Source of the DNA: an uncultured Gammaproteobacteria bacterium
Lineage (GTDB): Bacteria > Patescibacteriota > Patescibacteriia > Magasanikbacterales > GCA-002688135
Assembly: GCA_964536205.1 (NCBI GenBank)
Contig: CAZHVT010000003.1
Location: forward strand, 12,271-72,897
DNA length: 60,627 nucleotides
Direction of reading: 5' to 3'
Part shown: positions 1-60,627 of the stretch, one piece after another
Layout of the letters: each line of letters begins with the position of its first letter
Position numbering within the stretch: the first letter of the stretch is position 1
Notes under the pieces: generated by a model
What the model saw: the letters and a program-made list of their open reading frames with translations, nothing else
Database searches by the model: none
What the model was told of the DNA's origin: nothing
Program-made: the position numbers and the translations under genes

Positions 1-5937: not shown

Positions 5938-8784
5938 ATGTACAGCACGAACATCAAATCAGTACGAAAGCGCAGCGGAGAGATTGTAGATTTTGAACCA
6001 GAGAAATTGCATGAGGCAATGCGCAAGGCTTTTGTGCATGAGACTGGCGGTGCAGATGATAAGGGTTTGCGTGAGTTGGCTTCCGAGGTGGTGAAGTTGT
6101 TGAATGCGAATTTTGTAGATCGTACGCCGAGTGTTGAGGATGTTCAAAATATTGTTGAGCAAGTGCTCATGGAGCATGGTCATTTTCGCGTTGCTAAGGC
6201 ATATATTATTTATCGATACGAGCATCAGAAACAGCGAGAGGAAAAAGTAGAAGAGGTTATCAAGAAAATTGAGGAAGAGGGTTTGTATATTACAAAACGA
6301 AATGGCAAGCGAGAATTGTTTTCGATGGAGAAGTTGATTGCAAGTTTGTCTCATTCAGCTCAAGGCTATGAGGATAGTGTTGATGTGAAAGCGCTTGCGC
6401 AGCAATGTCGCAGTGAGTTGTATGATGATATTAAGGCTGCAGATATTGAGCGCGCTTTAGTGATGGTGGCGCGATCATCGATTGAGCGAGATCCTGCATA
6501 TTCAAAAGTTGCATCACGCATTCTTTTGAATCGATTGTATAAGAATGTTGTGGGGATTGAGAAGATTGAATTTAGCAATTTGGATGAGCAGTTGCGTCGT
6601 GCATTTGCTGAATCAATTCATAAAGGCGCGCAGATTGGAAAACTCGATCCACGTATGTTGTTGTTCGATTTAGGATATCTTTCGACGAAGATTGATTTTT
6701 CCCGTAATGAATTGTTCGAATATTTGGGTGTGCAGACGTTGGCGGATCGATATTTCATTCAAAATCCGGTGACAGGTGAGAAATTGGAAACACCACAGAT
6801 TTTTTGGATGCGTGTAGCGATGGGGTTGGCGATTAATGAACCAGCAGCACAACGTGATGCGCGCGCGGTTGAATTTTATGAGAATATGTCGCAGTTGTTA
6901 TTCGTGCCTTCTACACCGACGTTATTTCATGCAGGAACGGCGCATCCACAACTTTCAAGTTGTTATTTGACGACGATTGAAGATTCTCTCGATCATATTT
7001 TTAAATGTCTTGGAGATAATGCGCAATTATCGAAATGGTCTGGAGGGATTGGAAATGATTGGACGAATTTGCGTGGAACAGGAGCTCTCATTAAAGGAAC
7101 GGGAGTTGAGTCTCAAGGAACAGTTCCATTTTTGAAGATTGCAAATGATACGACTGTGGCGATTAATCGTTCAGGACGTCGTCGTGGTGCAACGTGTGCA
7201 TACATGGAAAATTGGCATATTGATTTTGAAGATTTTATTGAGTTGCGAAAAAATACCGGAGATGAGCGTCGACGTACGCATGACATGAATACAGCTGCGT
7301 GGATTCCGGATTTGTTTATGAAGCGTGTGCAAGAGGATGGTCAGTGGACATTATTTTCTCCTGAAGAAGTTCCTGAATTGCATCATATTTACGGAAAGGA
7401 ATTTGAGGAGAAATATATTACATATGAGGAAAAGGCTGCGGCAGGGGAGTTGGCGTTGTTTAAGATTATGCCAGCGAAGGAATTGTGGAAGAAGATGTTG
7501 ACGATGTTGTTTGAGACAGGGCATCCGTGGGTGACATTTAAGGATCCATCAAATATTCGTTCACCGCAGGATCATGTGGGTGTGGTGCATTCATCAAATT
7601 TGTGTACGGAAATTACGTTGAATACTTCGGCGGATGAAACGGCTGTGTGTAATTTGGGGAGTGTAAATTTGTCTCGTCATATTAAGGATGGGGTTTTGGA
7701 TGAGGATAAAATTCGCGCGACGGTTACGACGGGAATGCGCATGTTGGATAATGTGGTTGATGCGAATTTTTATCCGACGAAGGAAGCGAAATATTCGAAT
7801 ATGCGGCATCGTCCGGTGGGGATGGGTGTGATGGGATTTCAGGATGCGTTGTATCAGATGAATATTAATTTTGATAGTGAGGAGTGTGTGCAGTTTGCTG
7901 ATCGATCTGAAGAGATAATTTCGTACTATGCGTTTTTGGCTTCGTCTCAATTGGCGCAGGAGCGGGGAGCGTATTCAACATTTGAGGGTTCGAAATGGGA
8001 TCGTGGGATTTTCCCGGTTGATACGGTTGATTTGTTGGAGGCGGAGCGTGGGGTTGCGATTGATACACCTCGTGAGGGGCAGATGGATTGGGCGCCGGTT
8101 CGTGCGAGTGTCGCTCAATATGGATTGCGTAATTCAAATTGTTTGGCTGTGGCACCGACCGCGACGATTGCAAATATTTCTGGATGTACGCCGACGATTG
8201 AGCCGATCTATAAAAATATTTATGTGAAGTCGAATGCTTCTGGTGATTTCACGGTGGTGAATAAAATGTTGGTGAAAGAATTGAAAGCACTGAATTTATG
8301 GGATGATGAGATGTTGGGGAAATTGAAATATAATGATGGATCGATTGCAAAGATTACAGAGATTCCAGAAAATGTGCGTGAGAAATATAAAGAAGTGTTT
8401 GAGATTGATGCGCGATGGTTGATGCGTGCGGCTGCGCGACGTGGGAAATGGATTGATCAATCGCAATCTATGAATGTGTTTTATGCAGGGAAATCTGGAA
8501 AGGATATTTCGGATTTGTATTTGTATGCGTGGAAGCTTGGTTTGAAGACGACATATTATTTGCGAACTCTTGCGGTTTCACAGGTTGAGAAGTCTACTGT
8601 CGCGACACAGCAGTTTGGTGATACGCATAAGCGGTCGACTGGTGTTGCAGCGAAAGATGCAGTTTCTGCTCCAGTCGCTGTTGAAACAGCCGCATCACAA
8701 GGAAATCTTACAGAAGAAAAGGTTCCTGCTGGAGAAATTAAGCTGTGTCGCATCGAAGATCCGGATTGTGAAGCATGCCAGTAG
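5938..8784 (+). CDS. nrdA: Ribonucleoside-diphosphate reductase alpha subunit (class I), with N-terminal ATP-cone
   Basis: ATP-cone N-terminus (VRKRSGEIVDFEPEKL), NLCTEI active site, C-terminal Cys pair; nrdB downstream. Confidence 0.9.
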   Translation: MYSTNIKSVRKRSGEIVDFEPEKLHEAMRKAFVHETGGADDKGLRELASEVVKLLNANFVDRTPSVEDVQNIVEQVLMEHGHFRVAKAYIIYRYEHQKQREEKVEEVIKKIEEEGLYITKRNGKRELFSMEKLIASLSHSAQGYEDSVDVKALAQQCRSELYDDIKAADIERALVMVARSSIERDPAYSKVASRILLNRLYKNVVGIEKIEFSNLDEQLRRAFAESIHKGAQIGKLDPRMLLFDLGYLSTKIDFSRNELFEYLGVQTLADRYFIQNPVTGEKLETPQIFWMRVAMGLAINEPAAQRDARAVEFYENMSQLLFVPSTPTLFHAGTAHPQLSSCYLTTIEDSLDHIFKCLGDNAQLSKWSGGIGNDWTNLRGTGALIKGTGVESQGTVPFLKIANDTTVAINRSGRRRGATCAYMENWHIDFEDFIELRKNTGDERRRTHDMNTAAWIPDLFMKRVQEDGQWTLFSPEEVPELHHIYGKEFEEKYITYEEKAAAGELALFKIMPAKELWKKMLTMLFETGHPWVTFKDPSNIRSPQDHVGVVHSSNLCTEITLNTSADETAVCNLGSVNLSRHIKDGVLDEDKIRATVTTGMRMLDNVVDANFYPTKEAKYSNMRHRPVGMGVMGFQDALYQMNINFDSEECVQFADRSEEIISYYAFLASSQLAQERGAYSTFEGSKWDRGIFPVDTVDLLEAERGVAIDTPREGQMDWAPVRASVAQYGLRNSNCLAVAPTATIANISGCTPTIEPIYKNIYVKSNASGDFTVVNKMLVKELKALNLWDDEMLGKLKYNDGSIAKITEIPENVREKYKEVFEIDARWLMRAAARRGKWIDQSQSMNVFYAGKSGKDISDLYLYAWKLGLKTTYYLRTLAVSQVEKSTVATQQFGDTHKRSTGVAAKDAVSAPVAVETAASQGNLTEEKVPAGEIKLCRIEDPDCEACQ

Positions 8785-8793
8785 CACCAACGC

Positions 8794-8830
8794 GTCATCC
8801 TGAGCTTGTCGAAGGATCTCGTGAGGATGC
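8794..8830. repeat. GTCATCC-family palindromic repeat (GTCATCCTGAGCTTGTCGAAGGATCTCGTGAGGATGC)
   Basis: Related copies at 35365-35438, 60462-60494 and 18712-18749. Confidence 0.7.
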
Positions 8831-8903
8831 AAAATTAAAAATGTAACATCAAAAATCAAAAACACAGATTTAAGATTAAAAATTTTCGCGTTTTGCAATG
8901 CTC

Positions 8904-8941
8904 AATCAACTGTCATTGCGAGGAGGAACGACGAAGCAATC
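8904..8941. repeat. GTCATTGCGAGGAGG(A/T)ACGACGAAGCAATC repeat (variant B), immediately upstream of the NUDIX gene
   Basis: Near-identical copy at 13137-13174. Confidence 0.7.
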
Positions 8942-8944
8942 TAT

Positions 8945-9394
8945 ATGGAAATACAAAGACCAAAAGTAGGATTGGGAGTTATGGTGATGAAAGAAGGAAA
9001 AGTTTTGTTGGGCAAACGACGTGGTGCTCATGGTGAAGGACAGTATGCATGGCCAGGAGGGCATATGGAATATATGGAGAGTTTTGAACAATGTGCAAAA
9101 AGAGAGGTTATGGAAGAGGCTGGGATTGAGATTCAGAATGTGCGTTTTTTGCGAGTGATGAATTTGGTGCAATATGCGCCCAAGCATTACGTTGATATTG
9201 GATTGATGTGTGAATGGAAGTCTGGGGAAGTTCGTGTGTGTGAACCAGATCGTTGTGAGAGTTGGGCGTGGTATGATATTGATGATTTACCTCGTCCTCT
9301 ATTTCATACTATTGAATCATATATCGAAGCTTACAGAACTGGAAAGAATTTTTTTGACTATGAATATCAAAAAGAAAAGGAAGTGGTGATGTAG
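8945..9394 (+). CDS. NUDIX hydrolase
   Basis: Nudix box GGHMEYMESFEQCAKREVMEEAGI (GX5EX7REUXEEXGU). Confidence 0.85.
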   Translation: MEIQRPKVGLGVMVMKEGKVLLGKRRGAHGEGQYAWPGGHMEYMESFEQCAKREVMEEAGIEIQNVRFLRVMNLVQYAPKHYVDIGLMCEWKSGEVRVCEPDRCESWAWYDIDDLPRPLFHTIESYIEAYRTGKNFFDYEYQKEKEVVM

Positions 9395-9450
9395 TTTTGA
9401 ATTTTGAATTGTGGTTTTTAATTTTTAGCTTTGAGTTTTGATTTAATAAG

Positions 9451-9497
9451 GGATCCCTCGACTGCGCTCGGGATGACAATGGGGCGCTCGGGATGAC
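9451..9497. repeat. GTCATCCCGAGCG..GAGGGATCC-type repeat (reverse orientation) plus partial tandem duplicate GCGCTCGGGATGACAATGG x2
   Basis: Direct read. Confidence 0.65.
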
Positions 9498-9506
9498 AAT
9501 GGAAAT

Positions 9507-10541
9507 ATGCCAATAACAAAAACGAACGAACCAGTCGACATCAACAAACGTCGTATTATCAACGGCGAAGATGCTGATGTGATGCAGTTATATCCCATGA
9601 AACATACGTTTGCGTGGGATGCGTATAATGCGGGGAATGCAAATCATTGGTTACCAACGGAGATTTCTATGCAGCGTGATATTGAGCATTGGAAATCACC
9701 GACGTTTTTGACGCCAGAGGAGAAAAAGGCATTTGAAACAGTGTTAGGGTTTTTTACGACTGCTGATTCGATTGCAGCGAATAATATTGTGATTGCGTTT
9801 TATAAACATATTTCATCGCCGGAATGTAGGATGTATATGTTGCGACAATCATATGAAGAGGCGATTCATACGCATGCATATCAGTATATTGTGGAATCGT
9901 TGGCGTTGGATGAAGGGAAAATCTTTAATATGTATCGTGAAGTTGATGCGATTTATAATAAGGCGTCGTTTGTTTTGACCTTTAATGAAGGAATTTTCAA
10001 TCCAGAATTTAAAACAGGCACATTTGAGAATGATCAGAAATTTTTGGAGAACATGTGTGTATTCGCGTTGATTTTGGAAGGGATTTTCTTTTATTCATCG
10101 TTTGCGGTGATGTTTGGATTTCAGCGTCAGAATAAAATGATGGGATCGGCCGAGCAGATTCAATACATCATGCGAGACGAATCTCAGCATCTCAATTTTG
10201 GCATTAACATGATTAATACGATTAAAGAAGAACAACCAGAATTGTGGACGCCGGAATTTCAACAACATATTGTGAATTTAGTTCGTGAAGCTGCAACGCT
10301 TGAATACACATATGCACAAACGGTTTTTCCGAAGGGGATTTTTGGAATGAATGCTGATGGATTTAAACAATATATTGAATATATTGCTGATCGTCGGTTG
10401 TCGCGTGTTGGATTACCGTTGCAGTTTAATGTGACAAATCCATTTCCATGGATGAGTGAGGCAATTGATTTATCGAAAGAAAAAAACTTTTTTGAAACAC
10501 GAGTGACTGAATATCAGACAGGTGGTACTCTTGATTGGTAG
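9507..10541 (+). CDS. nrdB: Ribonucleoside-diphosphate reductase beta subunit (class I, ferritin-like)
   Basis: EEAIHTHAY and later E/H ligand motifs. Confidence 0.9.
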   Translation: MPITKTNEPVDINKRRIINGEDADVMQLYPMKHTFAWDAYNAGNANHWLPTEISMQRDIEHWKSPTFLTPEEKKAFETVLGFFTTADSIAANNIVIAFYKHISSPECRMYMLRQSYEEAIHTHAYQYIVESLALDEGKIFNMYREVDAIYNKASFVLTFNEGIFNPEFKTGTFENDQKFLENMCVFALILEGIFFYSSFAVMFGFQRQNKMMGSAEQIQYIMRDESQHLNFGINMINTIKEEQPELWTPEFQQHIVNLVREAATLEYTYAQTVFPKGIFGMNADGFKQYIEYIADRRLSRVGLPLQFNVTNPFPWMSEAIDLSKEKNFFETRVTEYQTGGTLDW

Positions 10542-10549
10542 TAATACAT

Positions 10550-10622
10550 GTCATCCCGGCGTAGGCCGGGATCCATCTTGCTAAACAGCATGGATCCCGG
10601 CCTACGCCGGGATGACTTTTTT
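10550..10622 (+). terminator. 67-bp perfect palindrome made of two inverted GTCATCCCGGCGTAGGCCGGGATCC repeat units, followed by a T6 tract; nrdB terminator
   Basis: GTCATCCCGGCGTAGGCCGGGATCCAT..ATGGATCCCGGCCTACGCCGGGATGAC then TTTTTT. Confidence 0.7.
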
Positions 10623-10649
10623 GTTGAGCGAGATATTTATCGTTTTTTA

Positions 10650-10658
10650 TGTTATAAT
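10650..10658 (+). promoter_or_regulatory. Extended -10 promoter TGTTATAAT
   Basis: TGnTATAAT about 27 nt upstream of the 10685 ATG. Confidence 0.4.
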
Positions 10659-10684
10659 GAAAAACTAATTAAATAAGTATTGGT

Positions 10685-11080
10685 ATGAAGAAACCAAATA
10701 CAAGTATGGCGATGTGGGTATTGCGCATCGCAGTTGCCGGAGAATTTATCGGACACGGTGTGTTCGCGATTCAAGGTAAAGAGCAGTGGATTGGGTGGAT
10801 GCAACAAATGTTGAATGTCGATCTTGCGACAGCAACACAGTTGCTCGTATATGTGGGATATATGGATATCCTTGTCGCCCTTATCGTTTTGCTCAAGCCA
10901 ATTCGTGCGGTCGTTTTGTGGGCTGCGCTATGGGGATTGTGGACAGCGCTCGTTCGTCCGCTTACTGGAGGAGATTGGTGGGATTTTGTTGAGAGATGGG
11001 CGAATTGGGGTGCACCGCTTGCATTATTGTACTTGATGGGAATGCCATCAAAAGCAAAAGAATGGTGGAGTGCTAAATAA
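10685..11080 (+). CDS. Small 4-TM membrane protein, DoxX-like (tentative)
   Basis: Hydrophobic profile; weak motif resemblance. Confidence 0.4.
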   Translation: MKKPNTSMAMWVLRIAVAGEFIGHGVFAIQGKEQWIGWMQQMLNVDLATATQLLVYVGYMDILVALIVLLKPIRAVVLWAALWGLWTALVRPLTGGDWWDFVERWANWGAPLALLYLMGMPSKAKEWWSAK

Positions 11081-11118
11081 ACTTCACATAGATTCTACGT
11101 CGAAAGGAGGTGAAAAAC

Positions 11119-11388
11119 ATGGCGAAAAAATCAAAATCAAAACGAAATCATCATTCATACAGTGTACATAGGCTAGGTCTGTTTTTTGTGGCAGTCTTTA
11201 CATTGTGCTTTTTTTGGGGATTTATCAATTCAGCTGAGCCGGCGCTACACATGAGTCTGATGAAACTTTCATTCATCGGATTTGAAGGAATGGACTCTCA
11301 GAGTTTTTTCTTCGGTGCAGTACAGGTTTATTTGTGGGCTTGGATTTACGGATTTGCATGGCACTCAATTATGCCTGCAAAAAAATAA
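11119..11388 (+). CDS. Small membrane protein
   Basis: AGGAGG SD 8 nt upstream of ATG 11119; two hydrophobic segments. Confidence 0.4.
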   Translation: MAKKSKSKRNHHSYSVHRLGLFFVAVFTLCFFWGFINSAEPALHMSLMKLSFIGFEGMDSQSFFFGAVQVYLWAWIYGFAWHSIMPAKK

Positions 11389-11465
11389 GAAGGGATCAAA
11401 AAACCTCGGATGCATGGAGGTTTTTTGTTTGCTCAAATATTTGATATTCGCTAAAATATAGTTCT

Positions 11466-12248
11466 ATGAGTATCAATCTCATTATTATTTTAGTCGTTTC
11501 AGCGGCCGGCGTGCTGGGTTTTTTGGGCGCACTTTTGTTGTTGTGGAAATCTGATCTGGTGAAGAAGGTTGCGCATTACTTTTTGTCATTTGCTGTTGGT
11601 GCGATGTTAGGAGCTGTATTTTTTGATTTGTTGCCGGAATCGTTTGAATTGCATGATCCACACAAGGCATCACTTTTGATACTGCTGGGGATTTTCGTGT
11701 TCTTTGTGGTTGAGAAAGTTTTGGTGATTCAGCATTGTCATAAGCATGGAATTGATCGTAAGGGTGGTGTGTGTGATACAACTCGATTGCATTCAGCAAC
11801 GAGTTTGGTGATTGTAGGAGATTTTATCCACAATTTTTTGGATGGGGTTTTGGTTGCAAGTGCATTTTTAGTTTCGATTCCTGTGGGGATTTCTGCTGCG
11901 ATTGCAGAGATTGCGCATGAACTTCCGCAAGAGATTGGTGATTTTTCTGTGATGATCGCATCTGGGATGAAAAAAGCTCGTGTTTTGTTTTGGAGTATAA
12001 TTTCAGAATTGGGGAGTGTGTTGGGTGCGGTGCTGGTGATTGTGTTTCATAATCGGGTTGAGGGATTGGCGGAAATGTTGTTACCGATTGCGGCTGGTGG
12101 GTTGTTGTATATTGCGTTGTCAGATTTGATTCCAGAGTTGCATCATGAAAATCGAATTAATCATTCCGTCGTGCATTTGATTTTAATTGTGTTGGGAATC
12201 GCTTTGCTTTATTTTGTTGGTCAGTCGATCGGAGCACATGGACACTAA
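11466..12248 (+). CDS. zupT: ZIP-family metal transporter (ZupT-like)
   Basis: HNFLDG and HELPQE motifs; multiple TM helices. Confidence 0.8.
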   Translation: MSINLIIILVVSAAGVLGFLGALLLLWKSDLVKKVAHYFLSFAVGAMLGAVFFDLLPESFELHDPHKASLLILLGIFVFFVVEKVLVIQHCHKHGIDRKGGVCDTTRLHSATSLVIVGDFIHNFLDGVLVASAFLVSIPVGISAAIAEIAHELPQEIGDFSVMIASGMKKARVLFWSIISELGSVLGAVLVIVFHNRVEGLAEMLLPIAAGGLLYIALSDLIPELHHENRINHSVVHLILIVLGIALLYFVGQSIGAHGH

Positions 12249-12257
12249 CAGGTTTTT

Positions 12258-13121
12258 ATGAAAAAAGATAAATTTAGTGCAACGTGGGTTTCACATTCAT
12301 CGATTTCAGATTTTTTGAAATGTCCGCGTGCGTATTATTTGAAGAATGTATATAAAGATACTCGAACGGGGCATAAGGTTAAATTGATGTCTCCGGCGTT
12401 GGCGTTGGGTGGAGCGGTGCATGAGGTTTTAGAAAGTTTGAGTGTGTTGCCGAAAACTGATCGTTTTCGTGATTCATTGATCGAGAAGTTTGATGTGGTG
12501 TGGAAAAAATTTGAGGGTGAGAAGGGTGGATTTGCGAGTGATGAACAAGAGTTAAATTATAAAAAGCGTGGGCAAGATATGTTGCGACGAGTGATGCAAC
12601 ATCCAGGTCCGCTTTCTCGATTAGCGGTGAAAATCCAAATGGATTTACCGTATTTTTGGTTGAGCGAAGAAGATAATATTATTTTGTGTGGATTAATTGA
12701 TTGGTTGGAATATGATGCGGAATCGAAATCTGTGCATATTATTGATTTTAAGACGGGGAAGAATGAGGAGTCGAAGGATTCGTTGCAGTTGCCGATTTAT
12801 CGATTGTTAGTTGAGAATTGTCAGGAATGGCCGGTGGCTGGTGCTTCGTATTGGTATGTTGCACATCATGATGAACCAATTGAACAAGTATTGCCGCCAT
12901 CAGAAGAATCAAGAGAAAAAGTTTTGAAAGTTGCGCGTGACATAAAATTAGCTCGCCAAATAAAAGCATTTAAGTGTAAAAGCGATGGATGTTTTGCGTG
13001 TAAGGATTTGGAATTGATAGTTTCAGGGCAGGGGAAATTAGTTGGTGTGGATGATTATGGCGCGGATATTTATGTGTTAGAAAAAAAGGAGGAAGAAGTG
13101 AAGCAGAGTGTGATTTTGTAA
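12258..13121 (+). CDS. PD-(D/E)XK nuclease of the RecB/Cas4 type with 4-Cys (Fe-S) signature
   Basis: Motifs GGAVHEVLE, hIIDFKTGK, QLPIYRLL; N-terminal Cys (FLKCPRAYY) plus C-terminal CX5CX2C (CKSDGCFAC). Confidence 0.65.
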   Translation: MKKDKFSATWVSHSSISDFLKCPRAYYLKNVYKDTRTGHKVKLMSPALALGGAVHEVLESLSVLPKTDRFRDSLIEKFDVVWKKFEGEKGGFASDEQELNYKKRGQDMLRRVMQHPGPLSRLAVKIQMDLPYFWLSEEDNIILCGLIDWLEYDAESKSVHIIDFKTGKNEESKDSLQLPIYRLLVENCQEWPVAGASYWYVAHHDEPIEQVLPPSEESREKVLKVARDIKLARQIKAFKCKSDGCFACKDLELIVSGQGKLVGVDDYGADIYVLEKKEEEVKQSVIL

Positions 13122-13136
13122 TTTTCCACTGATTTT

Positions 13137-13208
13137 CATCAACTGTCATTGCGAGGAGGTACGACGAAGCAATCTATCAACATGGATCCCGGCCTTCGCC
13201 GGGATGAC
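13137..13208. repeat. Two adjacent repeats: variant B (GTCATTGCGAGGAGGTACGACGAAGCAATC) and variant C (CATGGATCCCGGCCTTCGCCGGGATGAC)
   Basis: Compare 8904-8941 and 10550-10616. Confidence 0.7.
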
Positions 13209-13219
13209 AAGGAGAGGAT

Positions 13220-16200
13220 ATGGACAATCCGTCCGACAAGCCACTAGTTGAGCCGAAGGTGCAACCCGAAGCTCAAGAAACAGATGTAATTACCAACCTC
13301 GACGAAGCAGTCGAGGAATTTAAGGGTGAGAAATTTCATGATTTCCCGGAGGTTTTAAGAGAGGTTGATCCATCGCTTCATCCTGCGTTGTTTACACGCA
13401 TGCTTGCGTGCAAAGATCCACGTACTGTGGGAGCGATTGAGAATATTCGGGCATTTCAAGGTATCACAGTTGATGAAGCGTTAGAGGAATTGATGCAGAC
13501 CAAGGAAGCGCATTGGATTCTTCGTGTTCTTGATCGATATCCTGAGATCGATGTTATGAAGTTAGTGGATTCGATTATTGAGCACGATGAAGTTCGTTCT
13601 ATTGCTTACGACATTCAAAATATTGATCCAAAACTTCATGACGCTGTAGCTACAAAAATGCTTGCCGGCGGGGGGACGGTGCTTGAGATATTTGATGGTC
13701 AGCTTGATCATAAGTTTCAGAATTTGGGAATGGATAAGTTGCAGGCGTTGTATGCTTATTGGGTTACACAAGATGGCAGAACCGATAGAGACAAAGATGT
13801 TTTTGTGAGTATATTATGGGAGAACATGGAATCGTTTGCAGTTCCTCATTCTGAAATTATTACGTTTTTGCGAAAGCATGGTTTGGAGCAATATATAAAA
13901 AATGGTATTTCGCGATTTAACATGCCATTTGGTCGTGAGAATGGTTTGTGGTTGTTGGAAGTCGGTGGAGATCGTGTACAAGAAAGATTACTTCATAACG
14001 CCGAGTTATTTTCAGATTCGGTTTCCCGTGAGGAGATTTTTAATGTGTGGTGGCCGAATACAAGTCGCCGACGTATGCTTGCGAACAATCTTTTGTATTT
14101 TGAGGAATTTTTAGATGATGAGAAGTTACGGGAATTGGTTTCGCAGGGATACAAAGATTCTGTTGCTGAGCTTTTTTTGGCAGATCCTGAGGGTGATAAG
14201 GAGACGGCAATTCAGCGTTGTTTTGAGTTTGGTTTATCTGCAGCCTTATTTAAAATGAAACTACGTTTTCGCGATGTTTTGAGTGATGAGGATTTACTGG
14301 GTTATTTGATTGCTGATGGGGAAGTGCAGGCACTTATGAATGGTTTGGTTTTACGATCGGCAGATTCTACGGTTGAGAGAGCTCGTGGGGAGAGTCGCAA
14401 GATTGTGATTGATCCAAAGATTGCTGCTTCCCAATTGTATGATGCGGGTATGTTTACGATTTTGGCCGCTCGATTACGTATGTTTGGTGATGCGGTTGAC
14501 CATGATGATTTAGCGAAAAGATTGCTTGCGGAATATGATGTAAAAATGGAGGAGTATAAGGAGAGAGTAACAGCTGCGGGTATTGAGGATTCTTTGAGTC
14601 GAGAGGCAAAGCCTGATTTTCATGGATCTCCATTGGTGAAATTTTATCCACAATTTCAGAGATTGAGCTCTGATACATTATTGGAAATTATGAGTCGTGG
14701 TGCGGCGAATAAAGTTTTGACTCATCGAAAAAATCAGCCTCGAATTTTGGAGGATGAGTTGATTATCCCACATGAAATTTCAAAAAGGGTGGTAGATATG
14801 TTATTGGAGACGGGGCAAATTGATGCATTGGCAACTCATATTGATCAGTTTGATGATACGTTTGATCGTAATGAGTTGGCTCATAAAATACTTGATATTA
14901 AGCCAATTACATTTGTTTTGGGTAGTCGATTGGAAAAGTGGCGTGGGTTGCGTGATGATGTTGCGAGACGTTTGGTTGGGATAGGTTATCCTTTTGAATT
15001 AATGAGGCATGCTGATGAGTCTTTTGAGCAGTTATCATCTGGTACGATTGAGCTTGTGACAGACGAGGCTGCGCGAGATGGGCATATTCTTGCTGCTGTG
15101 GAGTTTAATGAAAAACACGACTCACCGAATAAAATACTCACTCGATTGTATAAGGCGTTTGGTAATCAATTTTCTGGTGATGTGTATGCTGGTGCGGTGG
15201 AAATTTTAAGTGGATTTCTTTCAGATGATGCAGCTTCTTTGGGAGTGGTTGAGGTTGGTGAGCAGGGTTTGAATCAGTATGTGATAGGATTGCGTCGATT
15301 GAGGCATCAGTTTGTGGCTGGCCGATTTGATGATGAGGATTTTGATTCTGATTTGAAATTGAAGTGGTTTGCGAGTGTAGTTCGATATGAAGATTCTGAA
15401 TGGGGTAGACATGATATGGATTCGTTGAGGCGTTTGAAAGATGATTTTTTTAAGTTGTACAAGGCTGGAGAGTTAGTTGAGATGCCAGCAGGGTATGAAT
15501 CAGCGATCGTACAAGTGGGTAAAATTGATCGTGAGGCAGTTGAGGCTTTTGAACATAGTGAGGGTTTTTTGTCCCGATATCAGCAATTGCTTGGTTCTAT
15601 TGTGGAGGCTTGGAGGTTGTATGGAGCTGATTCGTGGCGTGAAGAAAACAAGGAAAGTGAGCAGTCTTCTGGGTTGAATATTATGTTGGAAAATTTAAAA
15701 ACAAAACGAGAGGATTTGCTGTCGAAACTGCATCATAAAAAAGTCGAAATTGTTGAGAGTGTGCGTGAGCGTGGTGGGGATCCTGTGCGTGCGGCGACAG
15801 GATTAAATAAGCGTATAGAAAAGCTTGAGGGTTTAGATTTGGATTCAATTTCTCATCCGCAGAAATTGTTTAATGTTTTGCGTTCGTATAAGGGGGTTTT
15901 TGATGAGGAGCTTCGGCAGATTATGTTTTATTTTGCATTTGCAAAGCATGAAGGTCAGCGGGATATTGATTGGGGGGTTTTTGATCAAGAGAATCCAACT
16001 ATGGAAGATTTGTCGGCCGTGATTAATTTTGTGGATCATATTACGAATCAAGAGACGTTAGGTGAATATTTTTCAGATAAAACTGCAGCAAAGAATTTTA
16101 AGGGCTTGATGCATGTTGGTGCGTTGGAGGAGGAATTTAAGCGATGGCAAGAGCAGGCATCTGGTTTGTCTGGAACTCGTCCGTTGCAAATTACACCGCA

Positions 16201-16720
16201 AAGAAATTTATTGACGGAAATGTCTGGTCATGTTGGTGATGCGTGTTGGGCCAATTCAATTCCAAGTATATTGAAAGCACACCCAAATTTTGTTTCGTTT
16301 ACTTATACGGTAAATCCTGGTGATCCGCAGTTTGAGAAATTTGTTGGGGCTGGATTTTTGATTGAGACAAAATCAAAGAAGGGGGAACTTGTGCTTGTTG
16401 TTCGTGGGAATAATCCTATAGAAGGTTTTGTAAATGGTGTTGATGCTTTGGATTTGTTATATCAGACGGTAACGCATTTTGAATCAATTGCGGAGGCTCG
16501 TGAAATGAAATTGGCGATTGTGATGGATTATTCTGGAGGCGCGGGGACCAATCGTCCTGCTTTGCAAGGTGCGTATGATGTATTAAAATCGCATTTAAAG
16601 AAAGTTGAGTTGGCGTCGAATTTGGATACACAGTTCAATGGTTATGATATTCGAAATATAACTTTTTTGGTTACTTCTGTGGAAATCAAAAAATTGATTG
16701 ATGAGCGGGATGTAGGATAG
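13220..16720 (+). CDS. Large hypothetical protein (1166 aa), mostly alpha-helical, no recognised domain
   Basis: Long uninterrupted ORF; SD AAGGAGAGG 4 nt upstream. Confidence 0.6.
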   Translation: MDNPSDKPLVEPKVQPEAQETDVITNLDEAVEEFKGEKFHDFPEVLREVDPSLHPALFTRMLACKDPRTVGAIENIRAFQGITVDEALEELMQTKEAHWILRVLDRYPEIDVMKLVDSIIEHDEVRSIAYDIQNIDPKLHDAVATKMLAGGGTVLEIFDGQLDHKFQNLGMDKLQALYAYWVTQDGRTDRDKDVFVSILWENMESFAVPHSEIITFLRKHGLEQYIKNGISRFNMPFGRENGLWLLEVGGDRVQERLLHNAELFSDSVSREEIFNVWWPNTSRRRMLANNLLYFEEFLDDEKLRELVSQGYKDSVAELFLADPEGDKETAIQRCFEFGLSAALFKMKLRFRDVLSDEDLLGYLIADGEVQALMNGLVLRSADSTVERARGESRKIVIDPKIAASQLYDAGMFTILAARLRMFGDAVDHDDLAKRLLAEYDVKMEEYKERVTAAGIEDSLSREAKPDFHGSPLVKFYPQFQRLSSDTLLEIMSRGAANKVLTHRKNQPRILEDELIIPHEISKRVVDMLLETGQIDALATHIDQFDDTFDRNELAHKILDIKPITFVLGSRLEKWRGLRDDVARRLVGIGYPFELMRHADESFEQLSSGTIELVTDEAARDGHILAAVEFNEKHDSPNKILTRLYKAFGNQFSGDVYAGAVEILSGFLSDDAASLGVVEVGEQGLNQYVIGLRRLRHQFVAGRFDDEDFDSDLKLKWFASVVRYEDSEWGRHDMDSLRRLKDDFFKLYKAGELVEMPAGYESAIVQVGKIDREAVEAFEHSEGFLSRYQQLLGSIVEAWRLYGADSWREENKESEQSSGLNIMLENLKTKREDLLSKLHHKKVEIVESVRERGGDPVRAATGLNKRIEKLEGLDLDSISHPQKLFNVLRSYKGVFDEELRQIMFYFAFAKHEGQRDIDWGVFDQENPTMEDLSAVINFVDHITNQETLGEYFSDKTAAKNFKGLMHVGALEEEFKRWQEQASGLSGTRPLQITPQRNLLTEMSGHVGDACWANSIPSILKAHPNFVSFTYTVNPGDPQFEKFVGAGFLIETKSKKGELVLVVRGNNPIEGFVNGVDALDLLYQTVTHFESIAEAREMKLAIVMDYSGGAGTNRPALQGAYDVLKSHLKKVELASNLDTQFNGYDIRNITFLVTSVEIKKLIDERDVG

Positions 16721-16737
16721 GAAATTGTTGTTTTGTG

Positions 16738-16746
16738 TGTTATAAT
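16738..16746 (+). promoter_or_regulatory. Extended -10 promoter TGTTATAAT
   Basis: TGnTATAAT upstream of the small-membrane-protein gene. Confidence 0.4.
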
Positions 16747-16791
16747 TACAACAAAGGTCGTTTATTTATTTTTTACGACAGAAATATTTTT

Positions 16792-16998
16792 ATGAACAAT
16801 CTTCATAAAGTTACGTTTCTTTTACTTGTCATTGGAGGCTTGAATTGGCTTGCATTCGGCATTTGGGGAACAGATATCAGCCAATGGCTGGGCGGAATGG
16901 ATTCGCAAAACGCGAAAATCCTTTACGTGCTCGTAGGACTTTCCGCATTGTACGAACTCGTGCACCACAAGAAGAATGGATGCAAGTTGTGCAAATAA
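16792..16998 (+). CDS. DUF378-like small membrane protein
   Basis: LVIGGLNWLAFGIW motif typical of DUF378. Confidence 0.5.
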   Translation: MNNLHKVTFLLLVIGGLNWLAFGIWGTDISQWLGGMDSQNAKILYVLVGLSALYELVHHKKNGCKLCK

Positions 16999-17090
16999 TT
17001 TTCATGCTTGTACAAACAACCGTCATAGGGCGGTTTTTTGTTTGACATTGTGATGGGTGTGTGGGAGAGTTATATGTGACGGAGGTTGAT

Positions 17091-17192
17091 ATGCGTAGAT
17101 TGATGAAATTGTTTACAGATTGGTGGGGTTACTGTCACGAGTGTAAGAAGACCAAGCCTTGCAACTGTGGCGGAAGTTGGGATGGTAGTTAG
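17091..17192 (+). CDS. Small Cys-rich peptide (33 aa, MRRLMKLFTDWWGYCHECKKTKPCNCGGSWDGS)
   Basis: GGAGGT SD 5 nt upstream; hairpin + T6 terminator immediately after the stop; below the ORF-track size cutoff. Confidence 0.35.
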   Translation: MRRLMKLFTDWWGYCHECKKTKPCNCGGSWDGS

Positions 17193-17227
17193 TCATCCTT
17201 GGGTTCGGACATGTCCGAGCCTTTTTT
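17192..17227 (+). terminator. Terminator hairpin GGTTCGGACATGTCCGAGCC + T6, with a GTCATCC repeat-like 5' part
   Basis: Direct read. Confidence 0.6.
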
Positions 17228-17259
17228 ATTTGTCATCATACATGATATGATGTCGTTCT

Positions 17260-18054
17260 ATGATCGAAGTAATAATTTTAGGCGCAATTCAGGGGATTGC
17301 TGAATGGTTGCCAGTTTCAAGTGAAGGAATGGTTGTGTTGGTTCAGACTGTTTTTTTTGATGAAGCAAATTTTTCCGCATTAGTTAGTTTTGCGATTTGG
17401 TTGCATGTGGGAACTTTTTTTGCGGCGTTGGTGTATTTTTGGAAGGATGTTGTGCGATTAGTTCGTGGGTTGTTTTGTTATAAAAAATCTAGAAAGGAAA
17501 CACAGTCACTTTTACGGTTTTTGATTATTTCTACTTTGATTTCTGGTGGGATTGGATTTGCATTATTGAAAGGATTGGAAGGATTACTGGAGGGGATTGG
17601 TGCGCAAGTATTTTGGATTGTGATGTTGGTTGGTGTTTCTCTGCTCATAACTGGATATTTGCAACTGACTAAGAAAGTTAAGGGGATTCGTAAAGAAGGG
17701 GAGTTGTGTACAAAAGATGCGGTGATTTTGGGGATTGTGCAGGGGTTTGCGATCGTTCCGGGATTGTCGCGTTCTGGTTTAACTGTAGCTGCTTTGTTAT
17801 TGCGAAAGTTTCATGACGTGTCTGCATTGCGATTAAGTTTTTTGATGAGTATGCCGATAGTGCTTGGTGCGAATATTGTGTTGCAGGCTGGAGAATTATC
17901 TATCACAAAAGAATCGCTGATTGGATTGTTTGTAGCTTTTGTATTAGGACTTGCAACAATTCACGGGTTAATGATTTTTGCACGAAAAGTTAATGTGGGA
18001 TTATTTGTTTTATTGTTTGGAATTTTGACGATTGCTTCTGCATTTATTTTGTAA
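17260..18054 (+). CDS. uppP: Undecaprenyl-diphosphatase
   Basis: EWLPVSSEG and GLSRSG motifs; multi-TM. Confidence 0.8.
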   Translation: MIEVIILGAIQGIAEWLPVSSEGMVVLVQTVFFDEANFSALVSFAIWLHVGTFFAALVYFWKDVVRLVRGLFCYKKSRKETQSLLRFLIISTLISGGIGFALLKGLEGLLEGIGAQVFWIVMLVGVSLLITGYLQLTKKVKGIRKEGELCTKDAVILGIVQGFAIVPGLSRSGLTVAALLLRKFHDVSALRLSFLMSMPIVLGANIVLQAGELSITKESLIGLFVAFVLGLATIHGLMIFARKVNVGLFVLLFGILTIASAFIL

Positions 18055-18069
18055 ATGTGAATAAAAAAA

Positions 18070-18098
18070 GAAGACCGCGGCGTACCGCGGTCTTGTGC
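18070..18098. terminator. Hairpin AGACCGCGGCGTACCGCGGTCT flanked by an A-run (left) and a T-containing tract (right); probably bidirectional
   Basis: Direct read. Confidence 0.5.
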
Positions 18099-18263
18099 TT
18101 CATGATCAAACGGTCAACTGGGGGGTTTCCCGTTTACAAGGCGTCCTTATCTGCCTCAGTCAAAGTTAGCCAACCATTTCGCACGATGGAAGTATATATG
18201 TTTTGTTTTGTTGTGTCAATATGATGATAGCAAAAACAACCATCTCGAGGATGGTTGTTTTTC

Positions 18264-18332
18264 TCGGGGACAGGGATTCGAACCCCGATTGGATGCACCA
18301 GAAACATCAGTCCTGCCATTAGACGATCCCCG
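18264..18332 (-). tRNA. tRNA-Gln (anticodon CUG)
   Basis: Minus-strand cloverleaf: acceptor CGGGGAT/GTCCCCG, anticodon stem GATGT/GCATC with loop TTCTGGT, T-loop GGTTCGAATCC; CCA not encoded. Confidence 0.6.
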
Positions 18333-18357
18333 AATATGCGGAATAATACGTTATTTA

Positions 18358-19938
18358 TTACGAACCGTCAACAACTTTACCTCCAAATGTTTTGAGGACT
18401 TCTGCGACAGCTTTGTCTGATTCATCTGCTTGCGCCTCATTAACTGTTGTTTCGATGGTGATTGTTGTGTTGTATGTGTCTGTCAGGGCTTTGTGAATCA
18501 TTTCGCGCACTTGTGGTTCATCGATTCGTTTTTTGTGGAATTCGTAGGGGAATGAGAGGGTGAGTTTGTTTTGTTCGATGTTTGTTGGTTTGCATGTTTT
18601 GATGATGAGGGGGAGTGAGTGATTGTATGTGTGGAGATGTTCGATGAATGTACTCCAATTTTTTTGGATGGCAGGGAGTTCTAGTAATTCATTGTTTTGT
18701 GTCGTACTCTCGGGATCCTTCGACTTCGTTTCACTTCGCTCAGGATGACTCGTTGGTGCGGGTGCTTGCACGATTTCTTGATTTTTTGTTTTCTCGTTTT
18801 TTTGTTCACCAGATTTCTCGTTTTCTCGATTTTTTGATTTCTCGACAAAATTTTCAGCGCCAAGTGCGATTTCAACAGCAGACATTTCAAGCGGAAGATG
18901 AATAATGGGGGAGAGTCCGATTTCACGTCGTCGTTTTATTAAAATATCGAGTGTTGATAATAATCGATGAGTCTCTGTGCTATCTGCAATTTCTTGCAAC
19001 TTTTCTTTGTCTGTTGCATTGAAAAATGAATTTCCTACAGATTTTGTGGATTTGAGTAAAAGTAGTGCTCGAACAATGTCGATTGCGTCATCAATCACAT
19101 GGGGGATATTTGCTCCAGTTTCAATTATTTCGTGCAATGCTTTTAGGCTTTGCTGTGCTTCACCTTGTAATGCATGATTCAAATATGCGATGAGTTGTTC
19201 GTTTTTTCGGGTTGGTAATACAGCTTCTGCATCTTTTGATGTCACGGTTTTGTCTTTTGCGACTGCTATGATTTGTCCTAACAAGCTTTCACCATCACGC
19301 ATTGAACCTTGTGCGCGCCATGCAATGTGATCGAGGATTTCATCATCAATTGTTAAGCCCTCTTTTTTTAATAAGTCTGATAATCGATTTTTTATATCTG
19401 CTGATCCGATGTGTTTAAAAATGAATTGTTGGCATCGTGAAATAATTGTTGCGGGGACTTTGTGGGCTTCTGTGGTTGCCATCACAAAAATTGCATGAGC
19501 TGGTGGTTCTTCGATTGTTTTGAGTAATGCGTTAAATGCGCTGGCGGAAAGCATGTGAACCTCATCGATGATGAAGACTTTGTATTTTGAGGATGTTGGG
19601 GTGAAGCGCGCGTTTTCAATGATGTTTTCACGGACATTGTCTACGCCGGTGTGAGATGCAGCATCAATTTCAATGACGTCTATGGATTGTCCTTTTGCGA
19701 TGGTTGTGCAGCTTTCGCATTCATTGCACGGTTCTGCGGATTTTTCTTTTTTATTTTTACAGTTGAGTGATTTTGCGAGAAGTCGAGCAGAAGTTGTTTT
19801 TCCAACTCCGCGTGGTCCGCAAAATAAAAAAGCCGCAGCGAGCGAACCAGAAATAATTTCTTGGGTGAGTGTTTGTGAAACGTGGGGTTGTGCGATGAGA
19901 TCTGTCCATTGTTGAGGGCGGTGTGTTCGGTGAAGCAT
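18358..19938 (-). CDS. dnaX: DNA polymerase III subunit gamma/tau
   Basis: GPRGVGKTT Walker A, Cys cluster CKNKKEKSAEPCNECESC, clamp-loader motifs. Confidence 0.9.
   Translation of the reverse strand: MLHRTHRPQQWTDLIAQPHVSQTLTQEIISGSLAAAFLFCGPRGVGKTTSARLLAKSLNCKNKKEKSAEPCNECESCTTIAKGQSIDVIEIDAASHTGVDNVRENIIENARFTPTSSKYKVFIIDEVHMLSASAFNALLKTIEEPPAHAIFVMATTEAHKVPATIISRCQQFIFKHIGSADIKNRLSDLLKKEGLTIDDEILDHIAWRAQGSMRDGESLLGQIIAVAKDKTVTSKDAEAVLPTRKNEQLIAYLNHALQGEAQQSLKALHEIIETGANIPHVIDDAIDIVRALLLLKSTKSVGNSFFNATDKEKLQEIADSTETHRLLSTLDILIKRRREIGLSPIIHLPLEMSAVEIALGAENFVEKSKNRENEKSGEQKNEKTKNQEIVQAPAPTSHPERSETKSKDPESTTQNNELLELPAIQKNWSTFIEHLHTYNHSLPLIIKTCKPTNIEQNKLTLSFPYEFHKKRIDEPQVREMIHKALTDTYNTTITIETTVNEAQADESDKAVAEVLKTFGGKVVDGS
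18712..18749. repeat. GTCATCCTGAGCGAAGTGAAACGAAGTCGAAGGATCCC repeat inside the dnaX coding sequence (encodes ..SHPERSETKSKDPES..)
   Basis: Same repeat family as the intergenic copies; reading frame maintained. Confidence 0.7.
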
Positions 19939-19946
19939 AAATTTTT

Positions 19947-20064
19947 AGTAAAGCGTAATGAGTAAAGTGTAATGTGGGTAGCAGAGTCGCCATAGGCGAC
20001 ATATTAATACGTCGCCTATGGCGACACTTTTTTACTCGTTACGCTTTACTCATTACGCGTTACG
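19947..20064. repeat. About 118-bp compound palindrome between dnaX and the upstream gene: GTAAAGCGTAATGAGTAAAG arms, twin GTCGCC(A/T)TAGGCGAC palindromes, T6
   Basis: Direct read; likely terminator of 20060-20842 plus a regulatory region of dnaX. Confidence 0.6.
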
Positions 20065-20842
20065 AGTCGGCTTGTATTGTAACTGCTTCTCTTGTCTTGG
20101 TAAAGCTCTGTATCGTTTCTGTTGTGATATACTCGTTTGGTGAAGACTTAATTGCACGTTCGGCTGCGATGAGTTCTTCTTCGTTATCAATCTCAAGCCA
20201 GCCATGTCCTGAAATATCGCCGATGCGTACTTCGTGATTTTCGTTTGCAAGCTGTGCAAGAATTCCTTCTACGGCGATTGTTCCGTCTGAATCTTTATAC
20301 AGTTTGTTTGCGGTGTTTCGGTATAGTGAAAGTTTTGATTTGTCGATGTATGTCATTCCAACATATCCGTTTGTCCAGTGTGTGAGTTTTTTTGAAATTT
20401 CTTTGACGTTGTTTCCGTAGCGTTCAACTTTCATATCATCTGTTCCGAGTACTCGGTCTGTATCGCAAAATGCGGTGATGCCAAAACATTGTTTTTTGAT
20501 AATTGGTGCTATTGATCTTTTGTAAATGTGATCTGAATTTACGATAAGTATTGAATCATCTACATGAGGGAGCGCGGTCAATAATGTACCGAGATTTCCT
20601 TTTGTTACATCATCAATTTTTAGGAATGTTGTGTCTGGTGCTTTTTTGTCGAGATATGAGCGGACTTTTTCTGCTTCAAAACCCCCCACAACAATAATAT
20701 GATCCACGCCAATATCTCTCAAAAAATTTAATACATAATCAAAAAGAGGTCGGCCGTCCGCCTCAACTAATCCTTTTGTTCTGTCGTGTGTGTATGGTTT
20801 GAGTCGCATGCCGCGACCTGCTGCGAGTAGAATCGCTGTCAT
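20060..20842 (-). CDS. Sugar-phosphate nucleotidyltransferase (NTP-transferase fold)
   Basis: N-terminal LAAGRGMRLKP motif; Rossmann-like. Confidence 0.7.
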   Translation of the reverse strand: MTAILLAAGRGMRLKPYTHDRTKGLVEADGRPLFDYVLNFLRDIGVDHIIVVGGFEAEKVRSYLDKKAPDTTFLKIDDVTKGNLGTLLTALPHVDDSILIVNSDHIYKRSIAPIIKKQCFGITAFCDTDRVLGTDDMKVERYGNNVKEISKKLTHWTNGYVGMTYIDKSKLSLYRNTANKLYKDSDGTIAVEGILAQLANENHEVRIGDISGHGWLEIDNEEELIAAERAIKSSPNEYITTETIQSFTKTREAVTIQADS

Positions 20843-20878
20843 ATTTGAAATTTGGTAACTGGTAACTCGGATAACTAG

Positions 20879-21517
20879 TTACGAAATGATATTTTCAATC
20901 GCACCCCATTGAGACGGAGAATCTTGTGGGACGAGAATGATTGCGCTGTCTCCAACAGTTCCTTTATAAAATGTGACTGATGCTGTGAGGACGTTGTATG
21001 TTTTTCCGTCGACGTGCACTCCATATTGTTTGCTTTCTTGATCGTATACGATAATGCCTTGTAGTCGCGCGCGTTCAGTTGGTCCGATTTGTTTGAAAAC
21101 GTATGCGCCTAGTTTTGTGATAGTGAGTTTCATCATGTCACCTTCCACCAATTTTGATTTTGATGCGTAGTTTGGTGGGATGTTGTATCTTTTTCCGTCA
21201 GCCCCGATCATTTGTTGTCCATCGAAAACTCCTTCAATAATTGTTCCGTCGATTGGTTCTGCATCTTCAAGATTGATGGATGGTTTTGTGTTGAAGTTTG
21301 TTTGTGGTACAGAAGAATCGTCATCCAATAGTTTTGCGACATTTAATAGTTTGCTCGAAATATCACGAAGTGCCTCCCGAACAATTGTCATTTTTTGATC
21401 GTTTTGTTGTGGTGCTGGTGTTGTTGCTTCGGGCTCTTTTGTCTTTGTTGCTTCAAACCCAGAAAATGCCGCTCCTCCTAAAATTTCTGTGATTTTTGAA
21501 AATTGTTTGTTTTCCAT
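20879..21517 (-). CDS. Hypothetical protein (212 aa)
   Basis: ORF only. Confidence 0.45.
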   Translation of the reverse strand: MENKQFSKITEILGGAAFSGFEATKTKEPEATTPAPQQNDQKMTIVREALRDISSKLLNVAKLLDDDSSVPQTNFNTKPSINLEDAEPIDGTIIEGVFDGQQMIGADGKRYNIPPNYASKSKLVEGDMMKLTITKLGAYVFKQIGPTERARLQGIIVYDQESKQYGVHVDGKTYNVLTASVTFYKGTVGDSAIILVPQDSPSQWGAIENIIS

Positions 21518-21571
21518 ACGCTGTAAACCTTATACGAGATGAGTATGTTTGGCAAGGATTGAGAATCAAAA

Positions 21572-21600
21572 AAATATCCCCATTTCTGGGGATATTTTTA
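21572..21600 (-). terminator. Hairpin AAATATCCCCATTTCTGGGGATATTT + T-tract; terminator of the 21609-24593 gene
   Basis: On the minus strand the hairpin is followed by TTTTTTT. Confidence 0.65.
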
Positions 21601-21608
21601 TGTGATTG

Positions 21609-24593
21609 TTATTTGACTCCGCTACGTTGTTTAATTTCGCGTTCTACGATTTCGCGGTCGCGGCCGTAGGTAAGGCGAGAGATTTCGATGAGAGCTTCTC
21701 GGAGTTCGGGATCAGAATCTGGTGGGGGGTATGTTGCAATATTAAATGGTCGTGCTGCAGCTCCATCAACCATGAGTTTGATATATGCATTTCGTGCATC
21801 AATATTCATGAGATCGAATTGATTAAATGTTGGTGCAAATTCAGCTGCGAGAAATTCTGCATCTTCAACACCGACACGGAACGCGACTTTTGTTCCGACG
21901 TTACCGAAAATTGCGTCTTTGATCGCTGGCATTTCTTCTAGTTGTCCGATGTATTGATGGGCAACATTTAATATTAAGCGATATTTACGAGCCTCGGAAA
22001 GAATAGTTGCGACAGTATCGGTGAGGTAGTTTTGAAACTCATCGATATACATGTTGAAATCGACGCGCTGATCTTCTGGTGTGTCAGTTCTTCCGAGCGC
22101 TGCTTGAAGGATTTTACCGATTAAAATGAGTCCGAGTAGGTTTGAGTTTTTGTCGCCAAGTTTTCCTTTTGATAAATTCACCAACAAAATCTTTTTATTA
22201 TCCATGATGTCGCGCATGTCCAGTGAACTTTCTTGTTGTCCGATGATCGGTCGCATAATGTCATTGGAAATAAATTGATTGAGTTTTGTGGTGATGTAGG
22301 GGACCATGTTTTGTAGTGATGCTTCACCGCCAGCTTGTCCAGCTTCTTTAATCCAAAAATCTTTCACTACTTGAATGTTACACTTGGATAATTTGAAATT
22401 GCGGAATTCTTCATCAGCTAAAACTTTTGGAATTTCCATGATTGTGTTTCCGGATTCTGGGTGGGACATGTTGAGCAAGATCGCATTTTTTAGATACGTT
22501 TCAAACATTGGTCCGCCGGTCGCTTTTAGGTCGTAGAGACGATCAAGAATGTTGTAGAATTCATTTACGACAAACGCTTTTTGTTCTGGTTTTGATTCAT
22601 CAAATTCTAGAATGTTCATTCCCATTGGGCGGGCGGTATCTGCGGGATTGAAATATACAACGTCGTCAATGCGCTCGGGCGGAACCGCACCAATAATATC
22701 TTCTGCTAAATCTCCATGTGGGTCCATGATGCAAAATCCGTTGCCAAGTTTTACATCTTGGTTTGCCATGTTTGATAAAAGCGTAGACTTACCCACACCA
22801 GTCATACCAATAGCATACAGATGACGACGTCGATCTTTTACTTTCATGCGCGCATCAGTGCGAACTCTTCGATAAATGTTATAGCCTAGGGTTACACCTT
22901 CTGTAGCCATGTTTGGTGGAGGTGGTGCAGAACGTGAAGTGAGCCACTTAATATTTGGTACTTCCAAAAATGGTGTGGGGACATGCCACAAACTTGCCAA
23001 TTCTTCTGTATTTACTAACAGGTGTTTTTTGTCATCGTACTGACGATAAATAAATTGGTTGATGAGTTTTGCGGGTTTTTTTGGAACGTCAGCTTTAAAA
23101 GAATTTCCGACTTTGAAAAGTGTGAATTGGCTATATCCGGAAAGAACATTTTTTAAAATGATTTGTGCTGTGTTGTCTTGTGGGGCTGAAACAACGATAC
23201 GAATATTACAATCCAATCCTGCGCGAGATTGTTTTTCATCGATTTTTTTGATGGATTCTTGTCCCATCTGTGTGGGAGTATAGGATTCTTTTGGTCCTTC
23301 TTGTTTTGATTCACTTCCTACGCTGTATGAAATAGCTGATGATAAATGTGATCCAATTCCTTTTTTGCCTTGCTTCCCTTCAGAGATTTCTTTGCCAACT
23401 CGTTTTGAATGACCCCTCCATTTTTTATGTGCTGATCGTACGATATATTGAATTGCGACTCCTGCATCTTCTCCAACTTTTGTGAGAGGGGTTAAAATAC
23501 TGTTGAGTGGATCAGTTTCAGTTTCTTGATATGTTTTTATGGGATAGGTGAAAGATCTTGAGAATTTAAGGGCTGCCCCCAGAACTACATCCTTTGGTTT
23601 GAAAAAATTATAGTCATCGACTTCTTCGATTTGGATTGCTGGGTATTGTGCCTGCAATTGTTCTTCTATTGATGTTCGGATTCCTTTGGGAACAACAATG
23701 TAAAAATAAATGAGTCCGCCTTGTGCAACTATTTCAAAGGCTAAGTGATCTGATCGTCCAAACAGCCACGCAAAAAACCCTTTTTGCGCTTTCATATTTC
23801 CGATTGTGTTGAGGAATTGCTCTCCGATCGAGATTTGTGCGCGAATTGCATCTATACCGACGTCGCCAGCTTTGTCTTTCAATTGTTGCTCTTTTGGAAT
23901 GGTGATGAGTAGAGTTACAAGGTGGGCGCTTGGTCCGAAGTCATGTTTTCTTCGTAGGTTTCTGCGAACGATGACAACAAGCAGGATGATAGTGATGATT
24001 GATACTACAACAATCCCGCCGATTAACATGAGCTGATTCACGATATTTGTTGACTGGTTGCCAACTGTTTCTCCTGCTCCGTTAAATAATCCTCCTGCTT
24101 GAAATAACATTACTCCGAACAATCCAGGGGTTCCGTTATCCTCTTCGTGTTTTGAGATAAGTGCATCTGCGCGTTTTTTTGATTCTTTTTCAAGGAAGAA
24201 CTTGTTGACGCCTGGAATTAATTTGAGCCAGTTTGAAATAAGTTGTACGAATTTTTTGAATGATGTTTTTCCTTGATCGAGCATGGTTGAGATTTCACGT
24301 GCGACTTTTTCTCCTGTTGTGGCGAATCTTTCTTGTTCTTGTGGATTCATTTGTTCATAGTATTCTTCTAAATCGCGCGACAATAATTCCTCCACTTGTG
24401 TGTAGGTTTCATCGCCGAGCGCAGGGGTATCATCTGTTAGGATGGTTTTGGTGGGTGCGGTCGGTGTGTGTGTTTCGGTTTGTGTCTGTTCTTGCTGATT
24501 TTCTGATTTTTTTTCGATTTCTGGTTTTTTCGATGTTTCGTTTTCTCGTTGTGGGGGTTGTTCTGCAGGAATGAGATTTGGTGATTCAGACAT
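21609..24593 (-). CDS. Membrane-anchored P-loop NTPase of the FtsK-HerA / TraG-VirD4 (type IV coupling protein-like, DUF87-like) superfamily, 994 aa
   Basis: TM segment GGIVVVSIITIILLVVIV; Walker A IGMTGVGKST; Walker B MYIDEFQNY; C-terminal AHQYIGQL region. Confidence 0.65.
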   Translation of the reverse strand: MSESPNLIPAEQPPQRENETSKKPEIEKKSENQQEQTQTETHTPTAPTKTILTDDTPALGDETYTQVEELLSRDLEEYYEQMNPQEQERFATTGEKVAREISTMLDQGKTSFKKFVQLISNWLKLIPGVNKFFLEKESKKRADALISKHEEDNGTPGLFGVMLFQAGGLFNGAGETVGNQSTNIVNQLMLIGGIVVVSIITIILLVVIVRRNLRRKHDFGPSAHLVTLLITIPKEQQLKDKAGDVGIDAIRAQISIGEQFLNTIGNMKAQKGFFAWLFGRSDHLAFEIVAQGGLIYFYIVVPKGIRTSIEEQLQAQYPAIQIEEVDDYNFFKPKDVVLGAALKFSRSFTYPIKTYQETETDPLNSILTPLTKVGEDAGVAIQYIVRSAHKKWRGHSKRVGKEISEGKQGKKGIGSHLSSAISYSVGSESKQEGPKESYTPTQMGQESIKKIDEKQSRAGLDCNIRIVVSAPQDNTAQIILKNVLSGYSQFTLFKVGNSFKADVPKKPAKLINQFIYRQYDDKKHLLVNTEELASLWHVPTPFLEVPNIKWLTSRSAPPPPNMATEGVTLGYNIYRRVRTDARMKVKDRRRHLYAIGMTGVGKSTLLSNMANQDVKLGNGFCIMDPHGDLAEDIIGAVPPERIDDVVYFNPADTARPMGMNILEFDESKPEQKAFVVNEFYNILDRLYDLKATGGPMFETYLKNAILLNMSHPESGNTIMEIPKVLADEEFRNFKLSKCNIQVVKDFWIKEAGQAGGEASLQNMVPYITTKLNQFISNDIMRPIIGQQESSLDMRDIMDNKKILLVNLSKGKLGDKNSNLLGLILIGKILQAALGRTDTPEDQRVDFNMYIDEFQNYLTDTVATILSEARKYRLILNVAHQYIGQLEEMPAIKDAIFGNVGTKVAFRVGVEDAEFLAAEFAPTFNQFDLMNIDARNAYIKLMVDGAAARPFNIATYPPPDSDPELREALIEISRLTYGRDREIVEREIKQRSGVK

Positions 24594-24675
24594 AAACTAT
24601 GAATCAGGAAATATGAATCATGAATTATAGATTATCCATAGTATAGCATAAAAAAATATGTTATACTTGCTATCT

Positions 24676-25632
24676 ATGCCCAAGAAAGGGAGGGGTAAGA
24701 AACAGACCTCGAAATTAAAGACGATTGAGTCGTTAACCAACGGCGATTTTACGTGGGTAAATGTGAAAGCGACGACTCCTAAGGAAATGTTGGAATTGAA
24801 AAAACGGTTTGGATTTCATGATGATGATTTGGCTTCGGCTCTGCCTCCTACGAAGCGTCCGCAGATTGTTGAGCGTGATGATTATTTGTTTGTGATCATG
24901 ATGTTTCCGACATATAATCGTACAACTGGTGTGATGCATCGCACGGAAGTTGATTTTTTCTTGGGACATAATTATGTTGTTACAGTGCATCAAAATAAAT
25001 TAGAATCGATTCGTCAGTACTATGGACAATGCGCAGATGCAAAGTCTCCAGAATGTGTTACGGGTGAGGCTGGGCAGGTAATGTATCGTATTTTGTATCG
25101 ATTGCTTTTTGGTATTCATGAGATGTTGGTGCATATGGGAAATGATATCGATAAGATGCATGATTTGGTTATTTCTGATGGAAAGCGTGCGCAGACGATT
25201 GCAGAGATTCTGCGCGTGAAAATGAATGTATCGACGTTTCGTAGTGCTGTGCAATCGCATAAACGTTTGGTGAGTAAGTTGACTGCGTATGGAACGCAAA
25301 AAATGGATTGGGATGGTTTTGATCGTTCTATGCTTGAATTGAAAGAAGATGCAAAAGAAAATTGGGATTTAACGCAGAATTATCGTGATACTATTAATGC
25401 GATTCATGATGCGTTTACCTCGAGCGTGAATGTGAAAACAGGGGAGATTATGAAGATTTTGACGTTGTTGACTGCGATGATGTTGCCTTTGTCTCTTGTT
25501 ACAACGACATTTGCGATGGATTTGGATGGGATGCCGTTTCGAGGGCCAGGAGGATTTTCGATTGTGTTTGGTTTGATGATTATTATGGGAGTTTTGACGT
25601 ATTGGTTTTATATTAAAAAACGGTGGATTTAA
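24676..25632 (+). CDS. CorA-like divalent cation transporter family protein (tentative)
   Basis: Cytoplasmic N-domain plus two C-terminal TM helices; canonical GMN motif not obvious (FAMDLDGMPF). Confidence 0.5.
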   Translation: MPKKGRGKKQTSKLKTIESLTNGDFTWVNVKATTPKEMLELKKRFGFHDDDLASALPPTKRPQIVERDDYLFVIMMFPTYNRTTGVMHRTEVDFFLGHNYVVTVHQNKLESIRQYYGQCADAKSPECVTGEAGQVMYRILYRLLFGIHEMLVHMGNDIDKMHDLVISDGKRAQTIAEILRVKMNVSTFRSAVQSHKRLVSKLTAYGTQKMDWDGFDRSMLELKEDAKENWDLTQNYRDTINAIHDAFTSSVNVKTGEIMKILTLLTAMMLPLSLVTTTFAMDLDGMPFRGPGGFSIVFGLMIIMGVLTYWFYIKKRWI

Positions 25633-25633
25633 T

Positions 25634-25969
25634 ATGAACATAAATTTTGAAAAAAAAGGAGAACCGCAGGAGGCGGTTTTTTGTGTTAGGTTTGGTTTTG
25701 CTGGAGGGCCATCAACGCCGGTTGTTGATTGTGAGAGTGGGGAGCTTGTTGAGATTGAAGGGATGCGAGTTTTTGTCGATGATGTGCAGGTTGATATGTT
25801 AACTCATGGATTGGAAGATATAAGTGGAATTTTTCGTGTTTCTGCTGTTGTGACATTATCTGATGATGTATATGAAATAGAATTGCTTGGTCCTGATGAT
25901 GAGATCGTGTCTGAAAAAAATTCGTATATCAAACTACATATTGATGAGTTGCGTGGTATTGACAAATGA
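25634..25969 (+). CDS. Hypothetical protein (111 aa)
   Basis: ORF only. Confidence 0.4.
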   Translation: MNINFEKKGEPQEAVFCVRFGFAGGPSTPVVDCESGELVEIEGMRVFVDDVQVDMLTHGLEDISGIFRVSAVVTLSDDVYEIELLGPDDEIVSEKNSYIKLHIDELRGIDK

Positions 25970-26014
25970 CTGTATTTGTGACATGATGCTTGCAGTTCGT
26001 TACAGGAGAAATAA

Positions 26015-26668
26015 TTGAAAACATTTAGTTTGTTTTGTGTTTTGAGTGTGTTTGTTTCGTGTGGTGCTTCACGTGTTGCGCCTAAATTAGTGGTTACGTC
26101 GTCCCGTCCACCCACACCTGCGGAAATTAAGGCGATTGAAGCAGCAGATGCAGCGGACGAGAAGGAGGCTGCCAGTGAGTATAATGAGTTTTATGACATT
26201 GCAAATCGTCGGCAACTTACTATTGCTCGTGGTATGATGCGATCCGCAGAAGGGAAGTATGATTTGCGTCTTAAGGCGATTATGCATTGGGTGGGAGTGT
26301 TTGAAGCTTTAAAAAAGCAATCTATTCCTTCAGGCTTGCGTGATAGCATAGATGAGTTTTTGCAGAGCATTTTACGCCCTCATCTCATCTTGATTAAAAC
26401 GTATGATACTGCGGTTGTAGAGTTTGGTGGTAGTTTTGAGGTGACGCTTGAGGCGTGGCAGAATGATCGTCGTTCGTTCAGTACTGAGGCATCTCACAAA
26501 TTGTTGTTTGAGAAACTCAATAAAGATATGCATAGAGTCGTTACGTTGAATCGACGAATAAAGACGGTCACTACGTTGTACGTAAAAGCCCTTAGTGAAG
26601 TGGTAGATAGCACGTGTGCGTGGGCTCGTACGAAACGTTTACAGTTTGATTATTGTCCAGAAAAATAG
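26015..26668 (+). CDS. Putative lipoprotein (signal peptide with VSCG lipobox-like site)
   Basis: N-terminal hydrophobic segment ending FVSCGAS. Confidence 0.45.
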   Translation: MKTFSLFCVLSVFVSCGASRVAPKLVVTSSRPPTPAEIKAIEAADAADEKEAASEYNEFYDIANRRQLTIARGMMRSAEGKYDLRLKAIMHWVGVFEALKKQSIPSGLRDSIDEFLQSILRPHLILIKTYDTAVVEFGGSFEVTLEAWQNDRRSFSTEASHKLLFEKLNKDMHRVVTLNRRIKTVTTLYVKALSEVVDSTCAWARTKRLQFDYCPEK

Positions 26669-26678
26669 GTTAAAAAAT

Positions 26679-26709
26679 GGACTCCTGTACGCAGGAGTCC
26701 TTTTTTTAT
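26679..26709. terminator. Bidirectional terminator GGACTCCTGTACGCAGGAGTCC + T8, between convergent genes
   Basis: Direct read. Confidence 0.7.
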
Positions 26710-26719
26710 TTTTCTACTT

Positions 26720-28090
26720 TTATTTTTCTACGACTTTCGTTCCTTCTTTTGTGTCTTCTATTGCGTAGCCGGCGTTTTCGATTTTTTGGCGGAGTGTGTC
26801 GGCGAGTTTGAAATCTTTTGCGTCGCGTGCGGCGTTTCTTTCGGCTGCAAGTTTTGTGATTTCATCTGGAACTTCAAGGGGTTTTGCTATCCATTGATCT
26901 AATCCTAATCCCAATACATGATCCATGTGTAACAATGTTGCGGCTCTCATGCTTGATGGATGATCTGATTTTATGATTTCCCACATCAATGCGAGCGCTT
27001 GTGGTGTGTTTAAATCATCTTCTAATTTTTCTTTGAACTGTGTAAGCCATTTTTCATCGACGTGATCTGGTTCGTTCCAATCTCGAACTTCGTTTCGAAT
27101 GTTGTGTAGTGCGTTTTGTGCGGCTTCAAGTGCTTCTGTGGTGAATGTGAGAGGAGAGCGATAATGCGTATTTAAAATGAAATATCTGTATGATAAAGGA
27201 TGAAAACCTTGTTTTTTTATGTCTGAAAGACTGACGACGTTTCCGTCGGATTTTGCCATTTTATCATCGCCGAGTACGACGAATTCTCCATGCACCCACC
27301 AATTTGCAAGCATTTCATCATGCGCTGCAGTTGATTGTGCGATTTCGTTTTCGTGATGAACAGGAATTAAATCTATTGCGCCGGTGTGAATATCAAATGG
27401 TTGACCGAGATGTTTTGCAGACATAGCAGAGCATTCCACATGCCATCCGGGAAAACCAATTCCCCATGGTGATTCCCATTCCATTTGTCGTTGTTCATCT
27501 TGTGGAGAAAATTTCCACAATGCAAAATCTGTAATGTTCTTCTTTTCGGGATTTTTTGCAACGCGTGCTCCTTCTTCTTTATCTTCTGCTTTTTGTCTGG
27601 AGAGATTTCCGTAGTTTTCAAATTTTGATGTATCGAAGTAGATGCCGTCTGTAATCTTGTATGTGAATCCCTTTTCTTCGAGTTTTTTGATTAATGCGAT
27701 TTGTTCTTCTATATGTTCAGTTGCTTTGGGAAATACATCGGCTGGTAATAGGTTTAGTTCTTTCATGTCGCGCATGAATTCATCTGTGTAAAATTGTGCG
27801 ATTTCTGCTGCTGATTTATTTTCTCGTTTTGCGGCTTCTTCCATTTTATCTTGATCTGTTTCTGATATGAGATGTCCGACATCTGTAATGTTCATGACAT
27901 GTTTTACATCAAATCCTAAAAACATGAGTGTTCGTTTTAAAATATCTGCCATGGTGAAGGAGCGCATGTTTCCAATGTGTGCTGATGAATATACTGTTGG
28001 TCCACAGGTATACATGCCAACTTTTTTTCCGGAAAGTGGTTTGAATTCGTTTTTAGATCGTGTTTTTGTGTTGTAGAGTTTGAGGGACAT
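26720..28090 (-). CDS. cysS: Cysteine--tRNA ligase
   Basis: HIGN-type HIGH motif (SAHIGNMRS), KMAKSDG (KMSKS), Zn-binding Cys. Confidence 0.9.
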   Translation of the reverse strand: MSLKLYNTKTRSKNEFKPLSGKKVGMYTCGPTVYSSAHIGNMRSFTMADILKRTLMFLGFDVKHVMNITDVGHLISETDQDKMEEAAKRENKSAAEIAQFYTDEFMRDMKELNLLPADVFPKATEHIEEQIALIKKLEEKGFTYKITDGIYFDTSKFENYGNLSRQKAEDKEEGARVAKNPEKKNITDFALWKFSPQDEQRQMEWESPWGIGFPGWHVECSAMSAKHLGQPFDIHTGAIDLIPVHHENEIAQSTAAHDEMLANWWVHGEFVVLGDDKMAKSDGNVVSLSDIKKQGFHPLSYRYFILNTHYRSPLTFTTEALEAAQNALHNIRNEVRDWNEPDHVDEKWLTQFKEKLEDDLNTPQALALMWEIIKSDHPSSMRAATLLHMDHVLGLGLDQWIAKPLEVPDEITKLAAERNAARDAKDFKLADTLRQKIENAGYAIEDTKEGTKVVEK

Positions 28091-28207
28091 AGTGCTTTAG
28101 TCTTTCATATTTCCAATTTGTTGGCAATTTTTAAAGTTATACACTTGTTGTGAGAAATTTGATTTGGTACGTTGCACTTCTGTTCATTCTAGACGAGGAG
28201 ATATATT

Positions 28208-28756
28208 GTGAAACTAGAAACATGGTTGAGGAAATTGTTGGACGGATTGATTCGCGAGTTGCGCTGGGGCGATCAAGGTTGTACTCATGAGAATATTCTC
28301 ATGCATGCTTATAAGATGGCGTGGGTTGTACAGTTTATGCTCGCACATGAGGAAGAGTCTGGCGATCTGACGGATATTCGAAAGTATGTCATATTGCAAG
28401 CCGCGATTAACCATGATATTGGTGAGGCGGTTTGTGGTGATGTGCTGTTTGATGACAAAACCGAGGAAGACGAAAAAAAGGAAGTTGCGGCGTATCTTGG
28501 TTTGATGCGCGAAGTCGTTCCGGAAGGTTTGGAGCGATATTTTCCTCTGCCGCCAGATAGTGCTTGTAATGGATTTTTTTCCGAGCGAGAAGTCGAGTTT
28601 TGGGATGTGTGTGAAAAAGTGGGATATCTGCTTTTCATCGGTGAAGAAGTTCGACTCGGCCATCCGACATTTTCCACAGAACGGCAGCGTTATCGAGATT
28701 GGCTTCAAGATTATCTTCATTATGCTGGTGTTCGGTACTTTCTTGAGCATCATTGA
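28208..28756 (+). CDS. HD-domain phosphohydrolase (YfbR-like 5'-deoxynucleotidase family)
   Basis: H..HD..E pattern: THENILMHAY ... AINHDIGEAV. Confidence 0.65.
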   Translation: MKLETWLRKLLDGLIRELRWGDQGCTHENILMHAYKMAWVVQFMLAHEEESGDLTDIRKYVILQAAINHDIGEAVCGDVLFDDKTEEDEKKEVAAYLGLMREVVPEGLERYFPLPPDSACNGFFSEREVEFWDVCEKVGYLLFIGEEVRLGHPTFSTERQRYRDWLQDYLHYAGVRYFLEHH

Positions 28757-28865
28757 TGTGTGAGGTGTGGTTGAAACCATACCTTTTTTATTTGATGATG
28801 TTGGGACTTGTGTAGAAAGAGTTAATCTCATATACTAATTATTCTGTTCTTTAAAGGAGAAGGTC

Positions 28866-29882
28866 ATGGTCGAACCCCTGAAGGTCGTGACATTGGGTGG
28901 TGGCACGGGTCATTATGCATTGTTGCGCGCGTTGAAGTTGATTCCAAACGTTGATATTACCGCGGTGGTTTCGGTAGCTGATTCTGGTGGGTCATCCGGA
29001 GAGTTGCGAGATACACACGGAGGATTGCCTCCGGGTGATATTCTCAAAGCGATTCTTGCGCTTTCTGAAATGCATCCAGAGTTGGTGCGTGAGTTCATGT
29101 TGCATCGTTTTGATGAAGGCAAGTTTGCTCCTCATACGATCGGCAATATGCTGTTGACAATGCATGCGACGCAAGTTGAGAGTATGCAATCTGCGATCGA
29201 TAAATTCTCTGCTTTTTTGCTGGTAGAACATCGCGTCGTTCCTGTTTCATTGGCGAATATCTCTATTACTGCTCACTATTCTGACGGAAGTATGTTGGTT
29301 GGTGAGGGTGTGATTGATGAGTATCGTGGTGAAGCAAGCGTAAAAGAGTTGGTTATCGAACCCGATAGTGCGTATATTTGTCGTGCTGCCAGTCAGGCGA
29401 TCAGATTTGCGGATGTTGTCATCATTGCGCCTGGAAGTTTGTACACAAGTCTTCTTCCTGTTTTGCAAATGGGTGGAGTGGCTGATGTGTTACAACAGTC
29501 AAAAGCTTTGAAGATTTTCGTTTGCAACACCATGACACTCAATGGTGATACACGCGGTTTCTGTGTTTCGGATTTCATTGAGAGAATTGAAGCAGCGATG
29601 GGGTGCAAGCTCGATCGTGTGCTGGTTGATTCTTCAGATCATGAAGCCGATGTTCTAGAGCGCTACGCACAGCAATTTCAGTTTCCTGTGACGTGCACTG
29701 CAGAATGTTTGTTGAATGAACGTATTTTGGAAGCGGATCTTGTTGCTACCGGTGAGTTGGTTCGTCATGATTATGCAAAGCTTTCACAAGCACTGCAGGA
29801 CATCATGTTCGAATATTTTAATCAGCCGGTTCCAATTCGTCGGATATCGTCAGTTCGCTCTGTTTCAAAAGGCCGAACATAG
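28866..29882 (+). CDS. YvcK/CofD-like (UPF0052) family protein
   Basis: VVTLGGGTG and VVSVADSGGSSG motifs. Confidence 0.75.
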   Translation: MVEPLKVVTLGGGTGHYALLRALKLIPNVDITAVVSVADSGGSSGELRDTHGGLPPGDILKAILALSEMHPELVREFMLHRFDEGKFAPHTIGNMLLTMHATQVESMQSAIDKFSAFLLVEHRVVPVSLANISITAHYSDGSMLVGEGVIDEYRGEASVKELVIEPDSAYICRAASQAIRFADVVIIAPGSLYTSLLPVLQMGGVADVLQQSKALKIFVCNTMTLNGDTRGFCVSDFIERIEAAMGCKLDRVLVDSSDHEADVLERYAQQFQFPVTCTAECLLNERILEADLVATGELVRHDYAKLSQALQDIMFEYFNQPVPIRRISSVRSVSKGRT

Positions 29883-29924
29883 TTTTAATCCTCCACATGG
29901 GGGATTTTTTTATTAGAATAGGTG

Positions 29925-29933
29925 TGATATACT
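29925..29933 (+). promoter_or_regulatory. Extended -10 promoter TGATATACT upstream of pilM
   Basis: TGnTATACT. Confidence 0.35.
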
Positions 29934-29954
29934 ATATGTCAATAATCTAGAGAT

Positions 29955-29979
29955 GGATTCCCGCCTTCGCGGGAATGAC
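29955..29979. repeat. GGATTCCCGCCTTCGCGGGAATGAC repeat (GTCAT-family variant) in the pilM leader
   Basis: Hairpin CCCGCCTTCGCGGG with the GTCAT-like terminus. Confidence 0.55.
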
Positions 29980-29989
29980 AATTTGTAAT

Positions 29990-31081
29990 ATGGGTTTATT
30001 TTCTAAGAAAGAAGAATCAATTTTAGGAGTTGATTTGGGTGCATCAAGTGTGAAGATGGTGGAATTGAAAAAGGAGAAACACCAAATGCATTTGGTGACC
30101 TATGGATATAGTTCTGGGGATTTGAAATTGCCAGATGATGATTTGGAGCAGAGGAATTTGCAGGCTGCGCTTATTAAGAAGGTTGCGGAAGGTTCAAAGG
30201 TGAAAACAAAAAATGTGATTGCGTCTGTTCCACTATCTGATGTATTTTCTGCTGTAGTTCGTATTCCGAATGTTGCAAAAAAAGAACAATCTGCTTTGAT
30301 TGAACGTGAGGCGCAGAAATTTTTACCTTTTCCTGTTGCCGAGGCTGTGGTTGATTGGAAAGTAATTGAAGATAAGAAAAAGAAGAAAGAAGCAAAGGGA
30401 AAAAGTTTTGAACATCAGAAGAAGGAGTTGGCGAAGGATATTTCTGCGTTGATTACAGCTGCGCCGCGTTCTACGGTTACGAGAATTGCAGATATTTTTA
30501 AACGCGCAGGATTTACTTTAAAGAGTTTGGAAACTGAAGCATTTGCTTTGACACGATCGTTAATTGGAAATGATCCGACAAGTGTATTGTTGGTTGATGT
30601 TGGTGCGGTGCGATCTAACTTTTTTGTGGTTGAAAATACGCTACCTGTGATGCATCGATCTATGCAGTTGGGTGGTGTGAATTTTACACAAGCTTTGGAT
30701 AATGTGTTGAAGGTTGGTTTGGAGAAAGCTGAACAAATGAAATCTGATATTATGTCGACGGGTGCGATTGAAGCGGATGAAACTGGATTTCCGAAAATTT
30801 TTCAACAAACGATTCAGCCACTTATTAATGAGATTCGTTATACCATGAACTTATATACGACACAGCAAGGTGGTACACATCCGGAGCGAATTGTGTTGAC
30901 TGGTGGTTCGTCATTGTTGCCACATTTAGATGCGTTTTTATCACATACATTTAATATGAAAGTGTTTGTGGGAGATCCATGGGCACGAACATGGTATCCG
31001 GAGAATTTACGTCCGGCATTATATGAAATTGGAACGCGTTTTGCGGTGTCTGTGGGATTAGCATTGAGGGAGGGGCAATAA
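29990..31081 (+). CDS. pilM: Type IV pilus assembly ATPase-like protein PilM
   Basis: LGVDLGASSVKMVEL actin-like N-terminus. Confidence 0.8.
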   Translation: MGLFSKKEESILGVDLGASSVKMVELKKEKHQMHLVTYGYSSGDLKLPDDDLEQRNLQAALIKKVAEGSKVKTKNVIASVPLSDVFSAVVRIPNVAKKEQSALIEREAQKFLPFPVAEAVVDWKVIEDKKKKKEAKGKSFEHQKKELAKDISALITAAPRSTVTRIADIFKRAGFTLKSLETEAFALTRSLIGNDPTSVLLVDVGAVRSNFFVVENTLPVMHRSMQLGGVNFTQALDNVLKVGLEKAEQMKSDIMSTGAIEADETGFPKIFQQTIQPLINEIRYTMNLYTTQQGGTHPERIVLTGGSSLLPHLDAFLSHTFNMKVFVGDPWARTWYPENLRPALYEIGTRFAVSVGLALREGQ

Positions 31082-31090
31082 TACATTTTT

Positions 31091-31462
31091 ATGGCCAAAC
31101 CTCTTATTGAAATGGTTTCGACTGATGCGCATTTGATTGAGATCTACGAGGAGTTATTTCAGGAGAAAGGATTTGCATTCAAGCATTCGCCAAAAGGAGA
31201 AAAGGCGTTTAAGGTGATCAAAGAGAAAAAACCTTTTGCGATTTTGTTGGATATGGCGATAGCAGGTGAAGATGGTTTTGATTTGATCAGTAAGTTGCGA
31301 AAATTTCAGACATTGAAGAAAATTCCGATTGTTGTTTTGTCTCATGTTTCGGATGAAGCGGATGTAAAGCGAGCGCAGAAATTTGGTATTGAACATTATT
31401 GTTTAAAATTGCATTGTCATCCAGAGCGCATTGTTGAGCGCGTGGAGGCATTAAAAAAATAA
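31091..31462 (+). CDS. Stand-alone response-regulator receiver domain (PilH/CheY-like)
   Basis: ILLDMAIAGEDGFDL acceptor-Asp context and conserved Lys region. Confidence 0.7.
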   Translation: MAKPLIEMVSTDAHLIEIYEELFQEKGFAFKHSPKGEKAFKVIKEKKPFAILLDMAIAGEDGFDLISKLRKFQTLKKIPIVVLSHVSDEADVKRAQKFGIEHYCLKLHCHPERIVERVEALKK

Positions 31463-31463
31463 T

Positions 31464-31925
31464 ATGGGTAGAGATGAAATGTACTATAAACGCGGTTTTA
31501 CGCTTGTGGAATTGATTGTGGTTTTGGGTGTCATTGGTATTTTAGCTATCGGGAGTGTGTTGGCTGTTGGGTCGACGCGGAAGACTTCTCGGGATGTGTT
31601 GCGTTTGGCGCATATGAAAGAAGTATTTTTTGGCATGGAATTATATTTTAATGAACATGGTGATTATCCGGATGGAGAGCAGGTTGTTCTTGGTTCTGAT
31701 CAGGCGCGGTGTTTGGATGATACTGGTTTTCATCCTGCTGGGGGGTGTAGTGGAAATGTGTGGTTAACAAATATCATGCCAAATCCAGCTCCAGGAGGTG
31801 CTTCGTTTGTGTATTCGTATGATGTTGGTCCGCCGGCTGCTTATAGTATTGATTTTTCACTAGAAGGAGATTCTGCTGGGCTTGTTCGTGGCCAGCATGT
31901 TATGAGGCCTAGTGGCATTCAATAA
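31464..31925 (+). CDS. Type IV pilin / pseudopilin (prepilin N-terminus KRG|FTLVELIVVLGVIGILA)
   Basis: Class III signal peptide motif; alternative start at 31479. Confidence 0.7.
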   Translation: MGRDEMYYKRGFTLVELIVVLGVIGILAIGSVLAVGSTRKTSRDVLRLAHMKEVFFGMELYFNEHGDYPDGEQVVLGSDQARCLDDTGFHPAGGCSGNVWLTNIMPNPAPGGASFVYSYDVGPPAAYSIDFSLEGDSAGLVRGQHVMRPSGIQ

Positions 31926-32045
31926 ATTGAATGCAATGATCAAGTACCAAATTCCAAATAACAGACAAATCTCAAATACGAAATTTTACATTCCAAAGCT
32001 TGCGGCCTCGTGTTTGTGAGTTGAGATTTAGTATTTGTTTGAAAA

Positions 32046-34912
<2,867 letters not shown>

Positions 34913-35067
34913 TAGCAAACATGTCTGGAGCGATAGCAGAAGACATTTTGCGTTACTAGATAACCGAACATGAAAATTTCAAAGAAATTTTAATTTTGAA
35001 ATATAGAATCTCTTTCCGTTGGAGCGGCAGCGAGGCTCCATGCATGTAATAGAACGAATTTAAACAT

Positions 35068-35355
35068 ATGAGTGATTTAAACTTAAAAAACATCGAAGCC
35101 CTGTCCAAGCTCTCACTCACAAAAGAGGAGCAAAAAGCGATTCCTGATCAGATTGAATCGATTTTAGAATACGTAGATCAACTACAGGAAGTTGATGTGA
35201 AAGTTGAACATACTCATCGAAATACACTCACGTCGAGTGATTTGCGAGAAGATGTTGCGGTGGAAACATCGCCAGAAGTTCGTGAGCGATTATTTGAAAA
35301 TATGCCGAGGAGTGAAGGGGGTTATTTAGAAGTACCTGAAGTTTTTGAAGCGTAA
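35068..35355 (+). CDS. gatC: Asp/Glu-tRNA(Asn/Gln) amidotransferase subunit C
   Basis: Typical GatC length and sequence. Confidence 0.8.
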   Translation: MSDLNLKNIEALSKLSLTKEEQKAIPDQIESILEYVDQLQEVDVKVEHTHRNTLTSSDLREDVAVETSPEVRERLFENMPRSEGGYLEVPEVFEA

Positions 35356-35364
35356 CATCAACGT

Positions 35365-35438
35365 GTCATCCTGAGCTTGTCGAAGGATATCGTGAGGAAT
35401 TTTGATGGGATCCTTCGACTGAAAACGCTCAGGATGAC
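35365..35438. repeat. Inverted pair of GTCATCCTGAGC..CGAAGGATATC / GGGATCCTTCGA..GCTCAGGATGAC repeats between gatC and gatA
   Basis: Direct read; the long ORF-track start of gatA runs through it. Confidence 0.7.
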
Positions 35439-35451
35439 GATTCTATATACT

Positions 35452-36879
35452 ATGGATATACAAGAATTAACAATTGAACAAGCTTTAGCAAAAATGGAAT
35501 CGGGAGAAGTGACTGCTGTGGGAATTTTGGATGCGTGTCTAAAGAATATTGTGGATCAAGAGGATGACGTCCATGCGTTTTTGGAGGTGTGGGAAAAGGA
35601 TGCCAAAAAACAGGCGAAATCTGTAGATGATCGTCGTGCGAACGGAAAACCGGTTGGATTGTTGGCGGGGATTCCGATTGCTGTTAAAGATAATATTTTG
35701 TATGTCGATCATGTGGTTTCTGGAGCATCGAAAATTTTGGAACCGTATAAAGCTGCATATAGTGCGACAGTTGTAGAGAAATTATTAGCTGAAGATGCTG
35801 TTTTAATCGGTCGCACAAATTGTGATGAATTTGCGTGTGGTGGATCAACTGAAAATTCTGGTTTTGGTCCAACGCATAATCCGCATGAGCCTACGCGCGT
35901 TCCGGGTGGATCTTCTGGTGGTTCTGCGGCAGCGGTTGCTGCAGGGATGTGTTTGGCCGCGCTTGGTTCTGATACAGGTGGATCGATTCGTCAGCCTGCA
36001 AGTTTTTGTGGAGTAGTTGGTTTGAAACCAACGTATGGCAGAGTTTCGCGTTATGGTTTGATGTCGATGTCTTCAAGTTTGGATCAAATTGGGCCGATTG
36101 GAAAAAATGTTGATGATTGTGCGAGGATTTTGAATGTGATTGAAGGGAAGGATGACATGGATGCAACGAGCGTGAGTCATGCGCCAACATCTGTTGAGGC
36201 TGTTGCACATTTTGAGGATTCATCATTTTTATCTGAAATGACGATTGGAGTGCCGAAAGAATTTTTTGACACAGAGGGTATTGATCCTGCGGTTGCTGAA
36301 ATGGTTCGTGAGAAGATAGTTTCATTAGAAACCCGGGGTGCGACGATTAAAGAAATTAGTTTAGCTCATTCAGCTCATGCATTAGCAACATATTATGTTT
36401 TGATGCCGTCTGAAGTTTCGTCAAATACTGCACGTTATGATGGTGTCCGATATGGATTATCTGAAGGCACATCTTTAGATGAGGTGTATGTCAAAACACG
36501 TACTGCTGGTTTTGGCGCTGAAGTGAAGCGACGCATTTTGTTAGGAACGTTTGCTTTATCGGAAGGATATGTTGATGCCTATTATAAAAAATCTGTAGCA
36601 GTGCGGCAGGAAATTGAACAGGAATTTTTACAGGCTTTTGATGAGGTTGATGTGATCGTGTCACCAACATCTCCGGTAACTGCGTTTAAGTTGGGTGAGC
36701 GAATTGCAGATCCTATTACGATGTATCTATCTGATGTATATACAGTTTCTGCAAACTTGGCTGGAATTCCTGCGATTAGTGTGCCGTGCGGTGAGGTTGA
36801 TGGTTTGCCCGTTGGAATTCAGTTTATGACTCCACATTTTAAAGAAGATCGTTTATTACATATAGCTTCGTACATATGA
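35452..36879 (+). CDS. gatA: Glutamyl-tRNA(Gln) amidotransferase subunit A
   Basis: Amidase signature (GGSSGGSAAAVA..), start moved to MDIQELT downstream of the repeat. Confidence 0.9.
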   Translation: MDIQELTIEQALAKMESGEVTAVGILDACLKNIVDQEDDVHAFLEVWEKDAKKQAKSVDDRRANGKPVGLLAGIPIAVKDNILYVDHVVSGASKILEPYKAAYSATVVEKLLAEDAVLIGRTNCDEFACGGSTENSGFGPTHNPHEPTRVPGGSSGGSAAAVAAGMCLAALGSDTGGSIRQPASFCGVVGLKPTYGRVSRYGLMSMSSSLDQIGPIGKNVDDCARILNVIEGKDDMDATSVSHAPTSVEAVAHFEDSSFLSEMTIGVPKEFFDTEGIDPAVAEMVREKIVSLETRGATIKEISLAHSAHALATYYVLMPSEVSSNTARYDGVRYGLSEGTSLDEVYVKTRTAGFGAEVKRRILLGTFALSEGYVDAYYKKSVAVRQEIEQEFLQAFDEVDVIVSPTSPVTAFKLGERIADPITMYLSDVYTVSANLAGIPAISVPCGEVDGLPVGIQFMTPHFKEDRLLHIASYI

Positions 36880-37565
36880 GTGAAGAATTTTTGAATAAGT
36901 GTCCGTTACCTCCTGCAATGGAGTTTCGTCTGAAGACGAATCAGAGATTGGATTTGATTCGACAAGAATTTGAAGATGGATTTGCGTTTTTATATCCGTT
37001 TAAGCATGAGATTACTATTTTTGGATCAGCTCGTTTTAAAGAAGATCATAAATATTATAAGATGGCGCGCGGATTGGCTAAGCAGTTGGGTGAAGAAGGT
37101 TATACGATTATTACTGGTGGTGGTCCGGGAATTATGGAGGCGGCGAATCGAGGTGCGACGGAAGCCGGTGCGCCTTCTGTTGGATTAAATATTGAGTTAC
37201 CGATGGAACAACGTGTGAATCCGTATGTTGATGAAGATAAATCGATGGGATTTCATTATTTCTTTTCACGTAAAGTTATGTTGTCGGCGGCTTCTCAAGC
37301 ATATATTGCGTTTCCTGGAGGTTTTGGAACGATGGATGAATTGTTTGAGATGATTACGTTAATTCAAACGAAGAAAATGGAGCGCGTTCCGATTATTTTG
37401 GTCGGACATGAATTTTGGAAGCCGTTGTTAGATTGGATTTCAAGTGAAATGCGTGATGATGAAAAAACGATTTCTCCGGAAGATTTGGATTTGTTTACGT
37501 TGGTTGAATCAAATGAGGAGGCGATGGAGATTGTGCGGACGACTTCGGAGAGAAAGATATTTTAG
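36876..37565 (+). CDS. LOG-family (TIGR00730) protein
   Basis: GGGPGIMEAANRGA and PGGFGTMDELFE motifs. Confidence 0.8.
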   Translation: MSEEFLNKCPLPPAMEFRLKTNQRLDLIRQEFEDGFAFLYPFKHEITIFGSARFKEDHKYYKMARGLAKQLGEEGYTIITGGGPGIMEAANRGATEAGAPSVGLNIELPMEQRVNPYVDEDKSMGFHYFFSRKVMLSAASQAYIAFPGGFGTMDELFEMITLIQTKKMERVPIILVGHEFWKPLLDWISSEMRDDEKTISPEDLDLFTLVESNEEAMEIVRTTSERKIF

Positions 37566-37581
37566 ATAGTATTTCGTATAT

Positions 37582-37633
37582 AGTATGTAGTATGTGGTAT
37601 TCAGCAACCTCACGAGGTTACATACTACATACT
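37582..37633. repeat. Perfect 14-bp inverted repeat AGTATGTAGTATGT / ACATACTACATACT enclosing a second 6-bp hairpin AACCTCACGAGGTT
   Basis: Direct read; between the LOG gene and lgt. Confidence 0.6.
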
Positions 37634-37652
37634 ACATACCATATACCAAAAA

Positions 37653-38438
37653 ATGATTCCTTATTTTCAGTACACTCATTTTTTTATCGGCCCTGTACGC
37701 ATCCAAGTATGGGGTTTGTTTGTAGCACTCGGAGTTGTGGTTGCGGTGTGGTTGGCGACGCGAGAAGCGAAAAAGAGGGGATTGGATTGGAAGAAATTTT
37801 CTGATGCAGCTTTTTGGATTATTGTGTGGTCGTTTATTGGTGCGCGATTAGGACATGTGTTGTTTTATGAATGGGCGTATTATGCACAACATCTCGGCGA
37901 TATTTTTAAAATTTGGCATGGTGGATTTTCATCGTATGGAGGATTTATTGGTGGGACGGTTTCGGGATTTATTTTATTGAAAAAATATTCTGCACAACTA
38001 TTGAGTTATGCAGATTGTGTTGCATTAGGATTGTCTGCCGGTTGGACGATCGGGAGGATTGGATGTTTTTTCATTCATGACCACCCTGGAGTCATTACGA
38101 GTTTTGCTTTGGCGGTGCAAGAAAAATCTGAATGTGTGCCTGGTGAATTATGTGAATTAATTGCAGCGCGACACGATTTGGGTTTATATGATGGTATATT
38201 GACTGGAGTTATATTTGCACTGCTTGTTTTTTATAACAGAAGGAAACCAAAAACTGGCATGCTCATGGTTGTATTAATGATTGTGTATGGTTTTGTGAGA
38301 TTTTTCCTCGATTTCCTCCGCGCCACAGACTTGCCGCAAAGTGATATTCGGATATACTCACTTACACCAGCGCAATACTTGAGTATCGGATTGGTTGTGT
38401 GGGGTGTTTGGCTAGCAAGAAAAGTCTTGAAAAATTAG
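37653..38438 (+). CDS. lgt: Prolipoprotein diacylglyceryl transferase
   Basis: GGFSSYGGFIGG signature; multi-TM. Confidence 0.85.
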   Translation: MIPYFQYTHFFIGPVRIQVWGLFVALGVVVAVWLATREAKKRGLDWKKFSDAAFWIIVWSFIGARLGHVLFYEWAYYAQHLGDIFKIWHGGFSSYGGFIGGTVSGFILLKKYSAQLLSYADCVALGLSAGWTIGRIGCFFIHDHPGVITSFALAVQEKSECVPGELCELIAARHDLGLYDGILTGVIFALLVFYNRRKPKTGMLMVVLMIVYGFVRFFLDFLRATDLPQSDIRIYSLTPAQYLSIGLVVWGVWLARKVLKN

Positions 38439-38484
38439 ATCAATATCGACACTCGATGTCGATTCGACATCGAGTATCGAAATG

Positions 38485-38570
38485 AGGAGAGTTCGCCTAG
38501 TCTGGCCTATGGCGCTACCTTGGAAAGGTAGTGGGTTTGCGCCCACGCGGGTTCGAATCCCGCACTCTCC
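38485..38570 (+). tRNA. tRNA-Ser (anticodon GGA), type II with long variable arm
   Basis: Acceptor GGAGAGT/ACTCTCC, anticodon loop TTGGAAA, variable arm TGGGTTTGCGCCCA, T-loop GGGTTCGAATCCC. Confidence 0.8.
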
Positions 38571-38699
38571 GGATTTAAAGTTGCGTAGAGGATTAGAACC
38601 CCCTTCACGCGGGTAGCCCTCGTTCCTCGGGCCATCTCACTCATTGCGTTCGGATATGCAAAACTATCGTTTTTCATATCACTCACTTCATTCGTTCGT

Positions 38700-38717
38700 C
38701 CGAATCCCGCACTCTCC
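38700..38717 (+). repeat. 18-nt direct duplicate of the tRNA-Ser 3' end (CGAATCCCGCACTCTCCG)
   Basis: Identical to 38553-38570. Confidence 0.7.
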
Positions 38718-38796
38718 GTGTGTAAAAAATATTCTCAGGGGATGTTTTTGCTTTGTGCAATGTGTGATATACTCTCCGTATCTAAATGAATGAATT

Positions 38797-39066
38797 ATGG
38801 ATCCATATATTGAACTTTTACAGGCTCTTGTAGATTTTGAGCGTAAGGTTGTGGGGCCTATGATGACTCTCAAAAGATGCGAAGAGGCTGGTATACAGAT
38901 AGATGATGATCTGAATGTTGTGGGTTATGAAAAATCAGGACCCCAGTCGTATCAGCTTTTTTCTGGAGCAATTGCAAGATTGGGCGGTGATATATCCTTG
39001 AAACTTATCGGGAAATCTATTCAGCCTGTGCTAAAGAAATATCCCGATTTAAAGTTGGTTGAGTAA
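38797..39066 (+). CDS. Hypothetical protein (89 aa)
   Basis: ORF; -10-like TGTGATATACT upstream. Confidence 0.4.
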   Translation: MDPYIELLQALVDFERKVVGPMMTLKRCEEAGIQIDDDLNVVGYEKSGPQSYQLFSGAIARLGGDISLKLIGKSIQPVLKKYPDLKLVE

Positions 39067-39089
39067 TTTATTTTTTATATTACTAATTT

Positions 39090-39389
39090 TTGCTTATGGA
39101 TTTAGTAGAATTAATCCCAAATTTGATTGCAATGATAGCATCATTGATTGCTATATTTTTTCTTGCTCGATTTGCTATGCAAATGCGTGGTGGGAGCCTT
39201 GCAACAGTTGTTAATTTGCTTGTTTGGGGAATATTTTTGTCAGTTACTTTACATGCAGCGTTTGAGTTGGGTAGTCTCTATGGTTTGATTAGCGGCGAGA
39301 CTTTATTTGTTGTGATGGGTACACTTCTTTCAATTGGTTCGATATTGTTTATCGTTGCTGGATATTTGGGATTGAAGGCAAATAGATAA
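39090..39389 (+). CDS. Hypothetical membrane protein (99 aa, 3 TM)
   Basis: Hydrophobic profile. Confidence 0.4.
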   Translation: MLMDLVELIPNLIAMIASLIAIFFLARFAMQMRGGSLATVVNLLVWGIFLSVTLHAAFELGSLYGLISGETLFVVMGTLLSIGSILFIVAGYLGLKANR

Positions 39390-39405
39390 TCTTGGCAGGA
39401 GGTTT

Positions 39406-39606
39406 GTGATGAGTGATTATTGGGATCGGACGAATCGGATTATTCGTGAAGGGCGTGTGCCGCGATGTGCGTGTGGTGAAGTAAAGATTGCTGCGGATGA
39501 TCATGGGACATTTCAGTGTTTTACTTGTGATGTGCTTGGTGGTGGTCGACGTCTTGCTTCTGGCAAAAAAGCGCCGAATTTTGAAAAAGTTGAGTCTAAG
39601 GATTAG
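39406..39606 (+). CDS. Small zinc-ribbon protein (CxC...CxxC)
   Basis: RCACGE..CFTCD; SD AGGAGG upstream. Confidence 0.4.
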   Translation: MMSDYWDRTNRIIREGRVPRCACGEVKIAADDHGTFQCFTCDVLGGGRRLASGKKAPNFEKVESKD

Positions 39607-39627
39607 GGGAAATTGTCCCCTTTTTTT
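39606..39627 (+). terminator. GGGGAAATTGTCCCC + T7
   Basis: Direct read. Confidence 0.65.
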
Positions 39628-39755
39628 GTTTGAGGTGTAGGCATGTCAAAATGGTCTACTTCAAGTCTATACAGATGATATGGTATAATAAGGACGATTT
39701 AACGTAGGTAGTATAATGGTTTTAGAATGATTGCTATTTTTTAATGTAAGAGTTT

Positions 39756-40946
39756 GTGTTTAGAAATATAAAAATAAAAACAAAATTAGTCATCAGCTCA
39801 TTATTGGTTTCAATCTTCGCTCTTGGTGTTGTTGGTGGCCTATCCTTTAATGCTGCAAAAAAAGCGCTTGAGAACGAGCTTTTCGACAAGGCCAGCTCTC
39901 TGTCGGAGGAAAAGGAATTATTGCTGGAGGCTTTTTTGGAAACGCAGTTGGCTAATTTACGATATCTTGCGCAGGATCCAACTGTTGTGCGACTTACTAA
40001 AAAAATGGTTAACTTTGATGGAAGTTCTTCTGAAGAAGATCAACAAGATGCTTACCAAGAACTTAAAAAACATCTTACTGCATTTGCTGATTTCTATGGT
40101 GGGCCGGGAATGGATGGAGGAACTTATGCTGATGTGATGATAGCTGATTTGACTGGATATATGTGGATTGGAACATATGGTCCGGATGAAGGAGGAAATG
40201 AATTTGATACAGAATGGTTTAGAGAAAGTAATAAGGGTATTTATTTGGGAGATATTAGTTATAATCCCACCATGCGCCAGACGACCCAAATTGCTGCTAT
40301 CCCAATTAAAGATGGGCAAAAACATATTGCCATTTTGCAACTAGAAACAAACATAAGGTCTATTAATGAAATAGTGAATCGGCCATCTGAACGTGGAATT
40401 GCTGGTGATTCATATATTCTGAGTAGTGGAAATGTTATTTTGACTGATCTTGTGTCTGATAAAAAAGCTCGAGGAAATCATCAAATAAATAATATTGCTA
40501 CACAAGCAGCTCGAGAGACAGGTGAGGAGGTTGCATTGTTGTATGATAATCACAATGATGTTTCGGTTGTTGGTTCTGTTCATCAATTTTCAAATTTGCA
40601 AGGAGGACATGGTGGTGATGATCATGACTTATTAGTAGATCTTGAGTGGTTGATTGTAACTGAATTGGAGGTTTCTGAAACGGTTGGTGCTTTGAGAAAT
40701 CAACTTATATTATTTAGTTTTTTGGTTATCTTGATGACTGCAATTTTGTTTTATCTGATGGCTAGTGCTATTTCAAAGTCTATTAAAAAGGTTCGTAACG
40801 TAGCTATTGAAATTGCTCGTGGTAATATGGACGTAGAAGTTGATATATCGGGAAAAGATGAGATTGCAGAACTTTCTCAAGCTATTGAAAAAATGAGAAC
40901 AAGTTTGAGGGTTGTAATGGAGGAGTATGAGAGAAAGTTACAATAA
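39756..40946 (+). CDS. Membrane sensor: TM - periplasmic (Cache-like) domain - TM - HAMP, with no output domain
   Basis: Two TM segments; HAMP heptads in the C-terminal 55 aa; GTG start. Confidence 0.55.
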   Translation: MFRNIKIKTKLVISSLLVSIFALGVVGGLSFNAAKKALENELFDKASSLSEEKELLLEAFLETQLANLRYLAQDPTVVRLTKKMVNFDGSSSEEDQQDAYQELKKHLTAFADFYGGPGMDGGTYADVMIADLTGYMWIGTYGPDEGGNEFDTEWFRESNKGIYLGDISYNPTMRQTTQIAAIPIKDGQKHIAILQLETNIRSINEIVNRPSERGIAGDSYILSSGNVILTDLVSDKKARGNHQINNIATQAARETGEEVALLYDNHNDVSVVGSVHQFSNLQGGHGGDDHDLLVDLEWLIVTELEVSETVGALRNQLILFSFLVILMTAILFYLMASAISKSIKKVRNVAIEIARGNMDVEVDISGKDEIAELSQAIEKMRTSLRVVMEEYERKLQ

Positions 40947-40976
40947 TTGATACTCTTTTATTTATTAGTAACATAC

Positions 40977-41003
40977 AAAAGCCAGAATGATTCTGGTTTT
41001 TTT
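40977..41003 (+). terminator. AAAAGCCAGAATGATTCTGG + T7
   Basis: Direct read. Confidence 0.65.
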
Positions 41004-41053
41004 GTGGCGATTCTTAACTTGCTTCGAGTCGGTCATGTGGTACTATTTGTGAT

Positions 41054-41824
41054 ATGAATTGGGCATTAATTACAGGGGCATCATCAGGAATTGGGAGGGA
41101 ATTAGCGTTATTGGCTGCGTCTGACGGTTATGATGTTGTTTTGGTTGCACGTCGGGAGGAGAAGTTGAATGAATTGGCGAGAGAAATTGGTGAGAAGTTT
41201 GATGTGAAAACTCATGTGGAATCAATTGATTTGTCTGCTATGAATGGAGCTGATTTGTTGTTTGATTCATTGGTACATGAGGGTATTGTTATTGATGTCT
41301 TGGTGAATAATGCCGGGTTTGGTTTGGCGGGGAATTATATTGAAACAGATGCAAAACGTGAGCGTCAGATGATCGATTTAAATATTACTGCCTTGACTCG
41401 TTTGACCCGTCTTTTTTTACCGGGTATGCTCTCTCGACAGCATGGGTATGTTATGCAAGTTGCAAGTGTTGCTGGGTTTTTTCCCGGTGCATATATGAGT
41501 GTGTATTTTGCAACTAAAGCGTATGTTTTGAATTATGCTGAAGGTTTGGCGGAGGAATTGAAGGGGACTGGTGTGTATGTCACCGCTTTGTGTCCAGGTG
41601 CTACGAAAACGGAATTTTTTGATGTTGCAACTTCTGCGGAGGGTGGTTTGAAAAAAATTAAGGGTCAGCCGAGCGCGCGCGATGTTGCGGAATTTGGGTG
41701 GCAAGCAATGAAAGATAAACAAGTTGTCGCAGTGCATGGTTTTAAAAATAGATTATTTATTTTCTTGTCACGACTAGTTCCGCGAGCATTTGTGCGCGGG
41801 CGAGTTGGACAAATTAACAAATAG
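41054..41824 (+). CDS. SDR-family oxidoreductase
   Basis: TGASSGIGRELA, NNAG, YxxxK (YFATKAY) motifs. Confidence 0.85.
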   Translation: MNWALITGASSGIGRELALLAASDGYDVVLVARREEKLNELAREIGEKFDVKTHVESIDLSAMNGADLLFDSLVHEGIVIDVLVNNAGFGLAGNYIETDAKRERQMIDLNITALTRLTRLFLPGMLSRQHGYVMQVASVAGFFPGAYMSVYFATKAYVLNYAEGLAEELKGTGVYVTALCPGATKTEFFDVATSAEGGLKKIKGQPSARDVAEFGWQAMKDKQVVAVHGFKNRLFIFLSRLVPRAFVRGRVGQINK

Positions 41825-41825
41825 T

Positions 41826-42614
41826 ATGGAAGAACAACATGAACAGGAGGGGCAATTATCAAAAAGTGAACGCAGGGAAGCTCGATTGGAAGAACGTCAT
41901 GCGAGAGAAGAATCAGAGCGAAATTCTCGTGCACATAAAAAACGCATGAAATGGGTGTGGGTATTTTTGATTTTGGGTGCGATTGTGTATGGAATTATTA
42001 CATTGAATGACGGTCCAAAACAAACAGACGAATTAGGTAATTTGATTATTGGTACGATGGCACATGAGAGTGATTGGTCAAAAGGAAATCCGGAAGCTCC
42101 AAATGTGTTGGTTGAATATTCTGATTTTCAGTGTCCAGCGTGCGCGTCATATCACACTCCAGTGAAACGATTGATTGAAAATATTGGTGATGATGTGCGA
42201 TTGGTGTATCGACATTTTCCATTGCGACAGGCTCATCCCAATGCGCAGTTAGCAGGACAAGCGGCTGAAGCCGCGGGTATGCAGGGGAAATTTTTTGAGA
42301 TGCATGATATTTTATTTGCGCGACAATCTGATTGGTCACATGGAAGCCCCGAAGATAAATTTCTTGCATATGCAGGTGAGCTGGAATTAGATGTTGATCA
42401 GTTTAAGAAAGATATGAAATCAAAAATTGCGCGTAATGGTGTTAATGATGATTTCGATTCAGGATTAAAAGCGAATGTTAATTCAACGCCGACGTTTTTC
42501 TTAAATGGTCAACTTATTAAACCTCAACCGGATTATGAAACCTTCCGCGCCATCATCCGCGCAGCCATCCCAGAGCCGGCAGCAGAAATCGCCACCTCTA
42601 CACCAGAAGCTTAA
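41826..42614 (+). CDS. DsbA-like thiol:disulfide oxidoreductase, membrane-anchored
   Basis: CPAC active site in a thioredoxin fold; N-terminal TM. Confidence 0.75.
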   Translation: MEEQHEQEGQLSKSERREARLEERHAREESERNSRAHKKRMKWVWVFLILGAIVYGIITLNDGPKQTDELGNLIIGTMAHESDWSKGNPEAPNVLVEYSDFQCPACASYHTPVKRLIENIGDDVRLVYRHFPLRQAHPNAQLAGQAAEAAGMQGKFFEMHDILFARQSDWSHGSPEDKFLAYAGELELDVDQFKKDMKSKIARNGVNDDFDSGLKANVNSTPTFFLNGQLIKPQPDYETFRAIIRAAIPEPAAEIATSTPEA

Positions 42615-43026
42615 GCCGTGGTTGTTTGCAGTCATTGCAATTTCTTTGATCGGATTTATTGATGCGACATATTTGACTGTGTTACATCTTGATGGAGAGA
42701 CACCGAAATGTAAGTTGATTGAGGGGTGTGATGTTGTTACGACAAGTTCTTATGCTGAAGTGTTTGGAATTCCTGTTGCGTTGTTTGGTGCTTTGGGGTA
42801 TTTGAGTATTTTGTTGTTGGCATTGCATTATCAAGATTCTCGTTGGTTAGTTGAATTGAGGTTGATTTCATTTCTGTCTTTTGTTGCACTTCTTGCGTCG
42901 GCTTGGTTTGTGTATCTGCAAGCATTTGTTATTGGGGCTTGGTGTCAGTATTGTTTGTTATCAGCAACTACTTCGATTTTGTTGTTTTTGATCGGTGTGA
43001 GGCTTTACATATTGTCCAAAGATTGA
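42505..43026 (+). CDS. VKOR-family protein; start uncertain (ATG 42505 overlaps DsbA by 110 nt; alternative TTG at 42622)
   Basis: 4-TM topology with loop Cys pair (CKLIEGC) and CQYC redox motif. Confidence 0.6.
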
Positions 43027-43045
43027 TATACTCGCGATCGTTAAT

Positions 43046-43130
43046 GGAGAGATGTCTGAGCGGTTTAAGGAGCTGGTCTTGAAAACCAGTGTGGGGAAAC
43101 TCACCCAGGGTTCGAATCCCTGTCTCTCCG
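43046..43130 (+). tRNA. tRNA-Ser (anticodon UGA), type II
   Basis: Acceptor GGAGAGA/TCTCTCC, anticodon loop CTTGAAA, long variable arm, T-loop GGTTCGAATCC. Confidence 0.8.
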
Positions 43131-43140
43131 TATTAAGAAA

Positions 43141-43166
43141 GCGACGCTACGAAGTGTCGTTTTTTT
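43141..43166 (+). terminator. Imperfect hairpin + T7 after the tRNA
   Basis: GCGACGCTACGAAGTGTCGTTTTTTT. Confidence 0.45.
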
Positions 43167-43183
43167 GAAACATAGGAGGATGC

Positions 43184-45448
43184 ATGAGTTTGTTTTCGAG
43201 TTTAGATCTTTCAAAACTTACGATTGAAGAATTGCGCGAGCAGATTGTTGGTCGAGATGTTGTGTTGGATGGACCATTTGGTCCTCGGAATATTCTGTAT
43301 GCAGATTATACTGCGACAGGACGATCGATTGAGAGTGTTGACATGGTGAGTGATTCAGATGGATGGGCGGTTGCAGATCAAGGTCAGATTCATCATTATG
43401 ATGGAGTAAGTTGGACGGAGCATACAGATACAGGTAATGAGAAGTGGAACACGGTGTTTATGGTTTCCGCGTCTGATGGATGGGTTGCGGGAGATGGTGG
43501 TAGTTTTGCGCAGTACAATGGCACATCATGGACAGAGTCGAATGCGCCTTCTAATAAAAATATCAATGGTATTCATGTATTGAATTCGAATTTTGGTTTT
43601 GCAGTTGCTGATTCTGGGGATATTCACGAATATAATGGATCGTCATGGGTTGCTACATCATCGCCAACAAATCTTACTTTGAATGATGTGTTTGTATTGT
43701 CTACAACTAATGCGTGGATTGCGGCTGATAATGGAGTTGTATTGCATTTTGATGGAAATAGTTGGACAGAGCAGCAGGATGTGGGTACAGAAAATTTGGA
43801 TGGTATAGCTATGATATCGCCAACGCTTGGTTGGACGGTTGGTAATAATGGATCTATGTTTTCGTGGAATGGAAGTGTCTGGTCTGATGAAGTCGATTCT
43901 GGAACTGAAAAATTGAATGATATTGTGATGATTGATGCGGAAAATGGGTGGGCTGTTGGTGAGGGTGGAAAATTAATGGTCTTGGGTTTATTTTCGCAGG
44001 ATACCGGGACATTTGAATCAGAGATTATTGATAGTGGTAAAACGGGTAGTGATTGGTCGACGGTGTACTGGAGTGAATCTTTTCCTGTGGGAGGTGATGT
44101 GACGATTGCGACGCGTACTGGAGATACCGCAACACCAGATGGCACGTGGTCTGGGTGGAGTGCTGAATTGACCTCTGAACTGGGTTCTTCCATTGTTTCT
44201 GGTGATTCTCGTTATCTTCAGTATCGTGCAACCCTTGATCGTCCTGGTGCTGTTACGTCAACCTCGCGACTGGCGGATTTGACGGTGGTGTACGATCAAC
44301 CAACATCACAGCATTTATGGGATATTAGTTTATTTTCGAGTAGTTCTATTTGGGCGGTAGGAAGTGGTGGGGTGTTTGTTGAGTATGATGGCACGAGCTG
44401 GACGGCAACTACATCTCCTGCAACTTCAGCTGTAGTTTCTGGTGTTGATATGGTTTCAGCGAGTGATGTGTGGGCTGTGACGCAAGCGGGGGAAATGGTT
44501 CATTATGACGGCAGTGCGTTTACTATGCACACGGATACGGGAAATGAAAAGTGGAATAGTGTTGATATGATTACGACATCTGATGGTTGGGCGGTTGGTG
44601 ATGGTGGTGCGATTGCGTATTACAATGGAACAACATGGGATGACACGATTACGTCTCCGACTGGTGTTGTGTTGAATCGCGTTGTGGCGATCGCTACCGA
44701 TGATGTATGGGCTGTGGGAAATTCTGGAGAGATTTTGCATTATAATGGTTCGAGTTGGTCTATTCATACAGATTTGGCAGCTAATTCTGCTTTGTATGGT
44801 ATTTCATATGTGAGCTCCACGAATATTCATGCAGTTGGAACGAGTGGAAAATTTAATGAGTATAATGGAACGTCGTGGTCGGAAATTTTGGATACAGGGG
44901 TTGAAACGTGGACATCGGTAGTGTTAGTTGCGTCAGATGATGGATGGGCTGCGGGAGATGGTGGTGAGCTTGCTCGTTGGAATGGTTCTTCGTGGAGTTC
45001 TGACGTGCAATCGCCTACATCTCGTCATATTTCGCGTTTTGCTATGGTTGATGCGACGCTTGGTTGGGCTGTGGGAAATAATGGAACGATGCTAAAATTT
45101 GAACGTGACGCGCAATATAAGACTGCTGGTATATTTACGTCATCTGCATTTGATATGGGTGATGCGTCACCTACATATGTGATTGAATGGGATGAAACTA
45201 TTCCTACTTGTACGCCTGCTTGTACGGTGAAGTTGCAGGTTTCGACTGCGCCGGATGATGGCGGGTCTCCGGGAACATTTACTGATTGGTATGGAGCTTC
45301 TGGTGCAGGTACGTATTATACTGCGGCTTCAGGCACACTACTTTCAACTGATTTAAACCATCGTCAGTGGATAAGATATCGGGCAACGTTCGCTGGTGAT
45401 GGAATTGAAACACCGGTATTAACAGAGGTTCGTCTCAACTATCGTTGA
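43184..45448 (+). CDS. Large repeat protein: two beta-propeller-like arrays of about 42-aa repeats (..SDGWAVGDGG..I..YNG(T/S)SW..), each followed by an approx. 100-aa module ending ..RY(L/I)(Q/R)YRAT..; pilus-cluster associated
   Basis: About 14 repeats of W-x5-G-x3-Y(D/N)G-x-SW; internal duplication of the domain pair. Confidence 0.6.
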   Translation: MSLFSSLDLSKLTIEELREQIVGRDVVLDGPFGPRNILYADYTATGRSIESVDMVSDSDGWAVADQGQIHHYDGVSWTEHTDTGNEKWNTVFMVSASDGWVAGDGGSFAQYNGTSWTESNAPSNKNINGIHVLNSNFGFAVADSGDIHEYNGSSWVATSSPTNLTLNDVFVLSTTNAWIAADNGVVLHFDGNSWTEQQDVGTENLDGIAMISPTLGWTVGNNGSMFSWNGSVWSDEVDSGTEKLNDIVMIDAENGWAVGEGGKLMVLGLFSQDTGTFESEIIDSGKTGSDWSTVYWSESFPVGGDVTIATRTGDTATPDGTWSGWSAELTSELGSSIVSGDSRYLQYRATLDRPGAVTSTSRLADLTVVYDQPTSQHLWDISLFSSSSIWAVGSGGVFVEYDGTSWTATTSPATSAVVSGVDMVSASDVWAVTQAGEMVHYDGSAFTMHTDTGNEKWNSVDMITTSDGWAVGDGGAIAYYNGTTWDDTITSPTGVVLNRVVAIATDDVWAVGNSGEILHYNGSSWSIHTDLAANSALYGISYVSSTNIHAVGTSGKFNEYNGTSWSEILDTGVETWTSVVLVASDDGWAAGDGGELARWNGSSWSSDVQSPTSRHISRFAMVDATLGWAVGNNGTMLKFERDAQYKTAGIFTSSAFDMGDASPTYVIEWDETIPTCTPACTVKLQVSTAPDDGGSPGTFTDWYGASGAGTYYTAASGTLLSTDLNHRQWIRYRATFAGDGIETPVLTEVRLNYR

Positions 45449-45451
45449 GTA

Positions 45452-45503
45452 AGCGATTAGCGATTAGAGGGTGCTGTCTACTAATCGCTAAACACTAAAC
45501 GCT
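45452..45503. repeat. TAGCGATTAG / CTAATCGCTAAAC hairpin (11-bp stem, 13-nt loop) + TAAACGC repeats abutting the 45511 ATG
   Basis: Direct read. Confidence 0.65.
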
Positions 45504-45510
45504 GTACGCT

Positions 45511-46020
45511 ATGAAAAAAGGATTTACATTAGTAGAAACAATAATTTATATCGGCATTATTAGTATTGTGCTTGTTGCGTTTGTTCGTTTTGTATTGAGT
45601 ATTTCAACAGCGCGTGAAAAGAATTTTGTTGTTGCTGAAGTGCAGGATCAAGCTCGGCATGCTATGGATGTGTTGGGGCAGCGTATTCGATTGGCTGATA
45701 GTATTTTAACTGCATCGTCCACATTTGATGTTGATCCGAGTGTTTTGGCTTTGACGATGACGTCATCAACAATTAATCCGACAGTATTTCAATTGACGGC
45801 TGATAATGGAATTTTGCAAATTACAGAAGGATCCGGAAGTGCGGTTTCTATTACGGGTGATAATTTGCGTGTGACAAGGTTTTTAGTGACTGATACAACT
45901 TCCAGTTCTCCTCGTGGAAGTGCACATGTATATTTAGAAGTTGAGTATAATAATTTGTCAGGGGATCCTCGTTTGGATTTTTCTCAGGAATTTCAAACAA
46001 CCATGGGTTTGAGACAATAG
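45511..46020 (+). CDS. Pilin-like / minor pilin (prepilin N-terminus KKG|FTLVETIIYIGIISIVLVA)
   Basis: Class III signal motif. Confidence 0.65.
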   Translation: MKKGFTLVETIIYIGIISIVLVAFVRFVLSISTAREKNFVVAEVQDQARHAMDVLGQRIRLADSILTASSTFDVDPSVLALTMTSSTINPTVFQLTADNGILQITEGSGSAVSITGDNLRVTRFLVTDTTSSSPRGSAHVYLEVEYNNLSGDPRLDFSQEFQTTMGLRQ

Positions 46021-46021
46021 A

Positions 46022-46105
46022 AATTAGCGATTAGCGTGAAGCGTTTAGCGATTAGTAGGCAGTACCCTCTAATCGCTAAACGCTAAAAGCTAAACGCTAA
46101 ACGCT
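46022..46105. repeat. Hairpin AGCGTTTAGCGATTAG-loop-CTAATCGCTAAACGCT (16-bp perfect stem) in an array of TAGCGAT/TAAACGC heptamers
   Basis: Loop is the near reverse complement of the 45452 loop, so the unit occurs in both orientations. Confidence 0.7.
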
Positions 46106-46111
46106 TTCCTC

Positions 46112-46531
46112 ATGTATTCATCTACCAAACAAAAAGGAGCGGTTGCACTTATCACTGTTATTATTGTTGGTTCGGCTGCTTTAATCATGGCGTTTAATGC
46201 GATTCTTTTGGGGTTGAATGAAATTGAAATCGGGACGCTGCATAAAAAGAGTGCGCAAGCATTTGGGATTGCGGATGGTTGTATGGAGGAGTCTCTTATT
46301 CAGATCAGAAAAGATAATACGTATGGAGTTGGTTCGGGTACAATTTTATTGTCTCTGCTTGATGAAACCTGTACAATAGTGGTAACTGATTTGGGATCGA
46401 ATCAACGTCGCGTGAATGTTTTGTCTACTGTAGATGAGGAATATCATAAACGACTTGAGGTGACGTTAACGTTGACAGGAACGAATTTGAATATTATTAC
46501 GATTGATACGTGGGAGGAAAAAGATTCTTAG
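46112..46531 (+). CDS. Pilin-like protein (atypical N-terminus QKG|AVALITVIIVGSAAL)
   Basis: Hydrophobic N-terminal helix after a G; pilus cluster context. Confidence 0.45.
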   Translation: MYSSTKQKGAVALITVIIVGSAALIMAFNAILLGLNEIEIGTLHKKSAQAFGIADGCMEESLIQIRKDNTYGVGSGTILLSLLDETCTIVVTDLGSNQRRVNVLSTVDEEYHKRLEVTLTLTGTNLNIITIDTWEEKDS

Positions 46532-46537
46532 AAACAA

Positions 46538-46606
46538 GGGATTAGCGTTTAGCATTTGGCGTTTAGAAAGCAGCCTCTAATCGCTAAATGCTAATCGCTA
46601 AACGCT
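46538..46606. repeat. Imperfect long hairpin of TAGCGTTTAGCATTTGGCGTTTAG / CTAATCGCTAAATGCTAATCGCTAAACGC abutting the 46614 ATG
   Basis: Direct read. Confidence 0.6.
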
Positions 46607-46613
46607 TTCATCT

Positions 46614-48368
46614 ATGGACGCGTTTAGTATCTTCTGCCCGCACATGTCATTTCTAAGGAGAACATCTATCGCCATCGATATTAGTGATCGCTCGATCGCG
46701 CTTGTTCGGTTGCAAAAGGGAGCGGGGAAGGTGAAGGTTACACATCATGGTCGAGTTGGATTTCCAGAGGGAATTGTTTCTGCTGGGCGTGTGGTTAATC
46801 CAAAAGCTTTGAAAAAAGTTCTGGATCATTTGTTTGAGGTTGTGAAACCATCGTCAATCAAACCGTCTGAATTGATTGTTTCGTTGGCAGATCAATTGGT
46901 TTTTACGCATGTTTTTGAGCTTGAGCCGCATGACAAGGGTGATCGTGATGATATTGTGGCGGATGAGGTTCGCAATACGATTCCGATTTCAGAACAAGAT
47001 ACACAATTTGAATATGTTGTTTTGCATGAGGATAAAGAGGGGGTGCGCGTGCTTGTGACGGCGGTGAGTAAGAAGGAATTGACTGCATGGCGTAAGATTT
47101 TGAAATTGTCTGGTGTGAAAGTTTCTTTTTTTGATACTCAAATGTTGAGTGTGCATAGAGGATTGTTTAAGGGTTATCCGAGTGATTCTACGCTATTGAT
47201 TGATGTGGGTTCTGTTTCTACTAGTATGTCTGTGTTTGATGAATTTGGATTGTTGTACATTCACACAATTTTTTCTGCTGGGGATGCTATGACTGCGTTG
47301 ATAGCTGAATCGCAAAGTATTTCAATGAAAGATGCAGAGTTATTAAAACGTAATGAAGGATTGTCCAATCCAGGAAGTGCAGTTGCGAGTGTTGCCGTGA
47401 AACATTTAGAACCAATTATTCGTGCGGCAAAAGAATCGCTTGATTATGCAAAAGGTCACGGAGTTGAGGGTGAGATTGATGTTGTTTTGGTTGGGGGTAC
47501 TGCGCGCATGAAAGGTGTGGTGAAATATTTTGAAGCAAATTTGCAGGAGCCTGTTGTGCGAGGTGTTGCGGATTGGACGAAACCAAAATTGTCATTGTCA
47601 TACGTTGGAGCGGCTGGAGCGGCGCGTAAAGGATTGATGAAATCTCGTCATCCGGATCCTGTGTTTGCGACAGAGCGTGCTTCGTTTGTGAGTATGAAGA
47701 ACATGTTTAAGGGTTTGAAAAAAAGTAAAAAGAGTCCAGTTGGTGATACTGAAACAGAACAGATTACAGTTCCAGCCCAAAGCAAAACTATGATGCTGTT
47801 GAGTGTTTTGATGATTAGTGTGGTTTTGTTGGGTGGCGTGTGGTTGTTTCAGAAAAAAGAAAAGAAATCGGACCAAGAGAAAGAGGCTGCACAATCTGTG
47901 TATGTGCATGAATCTACGATTGTGGTATCTGCATTATTGGCAACATCTGATGAAAAATATGGAAGCGATCGTATTTCCGGACGCATTGTTGAAAATAAGA
48001 TTCAGGAAGCGATTAGTTATGGTAATGCAGTTGGACAATCTCGTGAGAAAGCAATGGATACATTGCGGGATGATGAGGTTTTGTGGCCGATTCCTATGTA
48101 TCGCGTTGATGAAGAGTATCCAATTAATTTTAGATGGTTTATGTATAATCAATCTGAAATGGATGGTCGATTTAAGGCTGACATAGATTCTCGAAATGAT
48201 GGAAATGTGGATTATATTATTAAGACAACATTGCCGGTAAAATGGGAATTTACGGAAGATATTGAAGTATTGCGTGTTGAGGCACAAGTTACGATTGCAG
48301 CGCAACAACCGTTTGTAGATAAGGGGGTAGAGAAGCCGGTTATAAAAGTTGAGTCTGTGGATGAATAA
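46614..48368 (+). CDS. PilM-like actin-fold protein fused to a TM segment and a PilN/PilO-like periplasmic domain
   Basis: N-terminal IAIDISDRSIALVRL PilM-like motif; TM at about residue 390 (MMLLSVLMISVVLLGGVWLF); 190-aa C-terminal domain. Confidence 0.6.
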   Translation: MDAFSIFCPHMSFLRRTSIAIDISDRSIALVRLQKGAGKVKVTHHGRVGFPEGIVSAGRVVNPKALKKVLDHLFEVVKPSSIKPSELIVSLADQLVFTHVFELEPHDKGDRDDIVADEVRNTIPISEQDTQFEYVVLHEDKEGVRVLVTAVSKKELTAWRKILKLSGVKVSFFDTQMLSVHRGLFKGYPSDSTLLIDVGSVSTSMSVFDEFGLLYIHTIFSAGDAMTALIAESQSISMKDAELLKRNEGLSNPGSAVASVAVKHLEPIIRAAKESLDYAKGHGVEGEIDVVLVGGTARMKGVVKYFEANLQEPVVRGVADWTKPKLSLSYVGAAGAARKGLMKSRHPDPVFATERASFVSMKNMFKGLKKSKKSPVGDTETEQITVPAQSKTMMLLSVLMISVVLLGGVWLFQKKEKKSDQEKEAAQSVYVHESTIVVSALLATSDEKYGSDRISGRIVENKIQEAISYGNAVGQSREKAMDTLRDDEVLWPIPMYRVDEEYPINFRWFMYNQSEMDGRFKADIDSRNDGNVDYIIKTTLPVKWEFTEDIEVLRVEAQVTIAAQQPFVDKGVEKPVIKVESVDE

Positions 48369-48382
48369 TCGATAAAATAATG

Positions 48383-48391
48383 CTATAATGA
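48383..48391 (+). promoter_or_regulatory. -10 element GCTATAATG 20 nt upstream of the pilin ATG (no SD)
   Basis: TATAAT. Confidence 0.4.
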
Positions 48392-48410
48392 ACTGGTAAA
48401 TAATTTTTAT

Positions 48411-48917
48411 ATGACTACAAAATATTCTGACGAGCAAGGTTTTACGTTGATTGAGTTGTTGATCGTCATTGCGATCATTGCGATTTTAGCGGCAGTTGTG
48501 TTTGTGGCTTTGGATCCACTTACGCGTTTTAAAGATGCGCGTGATTCACAACGGTTCACTGATACGACGCAGATTTTGCAGTCAATTAAATTGTATCAAG
48601 TTGATAATGGTGGAAAATTAACTCCAAATGTGTACGCAATGACAACAGGGTCGGTGTACATGATTGGTACGGGTTCAAGTGGGTGTGATGATAATAATGG
48701 AACATGTGATACAGCCGTTGGTGGAGATAGTTTGTGTGTGGATATTGGTGAGGTTGTGAGCGCTGGATATTTGCCTTCTGTTCCGCAAAGTCCAAATGGA
48801 GATGGAACATGGACCGCGAGTCTAACCGGATATACATTACATAAATCTGCGACAGGGACATTGACAGTGCGTGCGTGTGAGTCGGAGAATAATAGCGAGA
48901 TTTCTGTAGCGCAGTAG
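48411..48917 (+). CDS. Type IV pilin (leader MTTKYSDEQG|FTLIELLIVIAIIAILAAV)
   Basis: Canonical prepilin N-terminus; C-terminal Cys pairs. Confidence 0.8.
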   Translation: MTTKYSDEQGFTLIELLIVIAIIAILAAVVFVALDPLTRFKDARDSQRFTDTTQILQSIKLYQVDNGGKLTPNVYAMTTGSVYMIGTGSSGCDDNNGTCDTAVGGDSLCVDIGEVVSAGYLPSVPQSPNGDGTWTASLTGYTLHKSATGTLTVRACESENNSEISVAQ

Positions 48918-48950
48918 GGAGAAGAAGGAAGTAGGAATTAAGAAGAAAGA

Positions 48951-48978
48951 AAAAGAACGCTAAGCGTTCTTTTTTAGT
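48951..48978 (+). terminator. AAAAAGAACGCTAAGCGTTCTTTTTT
   Basis: Hairpin + T-run. Confidence 0.65.
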
Positions 48979-48984
48979 TCTTCG

Positions 48985-48995
48985 TGTGATATAAT
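48985..48995 (+). promoter_or_regulatory. Extended -10 TGTGATATAAT
   Basis: Abuts the ORF-track ATG at 48996, which favours the downstream start at 49011. Confidence 0.4.
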
Positions 48996-49010
48996 ATGAA
49001 CAAGAAATAT

Positions 49011-49541
49011 ATGAGTGACCAAACGCTAAATGCTAAACGCTTAAAGCTAAACGCTCAAAAGGGTTTTACCTTAATCGAGCTTTTAATTGTAGTAGCAATT
49101 ATTGCAATTCTTGCGGCTGTTGTTTTTGTTGCACTTGATCCTTTGAAGCGTTTTCAAGATTCCAGAGATTCCTCTCGCTGGCATGACATCGCAGAATTAT
49201 CAACAGCGATTAAATTACATCAAGTTGATAATGGAGGATATTATGCGACATCAATTCGTGATTTAGCGACATCCAGTGTGTATATGATTGGTGAGGGAAA
49301 TAGTGGATGTGATGATCAGAATGAATATTGTGCAACAAATGTGAACGGTGATAGTTTGTGTACTGAATTACCTGAAATTTTGAGTGGTGGTCAGATTGCC
49401 GCTTTGCCACAAAGTCCTAATGGAAATGCGTCATGGTCAGCGATTTATACTGGTTATACTATTCAAAAATCCATCACCAATAGTATTACTATTCGAGCAT
49501 GTGAGAAAGAGAATTCAACTGAAATTTTCATGACAAAATAG
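49011..49541 (+). CDS. Type IV pilin paralog (leader MSDQTLNAKRLKLNAQKG|FTLIELLIVVAIIAILAAV); alternative ATG at 48996
   Basis: Prepilin motif; the leader is encoded by TAAACGC-type repeats. Confidence 0.75.
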   Translation: MSDQTLNAKRLKLNAQKGFTLIELLIVVAIIAILAAVVFVALDPLKRFQDSRDSSRWHDIAELSTAIKLHQVDNGGYYATSIRDLATSSVYMIGEGNSGCDDQNEYCATNVNGDSLCTELPEILSGGQIAALPQSPNGNASWSAIYTGYTIQKSITNSITIRACEKENSTEIFMTK

Positions 49542-49561
49542 TGTGTATGAAGGAGGAGTTG

Positions 49562-50200
49562 ATGCCTACAAAAGAAGCGATCGATTATTCAAATGCGCAA
49601 GTCATTAATGATATTTTGGTATCTGATGATGAGGAAGCGCATGAAACATTGCGGCGAGCGAATGCATGGACGCGCGAGCAGATAATGACGTTTCAGCATT
49701 ATATTCGTATGAGAGATAGGGCGCATCGACAGATGCAATTGGATGTTGCTCGACGAATGGAAGAAAAACCTTTGGCAAGTAGTGTGGAAATGGGTATGGG
49801 CGCGTATATTGAGCATATTGAGCCGCACGTTCGTGCTGCGGTTGTTCGATTGCGAGAGAAAGGATATGCGACGTTTTCTTCCGGATTTTATGGGCGTGAT
49901 GTACAGGAAATTTCGTTTATGCGAGATGATTCCGGAGATTGGAAATTTGAAGATGATTTTGTGGATTGGTTGGCTGCGCGTGGTGCGCATGTGCGATTAT
50001 TTCATGGAGATATCTATGTGGATTTGAAAGAGCGATTAAGTGAGGTTGAATTGAAATATATGTGGGATGCGATTGTGCAGAATATGCCGGATTTATCGCA
50101 TGCTGCGCCGAAAAATGAAACGATGAATGCAAAACGTTTTCGGGCTGCACAAATGCGTTTGCGTCAACAAGAATCATACAAAAAGGCTCATAAGATATGA
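49562..50200 (+). CDS. Hypothetical protein (start chosen after SD AGGAGG; longer alternatives at 49541/49547)
   Basis: ORF; between pilin and pilT. Confidence 0.45.
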   Translation: MPTKEAIDYSNAQVINDILVSDDEEAHETLRRANAWTREQIMTFQHYIRMRDRAHRQMQLDVARRMEEKPLASSVEMGMGAYIEHIEPHVRAAVVRLREKGYATFSSGFYGRDVQEISFMRDDSGDWKFEDDFVDWLAARGAHVRLFHGDIYVDLKERLSEVELKYMWDAIVQNMPDLSHAAPKNETMNAKRFRAAQMRLRQQESYKKAHKI

Positions 50201-51186
50201 AGCCCATTGCAGCATATTTTAATCATGCAATAAAAAAAGGTGCATCTGATTTGCACCTTGTTGTTGATTCAGTGCCGAAAATTCGGATTGATGGGAGGTT
50301 GCATGGCGTGGGTAAAGTTGAAGTTACGGAAAAGTGGTTGCGGGCGCAGTTGGATGGATTGTTGCAAAAAGAGCAGATGAAGAGATTTGCAGATGAGTTA
50401 GAATTGGATGCTGCTATTACGGTGAAGCAGGGGAGATTTCGTTTGAATGTTCATGGGCAACATGAATCGATTGGATTAGCTGCGCGTTTTATTCCTCATG
50501 ATATTCCTACTCCTGATGAATTGGGGTTTTCAGATGCTTTGATGGATATGGTTGATCATGAGTCTGGATTGGTTTTGTTGGTTGGTGCGACAGGAAGTGG
50601 GAAATCTTCGACACTCGCTGCAATGCTTGAAACGATCAACAATCGTGATCCTGTACATATATTAACAGTTGAAGATCCGATTGAGTTTGTGTTCGTGGGT
50701 GAGAAAGCTCTTGTTGAACAGCGGCAGGTTGGAACAGACACACATTCGTTTGCTGCGGCATTGAAACATGCTTTGCGACAAGATCCAGATGTGATTATGG
50801 TGGGGGAGATGCGTGATCCTGAAACAATTGAAATGGCGTTGACAGCTGCAGAAACAGGACATTTAGTTTTTTCAACCATGCATACAGCTACTGCTCCAGA
50901 GGCTGTTGAGCGGATTGTAGGGATTTTTGAGGGTTCGAAACAGAGACAAATTTTAGAACAATTGGCAGGGGTTTTGCGTGGTGTTGTTGCTCAAAAATTA
51001 TTACCCGGAGCAGATGGAGGACGTGTCGCAGCTCGAGAAATTTTAGTTGGAACTTCAGCAGTCGGAAATCTTATTCGACAAAATAACATCCAGCAACTCC
51101 GTTCTGCGATGCAAACTGGCGCAAAACATGGCATGGTTACTTTTGACCGAGCTGTTAAGCATTTAGAAGATGAGGGATTGATTTAA
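50197..51186 (+). CDS. pilT: Type IV pilus retraction ATPase
   Basis: Walker A GATGSGKSST, Asp box, His box; 329 aa. Confidence 0.9.
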   Translation: MKPIAAYFNHAIKKGASDLHLVVDSVPKIRIDGRLHGVGKVEVTEKWLRAQLDGLLQKEQMKRFADELELDAAITVKQGRFRLNVHGQHESIGLAARFIPHDIPTPDELGFSDALMDMVDHESGLVLLVGATGSGKSSTLAAMLETINNRDPVHILTVEDPIEFVFVGEKALVEQRQVGTDTHSFAAALKHALRQDPDVIMVGEMRDPETIEMALTAAETGHLVFSTMHTATAPEAVERIVGIFEGSKQRQILEQLAGVLRGVVAQKLLPGADGGRVAAREILVGTSAVGNLIRQNNIQQLRSAMQTGAKHGMVTFDRAVKHLEDEGLI

Positions 51187-51275
51187 ATTAAATTTATCCA
51201 CAGGTTTTTTTGTGAGCATTGCTCATTTTTGTTTTGCATGATATACTTCGGTTCTTTATTTCTATAATACGATTT

Positions 51276-52673
51276 ATGATTGAGCGTTTTGCGTTGCGTT
51301 TGAAGCGATTGATTCTGCCTGCAGCGGTTGCTGTTGGTGTGTTTGTTGGATCATCCGCGTTTGCTTCTGAAGGTGCAGAGGCTGGTGGTGGGCATGGTCA
51401 TTTTGCCACTTTGTTTTTGTGGATAGCAATATTGTTGTTATTGGCAAAATTGTCCAGTTTGGTTGAGCGCTGGGGGCAGCCGAGTGTTTTGGGTGAGTTG
51501 GTTATGGGTGTGATTTTGGGGAATTTGGCTTTGTTTGGTGTTACGGATTTCTTTGAAGCAATGAAACATTCCGAAATTATCACTTTTTTTGCTGAGTTAG
51601 GTGTGGTGATTTTGTTGTTTCAGATAGGATTGGAATCCAATATTGCTGAAATGAAAAAGGTTGGTGCGCGAGCTTTAGGAGTTGCGATTATTGGTGTGGT
51701 CGTACCGTTTGTTTTGGGTACATATGTTGTTGGTCCCTGGTTGATGCCGGGATTGGATCAAGTTGCTTATTTATTCCTTGGAGCTGCGATGACAGCAACT
51801 TCTGTGGGAATTACCGCGCGTGTGTTTAAGGATCTTGGGAAATTGCAGATTAAGGAAGCGCAAATTATTTTGGGGGCTGCGGTCATTGATGATGTGATGG
51901 GATTGATTATTTTGGCTGTTGTTTCTGCTTTGGCTACAGCGGGCGCAGTTTCAGTTGGCATGGTTTCAAAGATTACCGGAACAGCACTTTTGTTTTTGGT
52001 AGGATCGATTATAGTTGGTCAGTTATCCGCAAAGGTTTTGGGTAAATGGTTTTCAAAGATTCATACCGGAGTTGCGATGAAATTTACATTAGCAGTTGTG
52101 TTTGCCTTGGTATTTTCATGGCTTGCAGGATTGATTGGATTGGCTCCGATTGTAGGTGCATTTGCTGCAGGTTTGGTTCTCGATCCTGTTCACTTCAAGT
52201 ACTTTAAGGATCCGAAGATTGTACAAGATGTGAAAGAATATGCTGAAAAGATTGATCCGGAATTGAAGGATAAATTTTCTCGTATGATGCATCGTCATTC
52301 ACATCGTCATATTGAAGACTTGATTGAGCCGCTTGGACATTTCTTTGTACCGATTTTCTTTATTGTGACAGGTATGGCTGTGAATTTGGGGACATTAACA
52401 AATATTCCTATTTTGCTCGTGGCTCTTGGGGTAACTGTTGCTGCATTTGTTGGTAAGTTGGTTTCAGGTTTAGCGGCTGGGAATGTGAATAAGTGGTTAG
52501 TTGGTTGGGGAATGGCTCCGCGTGGAGAAGTTGGTTTGATTTTTGCAACGATTGGAAAAGGCTTGGGGGTTGTTTCTGATGAGGTGTTTAGTGTGATTAT
52601 TATTATGGTGATTTTTACGACACTGCTTTCACCACCAATTCTCTCGCATATCCTCAAGAAAAAAGAATCATAA
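51276..52673 (+). CDS. Cation:proton antiporter (CPA family, Kef/NhaP-like)
   Basis: About 12 TM helices; TATAAT -10 at 51263-51268 only 8 nt before the ATG. Confidence 0.7.
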   Translation: MIERFALRLKRLILPAAVAVGVFVGSSAFASEGAEAGGGHGHFATLFLWIAILLLLAKLSSLVERWGQPSVLGELVMGVILGNLALFGVTDFFEAMKHSEIITFFAELGVVILLFQIGLESNIAEMKKVGARALGVAIIGVVVPFVLGTYVVGPWLMPGLDQVAYLFLGAAMTATSVGITARVFKDLGKLQIKEAQIILGAAVIDDVMGLIILAVVSALATAGAVSVGMVSKITGTALLFLVGSIIVGQLSAKVLGKWFSKIHTGVAMKFTLAVVFALVFSWLAGLIGLAPIVGAFAAGLVLDPVHFKYFKDPKIVQDVKEYAEKIDPELKDKFSRMMHRHSHRHIEDLIEPLGHFFVPIFFIVTGMAVNLGTLTNIPILLVALGVTVAAFVGKLVSGLAAGNVNKWLVGWGMAPRGEVGLIFATIGKGLGVVSDEVFSVIIIMVIFTTLLSPPILSHILKKKES

Positions 52674-52677
52674 AAAT

Positions 52678-52700
52678 AACGCCCCTCTATGGGGCGTTTT
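52678..52700. terminator. AACGCCCCTCTATGGGGCGTT + TT, with A-run on the left; bidirectional
   Basis: Direct read. Confidence 0.6.
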
Positions 52701-52983
52701 AAGAAGCGCGTTCTAATCTTAATTGTTTTGTTTTTTGTTTGATGATTGTATCACATGTTGTGCACAGTGCTTTTTTTGCATTTTGTACACGTGTCATGCT
52801 CGCAATCCATTTTTTGTGTGGCTGCTCGAGGCTTTGAGGAAAGCCTTCCGCTCCGCATGCAGCAACATGTACTTTGATGTCATTTCCCAGTACATCTTCT
52901 CGGATATCTACTATTGCACATACATGTGCATCGGTGACTTGTTGTCCTTCGTTATCTTCATACCAGAAGCACTGTAATCCCAT
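52699..52983 (-). CDS. Hypothetical Cys-containing small protein (94 aa)
   Basis: Preferred over the overlapping Cys/Phe-rich plus-strand ORF by composition. Confidence 0.35.
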   Translation of the reverse strand: MGLQCFWYEDNEGQQVTDAHVCAIVDIREDVLGNDIKVHVAACGAEGFPQSLEQPHKKWIASMTRVQNAKKALCTTCDTIIKQKTKQLRLERAS

Positions 52984-52993
52984 GCAATTTTCC

Positions 52994-53281
52994 TCATAAT
53001 GAACGTGTCATGAGGCTAGCATTTTTTGTGTATTGTGTAAAGAAGACCCCCGTATGCGGAGGTCTTTGTACAATCAATGGTGGTTCGTCGAGATCGAATT
53101 CGACGATTGCGTACCGTGTCATGCATGTTGAGCAAAATGCATCTTTTTTGAGTTTTCGTTTCCCGCCAGAACTTCGGCGGATTTTGATACTCGATGCATC
53201 GCTACACATTGGATTCGGACATTTCATCTTGTAAGACTGATAATGCCGAGAAACAAACAGTATTTTGTCTGGCATTTTCAT
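52994..53281 (-). CDS. Small zinc-ribbon protein (CPNPMC ... CSTC)
   Basis: Two CxxC pairs with a basic linker. Confidence 0.4.
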   Translation of the reverse strand: MKMPDKILFVSRHYQSYKMKCPNPMCSDASSIKIRRSSGGKRKLKKDAFCSTCMTRYAIVEFDLDEPPLIVQRPPHTGVFFTQYTKNASLMTRSL

Positions 53282-53328
53282 CTCCTCATGAATAATGTTA
53301 GAATAACAGGAAATAACACTTTGTCAAT

Positions 53329-53538
53329 ATGAGCGCAGAAGCAATAGGTTTTTTTTTGGATGTTGTGGGTAAGGTATTGGTTTCGTGGACAGCGATTGCG
53401 GTTCATTATCGCGTGCGGAAGGAGCATAAGATTGATAAACGTGTTTTTGCGAGCATGCATCGTGAGTATGTAGTTGGTTTGATAGGAATTTTGTTTATTA
53501 TTGTGGGTTCGTATATTGAATATATGGCACGTTTTTAA
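53329..53538 (+). CDS. Small membrane protein (69 aa)
   Basis: Two hydrophobic segments. Confidence 0.3.
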   Translation: MSAEAIGFFLDVVGKVLVSWTAIAVHYRVRKEHKIDKRVFASMHREYVVGLIGILFIIVGSYIEYMARF

Positions 53539-53539
53539 T

Positions 53540-53917
53540 ATGAAAGAATTGATAAAAAAAGACAATCATGTGTTGGCGTACGATAGTTCTTCTGGGATTG
53601 CACATCATTGGTTTAAAGGTGAGCAGTCAAAAGAGGATGCGGAAGAAGTTGTTGTTGCTATGAATCAATTGTATAAGAAATTAGGCACACCAATTTTGAT
53701 GTTTGTTGATGCACGAGACGGAGAGACGGTTCATGCGGGAGCTCGCAAGATATATGCAGAATTTATTGAGTCTGAGGCATTGGGTCGAGCTGCTTTTGTG
53801 GTTAGTGGTGTAATTATGAAAACTATCGTAAATATGGTTTTTAGTGTGTCAGGAAAAAAAGAAAAAATGCAATTGTTTGACACGAAAGAGGAAGCGATTG
53901 CGTGGTTACAAACTTAA
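53540..53917 (+). CDS. STAS/SpoIIAA-like domain protein, tandem paralog 1 (tentative)
   Basis: Paralog pair sharing AAF(V/L)VSGV(I/V)M..VVNMVFSVSGKK..F..KEEA..WL. Confidence 0.45.
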   Translation: MKELIKKDNHVLAYDSSSGIAHHWFKGEQSKEDAEEVVVAMNQLYKKLGTPILMFVDARDGETVHAGARKIYAEFIESEALGRAAFVVSGVIMKTIVNMVFSVSGKKEKMQLFDTKEEAIAWLQT

Positions 53918-53925
53918 GCTACTAT

Positions 53926-54303
53926 ATGCAACAGTTATGTGAAACAGATCATTGTTCACTGCGATATGATACTGCAACAGGTATTGTGTATCATTGGTTT
54001 TCTGGTGAACATACTAAAGAGGAGGCAGAGAAAATTCTTGCATTTTTGTCAGAGATATTGAAAAAGTATGATCGGCCTTTGCTGGCTCTTATCGATGCGC
54101 GAGAAGCTACGATGGTGCAGGCGCAGGCTCGAAAATTGTATGCAGATTTTATGAAATCGGATAATTTGGATCGTGCTGCTTTTTTGGTTTCTGGGGTTGT
54201 GATGCGCGTCGTTGTGAACATGGTGTTTAGTGTGTCTGGAAAAAAAGATAAAATGAGGATGTTTAAGGATAAAAAGGAGGCGCTACGTTGGTTAAAAAGT
54301 TAG
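53926..54303 (+). CDS. STAS/SpoIIAA-like domain protein, tandem paralog 2 (tentative)
   Basis: About 45% identity to the preceding gene by eye. Confidence 0.45.
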   Translation: MQQLCETDHCSLRYDTATGIVYHWFSGEHTKEEAEKILAFLSEILKKYDRPLLALIDAREATMVQAQARKLYADFMKSDNLDRAAFLVSGVVMRVVVNMVFSVSGKKDKMRMFKDKKEALRWLKS

Positions 54304-54304
54304 T

Positions 54305-54670
54305 ATGTATATCATTGTGAAAGGGCCGTTTGTTGAAAATATGCATGTATTAATGCAACACGCAGGATATGGGGCTCATAGGAGTCCTGAGGAGATTTCG
54401 TATACGCGTAGAACGGGTGGGGATCGATATCCTCGCTTTCATGTGTATCCTGAAATGCAGGGTGAGAATATTCGGATCAATTTGCATTTGGATATGAAAA
54501 AGCATTCCTATGAAGGATTTTCGCGGCATCAGGGAGAGTATGAGGGGAAAACGGTTGAGCGAGAGATGGCGCGGATTCAAGCTTACATAGAATCAAAAAC
54601 TCAAGCAGCGCAACAAGAAAAGAAGGAGGAGAAAAAGAAGAGAGGTTTTTTTGGAGGTTTTGGGAGGTGA
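54305..54670 (+). CDS. Hypothetical protein (121 aa) with Lys/Glu-rich tail
   Basis: ORF only. Confidence 0.4.
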   Translation: MYIIVKGPFVENMHVLMQHAGYGAHRSPEEISYTRRTGGDRYPRFHVYPEMQGENIRINLHLDMKKHSYEGFSRHQGEYEGKTVEREMARIQAYIESKTQAAQQEKKEEKKKRGFFGGFGR

Positions 54671-55345
54671 TTATGCGTTTGGCTTAATTGTTTTATATTC
54701 ACCTGTTTTGAGTTTTCCTAATTCGAATGGACCGATGTGTGTGCGTTTGAGATGTTCCACATTGAATCCGAGTTTTTCCATCAGTCTTCGTACAATTCGT
54801 TTTTGACCTTCATGAATAACGAGTTTTATTTTTGCAGATGATATTTGTTCAACGCTATCTGGCGTTATTTTTTTCCCGCCAACTTCGATGCCTTTTTTTA
54901 ATGTGCTGAAAGATTTTTCATCAAATGGACGATCAACTACCACTTCGTATGTTTTAAAGATGTTGAATTTTGGGTGCATGATTGAGTTTGCCCAATCGCC
55001 GTCATTGGTTAAAAGTATCAATCCTTCTGTGTCCATATCTAATCTTCCGACCGTAAATACGCGTGGTTTTTCTGGAACTAAACTTAATACATTTTTTCGT
55101 CCCTTTTCATCTGATGCGGTGCATAAAATTCCACGAGGTTTGTTGAGGGCGTAATAAACAAATTCTTTTTTTGGTACAATGGATTCTCCTCGAACCTGGA
55201 TATTATCAATTTCTGGGTCGGCTTTTTCACCAATTTGCGCGCGTATTCCATTTACCGTAACATGACCTTGATTGATCAGGTCTTCGGCTTTTCGTCGGGA
55301 TGTGATTCCCGCTTGGGCGATAATTTTTTGTAGACGTTGTTTCAT
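54671..55345 (-). CDS. rluB: Pseudouridine synthase (RsuA/RluB family) with S4 domain
   Basis: S4 motif GITSRRKAEDLI and catalytic GRLDMDTEGLILLTNDG. Confidence 0.8.
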   Translation of the reverse strand: MKQRLQKIIAQAGITSRRKAEDLINQGHVTVNGIRAQIGEKADPEIDNIQVRGESIVPKKEFVYYALNKPRGILCTASDEKGRKNVLSLVPEKPRVFTVGRLDMDTEGLILLTNDGDWANSIMHPKFNIFKTYEVVVDRPFDEKSFSTLKKGIEVGGKKITPDSVEQISSAKIKLVIHEGQKRIVRRLMEKLGFNVEHLKRTHIGPFELGKLKTGEYKTIKPNA

Positions 55346-55351
55346 ATGAAT

Positions 55352-55435
55352 TCGTAAAGTGTAATGAGTAAGGCGTAAAGCGTTTGTATGTGGTATTGTC
55401 GAGATCGCATTACGCATTACGCTTTACGCATTACG
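55352..55435. repeat. Inverted CGTAAAGTGTAATGAGTAAGGCGTAAAGCG / CGCATTACGCATTACGCTTTACGCATTACG arms flanking TGTATGTGGTATTGT in the rluB-dnaG divergent region
   Basis: Same motif family as 19947-20064. Confidence 0.6.
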
Positions 55436-55437
55436 AT

Positions 55438-57162
55438 ATGTCATCCGACCCACAAATACAACAGATCAAGGAAAAACTCGATTTAGTCGAGCTTATCTCC
55501 GAGTACGTGCAACTCAACCGGTCTGGAAACTATTTTAAAGCACGGTGCCCTTTTCATCAAGAGAAGACGCCGAGTTTTATGGTTTCGCCAGATCGGGATC
55601 GGTGGCATTGTTTTGGGTGTTCTGAAGGTGGAGATGGTTTTACGTTTTTGCAGAAGATAGAAGGATTGGATTTTCCTGAGGCACTTTCGGCGTTGGCGCA
55701 GAGAACGGGAGTTGTTTTGAAGAAGCGATCCCCGCAGGATAAGAAACAGCATGATGCATTGCAGCGAGTGTATAATTGTTTGTTTGATGCAGCGCAGGTG
55801 TATCAGACTATTTTGCGGGACGCAGATGGCGCGCAGGAAGCGCGTGCATATGTGGAATCTCGTGGGGTGACTGGTGAGACACAAGCTGCGTTTATGGTGG
55901 GTTTTGCGCCGGAGAAATGGGATGTGTTGTATAAAACACTTTCAAAGCGTGGGTATGATGTTTCAGATTTATTGCAGGCTGGTTTGGTGATAAAAGGTGA
56001 TCGGGGATATTATGATCGATTTCGTGATCGGATTATGTTTCCAATTTTTGATCATCATGGGCGGGTGGCTGGATTTACAGGAAGGATGTTGCATAATACA
56101 CAAAAGGGCGGGAAGTATGTGAATACCCCGCAAACCCCTGTGTTTGATAAAAGCCGTTTGTTGTATGGATTGGATCGCGCTGCGCAATCAATTCGCAAGG
56201 TGGGGGAGGCGATTATTGTTGAGGGGCAAATGGATGTGATTGCATCGCATCAAGCGGGGATTCAAAATACTGTTGCATCTTCTGGAACAGCTTTGGGGGA
56301 GGCTCAATTAAAATTGTTGAAACGTTATGCAACGAAATTGAAGATGGCGTTTGATACAGACGAGGCGGGGCAAAAGGCGGCGCGTCGGGGAATTGAGTTG
56401 GCTTTATCGTTAGGATTTGAAGTTTTTGTTATTGAATTGAAAAGTGAAGATGGAAAAGATCCTGATGATTGTATTTCTAAAAGCGTTGATGTGTGGAAAC
56501 AGCGGGTTGATGAAGCGATTCCATTTGTTGCGTGGGCGATCAATATGGCGGTTGCGAATTTTGATATTTCAAGTGCGCGTGGAAAGAAATTAGCTTCTGA
56601 CGATGTAATGGGATTGATTGTGACATTGCCTTCGGCGATCGAGCAGGATCATTGGATGCGATCACTTTCTAGTCGATTATCTATTGATTTGGATGTATTG
56701 CGTAGTGAGTATGGAAGTAAGGTTTCCAAAAAAGTGCCAGTTCAGAAGCAAAAAGTAGAGAAACGGCAGTCGGGGAAGAAAAATCCGTTTGTATTGCTTT
56801 TGGCTTTGTTTATTAGGTTAGATTTAGATAAAGCGTTGCTGGATGAGTTTGATGAGCAATGTTATCCACAGGCATATCATCCACTTGTTAATTTTGTGAA
56901 AACAGGATATACTGATGACACTACAATTGAAATTAGCAATGTTTTGTTGATGCGCGTCGAGTTGGCGTATCCATCATTTTCAACTGAACAGCTTCATGAT
57001 GAGTTTTCTCGCGTGAAATCATATTGTTCGCAACAGTTACTCCAACGACGAATTGCAAGCATTGCACATCATATACGCGACGCGGAAGCGCGTGGCGATA
57101 ACGATCGGGTCGCTCAATTGCTAGAAGTGTATACATCACTTCGTCAAAAAAGCGGGGCGTAG
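55438..57162 (+). CDS. dnaG: DNA primase
   Basis: CPFHQEKTPSF..CFGC zinc-binding motif, TOPRIM (EGQMDV..D.D). Confidence 0.9.
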   Translation: MSSDPQIQQIKEKLDLVELISEYVQLNRSGNYFKARCPFHQEKTPSFMVSPDRDRWHCFGCSEGGDGFTFLQKIEGLDFPEALSALAQRTGVVLKKRSPQDKKQHDALQRVYNCLFDAAQVYQTILRDADGAQEARAYVESRGVTGETQAAFMVGFAPEKWDVLYKTLSKRGYDVSDLLQAGLVIKGDRGYYDRFRDRIMFPIFDHHGRVAGFTGRMLHNTQKGGKYVNTPQTPVFDKSRLLYGLDRAAQSIRKVGEAIIVEGQMDVIASHQAGIQNTVASSGTALGEAQLKLLKRYATKLKMAFDTDEAGQKAARRGIELALSLGFEVFVIELKSEDGKDPDDCISKSVDVWKQRVDEAIPFVAWAINMAVANFDISSARGKKLASDDVMGLIVTLPSAIEQDHWMRSLSSRLSIDLDVLRSEYGSKVSKKVPVQKQKVEKRQSGKKNPFVLLLALFIRLDLDKALLDEFDEQCYPQAYHPLVNFVKTGYTDDTTIEISNVLLMRVELAYPSFSTEQLHDEFSRVKSYCSQQLLQRRIASIAHHIRDAEARGDNDRVAQLLEVYTSLRQKSGA

Positions 57163-57244
57163 ACCCTTCATGCGAATCAACACATAAGGAATTCTTTGAG
57201 CTTTTAGGCTCGAATTTTTGTGTTTAATTTTGAAATTCCATTTT

Positions 57245-58615
57245 ATGCCGGCAAAAAAAGCATCAACAAAAAAGAAAACAAAAGCAAAGACAGCTGTTGA
57301 ACTTGCTAAAAAGAAATTAAAAAAGCTTGTTGCGAAGACTGCTAAAGCAACAAAAACTAAAAAAACCACCAAGGCTAAGAAGGAGGTTAAGAAGGTTGTA
57401 AAGAAAGCTGTAAAAAAAGCTCCTGCAAAAAAGTTGTCACGTAGAGCTTTGGCAGCCACAACAAAATCTAAAGTTGTAAAAAAACCAAAGGCAAAAAAAG
57501 CTCCACGTAAAAAAGTGAAGTATGTTAAAGCTGATCCGCCTTCTGAAGAACGATTGTCACGATTGTTTAATAAGGCAATGAAGCGTGGATTTATCACAGA
57601 AAATGAAGTGATGGTGACGTTTCCTGATATTGAGGATTATTTGATGGTGTATGAGGTCTTTTTGAATCATCTAGAAAAAGAAGGTTTGCAGTTGGTTGAG
57701 ATGCGAGAACAGTTGTTGGGAGGGAAGGAGCGTCAGCAGGAATTGTTAGAAGAATTGCATCTTACTCAAAAGGCGTATGAGGTTCCAGATTTGTCCGCGG
57801 ATTCTATTCAGATGTATTTGCGAGAGATTGGGAAAATTCCTTTGTTGACTGGTGAGCAGGAGGTTGCGCTAGCGAAACGAAAAGAAAAAGGAGATCGAGA
57901 AGCGGAAAAGGGTTTGATCGAAGCGAATTTGCGTTTGGTAGTTTCGATTGCGAAAAAATTTGTGGGAAAACAATTGACTTTGCTGGATTTAATTCAGGAG
58001 GGGAATATTGGATTGTTTCGAGCGGTGAAGAAGTTTGAGTATCGAAAGGGGTATAAATTTTCAACGTATGCGACGTGGTGGATCCGACAGGCGATTACGC
58101 GAGCTTTAGCGGATCAATCTCGTACAATTCGTATTCCGGTGCATATGGTTGAGACGATCAATAAGTTTCAGCAGATTTCTCGCCAACTTATTCAAGATTT
58201 GGGACGTGAGCCTACGCCGGAGGAAGTTGCGGCTGAAATGAATCAGGAATTGTATAAAGTGAAACATATCATCAAGATTTCGCAGGAAACGGTTTCTTTG
58301 GAGACTTCTGTTGGTGATGATGAGGAAGATTCATCGCTTCAGGATTTCATTAAGGATGTGAAATCGGTGACGCCCGATCGTGCAGCTGGATTACAATTAT
58401 TGAAAGATTATGTGCATAATGTGATTTCTGAATTAACTCCTCGTGAACAAAAGATTTTAGAAATGCGGTTTGGTTTGATTGATGGGGTGGGGCATACTCT
58501 TGAGGAGGTTGGTCGTGAGTTTAATGTGACACGTGAGCGTATTCGTCAGATTGAAGCGAAGGCGTTGGAGAAGATGCAGAAGATGGAGGGGATTGAGAAG
58601 TTGAGAGATTACTAA
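57245..58615 (+). CDS. rpoD: RNA polymerase sigma-70 factor with about 95-aa Lys/Ala-rich N-terminal tail
   Basis: Regions 2-4 ([14 protein letters not shown].., [21 protein letters not shown]). Confidence 0.9.
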
Positions 58616-58616
58616 T

Positions 58617-58814
58617 ATGGCTCGATTACCGACGATTCCTGAGATTAAAATATTTTTCAAGCTGTATATTCCTTTGTTGGGGGTGTTTGCTTTGTTTTAT
58701 TTTTTTCATCCTTCGTTTTCAGTGGATGATTTTTTTGCGTTTGCATTGTTTGGCGCAGCCTTTTTGATGATTGGTGTTCGGATTGTTTTTAGTGTTAGAG
58801 GTTTGTTTAGATGA
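58617..58814 (+). CDS. Small membrane protein (65 aa)
   Basis: Hydrophobic. Confidence 0.3.
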   Translation: MARLPTIPEIKIFFKLYIPLLGVFALFYFFHPSFSVDDFFAFALFGAAFLMIGVRIVFSVRGLFR

Positions 58815-58891
58815 GGTGGTTTGGTTTTAGGTATACCTGTATTTTGGATTGTGTTATAATATTAGACTAATATTTGTGATTAACTCACGTT

Positions 58892-60376
58892 ATGTTTAAA
58901 AAGAAACAAGAAGGGGGGGCGGCGAAACCTGCTCCTGCAGCACCTGCGCCGGCAGCTCCAACTGGAGTTGGGATTGCAACGCGTGTTGGTATGTCTACTG
59001 GCGTAAAGGTGTTGATTGGGGTTTTGGTGAGTGTGTTTATTGTTGGTGGAGGGATTGCTGCGTTCATGTTTTTTCGTGTGCCGCCACATCAACCACAGGA
59101 TCCGCAGACATTCTTGTTTCAATCATTTGAACAATTGATTTTGGCTGATGATGTGAGATTTACTTTGGCAGCTCCTGGGGAAACATTGGCTGCGTTGGCT
59201 GGTGATAATGCGGAGGCTGTAGATGAGCTTGGTGTGAAGCCCGCAGATTATACTTTGGGATTGACGCTCGATTTGGTTCAGGTTGATGAGAAGCGTATGG
59301 ATGCTGGCATGATGTTGAGTTTATTACCAAAATCTGGTGAAACTGGTTTTGAGTTGAATACGCGCCTTGTAGATGAGGATTTATATTTTCAATTGGCTCG
59401 TTTGAATTTTCCTGCGATTCCGTTTGCTTTAGATACAATATTGGGAAAATGGGTTGATTTGAATTTTGATGAAGTACAAGAAGAGATCAATTCTTTATTG
59501 GGAACAACAACAGATGAAGAGTCATTGAATCCAGAAGATTATGTGTATCCAGATGTGAAAAAGACGCTTGAGCGTGTGCGGGATATTTATTTGGCGGCGC
59601 CTGCGCTGGATTTGACGTTAGTTGCAGAAGATCAAAATACCGGTTTGGTGACATTGCAAGTAGAATCGAATGATCAGACGAAGGCGTTTATTGTTGATGC
59701 TATTGTTGAGGCATATGTAACATATTTGGAGGCAGTTGATGTTGCGATTAAAGAGAAGGATGCAGTTGGAGAAACAAAGCAGGTTACTGCATTGAAGAAC
59801 TATAAATCGACGTTAGTAGATGAAAATGGTGCGAAAGGAGAATTATTAAGAGTAGAGTTAGATCGTGAGATTGATTTGGATGATTCGTATGGACCAGATT
59901 CTCCATTGGTTGATGTGCAGACAATGTTGACATTGAATGTGAATACTGGACATTTAACACAGATTAAATATGTGTTGGTGTTTAAGGATGGAGTTGTTCG
60001 TCCGCCAATTGTTGGAATGTGGGGTGGATATAATGCGGGGAATGTCATTCAGCGGCCGATAGGTGCGATGTCCGTAGAAGAGTTTTTTGAACTTATTGAA
60101 GAGATGTTTGATGGCGGTGAAGAGGAGGTTATTGAGTCTGATGTTGAATTTGATGTTGTAACTCCTTCGGTTGATACGGATGGCGATGCGTTGAGTGATT
60201 TTGATGAGATGAATATTCATAAGACGGATATCAATAAAGTTGATACTGATGGTGATGCATTGGATGATTTTCTTGAGGTGAATATCTATAAGACTGATCC
60301 GTTGAATGCAGATACAGATGGCGATGGTTTTGCAGATGGAGTTGAGGTTGAAAATGGATATAATCCGTTGAAGTAG
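58892..60376 (+). CDS. Membrane-anchored hypothetical protein with C-terminal thrombospondin-type-3-like Ca-binding repeats (DTDGDALSDFDE x3)
   Basis: N-terminal Ala/Pro-rich segment + TM; three DxDxDG repeats at the C-terminus. Confidence 0.5.
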   Translation: MFKKKQEGGAAKPAPAAPAPAAPTGVGIATRVGMSTGVKVLIGVLVSVFIVGGGIAAFMFFRVPPHQPQDPQTFLFQSFEQLILADDVRFTLAAPGETLAALAGDNAEAVDELGVKPADYTLGLTLDLVQVDEKRMDAGMMLSLLPKSGETGFELNTRLVDEDLYFQLARLNFPAIPFALDTILGKWVDLNFDEVQEEINSLLGTTTDEESLNPEDYVYPDVKKTLERVRDIYLAAPALDLTLVAEDQNTGLVTLQVESNDQTKAFIVDAIVEAYVTYLEAVDVAIKEKDAVGETKQVTALKNYKSTLVDENGAKGELLRVELDREIDLDDSYGPDSPLVDVQTMLTLNVNTGHLTQIKYVLVFKDGVVRPPIVGMWGGYNAGNVIQRPIGAMSVEEFFELIEEMFDGGEEEVIESDVEFDVVTPSVDTDGDALSDFDEMNIHKTDINKVDTDGDALDDFLEVNIYKTDPLNADTDGDGFADGVEVENGYNPLK

Positions 60377-60385
60377 TTGGGGTTT

Positions 60386-60494
60386 TCATCCCGAGCGAAG
60401 TCGAGGGATCTCACAAAAAAAGCCTCGGCCTCGCCGGGGTTTTTGAAAACATCACCAACTCGTCATCCTGAGCGTTTTAGTCGAAGGATCTCGA
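60386..60494. repeat. Two GTCATCC-family repeats (60386-60412 and 60462-60494) flanking a terminator-like hairpin + T5 (60414-60445)
   Basis: TTCATCCCGAGCGAAGTCGAGGGATCTC ; GTCATCCTGAGCGTTTTAGTCGAAGGATCTCGAG. Confidence 0.65.
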
Positions 60495-60565
60495 GAGTTA
60501 CTGTATGTTTGACTTTTATGCAGGTGTGACGTATTATTGTCTCGTTCTATAACAATCTTAATTAA

Positions 60566-60627
60566 TCCGAGGTAGCTCAGTGGTAGAGCAGTTGACTGTG
60601 AGATAAACGCAGCTTCCGTCTGTAAAG
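60566..60627 (+). tRNA. Partial tRNA at the window edge; D-arm TAGCTCAGTGGTAGAGC; anticodon loop reads CTGTGAG (GUG, His) but the 3' half of the anticodon stem is replaced by non-pairing sequence (possible intron or interruption)
   Basis: Direct read; truncated by the window end. Confidence 0.4.

Follow-up and report, generated by a model that had tools for sequence, protein, structure and literature searches.

CGTC/TGTC-tagged palindromic repeats dispersed in a Patescibacteria genome segment and their probable relation to a small GIY-YIG nuclease

Repeat units of the window

The window, i.e., the whole 60.6-kb stretch of DNA of a Patescibacteria (CPR) bacterium that was analyzed, carries short tagged palindromes in the nrdA-NUDIX-nrdB segment, between a PD-(D/E)XK gene and a 1166-aa ORF, inside dnaX, upstream of pilM, between gatC and gatA and behind a 494-aa ORF (Table 1). 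The heptamer GTCATCC occurs 19 times where 6.5 matches are expected, a count that none of 100 shuffles reached, and the family-specific pattern GTCATYSYGRS is matched 12 times (0.73 expected). The census comprises 13 complete GTCAT-tagged hairpin units and a truncated one, at about 10 places, the complete units being split between the strands as 7+/6−. The repeat family claimed in the earlier note is real and far above chance, and the three variant consensus sequences of the note were also correct. Both inverted pairs described there, at 10550-10616 and 35365-35438, were found again, and a third one lies at 13145-13208; in all three the tags face outward (head-head dimers). Units do abut the start codons at 8945 and 13220, and the unit within dnaX is indeed in frame; its product SHPERSETKSKDP falls into the variable linker that joins domain III to the C-terminal domain.

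The proposal that some units serve as terminator stems stands for the 10590-10616 unit, which together with its T-run scored terminator-like at the nrdB end, and fails for position 17192. The heptamer found there was rejected as a family copy: it matches by chance and stands next to a terminator hairpin (ggttcggacatgtccgagcc followed by a T-run) that is unrelated to the family. At 21320, 28991, 31416, 35562, 36150, 44638, 47647, and 55440 the heptamer lacks both a 3′ half and a partner with which to form a hairpin.

Table 1. Complete and truncated repeat units in the window.
Position	Strand	Type	Sequence features	Context
8794-8818	+	A	GTCATCCTGAGC-TT-GTCGAAGGATC; CGTC tag	Starts 10 nt past nrdA stop; left bracket of NUDIX cassette
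8912-8941	+	C	GTCATTGCGAGGAGGAACGACGAAGCAATC; TGTC tag	Ends 3 nt before NUDIX ATG (8945)
9452-9477	−	D	GTCATCCCGAGCGCAGTCGAGGGATC	Right bracket of NUDIX cassette, tag outward
9483-9497	−	Truncated 5′ half	GTCATCCCGAGCGCC; from ~20-nt tandem duplication	Just upstream of nrdB ATG (9507)
10550-10576	+	B	TGTC tag; 8-bp stem ATCCCGGC; loop GTAG; tail CCA; SRM pattern match	Left arm of perfect head-head homodimer 3′ of nrdB stop
10590-10616	−	B	SRM pattern match	Right arm of homodimer; followed by TTTTTTG
13145-13174	+	C		Left arm of hybrid head-head dimer between PD-(D/E)XK gene and 1166-aa ORF
13184-13208	−	B	Loop GAAG; tail CCA; SRM pattern match	Right arm of hybrid dimer; directly precedes Shine-Dalgarno AAGGAGAGG and ATG (13220)
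18713-18749	−	A	13-nt apical insert	Inside dnaX, in frame, sense orientation
29955-29979	−	B	GTCATTCCCGCGAAGGCGGGAATCC; SRM pattern match	Upstream of pilM
35365-35389	+	A	Tail C changed to A	Left arm of head-head dimer between gatC and gatA
35408-35438	−	A	Apex GTTTTCA; CGTC tag	Right arm of gatC-gatA dimer
60385-60410	+	D	Degenerate tag (TTCATCCCGAGCGAAGTCGAGGGATC)	9 nt past stop of 494-aa ORF
60462-60490	+	A	CGTC tag	Head-tail tandem with 60385-60410, separated from it by GC hairpin and T-run

The tag reads TGTC in seven of the complete units, CGTC in three and AGTC in two, and is degenerate in one; GTC and the C that follows the palindrome are each retained in 12 of 13. Two stem designs are present. 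Four units, of B type, have a perfect 8-bp stem that starts with AT, closed by a loop of 4 nt and followed by CCA as tail, while in the nine A, C, and D units the stem is broken by tandem G·A mismatches and the apex varies from 5 to 16 nt. With standard DNA parameters the B units fold better than their shuffles (z = −4.2), and so do the pairs at 10550-10616 (−40.5 kcal/mol, z = −13.2) and 35365-35438 (−22.1 kcal/mol, z = −8.0), whereas single A, C, and D units form a 5-bp stem only and gain nothing over shuffles (z from 0 to +1.5). That the repeats fold into hairpins, as proposed before, thus holds thermodynamically for B units and inverted pairs and not for single A, C, and D units. The variable apices themselves outfold shuffles (−3.4 vs. 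−1.3 kcal/mol) and are mostly C-GNA-G mini-hairpins. DNA mini-hairpins of the d(GCGAAGC) type, described by Hirao and colleagues, are reportedly triloops of the form C-GNA-G in which the G·A pair is sheared; similar apical loops are found in the B units (C-GTA-G, C-GAA-G) and in many A-type apices of other genomes. Unlike a repeat family, this mini-hairpin is a structural motif, and it may be relevant to the units in that sense.

Membership in a known superfamily and turnover among relatives

The repeats belong to an already described, pan-bacterial superfamily, although the earlier note did not recognize the sequence. The CGTC-tagged REPs were divided into the families CGTC-1 to CGTC-4 by Di Nocera, De Gregorio, and Rocco (BMC Genomics 2013; PMC3733652) and include Neisseria dRS3, Rickettsia RPE-4 and RPE-6, as well as Wolbachia and alphaproteobacterial REPs; the likeness to Rickettsia RPE suggested previously is apt because RPE-4 and RPE-6 share this superfamily with the window units. 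The same elements, among them dRS3 and the Neisseria Transformation Sequence (NTS), were termed Ssn-related motifs (SRM) and paired with the GIY-YIG ssDNA nuclease SsnA (Chenal et al., Nat Commun 2025; PMC11893778). At 29955-29979 the window has a unit (tGTCATTCCCGCGAAGGCGGGAATCCAt) that is practically the NTS/dRS3 consensus CGTCATTCCCGCGMAVGCGGGAATCYRG, with differences only in the two outermost positions; its + strand translates into MDSRLRGND, which contains the CGTC-1 peptide DSRLRGND (PMC3733652).

Window units share with CGTC REPs the CGTC or TGTC tag, the stem that starts with AT, the CCA tail and the lack of an associated Y1 transposase. The 8–9 bp stems and 4–5 nt loops of the published repeats are also those of the B units, which fit the CGTC-1 design. 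Head-head dimers, predominant among CGTC REPs, occur in the window as homo- and heterodimers, and the in-frame copy in dnaX has its parallel in the in-frame copies reported for replication or repair genes (PMC3733652). Like SRM, the units carry a 5′ (C)GTC tag ahead of a hairpin and a C right behind the palindrome, and the SRM-gene-SRM layout (PMC11893778) is seen around the NUDIX gene. The published SRM pattern matches the window four times, where 0.07 matches are expected and at most two were obtained in 100 simulations.

There are also differences. Nine of 13 window units, namely those of A, C, and D types, fail to match the SRM pattern, as they have the G·A-interrupted stem and the variable apex; since the CGTC survey demanded clean palindromes, such mismatched stems and long apices fall largely outside its definitions. 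Hybrid dimers of two subtypes, like 13145-13208, were described in that survey for GTAG families only (PMC3733652). The host is a CPR bacterium, while CPR is neither among the five phyla of the CGTC survey nor named in the main text of the SRM study (PMC11893778).

Confinement of the motif to the window, which the earlier note had named as an outcome that would speak against a mobile or propagating family, was not observed: the motif is present in hundreds of genomes. Among the matches listed, the exact A-type core was found in more than 119 species-representative genomes of at least 12 phyla, where by our own arithmetic ~0.5 would be expected by chance. The same core is present in 88 IMG/VR stretches, and the exact C-type unit in more than 120 metagenome stretches.

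The comparison of insertion sites, proposed earlier, showed that relatives with NrdB 88–96% identical (L006, L007, L009, and L010) differ in the presence of units. The dimers at 13145-13208 and 10550-10616 are absent in L009 and L010, where a distance of 2–6 nt separates the PD-(D/E)XK gene from the 1166-aa ORF, and the dnaX ortholog of L009 is devoid of the unit. In L010 a further B unit precedes the NUDIX gene, and there is a half-unit comparable to that at 9483-9497. In L006 and L007 the whole NUDIX segment with its outward-facing bracket units is missing, leaving a gap of 16 nt between nrdA and nrdB, and a different dimer is placed at 11474-11587.

A small GIY-YIG nuclease as the likely partner

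The known partner of the superfamily is Ssn, a single-domain GIY-YIG nuclease of ~95 aa (cd10448), which in Neisseria and Wolbachia binds the tag-bearing strand folded as ssDNA and cuts it slightly 5′ of the tag, at a distance of a few nucleotides. The enzyme acts neither on the opposite strand nor on RNA or double-stranded DNA. Mutagenesis established that cleavage and binding are both controlled by the GTC of the tag and by the C that follows the palindrome. Restriction of transforming ssDNA, the role shown for the Ssn system, was demonstrated in Neisseria only (PMC11893778).

In 343 fetched loci (2.67 Mb) tblastn, performed with approximate queries, revealed six small GIY-YIG ORFs, and in this small sample of six genes all were located 0–244 nt from a unit. 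Two of them (in L233 and L341) had units on both sides. All six matched Pfam GIY-YIG (E-values from 1e-11 to 1e-16), by which they were assigned, so that they are candidate members of cd10448 only. One of the six, P0136, is an annotated Patescibacteria protein from a Patescibacteria MAG (L343), surrounded by three units upstream and one downstream with tags outward, and one of these units is identical to the C-type unit at 8912-8941. A search that included tblastn with the same approximate queries revealed no GIY-YIG/Ssn-like ORF in the 60.6-kb window or 10 kb upstream. In this the available sequence of the organism is unlike the SRM/Ssn systems, and ssn is missing from 19% of SRM-rich genomes (PMC11893778). 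Both points were counted against the Ssn-related reading, as were the nine units outside the SRM pattern and the weak folding of single A, C, and D units.

Taken together, the units are probably CGTC/TGTC-tagged repetitive extragenic palindromes of the SRM (NTS-like) kind. Each unit consists of an unpaired 5′ (C/T)GTC tag and a hairpin whose stem begins with A-T and T-A, with a short loop or a small mini-hairpin at the apex and a C, often CCA, right after the palindrome. Those in the window may be present or recent substrates of a CPR Ssn homolog whose gene would lie in another part of the genome, and Ssn-linked processing of ssDNA, or recombination, could underlie the gain and loss of units between close relatives. 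Ssn itself is not known to copy or insert repeats. Some copies may have secondary local effects, for example as the terminator of nrdB (the dimer with its T-run), as hairpins within operon spacers or as an in-frame insert that DnaX tolerates.

Alternative origins of the repeats

One may ask if the units are primarily regulatory hairpins of RNA (terminators, mRNA stabilizers or processing sites) kept by selection at each site. The terminator-like unit behind nrdB, the units placed in co-directional spacers (nrdA-NUDIX-nrdB, gatC-gatA) or abutting ribosome-binding sites and the argument that many REPs are transcribed (PMC3733652) would agree with this view. Yet it is unlikely, since in 148 instances the units had no preferred orientation with respect to the neighboring genes, and those of the window are split 7+/6−; the orientation counts of 28/20/18/18 agree with an element at the DNA level. 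Moreover, the units had no match in Rfam, single A, C, and D units are thermodynamically weak, RNA is not targeted by Ssn (PMC11893778) and identical cores of 23–30 nt in at least 12 phyla are hard to square with local selection. Secondary co-option of some copies at the RNA level is compatible with the data; an RNA-level origin of the family is not.

Very improbable is the mobilization of the units in trans by RAYT (TnpA-REP), the IS200-like Y1 HUH transposase of REP/REPIN elements. The architecture is indeed common to the window units and the REP/BIME/REPIN of Enterobacteria and Pseudomonas: short tagged hairpins arranged in inverted doublets, mainly intergenic, gained and lost at the strain level, and recognized as ssDNA by a small nuclease. 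However, REPs carry the GTAG tag and have a Y1 HUH partner, in contrast to the C/TGTC tag and GIY-YIG partner of the CGTC family, and they are lineage-specific, whereas window-type cores recur unchanged in different phyla. The window yielded no Y1-like ORF, and in none of the species surveyed by Di Nocera et al. did CGTC units flank a Y1 transposase gene (PMC3733652). The RAYT/IS200 partner sought after the earlier note is thus unsupported: a RAYT-like ORF in L127 lies ~600 nt from an A-type unit but is bounded by terminal inverted repeats of a different, unrelated sequence, and a Y1-like gene in L191 is 5 kb away from a unit, so neither is flanked by units, while the GIY-YIG genes are in all six cases.

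Even less credible is the MITE-like reading mentioned in the earlier note, taken to mean that the units arose by deletion from a DDE-type insertion sequence whose terminal inverted repeats begin with GTCATCC. While tag-outward pairs of 64–74 bp resemble tiny elements of this sort, none of the three dimers is bordered by target-site duplications (flanks ACAT/TTTT, AACT/AAGG, and ACGT/GATT), single units and head-tail arrangements are frequent, the arms of the 13145-13208 dimer are of different subtypes, every arm is itself a hairpin and no transposase recurs beside units. Chance or compositional artefact, to which eight solitary GTCATCC heptamers within coding regions can be ascribed, has practically no probability as an explanation of the whole pattern and is already refuted by the excess of the family-specific and SRM patterns and by identical units in hundreds of unrelated contigs.

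Contigs of assemblies were also seen to break at units (L002 and L004 at the 10590-10616 unit, with L219 and L220 ending around that at 60462-60490), an observation that we counted in support of the Ssn-related reading.

The GTCAT-headed units of the window

Hairpin and half-site searches of the window yielded 13 complete GTCAT-headed units and one truncated copy (9483-9497, minus strand). The dispersed family resembling REP and RPE elements, which was proposed in the earlier note, proved to be real: the heptamer GTCATCC occurs 19 times versus 6.5 expected (none of 100 shuffles of the window reached 19) and the family-specific pattern GTCATYSYGRS 12 times versus 0.73. The copy reported at 17192 is not a member of the family, being a chance heptamer beside an ordinary terminator, and the other isolated GTCATCC matches in the window are devoid of the 3' half.

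Four types of unit were distinguished: A (GTCATCCTGAGC-apex-GTCGAAGGATC, five units), B (GTCATYCCSGCG-NA-GGCSGGRATCCA, four units), C (GTCATTGCGAGGAGGNACGACGAAGCAATC, two units) and D (GTCATCCCGAGC-apex-GTCGAGGGATC, two units and the truncated copy). The stems of all four B units are perfect over 8 bp (ATCCCGGC or ATTCCCGC) and their loop has 4 nt (GTAG or GAAG). In A and D units the eight stem positions begin with AT and positions 6-7 form a tandem G·A, while in C units the predicted stem is just 5 bp long. The loop is 5 nt long (CTTGT) in the A units at 8794 and 35365, and the apex of the remaining seven units measures 7-16 nt. The tag is CGTC in three units, TGTC in seven, AGTC in two and TTTC in one; GTC is kept in 12 of the 13, and so is the C after the palindrome. 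The 3' tail reads CCA in each B unit, and its first C is kept in eight of the nine other units (CTC, CCC or CTA), with A instead at 35389. It was thought initially that the units fold into hairpins. DNA folding gave z = -4.2 for B units and z = -13.2 and -8.0 for dimers, in agreement with this, whereas single A, C and D units form a 5-bp stem only and fold no better than shuffles.

Eight of the 13 units in 60.6 kb are clustered within 4.4 kb, and none is present in 1-8793 or 35439-60384. Both inverted pairs noticed previously (10550-10616 and 35365-35438) are present, and a third one lies at 13145-13208; in all three the GTCAT ends point outward. Pairs are arranged head to head in three cases and head to tail in two, never tail to tail. 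The copy noticed inside dnaX is likewise there (18713-18749), in frame within the poorly conserved linker of DnaX, and the unit at 29955-29979 reads as MDSRLRGND. A repeat tag can give rise to a false start codon or to a small spurious ORF. The start of the pilM ORF, 29975, is the ATG within ATGAC of the repeat, and 29991 is the more probable position of the true start ATG. For annotation, the units account for spurious small ORFs (DSRLRGND-type peptides), miscalled start codons and assembly breaks.

Genes, motifs and further repeats in the window and in the relative L010
Feature	Coordinates	Remarks
nrdA	5938-8784	
NUDIX hydrolase gene	8945-9394	
nrdB	9507-10541	
PD-(D/E)XK nuclease gene	12258-13121	
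dnaX	18358-19938	minus strand
cofD	28866-29882	
pilM	29975-31081	mechanical ORF call
gatC/gatA		genes beside the 35365-35438 pair
CAYCAAC motif, window	8785-8793, 8903-8911, 13136-13144, 18750-18758(-), 35356-35364, 60453-60461	
CAYCAAC motif, L010	7382-7390, 7963-7974(-)	
Second repeat family, set 1	1-55, 502-556, 1347-1401, 5075-5129	
Second repeat family, set 2	3134-3212, 3960-4038, 5056-5134	
7-nt-periodic arrays	45451-45511, 46025-46112, 46536-46620, 49013-49055; 19948-20063, 55352-55383; 37569-37650	

Relation to published repeat families

The repeats of the window very probably belong to a described superfamily with a known partner. CGTC-tagged REPs have an unpaired CGTC tag (often TGTC, with a CCTC variant allowed), a stem of 8-9 bp that nearly always begins with AT (first pairs A-T and T-A), a loop of 4-5 nt and a short unpaired 3' tail with the consensus CCA (Di Nocera et al., 2013; PMC3733652). 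They dimerize mainly head to head with the tags outside, concentrate, when intragenic, in replication and repair genes, and have no transposase associated; Neisseria dRS3 and Rickettsia RPE-4 and RPE-6 are members of this superfamily (Di Nocera et al., 2013). Every one of these features is fitted by the B units, and the MDSRLRGND peptide is the one listed for CGTC-1 insertions (Di Nocera et al., 2013). Members of the superfamily are also multi-copy and dispersed over the genome.

The partner is SsnA, a 94-aa single-domain GIY-YIG nuclease, which binds the NTS repeat (CGTCATTCCCGCGMAVGCGGGAATCYRG, generalised as SRM) as single-stranded DNA and cuts it strand-specifically, the cut lying a few nucleotides ahead of the tag (Chenal et al., 2025; PMC11893778). 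Cleavage is controlled by the three bases in front of the palindrome and binding by the C after it. SRMs were found nearby in 71% of ssn homologs, and a genome with the motif would be expected to encode an Ssn of the single-domain GIY-YIG type (cd10448), as a rule with the motif at its flanks (Chenal et al., 2025). In the window the SRM search pattern, HGTCWYN(0-2)YYVSBRHN(0-5)WNVSBRGN(0-2)RNCYNB, matches the four B units (0.07 expected) and none of the nine A, C and D units. Since this subclass escapes the published pattern, published censuses probably undercount the family. The CPR instance and the subclass with G·A stems and variable apex are modest extensions and do not constitute a new kind of element.

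Other origins of the repeats were also considered. A RAYT/IS200-like transposase had been suggested as the partner; the tag of RAYT-associated REP/REPIN elements is GTAG (or GTRG), which none of the units carries, their tags being C/T/A-GTC. The window yielded no Y1-like ORF and the 343 fetched loci yielded two Y1 transposase-like ORFs, neither of them flanked by units and one having its own unrelated terminal repeats. A MITE, i.e., a derivative of a DDE transposon, would be expected to have terminal inverted repeats enclosed by a target-site duplication, and no direct repeat flanks any of the three dimers. A hammerhead-like core (CUGA...GAA), a kink-turn, group II intron domain V, integron attC and a tRNA T-arm origin were dropped by eye on account of misfitting conserved positions or bulges. 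Three tRNAs and nothing else in the window passed the Rfam gathering threshold, E-value scans of the window and multi-copy loci gave just sub-threshold matches to miRNA-like hairpins, and a full-text literature search for unit sequences returned unrelated primers only.

Small GIY-YIG genes beside the units

The existing framework accounts for this conspicuous feature of the window, and the expected partner is corrected from RAYT to an Ssn GIY-YIG ssDNA nuclease. Neither the window nor the 10 kb ahead of it (L221) yielded a GIY-YIG ORF, and a regular expression for the GIY-YIG motif gave no match in six-frame translations of the window and its close relatives. A tblastn search with small GIY-YIG queries against all 343 fetched loci revealed six ORFs of 81-118 aa, all matched by Pfam GIY-YIG (E-values 1e-11 to 1e-16). 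All six have A- or C-type units at a distance of 0-244 nt; L233 and L341 are the two loci with units on either side of the ORF. Since the loci (7.8 kb on average) were fetched by the repeat, each of them holds a unit somewhere, so that it is the short distance that is informative. A profile search showed that the GIY-YIG family is very large, with at least 8,000 candidates, including P0136, a protein annotated as Patescibacteria. In its locus, L343 (35% G+C), the P0136 gene (6001-6300) is preceded by three units and followed by one, tags outward, and one of these is identical to a C unit of the window. The repeats are present in CPR/Patescibacteria genomes, at least one of which has an Ssn-like gene flanked by a window-identical unit.

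An all-against-all comparison of ORFs up to 1.5 kb from units in loci L012-L218 gave no family recurring across unrelated taxa, and only syntenic phage genes clustered; GIY-YIG genes were missed there because of the 90-aa cut-off and because this set holds a single such gene. When one GIY-YIG protein was compared with the sequences of the PDB, only weak UPF0213 matches and no Ssn structure came up.

The large G·A-interrupted, variable-apex subclass is outside the published pattern, yet it is associated with small GIY-YIG genes. One may speculate, with considerable reservation, that the A, C and D units constitute a distinct pan-bacterial, phage-borne class of Ssn substrates missed by the SRM definition. 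If true, it would follow that GIY-YIG/hairpin modules are still spreading horizontally and behave as a selfish, IS-like system.

Distribution, turnover and genomic surroundings

The motif is not confined to the window. Exact matches to the A-type core, with an apex of 2-30 nt, were found in 88 IMG/VR stretches and in more than 119 species-representative genomes, against about 0.5 expected by chance in 596 Gb according to our own estimate; the phyla listed are Patescibacteria, Acidobacteriota, Verrucomicrobiota, Bacillota, Actinomycetota, Bacteroidota, Fibrobacterota, Proteobacteria, Gemmatimonadota, Chloroflexota, Omnitrophota and others. More than 120 metagenome stretches contain the C unit in its exact 30-nt form. 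CPR, Acidobacteria, Firmicutes and Bacteroidota share identical 23-30-nt cores of the A, C and D types. The 163 distinct apices fold better than shuffles and mostly end in a C-GNA-G triloop. Units are mostly intergenic, with unbiased orientation relative to neighbouring genes.

In six of the 13 window units (all units of types A and C except one) a lineage-specific motif, CAYCAAC, stands 1-3 nt upstream of the GTCAT tag; it could mark the region of cleavage or the target. In this lineage A units are also followed by a TCGWGAG extension. The cross-phylum set shows neither feature, its consensus ahead of the tag being rich in C with CT at the end. In the viral-labelled IMG/VR contigs L048, L042 and L043 as many as eight A-type units lie within 14 kb, always on one strand and each with about 25 nt of conserved flank on both sides, which suggests longer composite repeats in these genomes.

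Contigs L001-L005 come from the same population and, at 99.9-100% identity, were of no use for a strain comparison; a 43-bp insertion in L003 is only apparent, being a scaffold gap. Relatives whose NrdB is 88-96% identical differ by whole units. L010 shares the units around NUDIX and has one additional B unit ahead of it; it is devoid of the dimer after nrdB and of the dimer before the 1166-aa ORF, and the two genes at the 13145-13208 dimer site are 6 nt apart. In L006 and L007 the nrdA-nrdB gap is 16 nt, without the NUDIX gene and units, and a different dimer is present at 11474-11587. No units lie within 15 kb in L009. Its nrdA-nrdB spacer (3296-4003) is about 700 nt of non-coding DNA, in which there are tandem-like repeats of its own, roughly 120 nt long, in place of NUDIX and the GTCAT units.

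The NUDIX gene is bracketed by the outward-facing units 8794+ and 9452- and by imperfect 36-nt A/T-rich inverted segments. The 720-bp segment (8785-9506) is absent from L006 (cf. 9973-10000) and L007 and present in L010, and it has the layout of an 'SRM-gene-SRM' cassette. On the same speculative reading as above, A, C and D units of streamlined CPR genomes might enclose whole gene cassettes and move them, e.g., the NUDIX gene inserted between nrdA and nrdB. Relatives that differ by whole units, dimers and a unit-bracketed NUDIX gene could help as material on repeat multiplication. Several assemblies terminate at units and downstream contigs likewise end at repeats, as expected for multi-copy sequence.

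The G+C content of the window is 41% and GC skew is strongly positive from about 6 kb on. Its NrdB is 100% identical to a metagenome protein, the best named relatives being Candidatus Magasanikbacteria and other Patescibacteria (83-87% identity). A tRNA-like 5' half (GGTAGCTCAGTGGTAGAGCAGTTGACT...) reaches the window end (60567-60627); it is apparently interrupted after the anticodon stem and was called by neither ARAGORN nor Rfam. A major-vault-protein-like gene is present in this CPR bacterium as a 551-aa ORF (1408-3063, minus strand); Vault_3, MVP_shoulder and Band_7 of Pfam match the identical product of L001. Between small minus-strand ORFs there is a second repeat family of 55-79 nt, unrelated to the GTCAT units, each copy of which consists of an A/T-rich hairpin (CTGATGTTGATG..CATCAG or CTGACAATGAAC..CATTATCAG) and a GC-rich one. 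Long inverted arms are formed by arrays that lie between genes and have a period of 7 nt (AGCGATT/AGCGTTT, GTAAAGC/GTAATGA, GTATGTA); for example, the ORF at 45511-46020 is bracketed by 60-nt array arms that are 85% complementary.

Follow-up and report, generated by a model that had tools for sequence, protein, structure and literature searches.

GTAG REPs and REPINs of Escherichia coli and Pseudomonas carry a GTAG (GTRG) tag and have a cognate single-copy RAYT gene that is flanked by repeats. The units of the CGTC-tagged REP superfamily (Di Nocera, De Gregorio & Rocco 2013, BMC Genomics 14:522, PMC3733652) are defined by (i) the tag CGTC, often TGTC or CCTC, (ii) a stem of 8-9 bp starting A-T, T-A, (iii) a loop of 4-5 nt, and (iv) a 3-nt tail with the consensus CCA; CGTC-1 includes Neisseria dRS3 and R. 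conorii RPE-6, and CGTC-4 includes RPE-4. Most of these repeats are intergenic near ORF 3' ends, a minority lies in frame inside genes, often replication and repair genes, and the survey may have missed units that contain bulges or unpaired residues (PMC3733652). RPE-1-type elements (Ogata et al. 2000, Science 290:347, as summarised in PMC10969869) are longer (~100-150 bp), encode a conserved peptide of 30-50 aa and are confined to Rickettsia.

We analysed a stretch of Patescibacteria DNA of 60,627 nucleotides, referred to as the window, in which dnaX contains a segment that is very probably one copy of a small non-coding dispersed CGTC/TGTC-tagged REP-type hairpin repeat, inserted in this lineage directly 3' of CACCAAC and carried as a tolerated passenger (Table 1). 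The dnaX product aligns with DnaX homologues over its full length and has the Pfam domains DNA_pol3_delta2, ATPase lid, domain III DNA_pol3_gamma3 (residues 233-361) and DnaX_C (421-500). The sequence-only reading had proposed that the minus-strand dnaX frame reads straight through the repeat, and the ORF at 18358-19938 bears this out: it is continuous across the unit GTCATCCTGAGCG..GTCGAAGGATCCC, which on the minus strand (18749..18712) reads GTCATCCTGAGCGAAGTGAAACGAAGTCGAAGGATCCC, and encodes ..TSHPERSETKSKDPEST.. in the protein context ...APAPTSHPERSETKSKDPESTTQ.... The repeat-encoded peptide (aa 394-413) falls between domain III, which ends at 361 according to Pfam, and DnaX_C, which starts at 421. 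In the AlphaFold2 model pLDDT is below 50, with no secondary structure, across most of residues 366-417, i.e. the linker between domain III and the C-terminal domain, and the linker that hosts the insert is predicted to be disordered. Judged from the intact downstream frame and the conserved C-terminal domain, the unit is probably translated in vivo.

Table 1. Positions of dnaX, its insert and the remaining repeat units in the window.
Feature	Coordinates	Strand	Context
dnaX (DNA polymerase III gamma/tau subunit), host gene, 526 aa	18358-19938	minus	ORF and Pfam
51-nt (17-codon) insertion ACGA-GTCATCCTGAGC-GAAG-TGAAAC-GAAG-TCGAAGGATCCC-GAGAGTACG, peptide TSHPERSETKSKDPEST	18703..18753	minus	empty-site comparison with L005
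Hairpin unit proper: tag (A)GTC, closing stem ATCCT/AGGAT, core GAGC-GAAG-[TGAAAC]-GAAG-TCGA, tail CCC	18712..18749	minus	
CACCAAC heptamer, presumed target motif	18752..18758	minus	directly 5' of the insertion; also at the L005 empty site
Class A unit	8794..8820	+	9 nt after stop codon of ribonucleotide reductase large-subunit gene; CACCAAC just before
Class A unit (9450-9477) and duplicated partial head (9486-9497)	9450..9497	minus	tag 9 nt upstream of ribonucleotide reductase small-subunit gene start
Class B (CGTC-1-like) perfect-hairpin dimer, tags outside, TGTC-ATCCCGGC-GTAG-GCCGGGAT-CCA	10550..10616		8 nt after ribonucleotide reductase small-subunit stop codon
Heterodimer, tags outside: class C GTCATTGCGAGGAGGTACGACGAAGCAATC (13145-13174, +) and class B (13184-13208, minus)	13145..13208		CATCAAC before class C unit
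Single class B unit GTCATTCCCGCGAAGGCGGGAATCC	29955..29979	minus	adjoins start of ORF 29975-31081
Possible partial head CATTGTCATCCAGAGCGCATT, 18/19 match to head 9486-9500, read as HCHPERIV; status uncertain	31411..31431	+	
Class A dimer, tags outside: 35365-35390 (+) and 35407-35438 (minus)	35365..35438		fills spacer downstream of gatC, before ORF 35434-36879; CATCAAC before first unit
Two class A units (60385-60411 and 60462-60492) around an intrinsic-terminator-like hairpin	60385..60492	+	downstream of ORF 58892-60376

The alignment of orthologues that the sequence-only reading had suggested as a check came out in favour of an in-frame insertion in the DnaX linker, with the segment missing both at the corresponding site in L005 and from L002. 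The L005 dnaX, a 71%-identical orthologue, keeps the uninterrupted site, CCGCACCAAC joined directly to ACAAAAC. Removal of the 51 nt at 18703-18753 from the window gene recreates the contiguous 18-nt run CCGCACCAACACAAAACA of the L005 dnaX; the local alignment score of the two then rises from 45 to 74. In L002, the second of the two nearest orthologues (72% identical), 12.6 kb of sequence is free of units. AC(G) stands at either end of the insertion, so that its edges are ambiguous by 2-3 nt. The earlier delimitation of the element was correct as to the repeat and too short as to its size, given that the inserted segment comprises 51 nt (17 aa) and not 38 nt. Head and tail of the dnaX copy match intergenic copies base for base. 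Taken at the level of these comparisons, the segment is an insertion and not an old coding sequence. Alternatively, the empty site could be read as a precise deletion in L005, which is formally possible because the closest orthologues are just 71-72% identical. The L005 dnaX carries a unit of its own, which is of another class and precedes the intact empty site by ~45 nt, and a single ancestral insertion common to the window and L005 was rejected on these grounds.

Two further origins of the segment can be weighed against the same data. The segment might be native to the linker, with a likeness to the repeat that arose by chance or by convergence in composition, or the linker might be the source of the intergenic copies. 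The linker is indeed of low complexity, with many K, E, S and T residues, and highly variable among DnaX homologues, which speaks for such an origin. However, the segment matches family copies exactly over 16 nt and 11 nt, the motif occurs in many phyla, the two nearest orthologues lack the segment around a clean 51-nt empty site, and the dnaX copy has the 3' extension CGAGAGT(T)AC in common with the intergenic copy at 60462; we therefore regard a native origin as highly implausible. The unit could also have been placed in dnaX by a repeat-induced misjoin, given that these are metagenome assemblies and that repeats can give chimeric joins. Against this, identical DnaX, or the part that covers the unit, is found on contigs that differ in source and sample (JGI contigs of 8 kb and of 38 kb, NCBI/ENA contigs of up to 153 kb), and both the frame and the orthologous sequence run on at either side, so that an assembly artefact has next to no probability. 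All three members of the 90% DnaX cluster have the unit, and a search of the protein collection for a unit-free DnaX allele at >90% identity found none.

The inserted sequence belongs to a family that is far in excess of expectation in the window: the pattern CATCCYGAGC-N0-25-TCGARGGAT occurs seven times against 0.00 expected from 100 shuffles, the 16-nt head has six matches against 0.36 expected and the 11-nt tail five against 0.48. Besides the seven class A units per 60.6 kb, the window holds at least five more units of related classes. All but one of the 12 full units are intergenic and lie 8-11 nt from stops or starts; for example, 11 nt separate the class B unit at 13184-13208 from the start of the ORF that follows, and the first ATG of ORF 29975-31081 overlaps a class B tag, with the next in-frame ATG ~10 nt further. 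The candidate partial head at 31411..31431 lies inside the C-terminus of the 123-aa ORF 31091-31462, the C-terminal sequence of which resembles, by eye, what we take to be a response-regulator receiver domain. The same motif was found in many phyla. In a pan-bacterial sample of 155 units long open frames hold 26 of the units, compared to 411 of 595 random positions, i.e. there is selection against coding positions, with exceptions. No unit matched Rfam at the gathering threshold, and Rfam E-value scans of the unit-rich stretches gave chance matches to terminator-like parts and nothing else; literature searches by unit sequence or peptide strings returned unrelated primer matches alone.

The family fits the CGTC/TGTC-tagged REP superfamily (PMC3733652). 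Units of the two have in common an unpaired tag, an A-T/T-A stem start, a 3-nt tail (CCA in class B), tags-outside dimers and a position within ~20 nt of ORF ends, as well as in-frame copies in replication and repair genes and the apparent lack of a dedicated transposase. The tags in the window are CGTC (8794, 35407, 60462), TGTC (9450, 35365 and all class B units), TTTC (60385) and the rare AGTC (dnaX); among the 155 units from many phyla they are TGTC (98), CGTC (36), GGTC (13) and AGTC (8). The stem starts with A-T/T-A in all units. Class B units (TGTC-ATCCCGGC-GTAG-GCCGGGAT-CCA) agree point by point with CGTC-1, having a perfect 8-bp stem, a 4-nt loop (GTAG, GAAG) and the tail CCA, and the dimer at 10550..10616 has 27-nt arms that are 100% complementary. 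In the stem of class A units, including the dnaX copy, five Watson-Crick pairs, ATCCY/RGGAT, which covary in 150 of the 155 units (closing pair T-A in 82, C-G in 68, mismatched in 5), are followed by G.A, A.G and G-C. The minimal class A loop is GNAG between GAGC and TCGA (40/155), many units have GNAG-[variable hairpin]-GNAG instead, and the interior of the dnaX copy, GAAG-TGAAAC-GAAG, conforms to the layout of the family, GAGC-GNAG-[variable]-GNAG-TCGA. In class A the tail is CTC, CCC or CTG, and in the dnaX copy it is CCC. The unit at 60462-60492, the 3' extension of which recurs in the dnaX copy, is preceded by CACCAAC. Dimers with the tags outside (HH) number three in the window (10550/10590, 13145/13184, 35365/35407) and 14 in the pan-bacterial sample, compared to two with the tags inside. 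Class A thus differs from the described CGTC REPs in its imperfect stem, its GNAG-type interior and a tail CYC rather than CCA. Moreover, the class A peptides (VILSE.., HPERSE.., ..AQDD, ..LRMT) are absent from the list of intragenic REPs, neither Patescibacteria nor dnaX is among the hosts and targets, and a lineage-specific CAYCAAC target is not described there (PMC3733652).

The comparison with Rickettsia RPEs made in the sequence-only reading proved apt, in that the family fits a superfamily in which RPE-6 of R. conorii is CGTC-1 and RPE-4 is CGTC-4 (PMC3733652). With long-type RPEs the family has in common that dispersed palindromic repeats lie in frame in probably functional genes and are compatible with protein fold and function; it differs from RPE-1-like elements in that the insert is 51 nt (17 aa) long, the host is a member of the Patescibacteria and the family extends to many phyla. 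GTAG REPs and REPINs are likewise short tagged hairpins that are often inverted dimers, lie near stop codons and form populations within a genome, and the ssDNA HUH-type mobilisation proposed for GTAG REPs likewise involves insertion by a short target without a long target-site duplication. Unlike them, the present family has the tag NGTC, mainly (C/T)GTC, and a RAYT gene was not found in the window.

In-frame copies recur in dnaX and elsewhere, as would be expected from RPE-like behaviour. Units were verified at the DNA level in the dnaX linkers of L005, L007, L129 and L130, of which L129 and L130 have tags-outside dimers inside dnaX. In total, at least five Patescibacteria dnaX linkers have in-frame units, in differing orientations and frames, and the peptide signatures occur in ~12 of 120 DnaX homologues, almost exclusively in the linker. 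Genuine in-frame copies are also present in UvrC, RecG, a GH2 enzyme and a methyltransferase. Among dnaX orthologues the class, orientation, number and position of the units vary, and many orthologues have no unit.

The description of the dnaX copy as palindromic was overstated: it is weakly palindromic, the stem being closed by the five pairs ATCCY/RGGAT, and its predicted folding (RNA -5.8 kcal/mol, z +1.7; DNA -1.0) is poorer than that of shuffled controls. Strong folding is limited to class B units and dimers, with -40.2 kcal/mol (z -7) for the class A dimer at 35365..35438; a strong hairpin for single class A units was rejected, given that nearest-neighbour folding as DNA and as RNA was no better than for shuffles. 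These results bear on whether the unit is retained for a role at the RNA or DNA level in dnaX, i.e. in mRNA processing or stability, as a pause or as a gyrase site, as proposed for extragenic REPs. REPs have been proposed as RNA elements near ORF 3' ends, and intragenic REPs are over-represented, for unexplained reasons, in replication and repair genes (PMC3733652); together with the presence of units in dnaX linkers of several lineages, this would be consistent with such a role. However, the predicted structure of a single class A unit is weak, and the variable class, orientation, number and position of the units in orthologues, or their absence, fit better with tolerance in a permissive linker. 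Given these arguments, we consider an RNA- or DNA-level role improbable.

In E. coli and Thermus, gamma is produced by frameshifting or slippage at dnaX A-runs. The sequence-only reading had raised the question of whether the repeat creates gamma/tau-like linker variability. As to variability, the units do contribute to it; a role in making a gamma-like product was not borne out, its sole basis being the stop codon in the -1 frame. In that scenario, a -1 frameshift or slippage at upstream A-runs would lead into TCA TCC TGA in the unit head and yield a shorter, 399-aa DnaX without the C-terminal domain. The parallel to E. coli and Thermus lies in the region after domain III, the upstream A-runs and the -1 frame stop: the heptamers A AAA AAC and A AAA AAT (gene nt 1136-1157) are correctly phased, the -1 frame of each stops at the TGA in the unit after 399 aa, and in L005 and L130 A8-A9 runs lie at 10-17 nt from the units of the respective genes. 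However, the A-runs in the window gene are 32-50 nt from the hairpin, beyond the reach of a frameshift stimulator, and the hairpin itself is weak (z +1.7). Moreover, the AT-rich linker stops any off-frame reading soon, with other A-runs in the gene behaving alike, the units of orthologues differ in class, orientation and frame or are absent, and the -1 frame of L005, read by eye, has no nearby stop. In contrast to programmed dnaX frameshifting, a stimulatory structure is missing at the appropriate distance, orthologues show no conservation and there is no sign of a short product, and we regard the production of a gamma-like protein by means of the unit as very unlikely.

Returning to the insertion of a tolerated repeat, the sequence that precedes it suggests how it may have been targeted. 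CAYCAAC is followed by a unit within 1-2 nt in the case of five window units (four of class A, one of class C) and of the class B unit in the L005 dnaX, and precedes none of the 155 units in the pan-bacterial sample. The heptamer was considered as part of the element and this was rejected in favour of a target, given that CACCAAC is kept at the L005 empty site and that 0/155 units elsewhere have it. A metagenome scan for CAYCAAC and the head gave many matches, but these were forced by the pattern and are little informative. Because units of three classes share the target and the orthologous empty site keeps the heptamer, we tentatively suggest, as a possibility that is rather unlikely on present data, that CGTC-type REPs are still mobile in this Patescibacteria lineage and insert site-specifically just 3' of CAYCAAC. 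Such targeting would imply an enzyme acting in trans on ssDNA, HUH-like or other, that recognises the target and not the hairpin sequence, and the disordered DnaX linker would be a recurrent landing pad that drives length evolution. A Pfam scan of 42 window ORFs (dnaX, ORF 17260-18054 with its precomputed hit BacA, and 40 further ORFs), the window being part of a genome, found no Y1/HUH or other transposase family. All-against-all clustering of 2456 ORFs near units brought up no mobilising enzyme, the recurrent neighbour families being ABC ATPases and kinases alone, and tblastn with four RAYT cores against 251 loci gave two weak RAYT-like ORFs, neither of them flanked by units.

On the combined data, a 51-nt unit very probably entered dnaX in one of four stop-free unit reading frames. 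In our view its insertion was most likely guided by the hairpin of a single strand and directed to the 3' side of a short target, in the manner of the IS200/IS605 and RAYT HUH enzymes. The insert would survive because (i) 51 nt is a multiple of three, (ii) the frame is stop-free and (iii) the linker between domain III and the C-terminal domain is disordered. The unit would be translated as the 17 extra residues TSHPERSETKSKDPEST, a passenger for which no function of its own is seen in DnaX and which is presumably neutral. The same process has added single units or dimers to the dnaX linkers of other Patescibacteria and is in this way one source of linker length variation.

This type of event is real and already known; the lineage and the host gene are new. 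For annotation, VILSE.., HPERSE.., ..AQDD and ..L(R/G)MT in linkers or short ORFs should be read as repeat signatures. The pair of filled and empty sites fixes the insert at 51 nt and suggests a target heptamer, and in that way provides a handle on the movement of CGTC-type REPs, for which no transposase is known. With the copy described here dnaX joins the replication and repair genes that are decorated by such repeats, and the phenomenon of translated REP/RPE-type repeats in essential genes now extends to ultra-small-genome CPR bacteria.

The minus-strand dnaX ORF reads straight through the unit GTCATCCTGAGCGAAGTGAAACGAAGTCGAAGGATCCC, as the sequence-only reading had claimed, giving the translation ...QAPAPTSHPERSETKSKDPESTTQNN... 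across it. The unit is a true repeat, because the window contains seven matches to the pattern CATCCYGAGC-N0-25-TCGARGGAT, where 0.00 are expected, six to its head (5' part) alone, where 0.36 are expected, and five to its tail (3' part), where 0.48 are expected. Comparison with the nearest orthologues, P0002 (locus L002, 72% identical) and P0003 (locus L005, 71%), supports the further claim that this is a repeat insertion and not ancient sequence. L002 has no unit in dnaX or elsewhere in its 12.6 kb. L005 dnaX has an empty site and reads ...CCGCACCAAC ACAAAAC ATC GAACTCCC... (protein PTTAPTQNIELP); window dnaX reads ...CCCGCACCA, then the insert (ACGAGTCATCC...GGATCCCGAGAGTACG), then ACACAAAAC...GAACTCCC. 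Deleting exactly 51 nt (gene nt 1186-1236) makes the two genes collinear over an identical 18-nt run and raises the local alignment score from 45 to 74; since collinearity is thereby restored, the insert comprises 17 codons, TSHPERSETKSKDPEST, and not the 12-13 initially proposed. Its joints are ambiguous by 2-3 nt, AC(G). The 3' extension CGAGAGT(T)AC also occurs in the intergenic copy at 60462 and is therefore part of the element; CACCAAC 5' of the insert is also present at the empty site and is therefore part of the target. The DnaX cluster at 90% identity has three members, and each carries the unit, on contigs of different sources and samples, which speaks against an artefact of assembly. 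A REP-type repeat has thus been inserted in frame into an essential gene, in a linker that is permissive; the event is real and well supported.

In an NCBI/ENA assembly the same dnaX, as cluster member P0122, is annotated with a product of 398 aa that begins at Met129, suggesting a frameshift or miscalled start upstream; its unit region is identical to that of the window. A palindrome of GTAAAGCG/TAATGAG-like motifs fills nearly the whole spacer from the upstream NTP-transferase gene to the dnaX start. The final 4 nt of the palindrome overlap the stop end of the NTP-transferase gene.

DnaX homologues alignable end to end number in the thousands, the nearest named ones being Patescibacteria. 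Pfam identifies DNA_pol3_delta2, the ATPase lid and domain III (aa 233-361) and, weakly, DnaX_C (aa 421-500). We suggest that the insertion is tolerated because 51 nt preserves the reading frame, because four of the six frames of the unit are free of stop codons (the other two read TCA TCC TGA forward and ..TCA GGA TGA reverse), the dnaX copy being in the HPER.. frame, and because the insert sits in segment 366-417, which is predicted to be disordered: in the AlphaFold2 model (mean pLDDT 78) the flanking domains are confident and this segment has pLDDT 28-43 and lacks secondary structure past residue 374. We infer that the peptide is made and is neutral.

Units are also present at the DNA level in the dnaX linkers of four other loci, and all four open frames of the unit are used among dnaX linkers. 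Of the best 120 DnaX homologues, about 12 bear peptide signatures of the units, and these are confined almost entirely to the linker. Other in-frame copies, for which the sequence-only reading had proposed a search, include clear cases in UvrC (Shapirobacteria), RecG (a dimer), a Prevotella GH2 enzyme and a methyltransferase. In L129 and L130 whole inverted dimers with tags (unpaired 5' ends) outside appear from the DNA to be translated; their reverse units, at equivalent positions, are in different frames (ARDD versus LGMT), which implies either that the insertions were independent or that an older one has been followed by compensating indels around it.

Units thus add length in several dnaX linkers, and to this extent the suggested gamma/tau-like linker variability stands. 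A gamma-like product, made by frameshifting to a -1 frame stop in the unit head, is highly improbable. Two in-phase A AAA AAY heptamers do lie 32-50 nt upstream of the unit, and the -1 frame from them ends at TGA in its head after 399 aa, but this distance is wrong for a stimulator, the hairpin is weak, off-frame stops are frequent anyway, and unit class, orientation and presence vary among dnaX orthologues. The A7 and A6 runs containing these heptamers (A AAA AAC, A AAA AAT; gene nt 1136-1157) have counterparts near the units of L005 (A9) and L130 (A8), and slippage-prone A runs may merit separate attention in the dnaX linkers of CPR bacteria.

Features of the window and of loci from other genomes
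Feature	Position	Strand	Remarks
dnaX	18358-19938	-	ORF, 526 aa
Insert in dnaX	18703-18753	-	51 nt
Class A unit	8794-8820	+	3' side of ribonucleotide reductase large-subunit gene
Class A unit	9450-9477	-	duplicated partial head 9486-9497; precedes small-subunit gene
Class A unit	18749..18712	-	in dnaX
Class A unit	35365-35390	+	half of dimer 35365-35438, downstream of gatC
Class A unit	35407-35438	-	other half
Class A unit	60385-60411	+	pattern match
Class A unit	60462-60492	+	pattern match
Class B unit	10550-10576	+	perfect hairpin; 3' of small-subunit gene
Class B unit	10590-10616	-	perfect hairpin
Class B unit	13184-13208	-	perfect hairpin
Class B variant	29955-29979	-	ATTCCCGC/GCGGGAAT
Class C unit	13145-13174	+	GTCATTGCGAGGAGGTACGACGAAGCAATC; only one
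CAYCAAC	8785-8791		
CAYCAAC	13137-13143		
CAYCAAC	18752-18758	-	
CAYCAAC	35356-35362		
CAYCAAC	60453-60459		
CAYCAAC, L005 dnaX	~1572-1578		CATCAAC, before class B unit
Class B unit, L005 dnaX			VIPAQAGIQ; ~45 nt upstream of empty site
Class A unit, L007 dnaX		reverse	RDPSSAKASLGMT
Dimer, L129 dnaX	1441-1515		VIPTAVEESLTPDERDPSATYARDDK
Dimer, L130 dnaX	4147-4235		
RAYT-like ORF, L064	3765-4253	-	
RAYT-like ORF, L138	173-622	+	
A7 and A6 runs	18782-18803	-	dnaX linker
Palindrome	19948-20063		near-perfect, 116 nt; 58-nt arms, 81% complementary, no spacer
Head-like stretch	31411-31431	+	in ORF 31091-31462
Second repeat family	46024-46106, 46529-46614, 55368-55434		intergenic spacers
Vault-like protein	1408-3063	-	551 aa
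tRNA-like 5' half	60560-60627	+	GGTAGCTCAGTGGTAGAGC...; runs to window end

Window units of all three classes share GTCAT...ATC, three pairs form inverted dimers with GTC ends outside, and all units other than the dnaX copy are intergenic, separated from a stop or start codon by 8-11 nt. Class B units have the layout (T)GTC-ATCCCGGC-G(T/A)AG-GCCGGGAT-CCA. Taken singly, class A units form weak hairpins, and "palindromic" overstates the dnaX copy (RNA fold -5.8 kcal/mol, z +1.7); a class B unit folds at -16.3 kcal/mol (z -3.5) and the gatC dimer at -40.2 kcal/mol (z -7). A 19-nt stretch matching the repeat head CATTGTCATCCCGAGCGC at 18/19 positions, read as HCHPERIVERV in the C-terminal helix region of ORF 31091-31462 (123 aa), which by eye we take to be a response-regulator receiver, may be a captured partial unit or coincidence. 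In the second, unrelated repeat family, heptamer-like motifs (TTAGCG, TAAAGCG and ATTAGCG) form inverted arrays.

Rfam has no family matching the units and literature searches with sequence strings found nothing; a keyword search led to the CGTC-tagged REPs of Di Nocera et al. 2013 (PMC3733652). These have an unpaired CGTC, TGTC or CCTC tag, an 8-9 bp stem starting with A-T and T-A pairs, a 4-5 nt loop and a 3-nt tail, approximately CCA; they adjoin ORF 3' ends, form mostly HH dimers (tags outside) and have no dedicated transposase (PMC3733652). Class B units match CGTC-1 exactly. In class A the NGTC tag, the A-T/T-A start, a 3-nt tail (CYC) and the HH preference are shared, but the stem is interrupted, and units of that kind could by the authors' own account have escaped their survey. 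Neither class A peptides nor dnaX is in their list of intragenic REPs, although dnaE is. Because these features are shared and the peptides and dnaX are unlisted, we file the dnaX copy in the CGTC-tag superfamily, as belonging to a family not itemised in PMC3733652; it is not an element of the long RPE-1 type. The proposed Rickettsia RPE analogy is apt: dRS3 of Neisseria and RPE-6 of R. conorii both correspond to CGTC-1, and RPE-4 to CGTC-4 (PMC3733652).

A search for the class A motif, with each species represented by a single genome, gave at least 120 loci and 155 units. Hosts among the matches listed include Verrucomicrobia, Acidobacteria, Chloroflexota, Firmicutes, Fibrobacter, Bacteroidales, Bifidobacterium, Alpha- and Gammaproteobacteria, Planctomycetes, Omnitrophota and several CPR groups. 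Among the 155 units listed, the closing pair covaries (T-A 82, C-G 68, mismatched only 5), the tags are TGTC (98), CGTC (36), GGTC (13) and AGTC (8), and dimers are HH in 14 cases versus 2. Listed interiors read GAGC-GNAG-TCGA or GAGC-GNAG-[GC-rich hairpin]-GNAG-TCGA, the dnaX copy (GAAG-TGAAAC-GAAG) having the second form. Class A units avoid coding sequence, 26 of the 155 listed lying in long open frames versus 411 of 595 random positions.

Elsewhere in the window, GC skew is very strong (+0.25 to +0.40), falling to 0.05-0.18 where genes are minus-strand (1-5000, 18000-24000, 26000-28000); because it tracks gene orientation, it reflects coding-strand G-over-C excess and not replication. The vault-like protein combines a major vault protein shoulder, Vault_3 repeats and SPFH/Band 7, which is unusual for a CPR bacterium. 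The tRNA-like 5' half, with no tRNA call by ARAGORN or Rfam and a post-D-arm sequence unlike a normal anticodon arm, may be cut off or interrupted.

CAYCAAC, with only 72 occurrences on both window strands, lies 1-2 nt upstream of five window units (four class A, one class C) and of the class B unit in L005 dnaX, and so adjoins three different classes; in two cases a stop codon comes immediately before it (TAG|CACCAAC, TAA|CATCAAC). The heptamer is retained at the L005 empty site, and stands beside none of the 155 units listed from other phyla. HUH enzymes of the IS200/IS605 and RAYT kinds insert DNA on the 3' side of a short, specific target and produce no real target duplication. By analogy, the units could perhaps be mobilised in this way, and the heptamer, a candidate target judged from sequence, would be the only new clue to mobilisation. 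None of the 42 window ORFs scanned matched a transposase family, and no protein family recurs beside units. Only two RAYT-like ORFs were found in 251 loci, Y1/HUH ORFs with an HIH/HFH motif and ..Y(I/Q)xxNPV.. in L064 (titled Acidobacteriales) and L138; their contigs are GC-rich (0.60), with class A units ~560 nt and 2.9 kb away and the ORFs not flanked by units, a weak lead to a mobiliser. The kind of event described here is already known; what is new in detail is the lineage and the gene that host it, the precise limits of the insert and the candidate target heptamer.

Follow-up and report, generated by a model that had tools for sequence, protein, structure and literature searches.

Palindromes of heptanucleotide repeats fill the intergenic spacers upstream of dnaX and dnaG in a Patescibacterium

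The inverted repeats upstream of dnaX and dnaG in this Patescibacterium are probably palindromes built from heptanucleotide repeats, and not operators of replication genes. Both loci lie in a stretch of 60,627 nt with 41% G+C, which was analyzed as a whole and is referred to as the window. The elements are lineage-specific, fast-turnover fillers of intergenic spacers, and they represent Patescibacteria additions to the known class of heptanucleotide-repeat hairpins of the STRR type. As the class adjoins unrelated genes and is missing in the closest relative, it is read as a fast-evolving repeat instead of a control site. Our confidence in any specific function of the heptamer palindromes is far below that in their identification.

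The dnaX gene occupies 18358–19938 on the minus strand. Its upstream neighbor is a co-directional NTP-transferase gene at 20060–20842, also on the minus strand, both identities being assigned by Pfam. A near-perfect palindrome of 116 nt fills the spacer from the NTP-transferase stop codon to the dnaX start codon. Its arms (19948–20005 and 20006–20063) are 58 nt each, 81% complementary, and directly adjacent with a spacer of 0, so the compound palindrome that the initial annotation had placed ahead of dnaX is as described. The left arm contains four tandem heptamers at 19947–19974 (AGTAAAG, CGTAATG, AGTAAAG, and TGTAATG), with the G-richer form on the plus strand. The right arm contains five at 20031–20064 (TTTACTC, GTTACGC, TTTACTC, ATTACGC, and GTTACG), the outermost of which overlaps the TAA stop codon of the NTP-transferase gene (20060–20062). 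TRF reports period-7 rows at 19947–19972 and 20032–20064. The center of the element is a nested palindrome at 19986–20025, which reads GTCGCCATAGGCGAC, ATATTAATAC, and GTCGCCTATGGCGAC, with GTCGCCATAGGCGAC and GTCGCCTATGGCGAC each forming a 15-nt hairpin. The second hairpin is followed on the plus strand by a T-run, giving a terminator-like arrangement that is antisense to the dnaX and NTP-transferase genes. A search of the window found no copy of this GTCGCC...GGCGAC palindrome away from the dnaX locus, and it was rejected as a dispersed motif. The sense transcript of dnaX is predicted to form a hairpin of −66.1 kcal/mol with a z-score of −13.9.

The rluB-like gene (54671–55345, minus strand; actual ATG at 55345) is divergent from dnaG (55438–57162, plus strand), which is followed by rpoD according to Pfam. 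The spacer between rluB and dnaG is entirely occupied by a palindrome of GTAAWGN units. Its two arms (55352–55382 and 55406–55436) are 31 nt each and 81% complementary, and they are separated by a 23-nt spacer containing TTTGTATGTGGTATTGT. The left arm (CGTAAAG, TGTAATG, AGTAAGG, and CGTAAAG) starts 7 nt from the rluB start codon on the minus strand. The right arm (CATTACG, CATTACG, CTTTACG, and CATTACG) ends 1 nt before the dnaG ATG at 55438, which is not preceded by a Shine-Dalgarno sequence. The spacer (55383–55405, plus strand) hosts an extended −10-like TGTGGTATTGT at 55389–55399, in agreement with the earlier description of inverted arms around a −10-like sequence. TRF reports period-7 rows at 55353–55383 and 55406–55435, and the predicted sense-transcript hairpin has an energy of −32.6 kcal/mol. 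Promoters of this clade are of the extended −10 type, TGTGnTATAAT, and such a sequence is found between the arms at both dnaG and lgt. TGTGGTATTGT agrees with the TGTGGTATAAT-type promoters of the clade, and its homologue in the closest relative is the promoter-like GCGTTTAGTATTGTGTATTATATT ahead of dnaG.

The inverted-repeat motif common to the two upstream regions, which had been noticed in the initial annotation, consists at both loci of inverted arrays of four to five tandem heptamers with the unit GTAAWGN. We counted the two-unit string GTAAWGNGTAAWG, allowing up to one mismatch, in the window and in 100 dinucleotide shuffles. The window has 13 matches, 12 of which fall in the dnaX and dnaG loci; the shuffles have 0.94 ± 1.0, and 0 of 100 reach 13. 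In its exact form, GTAAWG is found nowhere in the 60-kb window but at these two loci, where it also abuts rluB and the NTP-transferase gene. Such a restriction to two replication-gene loci is unlikely by chance if the unit is randomly placed, an observation that is post hoc with n = 2. ligA, nrdA, and nrdB, which are in the window and also linked to replication, have no GTAAWG arrays. Apart from the unit consensus, the dnaX and dnaG copies are not regarded as homologous, since a comparison of their sequences found agreement at three of the seven variable positions, which is about chance. The string GGTAACTGG, earlier taken as related, is indeed part of a heptamer mini-array, but the array is located at 20854–20883, not 20845–20878, and its unit differs (GGTAACT). 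It reads GGTAACT, GGTAACT, CGGATAAC, and TAGTTACG, and forms a partial palindrome between a 212-aa gene and the NTP-transferase gene.

The two loci are part of a pattern that extends across the window. Among short periods, only 7 is strongly enriched, with strongly periodic segments at 7 and 14, plus one at 12. Autocorrelation peaks at lags 7, 14, and 21 appear in non-coding DNA and are absent in coding DNA. We detected 24 heptamer arrays compared with 6.2 ± 2.0 in dinucleotide shuffles; 21 of the 24 are intergenic, and most are paired as palindromes. At least seven other intergenic spacers have the same architecture with unrelated units, near lgt, pilin genes, pilM, prepilin peptidase, and HerA-like ATPase genes. 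The arms extend from the upstream stop codon to 1–15 nt before the downstream start codon, and the predicted hairpins of the elements range overall from −20 to −66 kcal/mol. The suggestion that the motif represents a repeat family preferring promoters was essentially right, in that the class occupies promoter, leader, or intercistronic spacers.

A TAGTATG/CATACTA palindrome (37563–37650) lies between a LOG-like gene and lgt, with a predicted hairpin of −34 kcal/mol, TGTGGTATTCA at the boundary of its left arm and loop, and a promoter-like sequence between its arms. Three palindromes are composed of TTAGCGW/WCGCTAA units. The first (45449–45512) is upstream of a pilin-like gene and has a loop inverted with respect to that of the next copy; the second (46016–46109) has 4+5 units and a predicted hairpin of −43.4 kcal/mol; the third (46537–46607) is upstream of a pilM-like gene and has a predicted hairpin of −35.9 kcal/mol. 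An unpaired CGCTAAA array of about five units (49018–49059, plus strand) is located downstream of promoter GTGTGATATAAT, within the part of a prepilin ORF that encodes its long leader peptide. The CGCTAAA family has three to four copies clustered within 3.6 kb, whose loops are homologous in either orientation. A TGATTCA array of three to four units (24598–24635, minus strand) lies in the 5′ leader of a HerA/DUF87-like gene, downstream of TATGCTATACT. Inverted CCAAAT/ATTTGG arrays at 31939–32076, with ATTTGGTCA in the second, separate a pilin gene from the prepilin peptidase gene; no other pair in the window starts with its C-richer arm. The region 8829–9444 contains AAAATCA-type (8829–8886) and TTTTGAA-type (9390–9444) arrays, which are inverted and flank a NUDIX gene (8945–9394). 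Transposition of this array-flanked gene was rejected on its 28% identity to the NUDIX at the corresponding place of the relative.

No further arrays were found in 8.6 kb of additional sequence adjoining the window, which was obtained by extension via exact protein match. At gathering scores, Rfam 15 finds three tRNAs and nothing else in the whole window; by E-value, only sub-threshold hairpin look-alikes appear at 19850–20950. Integron attC sites and DNA-uptake sequences were both discarded on sequence grounds, with neither GTTRRRY cores nor an integrase present and with units that read differently from locus to locus.

Comparison with relatives indicates how quickly these elements change. 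The DnaX homologues place the host within Patescibacteria, and three JGI samples yielded assemblies of this population with 99.8–99.98% identity. Among three or four near-identical metagenome contigs in this identity range, no indels or copy-number differences were found in the arrays, and the hypervariability typical of simple sequence repeats is therefore not demonstrated. The closest distinct relative has the same gene order, with identities of 86% for DnaG, 72% for DnaX, 67% for RluB, and 75% for the NTP-transferase. At ca. 80% nucleotide identity, the arrays are completely turned over. Upstream of dnaX, its contig L128 has no arrays, and the spacer between the NTP-transferase gene and dnaX is just 20 nt. 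Upstream of dnaG, no GTAAWG arrays are found in the related sequences L122–L127. In L122, the spacer between rluB and dnaG has different, G/C-rich hairpins and keeps the promoter core GCGTTTAGTATTGTGTATTATATT, the counterpart of GCGTTTGTATGTGGTATTGT in the window. GCGTTTAGTATTGTGTATTATATT sits only 8 nt from the dnaG ATG, which suggests that the dnaG mRNA of the relative may be leaderless. In the window, 28 nt, equal to four heptamers, separate the promoter-like GCGTTTGTATGTGGTATTGT from the dnaG ATG.

Throughout ca. 23 kb of the closest relative (L122 and L128), the single heptamer array is ACCCTAC ×4 in the leader of the HerA-like gene. At the same leader, the window has TGATTCA instead of the ACCCTAC of L128, and L132, which is from a third relative, has no array. 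In a 55% relative (L131), dnaX is likewise preceded by a heptamer palindrome, but its arms, TTAGCTT/AAGCTAA, are composed of a unit unrelated to GTAAWG. This family has six copies in 11 kb with conserved arms and variable loops, and several of the copies adjoin the promoter-like TATGTGGTATACT. Inspection of the six copies for covariation found no pair changed on both sides; hence, the family does not bear on whether the hairpin is selected. In these sequences, array architecture and preferred position recur across relatives and the sequence does not, and the GTAAWG elements at dnaX and dnaG are read as recent, lineage-specific gains.

The GTAAWG unit itself is not confined to this lineage. A scan of a genome collection with (GTAAWGN)×3 matched at least 120 genome records, and the matches listed include Cyanobacteria, Bacteroidota, Chloroflexota, Acidobacteriota, and others. 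Inverted GTAAWG-type pairs are located between atpA and atpG and between atpB and atpF in another Patescibacterium, between aspartokinase and asd genes in an Anaerolineales genome, between ggt and cstA in a Poribacterium, near an uncharacterized ORF in an Omnitrophota genome, and between structural genes on a phage contig. At the level of repeat class and unit, the finding in the window and in these genomes corresponds to what the initial annotation had named as a refutation of its proposal, namely a motif equally common before unrelated genes. In other phyla, ca. 13% of the GTAAWG arrays are within 40 nt of a start codon, and adjacency to start codons was thus rejected as a general rule for these arrays.

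Three known systems resemble the elements described here. The STRR heptanucleotides of filamentous cyanobacteria, which include hairpin-forming arrays in the hupS–hupL intercistronic region, were suggested to act in transcript stability or translational coupling (PMC2670836). They share with our elements the tandem 7-bp units, the intergenic or intercistronic location, the capability of forming hairpins, and the presence of many loci per genome; in addition, GTAAWG arrays are common in cyanobacterial genomes among the matches listed. They differ in that our elements belong to a small-genome Patescibacterium, that most of the arrays are palindromes filling the stop-to-start spacer, and that at least seven units are found within 60 kb. 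The GGGAATC repeats of Xanthomonas (Rehm et al., 2015) form intergenic arrays of about four units, with 70–75 closely spaced inverted pairs that are all “convergent”, and their length and sequence vary among related genomes (PMC4692102). Our elements are likewise intergenic heptamer arrays in inverted pairs, but their units are AT-rich, diverse, unable to form G4, and not kept in the closest relative. The TAACTGA repeats of marine Beggiatoaceae (MacGregor, 2015) are directly upstream of start codons in spacers without canonical ribosome-binding sites; they precede genes of unrelated function, are patchily distributed across phyla, and comprise 169 direct sets and one indirect set (PMC4679880). 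Here too, arrays are found just before start codons that lack a canonical ribosome-binding site. However, nearly all TAACTGA sets are direct and use one unit, whereas inverted pairs and many units dominate in the window.

How such elements may arise and persist can be outlined as follows. According to the summaries in PMC4679880 and PMC4692102, Mrázek and colleagues invoked slipped-strand amplification to explain the overall excess of heptamer repeats. The arrays in the window would likewise originate from slipped-strand amplification of a local 7-nt seed, and the palindromes would form through inverted duplication or through homogenization or correction from arm to arm. No clear case of compensation of arm mismatches was found in the dnaX and dnaG arms or in the L131 family. 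Arrays would persist only where expression is undamaged, i.e., in spacers before genes that are independent of a Shine-Dalgarno sequence. Ten array-preceded genes lack a Shine-Dalgarno sequence, with a mean duplex energy of +1.0 kcal/mol compared with −3.3 kcal/mol for the others (p = 1.7e-5). A transcript starting upstream would carry both arms and could fold into a long imperfect hairpin, which might act as a generic barrier in processing, stability, or read-through, a role also considered for the hupS–hupL STRR hairpins (PMC2670836). A transcript starting within the spacer, as may occur at dnaG and lgt, would carry only the G-poor arm free of start codons, yielding an unstructured leader without a Shine-Dalgarno sequence. 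GTAAWG at dnaX and dnaG would then represent two copies of one sub-family and not common regulation.

A role in translation is possible, albeit unlikely. The start-proximal arrays would be leaders that replace the Shine-Dalgarno sequence and serve as multivalent platforms for a single-stranded RNA-binding protein with a footprint of ca. 7 nt, of the S1 or cold-shock-domain type, and in read-through transcripts the distal arm would sequester the platform as an anti-leader. This idea has also been put forward for the TAACTGA repeats (PMC4679880). It fits with arrays that stop 1–15 nt before start codons of genes without a Shine-Dalgarno sequence, with the mostly G-poor form of the start-proximal arm, with the promoter-like sequences between the arms at dnaG and lgt, and with the recurrence of unrelated units at the same leader. 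However, the orthologues of the relative have neither Shine-Dalgarno sequences nor arrays, so the arrays are not required. The units are also too diverse for one sequence-specific protein, GTAAWG arrays of other phyla are rarely near start codons, and the order of the two arms described below is also observed between convergent genes, where no start codon follows.

This order was analyzed in the window together with all non-redundant loci fetched. Of 585 heptamer arrays, 120 are partners in 60 inverted pairs, whose two arms are a median of 19 nt apart. On whichever strand is read, 55 of the 60 pairs have the G-richer arm on the 5′ side and the C-richer arm on the 3′ side, and the other five have the C-richer arm first (p = 1e-11). 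The pairs are from 43 loci of Cyanobacteria, Bacteroidota, Chloroflexota, Acidobacteriota, Patescibacteria, Omnitrophota, and a phage contig, a small and cyanobacteria-rich sample. Ordinary inverted repeats in the same DNA give 323 versus 281 (p = 0.095). The loci were chosen by a strand-symmetric pattern, and hence no selection artefact is seen in the polarity. The G-richer-first bias persists between tandem, divergent, and convergent ORFs; its presence between convergent ORFs indicates that it does not simply reflect a demand for G-poor leaders. The polarity also appears to agree with the “convergent” orientation of the Xanthomonas pairs (PMC4692102). Simple slippage does not explain it, which counts against the main explanation. 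One could read the inverted heptamer pairs, including those at dnaX and dnaG, as marks left by a directional process shared by many phyla and not by random slippage, a reading that we regard as doubtful. In such a process, both 3′ ends at a break or hairpin would be extended with repeats and then joined, which would produce the observed arm order with the variable loop as the junction. Strong selection on arm order in the transcript could be an alternative source of the polarity. If the directional reading is true, every such element would be the trace of a repair or insertion event, or else a generic bidirectional RNA signal. If the polarity rule holds genome-wide, it would constrain the origin of heptanucleotide repeats.

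REPINs are near-identical over their full length, not internally 7-periodic, and tied to a RAYT transposase. Like REPs and REPINs, the elements in the window are short intergenic imperfect palindromes in multi-copy families that can form hairpins in DNA or RNA; they differ in being 7-periodic, in having loops that vary between copies, and in the lack of a RAYT gene in the window. It is improbable that they are non-autonomous mobile elements similar to REPINs or MITEs, with the heptamer arrays as terminal inverted repeats and a transposase encoded elsewhere. Such mobility would account for the multi-copy sub-families (two copies of GTAAWG and three to four of CGCTAAA, the latter with loops homologous in either orientation), for the six-copy family in 11 kb of L131, and for the resemblance of the elements to insertions when compared with the relative. 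It would also fit with metagenome contig L121, which terminates inside the dnaX palindrome, as contigs do at dispersed repeats. However, domain searches of ca. 50 window ORFs found no transposase or RAYT domain, target-site duplications are not evident, and the CGCTAAA copies are clustered within 3.6 kb. The L131 copies have conserved arms and non-conserved loops, unlike MITE copies. The units vary by locus, and orthologous leaders have unrelated units, which favors local birth over mobile elements.

That the elements are transcription terminators or attenuators separating adjacent genes is very doubtful. The predicted hairpins are very stable, the elements directly follow stop codons, the central dnaX hairpin with its T-run scores as terminator-like, and STRR hairpins have been discussed as sites of pausing or termination (PMC2670836). 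On the other hand, no U-runs follow the heptamer arms, and the single terminator-like site (20011–20025, plus strand) is antisense to both genes, and the dnaG locus has no such site. Between the divergent starts of rluB and dnaG there is nothing to terminate, dnaX of the relative follows its upstream gene after 20 nt in an operon-like manner, and ordinary terminators with a GC stem and a T-run are present elsewhere in the genome. Scans for consensus terminators and promoters gave no explanation of the arms.

The common replication-linked regulator suggested in the initial annotation, for which the GTAAWG arrays would be operator- or iteron-like sites coordinating dnaX and dnaG, possibly in connection with replication or the cell cycle, is highly improbable: although the unit occupies exactly two places in the window, each beside a replication gene, and inverted repeated units resemble multi-site operators, the arrays are missing at both syntenic sites of the closest relative, the same architecture with other units adjoins unrelated genes in the window, the unit itself flanks atp, asd, cstA, and phage genes in other genomes, ligA, nrdA, and nrdB lack the motif, and the dnaX element overlaps the NTP-transferase stop codon just as the dnaG element equally abuts rluB.

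Identification of the two loci as heptanucleotide-repeat palindromes removes a tempting false lead, as nothing found here supports a shared replication regulator. In this reduced Patescibacterial genome, many short spacers are given to heptamer palindromes that are wholly turned over at ca. 80% DNA identity. The elements occupy the usual positions of ribosome-binding sites, and the comparison of the two dnaG upstream regions suggests that one arm may have converted a probably leaderless dnaG into a leadered gene. The organism is therefore a compact natural test case for the role of heptanucleotide repeats such as STRR and similar arrays.

Inverted pairs of heptamer arrays have a pronounced polarity. 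In the window and the comparison loci (L001-L141), which span several phyla, the G-richer arm lies 5' in 55 of the 60 inverted heptamer-array pairs (p = 1e-11), regardless of the orientation of the flanking ORFs. Generic inverted repeats from the same DNA were counted at 323:281, showing no polarity bias. The ATP synthase operon of another Patescibacterium (L118) carries two heptamer palindromes at 3070-3141 and 5510-5597, which are homologous to each other. Their left arm shifts gradually from GGTAAAG to GGGAAAG units, and the right arm repeats this series from left to right with each unit replaced by its complement, whereas a true hairpin would need the reversed order. Inverted heptamer pairs with GTAATGC/GCATTAC-like units were also found in viral contigs from IMG/VR (L140 and L141), with at least five on one tailed-phage contig, located between structural genes; examples are L140 2031-2154, 2760-2850, 7459-7573, 11889-11986, and 13107-13272.

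The rluB-dnaG spacer holds different palindromes in different lineages, because that of the closest relative (L122 2640-2770) has the G/C-rich hairpins CCCCTCCCTTTCAGGGAGGGG and CCTCCCCTTTAAAAAGGGGAGG, whereas the window has heptamer arrays at this place. Two metagenome contigs nearly identical to the window population (L135 and L136) start within rluB and cover the dnaG palindrome intact. A third such contig (L121, JGI 3300009376, 8058 nt) terminates within the dnaX palindrome, at window position 20055, and this contig end suggests that the dnaX palindrome breaks short-read assembly.

The spacers with heptamer arrays also hold other REP-like, G/C-rich palindromic repeats, namely GTCATCCCGGCGTAGGCCGGGATCC, TGTCATTGCGAGGAGGWACGACGAAGCAATCT, GCGCTCGGGATGACAATGG (twice), and CGTGTCATCCTGAGC, which are located at 8793-8830, 8909-8941, 9464-9502, 10548-10620, 13143-13210, 29950-29974, and 35362-35376 of the window. 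Another repeat, about 55-65 nt long and with two hairpins (TGATGTTGATGT..CCACATCAGATAA..CCCGAGCGAGCGTACTCGCTCGG), is dispersed, with copies at 1-55, 502-556, 1347-1401, and 5075-5129, and more in the comparison locus L137. Several genes of unassigned function, all on the minus strand, have it at their ends. A 79-nt repeat (TTTGTAATGA.CGTTTTATCTGACAATGAACTTCATTATCAGGTGAAACGCCCGAACC...GGTTCGGGG), with a GC hairpin at its end, has three copies at 3134-3212, 3960-4038, and 5056-5134, and is a candidate small RNA or terminator module. The 69-nt tandem repeat of about 2.2 copies in the gene of a TSP3-repeat protein (60170-60326) is ordinary repeat-protein coding sequence.

The minus-strand gene at 1408-3063 encodes a 551-residue protein matching domains of the eukaryote-type major vault protein (MVP), namely MVP_shoulder (5e-28), Vault_3, Vault_4, and Vault_2, together with Band_7/SPFH. 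Judged by these domain matches, it is an MVP-like protein from a Patescibacterium.

A CGCTAAA heptamer array forms part of a type IV prepilin ORF (48996-49130), and it encodes most of the unusually long leader peptide (MNKKYMSDQTLNAKRLKLNAQKG|FTLIELL). The CGCTAAA repeat seems to have been taken up into the prepilin coding sequence.

Follow-up and report, generated by a model that had tools for sequence, protein, structure and literature searches.

Short-range duplication of the tRNA-Ser(GGA) 3' end downstream of lgt in a CPR bacterium and its recurrence in related lineages

Results

The tRNA-Ser(GGA) gene lies within a conserved frame

We analysed a 60,627-nt stretch of DNA (the window) carrying an intact tRNA-Ser(GGA) gene with no encoded CCA (38486..38571, + strand; ARAGORN; Rfam RF00005, 53 bits). 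The genes upstream are gatC, gatA, a LOG-family gene and lgt, the last encoding prolipoprotein diacylglyceryl transferase (37653..38438, + strand; Pfam LGT 5e-53, TIGR00544) and serving as the conserved left anchor of the locus. The conserved right anchor is an SDR oxidoreductase gene identified by Pfam (41054..41824, + strand), with DsbA and VKOR genes following it. A search with the window Lgt matched only Parcubacteria-, Magasanikbacteria-, Uhrbacteria- and Falkowbacteria-type MAGs, and the host is a CPR/Patescibacteria bacterium. The order lgt to tRNA-Ser(GGA) was held in ~25/51 of the CPR species loci fetched, and the DsbA-VKOR pair also occurs downstream of the tRNA in L088, L004 and L036. 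The frame lgt-tRNA...SDR(-DsbA-VKOR) is common to the window and L057/L058, the closest relative covering the site, and is therefore ancestral.

The gap between the lgt stop codon and the tRNA is filled by a palindrome (38443-38483) that is near-perfect, its 20-nt arms separated by 1 nt; in L057 this position is occupied by another palindrome, whose arms are 25 nt long. These palindromes may be processing or termination signals. The + strand showed a strong GC skew, about +0.2 to +0.4 per kb, that stayed uniform over nearly all 60 kb of the window.

The tRNA 3' end is exactly duplicated

Two exact + strand copies of the 18-mer CGAATCCCGCACTCTCCG were found, at 38554-38571 and 38701-38718, 147 nt apart from start to start and separated by a 129-nt spacer (38572-38700). 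The 18-nt duplication of this tRNA 3' end claimed in the original prediction is real, with coordinates that had been one base too low, and the ~130 bp given for its spacing agrees with the distance measured here. In tRNA numbering, copy 1 extends from T-loop position C56 to discriminator position G73 (18/18 identical) and forms an attL-like junction. Copy 2 is attR-like and lies outside any tRNA: the adjoining T-stem 5' strand is absent, and the Rfam tRNA model gave no tRNA-like match there even at E up to 10. The repeat stretches to 21 nt with one mismatch (GTTCG versus GTCCG).

A window-wide scan allowing ≤3 mismatches, which took up the suggestion to look for further copies, yielded one additional match, at 43113, in the 3' end of another serine tRNA. 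Chance would supply 0.02 such matches, and none of 100 shuffles reached three. The repeat region was 100% identical in JGI 3300009375 and Logan SRR8062333, making three independent assemblies in all, and the repeat is therefore no assembly artefact. The exact Lgt protein was present on five contigs, all apparently alike, with site identity checked for two (L001, L002). The likelihood that the repeat is a chance match or an artefact is accordingly negligible: the shuffles speak against the former and the identical assemblies against the latter, and both are excluded.

Weaker similarities lie further downstream. A possible third, decayed copy of 9 nt (ACTCTCCGT, 38771..38779, + strand) is weakly evidenced and overlaps a -10-like TATACT box; a 10-nt flank resemblance noted with it, AATGAATGAA, matches the tRNA flank of L085. 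In addition, TCCCGATTTAAAGTTG (39042..39057, + strand), overlapping the last seven codons of orf89, matches the copy-1 junction TCCGGATTTAAAGTTG (38568-38583) at 15/16 positions.

The spacer between the copies is geneless

The 129-nt spacer (38572..38700) contains no gene and no ORF of note. Together with copy 2 it has a GC content of about 0.49, compared to 0.41 for the window. It had no homologue in the fetched or searched sequences besides the same contig, and it is not a copy of anything nearby in the window. Rfam searches of 38440-38800 at gathering and permissive thresholds (E up to 10) recovered the tRNA only, and no promoter or terminator was predicted around the spacer. Folding was only slightly better than that of shuffled sequences (z-score -1.3 to -1.7). 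A closing helix between spacer and copy 2 was rejected, as their complementarity was at chance level (equalled in 585/1000 shuffles). The window itself thus gave no support for a structured RNA.

Three other candidates were discarded. Evidence for a degenerate second tRNA in the spacer came down to the recurrence of CACGCGGGT, which was marginal (19/500 shuffles, p about 0.04). A tRNA-like gene on the minus strand had no Infernal or ARAGORN match and no acceptor partner. A retroviral-type primer-binding site appears improbable by inference, there being no reverse transcriptase and the orientation and context being wrong.

A lineage-specific segment follows the second copy

The interval from copy 2 to the conserved SDR gene (38719..41053, + strand) is lineage-specific and differs from that of the sister L057/L058. 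Its first gene is orf89 (38797-39066), an 89-aa ORFan without a homologue among 5.8 billion proteins, which ruled it out as a locus anchor. Two small ORFs with no family match, orf97 (39096-39389) and orf65 (39409-39606), are followed by a gene for a dCache+HAMP membrane protein (39756-40946) that stops right after HAMP, without an output domain. The best homologues of this protein have 46% identity and 616-643 aa, one being named as a Thermodesulfobacteriota histidine kinase; its nearest homologues belong to other phyla, and dCache-HAMP-only relatives of ~410-470 aa also exist. GC content over 38572-41053, spacer and copy 2 included, was 0.378 compared to 0.414 for the window. The right edge of the segment has no boundary repeat, only a terminator before SDR.

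Intergenic positions 39045-39096 and 39695-39762, before orf97 and the dCache gene respectively, share colinear similarity (CGATTTAAAGTTGGTTGAGTAAT, CGATTTAACGTAGGTAGTATAAT, then T-rich blocks). These shared blocks are probably promoter-like sequences.

The genes at 38797-40946 had been proposed as cargo of a decayed island. Their lineage specificity, AT-richness, ORFan content and a sensor with its nearest homologues in other phyla fit that proposal, but the right-hand boundary repeat is missing. They are lineage-specific accessory DNA that is not demonstrably bounded by the repeat.

The nearest relatives lack the second copy

In L057/L058 (Lgt 71% identical to that of the window, SDR 80-85%), lgt and tRNA-Ser(GGA) are followed directly by DUF1801 and NUDIX genes and then SDR, and the second copy of the tRNA end is absent. 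Everything from tRNA to SDR differs between this lineage and the window, where the interval comprises 38572-41053 and includes the 147-bp repeat unit. The repeat is also absent from the next relative, L085 (Lgt 60%). Presence/absence polymorphism within the conserved frame was therefore observed at the genus/family level, not at strain level. Two further relatives were uninformative. For P0002 (Lgt 78%; L054, L055, L056 and L003, four assemblies) the contigs end ≤30 nt after lgt, at the expected start of the tRNA, which may reflect an assembly break at a repeated or variable locus; for P0004 (Lgt 63%) the single contig shows no tRNA gene and breaks off about 200 nt past lgt.

Comparison of this locus among relatives, as had been recommended, thus revealed a kept frame and an indel polymorphism (L057/L058), but also the same duplication in nine other species. 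Because indel polymorphism exists among relatives, the locus differs from one where relatives share the duplication with conserved flanks and no indels, the pattern named in advance as speaking against a mobile scar.

Short-range duplication recurs at this tRNA across CPR species

The recurrence of the duplication was scored in 28 species with a tRNA-Ser(GGA) locus and sufficient downstream sequence. In ten (the window, L013, L015, L019, L020, L021, L023, L025, L031 and L047), the tRNA 3' end recurs 54-182 nt downstream. No such copy was found at other tRNA genes on the same CPR DNA (0/10; hypergeometric p about 0.03 vs 10/28). In the window and seven of the nine other carriers, identity begins between tRNA positions 54 and 58, mostly at C56, and extends to G73/C74; the exceptions are L015, which has a 14-nt block only, and L047, which has a heterologous copy. 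On the Lgt tree the repeat was patchy, being present in the window and absent from its two nearest relatives (L057, L085), present in 4 of about 12 species of clade M (Magasanikbacteria-like) and in 5/5 species of clade F (Falkowbacteria-like), and absent from the clade F sister L049.

Several carriers show differences between their two copies. In L021, L025 and L023 the tRNA gene lacks CCA and the downstream copy alone runs on into CCA, which fits a displaced original 3' end on its native flank. L013 and L047 have a homologous flank after copy 2. The downstream copy (18-19 nt) is identical in four clade F species despite changes in the tRNA itself: in L013 the T-stem, and in L047 the T-stem and acceptor stem, have changed, and their downstream copies equal that of sister species. 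In L019, the sequence past both copies is also partly duplicated (TTGGATA.AAAGAGATGAGAAG), resembling a tandem duplication.

Spacers across the carriers are GC-rich (0.47-0.56) within AT-rich genomes, and no similarity was detectable among those of the window, clade F and clade M. Within clade F (L013, L020, L031) the spacers are 72-80% identical, compared to 48-53% for lgt four-fold sites and 50-66% for neighbouring intergenic DNA. The clade F inserts are either younger than the genomes, hence mobile, or under selection. Their elements fold no better than shuffles, and RNAalifold gave 11 pairs with essentially no covariation. Clade M elements gave fold z-scores of -2.1 to -4.1 from three sequences only. 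In their putative closing helix, GGGATTCG, an inverted T-arm motif, pairs with CGAATCCC in the second copy, and its changes track the T-loop. Outside the window, complementarity between spacer and copy 2 was only marginal relative to shuffles. Two candidate features of the clade F spacers were rejected. A hammerhead-like UGAUGAG has its core U replaced by C in L031. A small peptide (SD-like GAGGG plus ATG, frame kept with a 3-nt indel) had 8/8 non-synonymous substitutions between L013 and L031, and this short ORF is for that reason not coding.

Other mobile DNA enters at the same site

Further mobile DNA was found at this tRNA in other species. Two clade M species carry a 1.7-kb element right after C74 of tRNA-Ser(GGA), with a single gene for a large serine recombinase (L012, 4359-6079; L017, 6909-8633). 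The two elements are 91% identical over the 1.8 kb compared, though the tRNA 3' ends differ. The clade M species L016 (6870-6920), with a third tRNA 3' end, shares the first 51 nt of the element before its contig ends. The recombinase ORF is on the reverse strand and reads into the tRNA gene. The far end of the element has no tRNA-like sequence; lacking a tRNA-like half-site there, the element was rejected as the parent of the short inserts. In L052 (6770-7208), a gene for an 88-aa GIY-YIG nuclease is flanked by the intact tRNA-Ser(GGA) gene on one side and by a 5' pseudo-copy of it on the other. This pseudo-copy comprises 12 nt of flanking sequence with nt 1-31, then a hairpin insert rich in GC, then nt 32-47, and the stop codon of the nuclease ORF falls within the tRNA. 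Still other species have restriction-modification and Bro-N genes after the tRNA.

A separate arrangement was seen on an unrelated 695-kb contig (L079, 700-1350, minus strand). Two ~131-nt units lie in tandem after a tRNA-Ser(GCT) that shares the 18-mer end, and in each unit the tRNA 3' end recurs as a 10-nt direct copy and a 23-nt inverted copy. The adjacent tRNA-Ser(GGA) is preceded by a 21-nt 5' fragment and followed by an inverted copy of the T-arm.

A recombinase that could account for the window repeat was sought in several ways. Phmmer searches of the 60-kb window with an approximate XerD query and the L017 serine recombinase gave no match better than E 0.16; the controls were found, with the XerD query recovering the integrases of a control prophage. 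When 49 window ORFs were summarised by Pfam family, the 25 families listed of 78 included no recombinase. In 26 related loci, the 4.5 kb following the tRNA contained no recombinase other than the serine recombinase above. The search for integrase genes recommended alongside the original prediction was therefore negative in the window and these 26 loci, bar a serine recombinase whose element has no repeat.

No kb-scale element bounded by these repeats occurred in any locus examined, and IMG/VR, metagenome contigs, GenBank phages and the fetched loci yielded no attP or parent element. Viral-contig matches to the 18-mer proved to be phage tRNA arrays; those to the clade F 17-mer fell in coding DNA, in ordinary tRNA genes and, once, at a boundary with a tRNA 3' fragment in a non-CPR prophage. 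Matches in the metagenome scan were unrelated tRNAs and chance.

Discussion

The second 18-mer is probably, in our moderately confident reading, an att-type duplicate at an integration hot spot, of which a tiny integrase-less remnant is left. A circular element carrying a copy of the last ~18-20 nt of tRNA-Ser(GGA) would have recombined with the chromosomal gene, giving one junction with an intact tRNA and another with a partial 3' copy. The DNA left between them would be a 129-bp integrase-less remnant, a minimal CIME-like relic, and the adjoining 2.3 kb of lineage-specific genes may be part of the same turnover zone. The empty site would be expected to join the tRNA body to ...CTCTCCGTGTGTAAAAAATATTC, and the circular (attP) junction would be expected to read ...TTCGTTCGTCCGAATCCCGCACTCTCCGGATTTAAAGTTGCG. 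We infer the maker of the duplication (a tyrosine or serine recombinase), which copy is the original, and the deletion of the rest of the element.

The anatomy agrees with this reading in part. As at att sites, the repeat is a direct copy of the 3' part of its target tRNA (18/18), while no integrase or recombinase was detected within or beside the repeats in the window. As in a CIME, both att-like repeats are kept, with 129 bp between them and the integration and transfer genes lost, while IMG/VR, metagenome contigs, phages and fetched loci held no related autonomous element. The integrase footprint first proposed for this site is partly supported: it gains from the att anatomy, the indel polymorphism and the mobile DNA at the site, and loses from the missing integrase, attP and parent. 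Our reading also draws on the exactness of the repeat, the block boundaries shared with seven other carriers, the CCA reached only by the downstream copy in L021, L025 and L023, the patchy distribution on the Lgt tree and the excess at tRNA-Ser(GGA) over other tRNA genes (10/28 versus 0/10). Other observations count against a relic. Random decay does not predict that all ten species should have short inserts (54-182 nt), and a plain dead scar does not predict the high conservation of the clade F spacers. The downstream copies of L013 and L047, which depart from the tRNA of their own species and equal that of sister species, also weigh against it.

A rival reading is a maintained functional module, either a mini integrative element, non-autonomous and mobilised in trans, or an RNA/DNA element in the tRNA trailer with a 3' end that mimics the one of tRNA-Ser; the insert would be preserved by selection rather than decay. 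We regard this as unlikely, although several findings point towards it: a feature of similar size recurs in three clades, all five clade F species carry the repeat, and their spacers (72-80% identical) exceed both four-fold sites (48-53%) and neighbouring intergenic DNA (50-66%). The 18-19 nt copy is unchanged in four clade F species even where the tRNA has changed, spacers are GC-rich (0.47-0.56) in AT-rich genomes, and in three clade M sequences the folds beat shuffles (z -2.1 to -4.1) with a putative closing helix whose changes track the T-loop. This support comes from other clades and not from the window itself, whose sister lineages lack the feature and whose spacer shares no similarity with those of either clade. 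The window fold (z only -1.3 to -1.7) and clade F folds (no better than shuffles; 11 RNAalifold pairs, essentially no covariation) also argue against a module, as do spacer/copy 2 complementarity at chance in the window (585/1000) and marginal elsewhere, the lack of an Rfam family, and the lack of a predicted promoter or terminator in the window. The wider form of this idea, to which we give similarly little weight, is a CPR family of tRNA-Ser(GGA)-specific units of ~55-180 bp, either non-autonomous mini-elements or tRNA-trailer modules, with one member in the window. Each would end in a copy of the last 17-20 nt of the tRNA, and upkeep by selection or repeated trans-mobilisation would mean that they are not dead scars.

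Duplication could also arise without a recombinase, through slippage, template switching or break repair near the palindromic T-arm, for instance after cleavage by a homing endonuclease. Such a process would be in keeping with the partly duplicated flank past both copies in L019 (TTGGATA.AAAGAGATGAGAAG), with the GIY-YIG gene of L052 beside a duplicated 5' half plus 12 nt of flank, and with the tandem ~131-nt units of L079 bearing direct and inverted copies of the tRNA end. We nevertheless consider it quite improbable for the window, where the 129-nt spacer copies nothing nearby and the recurrence of CACGCGGGT is marginal (19/500 shuffles). Repeat boundaries that are identical across independent lineages, and a CCA reached by only one copy in three species, likewise speak against it. 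An att-type relic remains our preferred reading.

CPR/Patescibacteria have tiny genomes known mostly from metagenomes, and their mobile DNA and integration sites are little known. In several CPR clades, foreign DNA has entered repeatedly at the tRNA-Ser(GGA) 3' flank downstream of lgt, with entries that include serine-recombinase elements, GIY-YIG genes, restriction-modification genes and ORFans, and knowing of this site helps to delimit accessory DNA in CPR MAGs. Should the short inserts between repeats turn out to be maintained or mobile, no smaller integrative units would have been described; otherwise they would be an ordinary recombination footprint.

Integrative elements reportedly use tRNA genes as integration sites, the names attached to this being Reiter (1989), Williams (2002) and the Islander approach. 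The locus resembles such elements in having an intact tRNA at one end and a direct partial 3' copy, from T-loop to 3' end, at the other. It differs in size, as these elements usually span 9-120 kb, and the window has 129 bp between the copies with no integrase and no cargo between them. That tRNA 3' fragments are footprints of integration is textbook knowledge and has been reviewed (PMC9897764). Also comparable are accretion arrays and CIMEs, decayed cis-mobilizable elements that keep attL and attR and have no integrase (PMC5704250). The window likewise has integrase-less DNA between att-like repeats at a tRNA 3' end, and its possible third, decayed copy and adjacent foreign genes recall accretion arrays. 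Described CIMEs are kb-sized, in contrast to a 129-bp relic for which a helper element is not known and mobilisation is putative. The ssrA islands of Dehalococcoides are 10-20 kb, carry the serine recombinase DsiB, whose gene runs into the target gene, and have a 20-bp 3'-end direct repeat starting mid-T-loop, with several repeats downstream (PMC3146451). The window repeat also starts in the T-loop, and the recombinase ORF of L012/L017 also runs into its target gene, but the CPR serine-recombinase element, unlike these islands, leaves no tRNA-like copy at its far end. What is new here, relative to all of these systems, is the short range of the duplication plus its recurrence at one tRNA across CPR clades.

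Follow-up and report, generated by a model that had tools for sequence, protein, structure and literature searches.

Among the long simple repeats of bacteria, those with a heptanucleotide unit have stood out as the most abundant since at least 2007, and they are still essentially unexplained; according to two later papers, they form the most abundant class of long SSRs, and slippage was proposed as the cause (Mrazek 2007, via PMC4679880, PMC4692102). The elements described here resemble the heptanucleotide LSSRs and the cyanobacterial STRR, as these are summarized in the same papers (Mrazek et al. 2007, Mazel et al. 1990, via PMC4679880, PMC4692102), in their tandem 7-nt unit, intergenic location, excess over other periods, occurrence as several families per genome and unknown function. 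Unlike LSSRs and STRR, the arrays studied here are short and degenerate, form inverted pairs around a unique loop and occur in a CPR (Parcubacteria-group) host. No description of their GCTAANN heptamer was found in the searchable literature, where a search for the exact sequence returned unrelated primers only.

A second comparison is offered by the TAACTGA repeats, which adjoin start codons without a Shine-Dalgarno (SD) sequence in marine Beggiatoaceae, Cyanobacteria and Bacteroidetes (MacGregor 2015, PMC4679880). As with these repeats, arrays end a few nucleotides from SD-less starts, occasionally lie inside ORFs, have no functional theme downstream and are patchily distributed among phyla (PMC4679880). 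The likeness at SD-less starts is to be read with the fact that 72% of the genes in the 60,627-nt stretch of DNA analysed here (the window) have no SD sequence and that elsewhere arrays adjoin stop codons equally. In BOGUAY, nearly all TAACTGA sets are direct (169 direct and 1 indirect; PMC4679880), whereas the heptamer here is CTAAWCG and occurs in inverted pairs that adjoin stop codons as well. Intergenic heptamer arrays in inverted pairs are also formed by the GGGAATC / GGGGAYT repeats of Xanthomonas and Nostoc (PMC4692102). Xanthomonas genomes carry 70–75 convergent inverted heptamer pairs each, capable of forming stem-loops, and most of the repeats are transcribed (Rehm et al. 2015, PMC4692102); their position is conserved and their length variable among species (PMC4692102). 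In contrast to these G-rich, G-quadruplex-forming repeats, the units CTAAACG and CTAATCG are AT-rich and have no G tract.

For one heptamer repeat an effect on expression has been demonstrated. In the 5'-UTR of hmw1A of Haemophilus influenzae, a long hairpin, one arm of which is formed by (ATCTTTC)n, is cleaved by RNase III, which tunes adhesin expression (Rapun-Araiz et al. 2025, PMC12721329). The elements described here likewise place a heptamer repeat upstream of a surface-protein gene; a long hairpin is predicted for them, and their position in an operon suggests that they would be transcribed. The hmw1A locus has at least 11 perfect repeats, a non-repeat G-rich pairing arm and proven copy-number phase variation, all at a single locus (PMC12721329); none of this is evident in our elements.

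In the window, inverted arrays of CTAAACG/CTAATCG nearly fill three spacers of a type IV pilus operon (45449-45510, 46021-46111 and 46532-46643). The three palindromes, termed P1, P2 and P3 (60, 84 and 71 nt), take up 97%, 92% and 63% of their spacers; the gaps between them and the ATGs that follow (45511, 46112 and 46614) are 0, 5 and 7 nt, respectively (Table 1). An earlier note on this sequence had reported hairpins directly before these ATGs, and the inverted arms found here, with up to 16 perfect pairs (the inner stem of P2), bear this out. Period-7 arrays were detected by TRF at 45452-45467, 46023-46055, 46069-46105, 46577-46606 and 49021-49055, with 2.3–5.3 copies per array at all four sites, the last being the leader of pilin 2; the P arrays are short (2–5 units) and imperfect. 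When up to 3 mismatches were allowed, GCTAAACGCTAAACGC gave 21 matches, all inside 45453-49054, compared to an expectation of 0.32, and none of 100 shuffles reached 21. The arms in the P1–P3 region include, for example, a pair of 32 nt with 88% complementarity. RNA folding predicted structures of -22.6 kcal/mol for P1 (z -2.7), -43.9 for P2 (z -7.4) and -40.9 for P3 (z -5.9).

Table 1. Genes and heptamer elements in the window (positions are those of the window).
Feature	Position	Strand	Remarks
Q1	19947..20064	-	Heptamers GTAAAGC/GTAATGA ... CATTACG/CTTTACT; between NTP-transferase gene and dnaX
S	31934..32075	+	Inverted period-7 arrays (CAAnnnn ... TTGGTCA); fills 150-nt spacer between pilin-like gene (31464-31925) and prepilin peptidase gene pilD (ATG 32076)
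R	37563..37650	+	Inverted TAGTATG / CATACTA arrays; fills spacer between LOG-family gene and lgt
First cluster gene, 754 aa	43184..45448	+	No significant family; AGGAGG-type SD; stop 2 nt upstream of P1
P1 palindrome	45451..45510	+	Left arm 45451-45467 (AAGCGATTAGCGATTAG), loop 45468-45480, right arm 45481-45510 ((CTAAWCG)n); stop 45446-45448 on 5' side, ATG 45511 on 3' side; spacer filled
Minor pilin-like gene, 169 aa	45511..46020	+	N-terminal methylation motif; downstream of P1
P2 palindrome	46023..46106	+	Left arm 46023-46055, loop 46056-46068 (TAGGCAGTACCCT), right arm 46069-46106; stop 46018-46020, ATG 46112
139-aa gene	46112..46531	+	No family match; downstream of P2
P3 palindrome	46536..46606	+	Left arm 46538-46566, loop 46567-46576, right arm 46577-46606; stop 46529-46531 upstream; ATG 46614 (alternative start) and ATG 46644 (called PilM start) downstream
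P3 extra left-type unit	46620-46627		GCGTTTAG
PilM-domain fusion protein, 574 aa	46644..48368	+	Start as called on identical JGI contig; alternative ATG 46614; downstream of P3
Pilin 1	48411..48917	+	No heptamer array
Pilin 2	48996..49541	+	ATG 48996 or 49011; paralogue of pilin 1 (58% identity); array in leader
Direct array	49019..49060	+	Six degenerate heptamers (CCAAACG CTAAATG CTAAACG CTTAAAG CTAAACG CTCAAAA) inside pilin-2 leader peptide
Q2	55351..55436	.	Q1 heptamer family; fills 92-nt spacer between divergent rluB-like gene and dnaG

Read on the opposite strand, P1 corresponds to P2 and P3 in its loop as well as in its arms (the P1 loop is opposite in orientation to the other two), so that the element is present in both orientations, as had been noticed before. 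The alignment of reverse-complemented P1 with P2 and P3 showed 75% identity across arms and loop, with differences consisting mainly of whole units. The genes flanking P1–P3 are not paralogues of each other. Both observations speak for local copying of the elements. Tandem gene duplication as their source was ruled out, the flanking genes being unrelated; paralogy of the 139-aa gene to the gene preceding it was not detectable.

A direct array of the same heptamers encodes the leader of pilin 2, TLNAKRLKLNAQKG, in agreement with the earlier reading of the repeats as leader codons. The one unit that would place TAA in frame reads CTTAAAG instead, giving TTA at 49041-49043, and the leader is 13 aa longer than that of the paralogue pilin 1. 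Both the stop-avoiding TTA and the insertion relative to pilin 1 support translation of the array, whereas RNA folding revealed no significant hairpin in it (z -0.63). The genes concerned had been described as four consecutive ones, which is incorrect in that pilin 1, devoid of an array, is interposed. The array said to abut the start codon at 46614 lies 7 nt before this ATG, but the PilM start called on the JGI contig is located 37 nt past the array. Homologues of the PilM fusion protein with more than 26% identity were absent among 5.8 billion proteins, and none were found in GTDB representatives. Only near-identical assemblies exist, which offer no diverged orthologous spacers of this pilus operon for comparison.

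A 7-nt unit, which is no multiple of three, inside the leader of a surface protein could make this a contingency locus, at which slippage turns pilus genes on and off by shifting the frame within the pilin-2 leader, or else adjusts how strongly they are expressed. One further study besides that on hmw reportedly provides a precedent. The H. influenzae hmw locus itself is such a case (PMC12721329); yet at least 11 near-perfect repeats are required there (PMC12721329), the leader array consists of degenerate units (78% matches, 5 copies; TRF), and the arrays are identical across independent assemblies. We therefore regard switching of this kind as very unlikely.

The lack of SD sequences at the genes following the arrays, to which the earlier note had drawn attention, was confirmed in that no SD 4-mer was found there. 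It is, however, not discriminating: an SD-like 4-mer occurs at only 13 of the 47 genes in the window, and four genes without SD are expected by chance (0.72^4 = 0.27). Scans of P1–P3 detected neither promoter-like sites nor an intrinsic terminator, the stems being followed by at most 3 T; the only terminator-like hairpin in the region is located at 48949-48975, 3' of pilin 1. With the covariance models of Rfam 15, only three tRNAs in the window reached the gathering score, and nothing relevant matched in 45300-49200 at E ≤ 1. A function of the hairpins as terminator or antiterminator was rejected, given no U tract and no Rfam match, and the antitermination role proposed before finds no support. 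A pilus-linked DNA uptake sequence was rejected as well, because the motif is restricted to one 3.6-kb stretch rather than occurring genome-wide and is also present in unrelated phyla.

Similar elements built from other heptamers occur elsewhere in the window. The seven inverted heptamer elements belong to four sequence families and occupy 63–98% of their spacers (95% for S, counted to the pilD ATG at 32076), each consisting of two neighboring arrays that carry one heptamer on opposite strands and share a spacer. Q1 ends 8 nt from the dnaX ATG, contains a second, nested palindrome of 15 bp (19986-20025) and has a predicted fold of -66.1 kcal/mol (z -11.6); the predicted fold of R has a z of -7.4. 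The start codons on either side of Q2 are 5 nt and 1 nt away. Since the two genes are divergent, Q2 cannot act through translational coupling. All of Q, R and S and three of the four P arrays lie outside coding sequence, the remaining one in the leader peptide. Altogether, 15 period-7 segments were found in the window compared to 0.12 in shuffles, and periods of 8, 9 and 10 yielded 2, 0 and 0.

These findings bear on the proposal that the hairpins form a pilus-operon-specific translational or antitermination element by which the pilus genes are co-regulated. In its favor, the 75.8 kb available for the host contain the exact CGCTAAW heptamer nowhere but in the pilus cluster, and heptamer palindromes occur at 4 of 10 junctions of the pilus cluster compared to 3 of 45 others (Fisher p = 0.016). 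The enrichment disappears, however, when P1–P3 are taken as one copying event (p = 0.22). A second pilus cluster carries a different heptamer (that of S), and arrays are missing at the genes for pilin 1, the pilT-like ATPase and the 219-aa product (49541). The same architecture occurs at dnaX, rluB/dnaG, LOG/lgt and pilin/pilD, there is no terminator to antiterminate, and identical palindromes are found beside housekeeping genes in many phyla, as detailed below. The restriction to pilus loci that had been envisaged holds for the exact heptamer in the available sequence of the host, but not across phyla. A pilus-specific element is accordingly most improbable. Instead of a control element specific to pili, the hairpins represent a widespread and poorly understood class of palindromes, made of 7-base tandem repeats, by which spacers are filled in many phyla, and at this locus a generic repeat is no longer to be read as a pilus regulator.

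The palindrome TTAGCGW...CTAAWCGCTAA was found at 168 loci (97 metagenomic and 71 from GTDB) in more than 10 phyla, compared to approximately 2 expected by chance in 596 Gb according to our own arithmetic. The hosts include Bacteroidota, Cyanobacteria, Chloroflexota, Planctomycetota, Nitrospinota, Desulfobacterota, Acidobacteriota and CPR. Among the carriers that can be cultivated are Rubripirellula obstinata, Chitinophaga niastensis and Chroococcidiopsis. The metagenome collection returned no contigs of the source organism, although P1 and P2 fit the pattern, and therefore says nothing of its other loci. Nearly every locus carries more heptamer units on the flanks of the palindrome, and the median spacer is 87 nt long. 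The gene context was co-directional in 94 cases, convergent in 16, divergent in 9 and intragenic in 1, and the palindromes abut stop codons as often as start codons. The genes downstream include rpe, rpsG, pdxT, mutM, rplL, ssb and argB; dnaE is also among the adjoining genes. In 1.1 Mb of palindrome-bearing genomes, the further arrays comprised 142 of period 7 versus 17 of period 8. Conservation within the unit is uneven, with a constant GCTAA core and two free positions at which G is avoided. In all 8 of 8 unselected GCTAA-core pairs the polarity was the same, 5'-(NNTTAGC)n-loop-(GCTAANN)n-3'; the corresponding count in viral contigs (2 vs 0) is too small to be used. An example of a heptamer-core pair in one polarity is TTAGCNNTTAGC...GCTAANNGCTAA, the other polarity being the reverse order.

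The palindrome between pdxS and pdxT is kept in seven related, Anaerolineales-like genomes. RNAalifold revealed no compensatory pairs in these seven orthologous spacers, in which only the constant cores pair, in an alignment that is unreliable because of the repeat register. Mirror complementarity of the outer units between the arms gave a weak signal. We also considered that stop codons might be concentrated in the 5' arm as a barrier in all frames; this was ruled out, as counts were 8 vs 8 among 73 inverted pairs. Likewise, no RNA-specific strand signature was obtained for the elements in the window: folds of sense and antisense strands differed without consistent bias, the antisense fold being at least as stable for 4 of the 7, and few G-U pairs occur.

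As the best reading, we tentatively consider it quite plausible that P1–P3 and the pilin-leader array are a local family (GCTAA plus two variable bases) of generic cross-phylum intergenic heptanucleotide palindromes that derive from slippage and act, if at all, as intercistronic stem-loops in mRNA. Units of 7 nt would be gained and lost through replication slippage, the explanation given in the literature for the heptamer excess, and inverted arrays would be created or kept alike by intrastrand template switching or recombination. Entire elements, including their loops, may then have been copied among the adjacent spacers of the operon, and in pilin 2 one array would have grown into the leader, which tolerates it and is cleaved off. 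In general, elements would extend until they reach the flanking stop and start codons, and would persist because the spacers hold no promoter, SD sequence or other constraint. Among the assemblies compared, all of which match the window with at least 99.8% identity, no element showed a difference in unit number that would demonstrate slippage.

If such elements have a consequence, a post-transcriptional one appears likeliest. On the polycistronic pilus mRNA suggested by the operon position of P1–P3, the base of each long stem-loop would bring the stop codon of the preceding cistron next to the start codon of the following one. The stem-loops could serve as sites for RNase III or for structure-dependent processing and stability; alternatively, initiation at the SD-less downstream cistron could depend on ribosomes that unwind the stem while terminating upstream. 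Either route would fix the relative expression of the cistrons. By analogy with precedents, heptamer elements may have a translational or RNA-level role, since a post-transcriptional role has been proposed for heptamer repeats at SD-less starts (PMC4679880) and a role dependent on RNase III has been shown by experiment for a different heptamer (PMC12721329).

Alternatively, the elements might be neutral filler without effect on expression: slippage and template switching would generate them incidentally, and spacers free of constraint as well as a disposable pilin leader would simply tolerate them. This possible but rather unlikely reading agrees with their occurrence in all gene orientations and beside unrelated genes, with the missing covariation and strand bias, and with the fact that most genes in the window have no SD anyway; in the literature, too, the function of such repeats is given as unknown (PMC4692102). 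However, stems of 16–34 pairs with predicted stabilities of -40 to -66 kcal/mol are unlikely to be inconsequential within mRNAs, and the palindrome at pdxS-pdxT is preserved in seven genomes. In addition, the conserved pentamer core with its G-avoiding positions and the one shared polarity are not predicted by neutral slippage.

Entire elements recur with their loops, P1 is inverted, Q1 and Q2 share arm sequence over a distance of 35 kb, a second palindrome is nested in the Q1 loop, and the same heptamer is patchy across phyla. All of this would be in line with MITE- or REPIN-like non-autonomous mobile palindromes whose heptamer sub-repeats are recognized by a transposase, with P1–P3 and Q1/Q2 as insertions. 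In proteobacteria, palindromes of the REP/BIME and REPIN types are found between genes, frequently within operons; they act as mRNA stabilizers or barriers, occur in both orientations and can be nested or composite. Unlike the P elements, REPs are GC-rich, have a fixed sequence without 7-nt sub-periodicity, reach hundreds of copies and are linked to RAYT transposases. No target-site duplication is visible at the borders of our elements, their copies are not of fixed length but vary by whole 7-nt units, and only 3 + 1 local copies occur in 76 kb, all within 3.6 kb; moreover, loop inversion is expected of any palindrome, and no transposase was found among approximately 30 ORFs of the window scanned with Pfam. 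An origin by such insertions is improbable.

The strict 7-bp period, the conserved 5-bp core with two free positions, the direct as well as inverted arrangement and the fixed polarity are reminiscent of operator arrays in DNA, in which every heptad would be occupied by a single dimer of a small repressor, or else by a nucleoid protein. Heptads of 7 bp with a conserved core, in direct or inverted arrays, are the binding sites of the omega protein of pSM19035; these sites have a single sequence (WATCACW) and lie at the promoters of one plasmid regulon. By contrast, the sites studied here comprise many heptamer sequences, lie within operons and have no known cognate protein. The 60-kb window alone contains at least four unrelated heptamers, P1–P3 lie in intra-operon spacers devoid of promoters, and no small DNA-binding family was detected among the small ORFs of the window that were scanned. 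As several unrelated heptamers are found together in one genome and 16 of 119 palindromes (approximately 13%) lie between convergent genes, protein binding, which had been suggested from the 7-nt periodicity, is disfavored, and we consider operator arrays an unlikely explanation.

A more specific possibility concerns the GCTAANN-heptad palindromes as a whole. They might constitute a distinct cross-phylum element that is read by a conserved nucleic-acid-binding factor or spread by a specific palindrome-copying mechanism, instead of being passive products of slippage, and that would organize expression at gene junctions in SD-poor lineages; at present this is a doubtful proposition.

With respect to heptamer repeats in general, the window adds a small CPR genome in which compact heptamer palindromes stand in place of whole intercistronic spacers. 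The GCTAA-core palindrome, which occurs in one polarity in more than 10 phyla beside rpsG, rplL, pdxT, ssb and dnaE, provides a concrete, searchable family and is perhaps the more useful side result; the family could serve to tell neutral, structural and actively recognized repeats apart. The features that set the GCTAANN palindromes apart are the conserved pentamer core, the G-avoiding variable positions and the fixed polarity, from CPR to Cyanobacteria, Bacteroidota, Chloroflexota and Planctomycetota.

The palindromes P1–P3 lie within a type IV pilus cluster, where they nearly fill the spacers behind the first three genes. Each is composed of CGWTTAG units in the left arm, a loop of 10–13 nt, and CTAAWCG units in the right arm, and begins 2–4 nt past the upstream stop codon, while the next ATG follows P1, P2, and P3 after 0, 5, and 7 nt, respectively. 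With the 16-mer GCTAAACGCTAAACGC and up to 3 mismatches, 21 matches were obtained where 0.32 were expected, all inside 45453–49054. The predicted RNA folds had energies of −22.6 (P1; z −2.7), −43.9 (P2; z −7.4), and −40.9 kcal/mol (P3; z −5.9), and the 16 inner pairs of P2 are perfect. The hairpins described in the earlier note are thus real and highly non-random. As also described there, the element occurs in both orientations: P1, with its loop, is reverse-complementary to P2 and P3. The three align at 75% identity, differing mostly by whole units, and whole elements were copied across adjacent spacers without duplication of the neighboring genes.

The codons of the pilin 2 leader are indeed built from the same repeats, as a translated direct array that makes this leader 13 residues longer than that of pilin 1. 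A canonical unit at every third place would give an in-frame TAA; exactly that unit is CTTAAAG, hence TTA at 49041–49043. No significant RNA fold was predicted for this array (z −0.63). Four consecutive genes had been claimed to carry the repeats; pilin 1, which lacks an array, interrupts the series. The start of the PilM-domain fusion is probably 46644, as called on the JGI contig, and not the alternative ATG at 46614. The argument from missing Shine-Dalgarno (SD) sequences is weak, as an SD-like 4-mer occurs at the right place in only 13 of the 47 window genes. No relative of the PilM fusion above 26% identity was found, and therefore orthologous P spacers could not be compared. A CysS from the 90%-identity cluster of the window CysS is labeled 'Parcubacteria group bacterium' at NCBI. 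Apart from one hairpin behind pilin 1, the region has no terminator-like structure; the stem of this hairpin (AACGC-TAA-GCGTT) is identical to one P unit plus its complement in opposite polarity, which may be coincidence.

Features of the window and of fetched loci
Feature	Position	Remarks
754-aa protein	43184-45448	
P1 palindrome	45451-45510	spacer after 754-aa gene
Minor pilin-like protein	45511-46020	N_methyl motif
P2 palindrome	46023-46106	spacer after minor pilin-like gene
139-aa protein	46112-46531	
P3 palindrome	46536-46606	spacer after 139-aa gene
PilM-domain fusion	46644-48368	gene call on identical JGI contig; alternative ATG 46614
Pilin 1	48411-48917	paralogue of pilin 2, 58% identity
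Terminator-like hairpin	48949-48975	
Pilin 2	48996 or 49011 to 49541	paralogue of pilin 1, 58% identity
Direct heptamer array	49019-49060	within pilin 2 leader codons
219-aa ORF		same pilus cluster
PilT-like ATPase gene		same pilus cluster
Q1	19947-20064	GTAAAGC/GTAATGA; upstream of dnaX
Q1 nested hairpin	19986-20025	
Q2	55351-55436	Q1 heptamer family; fills 92-nt spacer of divergent rluB-like and dnaG genes
R	37563-37650	TAGTATG; LOG-family gene / lgt spacer
S	31934-32075	spacer of pilin-like gene and prepilin peptidase gene (ATG 32076)
Prepilin peptidase gene	32076-32813	A24_N_bact, Peptidase_A24 domains
PilM-like gene	29975-31081	
GGGATGAC / GTCATCC(C/T)G repeats	9464-9502, 10550-10616, 13199-13210, 8795-8808, 35363-35374	
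TTTCTCGATTTTTTGT-like arrays	18774-18845, 24509-24552	
Vault-like protein	1408-3063 (− strand)	551 aa; Vault_3, MVP_shoulder, Band_7 domains
69-nt tandem repeat	60170-60326	inside 494-aa protein
pdxS-pdxT palindromes		L028, L040, L074, L075, L121, L163, L166
Balneola and relatives		L146 (946-982, 3443-3479), L160, L118, L150, L078, L086, L088, L094, L109, L134, L145

Scanning the whole window with Tandem Repeats Finder and an inverted-repeat scan revealed the same architecture, built from other heptamers, at four further sites (Q1, Q2, R, and S). Period-7 segments numbered 15, compared to 2 of period 8, none of periods 9–11, and 0.12 in shuffled sequence. Q1 folds at −66 kcal/mol (z −11.6), and its loop holds another palindrome. 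This 18-bp nested hairpin contains a 15-nt self-palindromic sequence twice (GTCGCCATAGGCGAC / GTCGCCTATGGCGAC) and is followed by T6 on the + strand, the adjoining genes being on the − strand; the same nesting occurs in a Rubripirellula locus (L122, about 6136–6267). Heptamer elements occupy 4 of 10 pilus-cluster junctions vs 3 of 45 others (p = 0.016), but P1–P3 are one family, and with this family counted once the excess is gone (p = 0.22). Given the elements at dnaX, rluB-like/dnaG, and LOG/lgt, the proposed pilus specificity was not upheld. In a further 15 kb of sequence, taken from beyond both ends of the window, neither a P-type motif nor a heptamer array was found.

We searched for the palindrome core TTAGCGWTTAG-N8-20-CTAAWCGCTAA and obtained 97 metagenome contigs (GC 36% to 69%) and 71 loci in GTDB representative genomes. 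These 168 loci span more than ten phyla, where by our own arithmetic chance would give about 2 in 596 Gb. Hosts include Chitinophaga, Balneola, Bacteroides, Chroococcidiopsis, Coleofasciculus, Anaerolineales, Chloroflexus, Rubripirellula, Nitrospinota, Desulfobacterium, Blastocatellia, and Doudna-, Peregrini- and Saccharibacteria. Extra heptamer units accompany nearly all matches, and the median length of the spacers is 87 nt. Contexts were co-directional (94), convergent (16), divergent (9), or intragenic (1). The arrays abut stop codons no less readily than starts and often provide the stop codon; rpe, rpsG, pdxT, mutM, rplL, ssb, and argB are among the genes starting directly after a palindrome. 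In seven Anaerolineales-like genomes, a palindrome is kept in the orthologous spacer that separates the PdxS stop from the PdxT start, with varying unit sequences and numbers, providing a natural series for the evolution of heptamer palindromes. The rest of the 1.1 Mb of fetched loci held 142 more period-7 arrays vs 17 of period 8, and the GCTAA core recurred in 27 of the 142. In Balneola genomes the palindrome lies within a unit with conserved flanks (AATGACATTAATTAAATAAC ... AAAAGCTTTTAYTAYTATGAA). Each chromosome has several copies, suggesting that the palindrome there is part of a larger unit that is repeated or mobile.

In many prokaryotic genomes, heptanucleotide repeats are described as the commonest of the long simple repeats, with DNA polymerase slippage as proposed origin (Mrazek 2007, as cited in PMC4679880 and PMC4692102). 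TAACTGA repeats in Beggiatoaceae, Cyanobacteria, and Bacteroidetes stop a few nt short of SD-less start codons, and a translational role was proposed (MacGregor, PMC4679880). Intergenic GGGAATC arrays, most of them transcribed and without known function, form 70–75 inverted pairs in each Xanthomonas genome (Rehm et al., PMC4692102). Upstream of the adhesin gene hmw1A of H. influenzae, a transcribed (ATCTTTC)n repeat forms one arm of a long 5′-UTR hairpin whose cleavage by RNase III raises expression (Rapun-Araiz et al., PMC12721329). The elements matched no Rfam family, and our literature search did not retrieve the P palindrome sequence in this sense. The P elements are a local family of this generic repeat class, which is already known but unexplained; new here are the heptamer, the host lineage, and the compact palindromic form.

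In the most likely reading, the units arise by slippage, and the likeness of the arms stems from, or is kept by, template switching or recombination. Array growth would end at the flanking codons, because no promoter-like site, terminator-like site, or SD was found in the intra-operon P spacers. Unit number was invariant among comparator assemblies, all of which are at least 99.8% identical. Pure neutrality is difficult to reconcile with 300 units outside the search-pattern constraint, in which the G-C-T-A-A core is retained (56–82%) and G is avoided at the two variable positions (3–9%), and with the polarity 5′-(NNTTAGC)n-loop-(GCTAANN)n-3′ in all eight unselected GCTAA-core pairs; viral scans for polarity gave 2 vs 0, a small count. 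The elements would gain importance should the core and polarity shared across phyla by the GCTAA family prove to be due to a specific factor or mode of copying. Every element would form a long stem-loop on polycistronic mRNA, its base joining the upstream stop with the downstream start. The stem-loop could act as a site for RNase III or for mRNA stability, and downstream initiation could need ribosomes that melt the 5′ arm while terminating upstream. Several results speak against selection for an RNA structure: the antisense fold is equal or better in 4 of 7 elements, G-U pairs are rare, outer units are only weakly mirror-complementary, and for the pdxS-pdxT spacers RNAalifold revealed no compensatory pairing. 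A generic post-transcriptional role is possible and has precedent. An all-frame stop barrier was rejected (8 vs 8).

The second intergenic repeat family of the window, based on GGGATGAC, contains a tandem duplication of 20 nt as well as a perfect palindrome of 27 nt (10550–10616); its 12-mer count (12 vs 5.8 expected) is not significant by itself. A spurious ORF that is longer and runs on the other strand masks the prepilin peptidase gene. Together with the PilM-like gene, a pilin-like gene, and a receiver-domain protein, the peptidase gene makes up a second pilus cluster. The TTTCTCGATTTTTTGT-like arrays, of period 8/16, lie within the coding sequences of dnaX and a 994-aa gene (− strand). 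Major-vault-protein-like domains are unusual for a small CPR-type genome. The 69-nt repeat (about 2 copies, 75–81% matches) lies in a protein with faint TSP3-type repeat matches; within this repeat, the L103 strain differs from the window at five positions. About 5 kb past the point where the window ends on the right, locus L180 (15649–17484), of the same strain as the window, carries an EcoRI-like gene pair (endonuclease and methylase).
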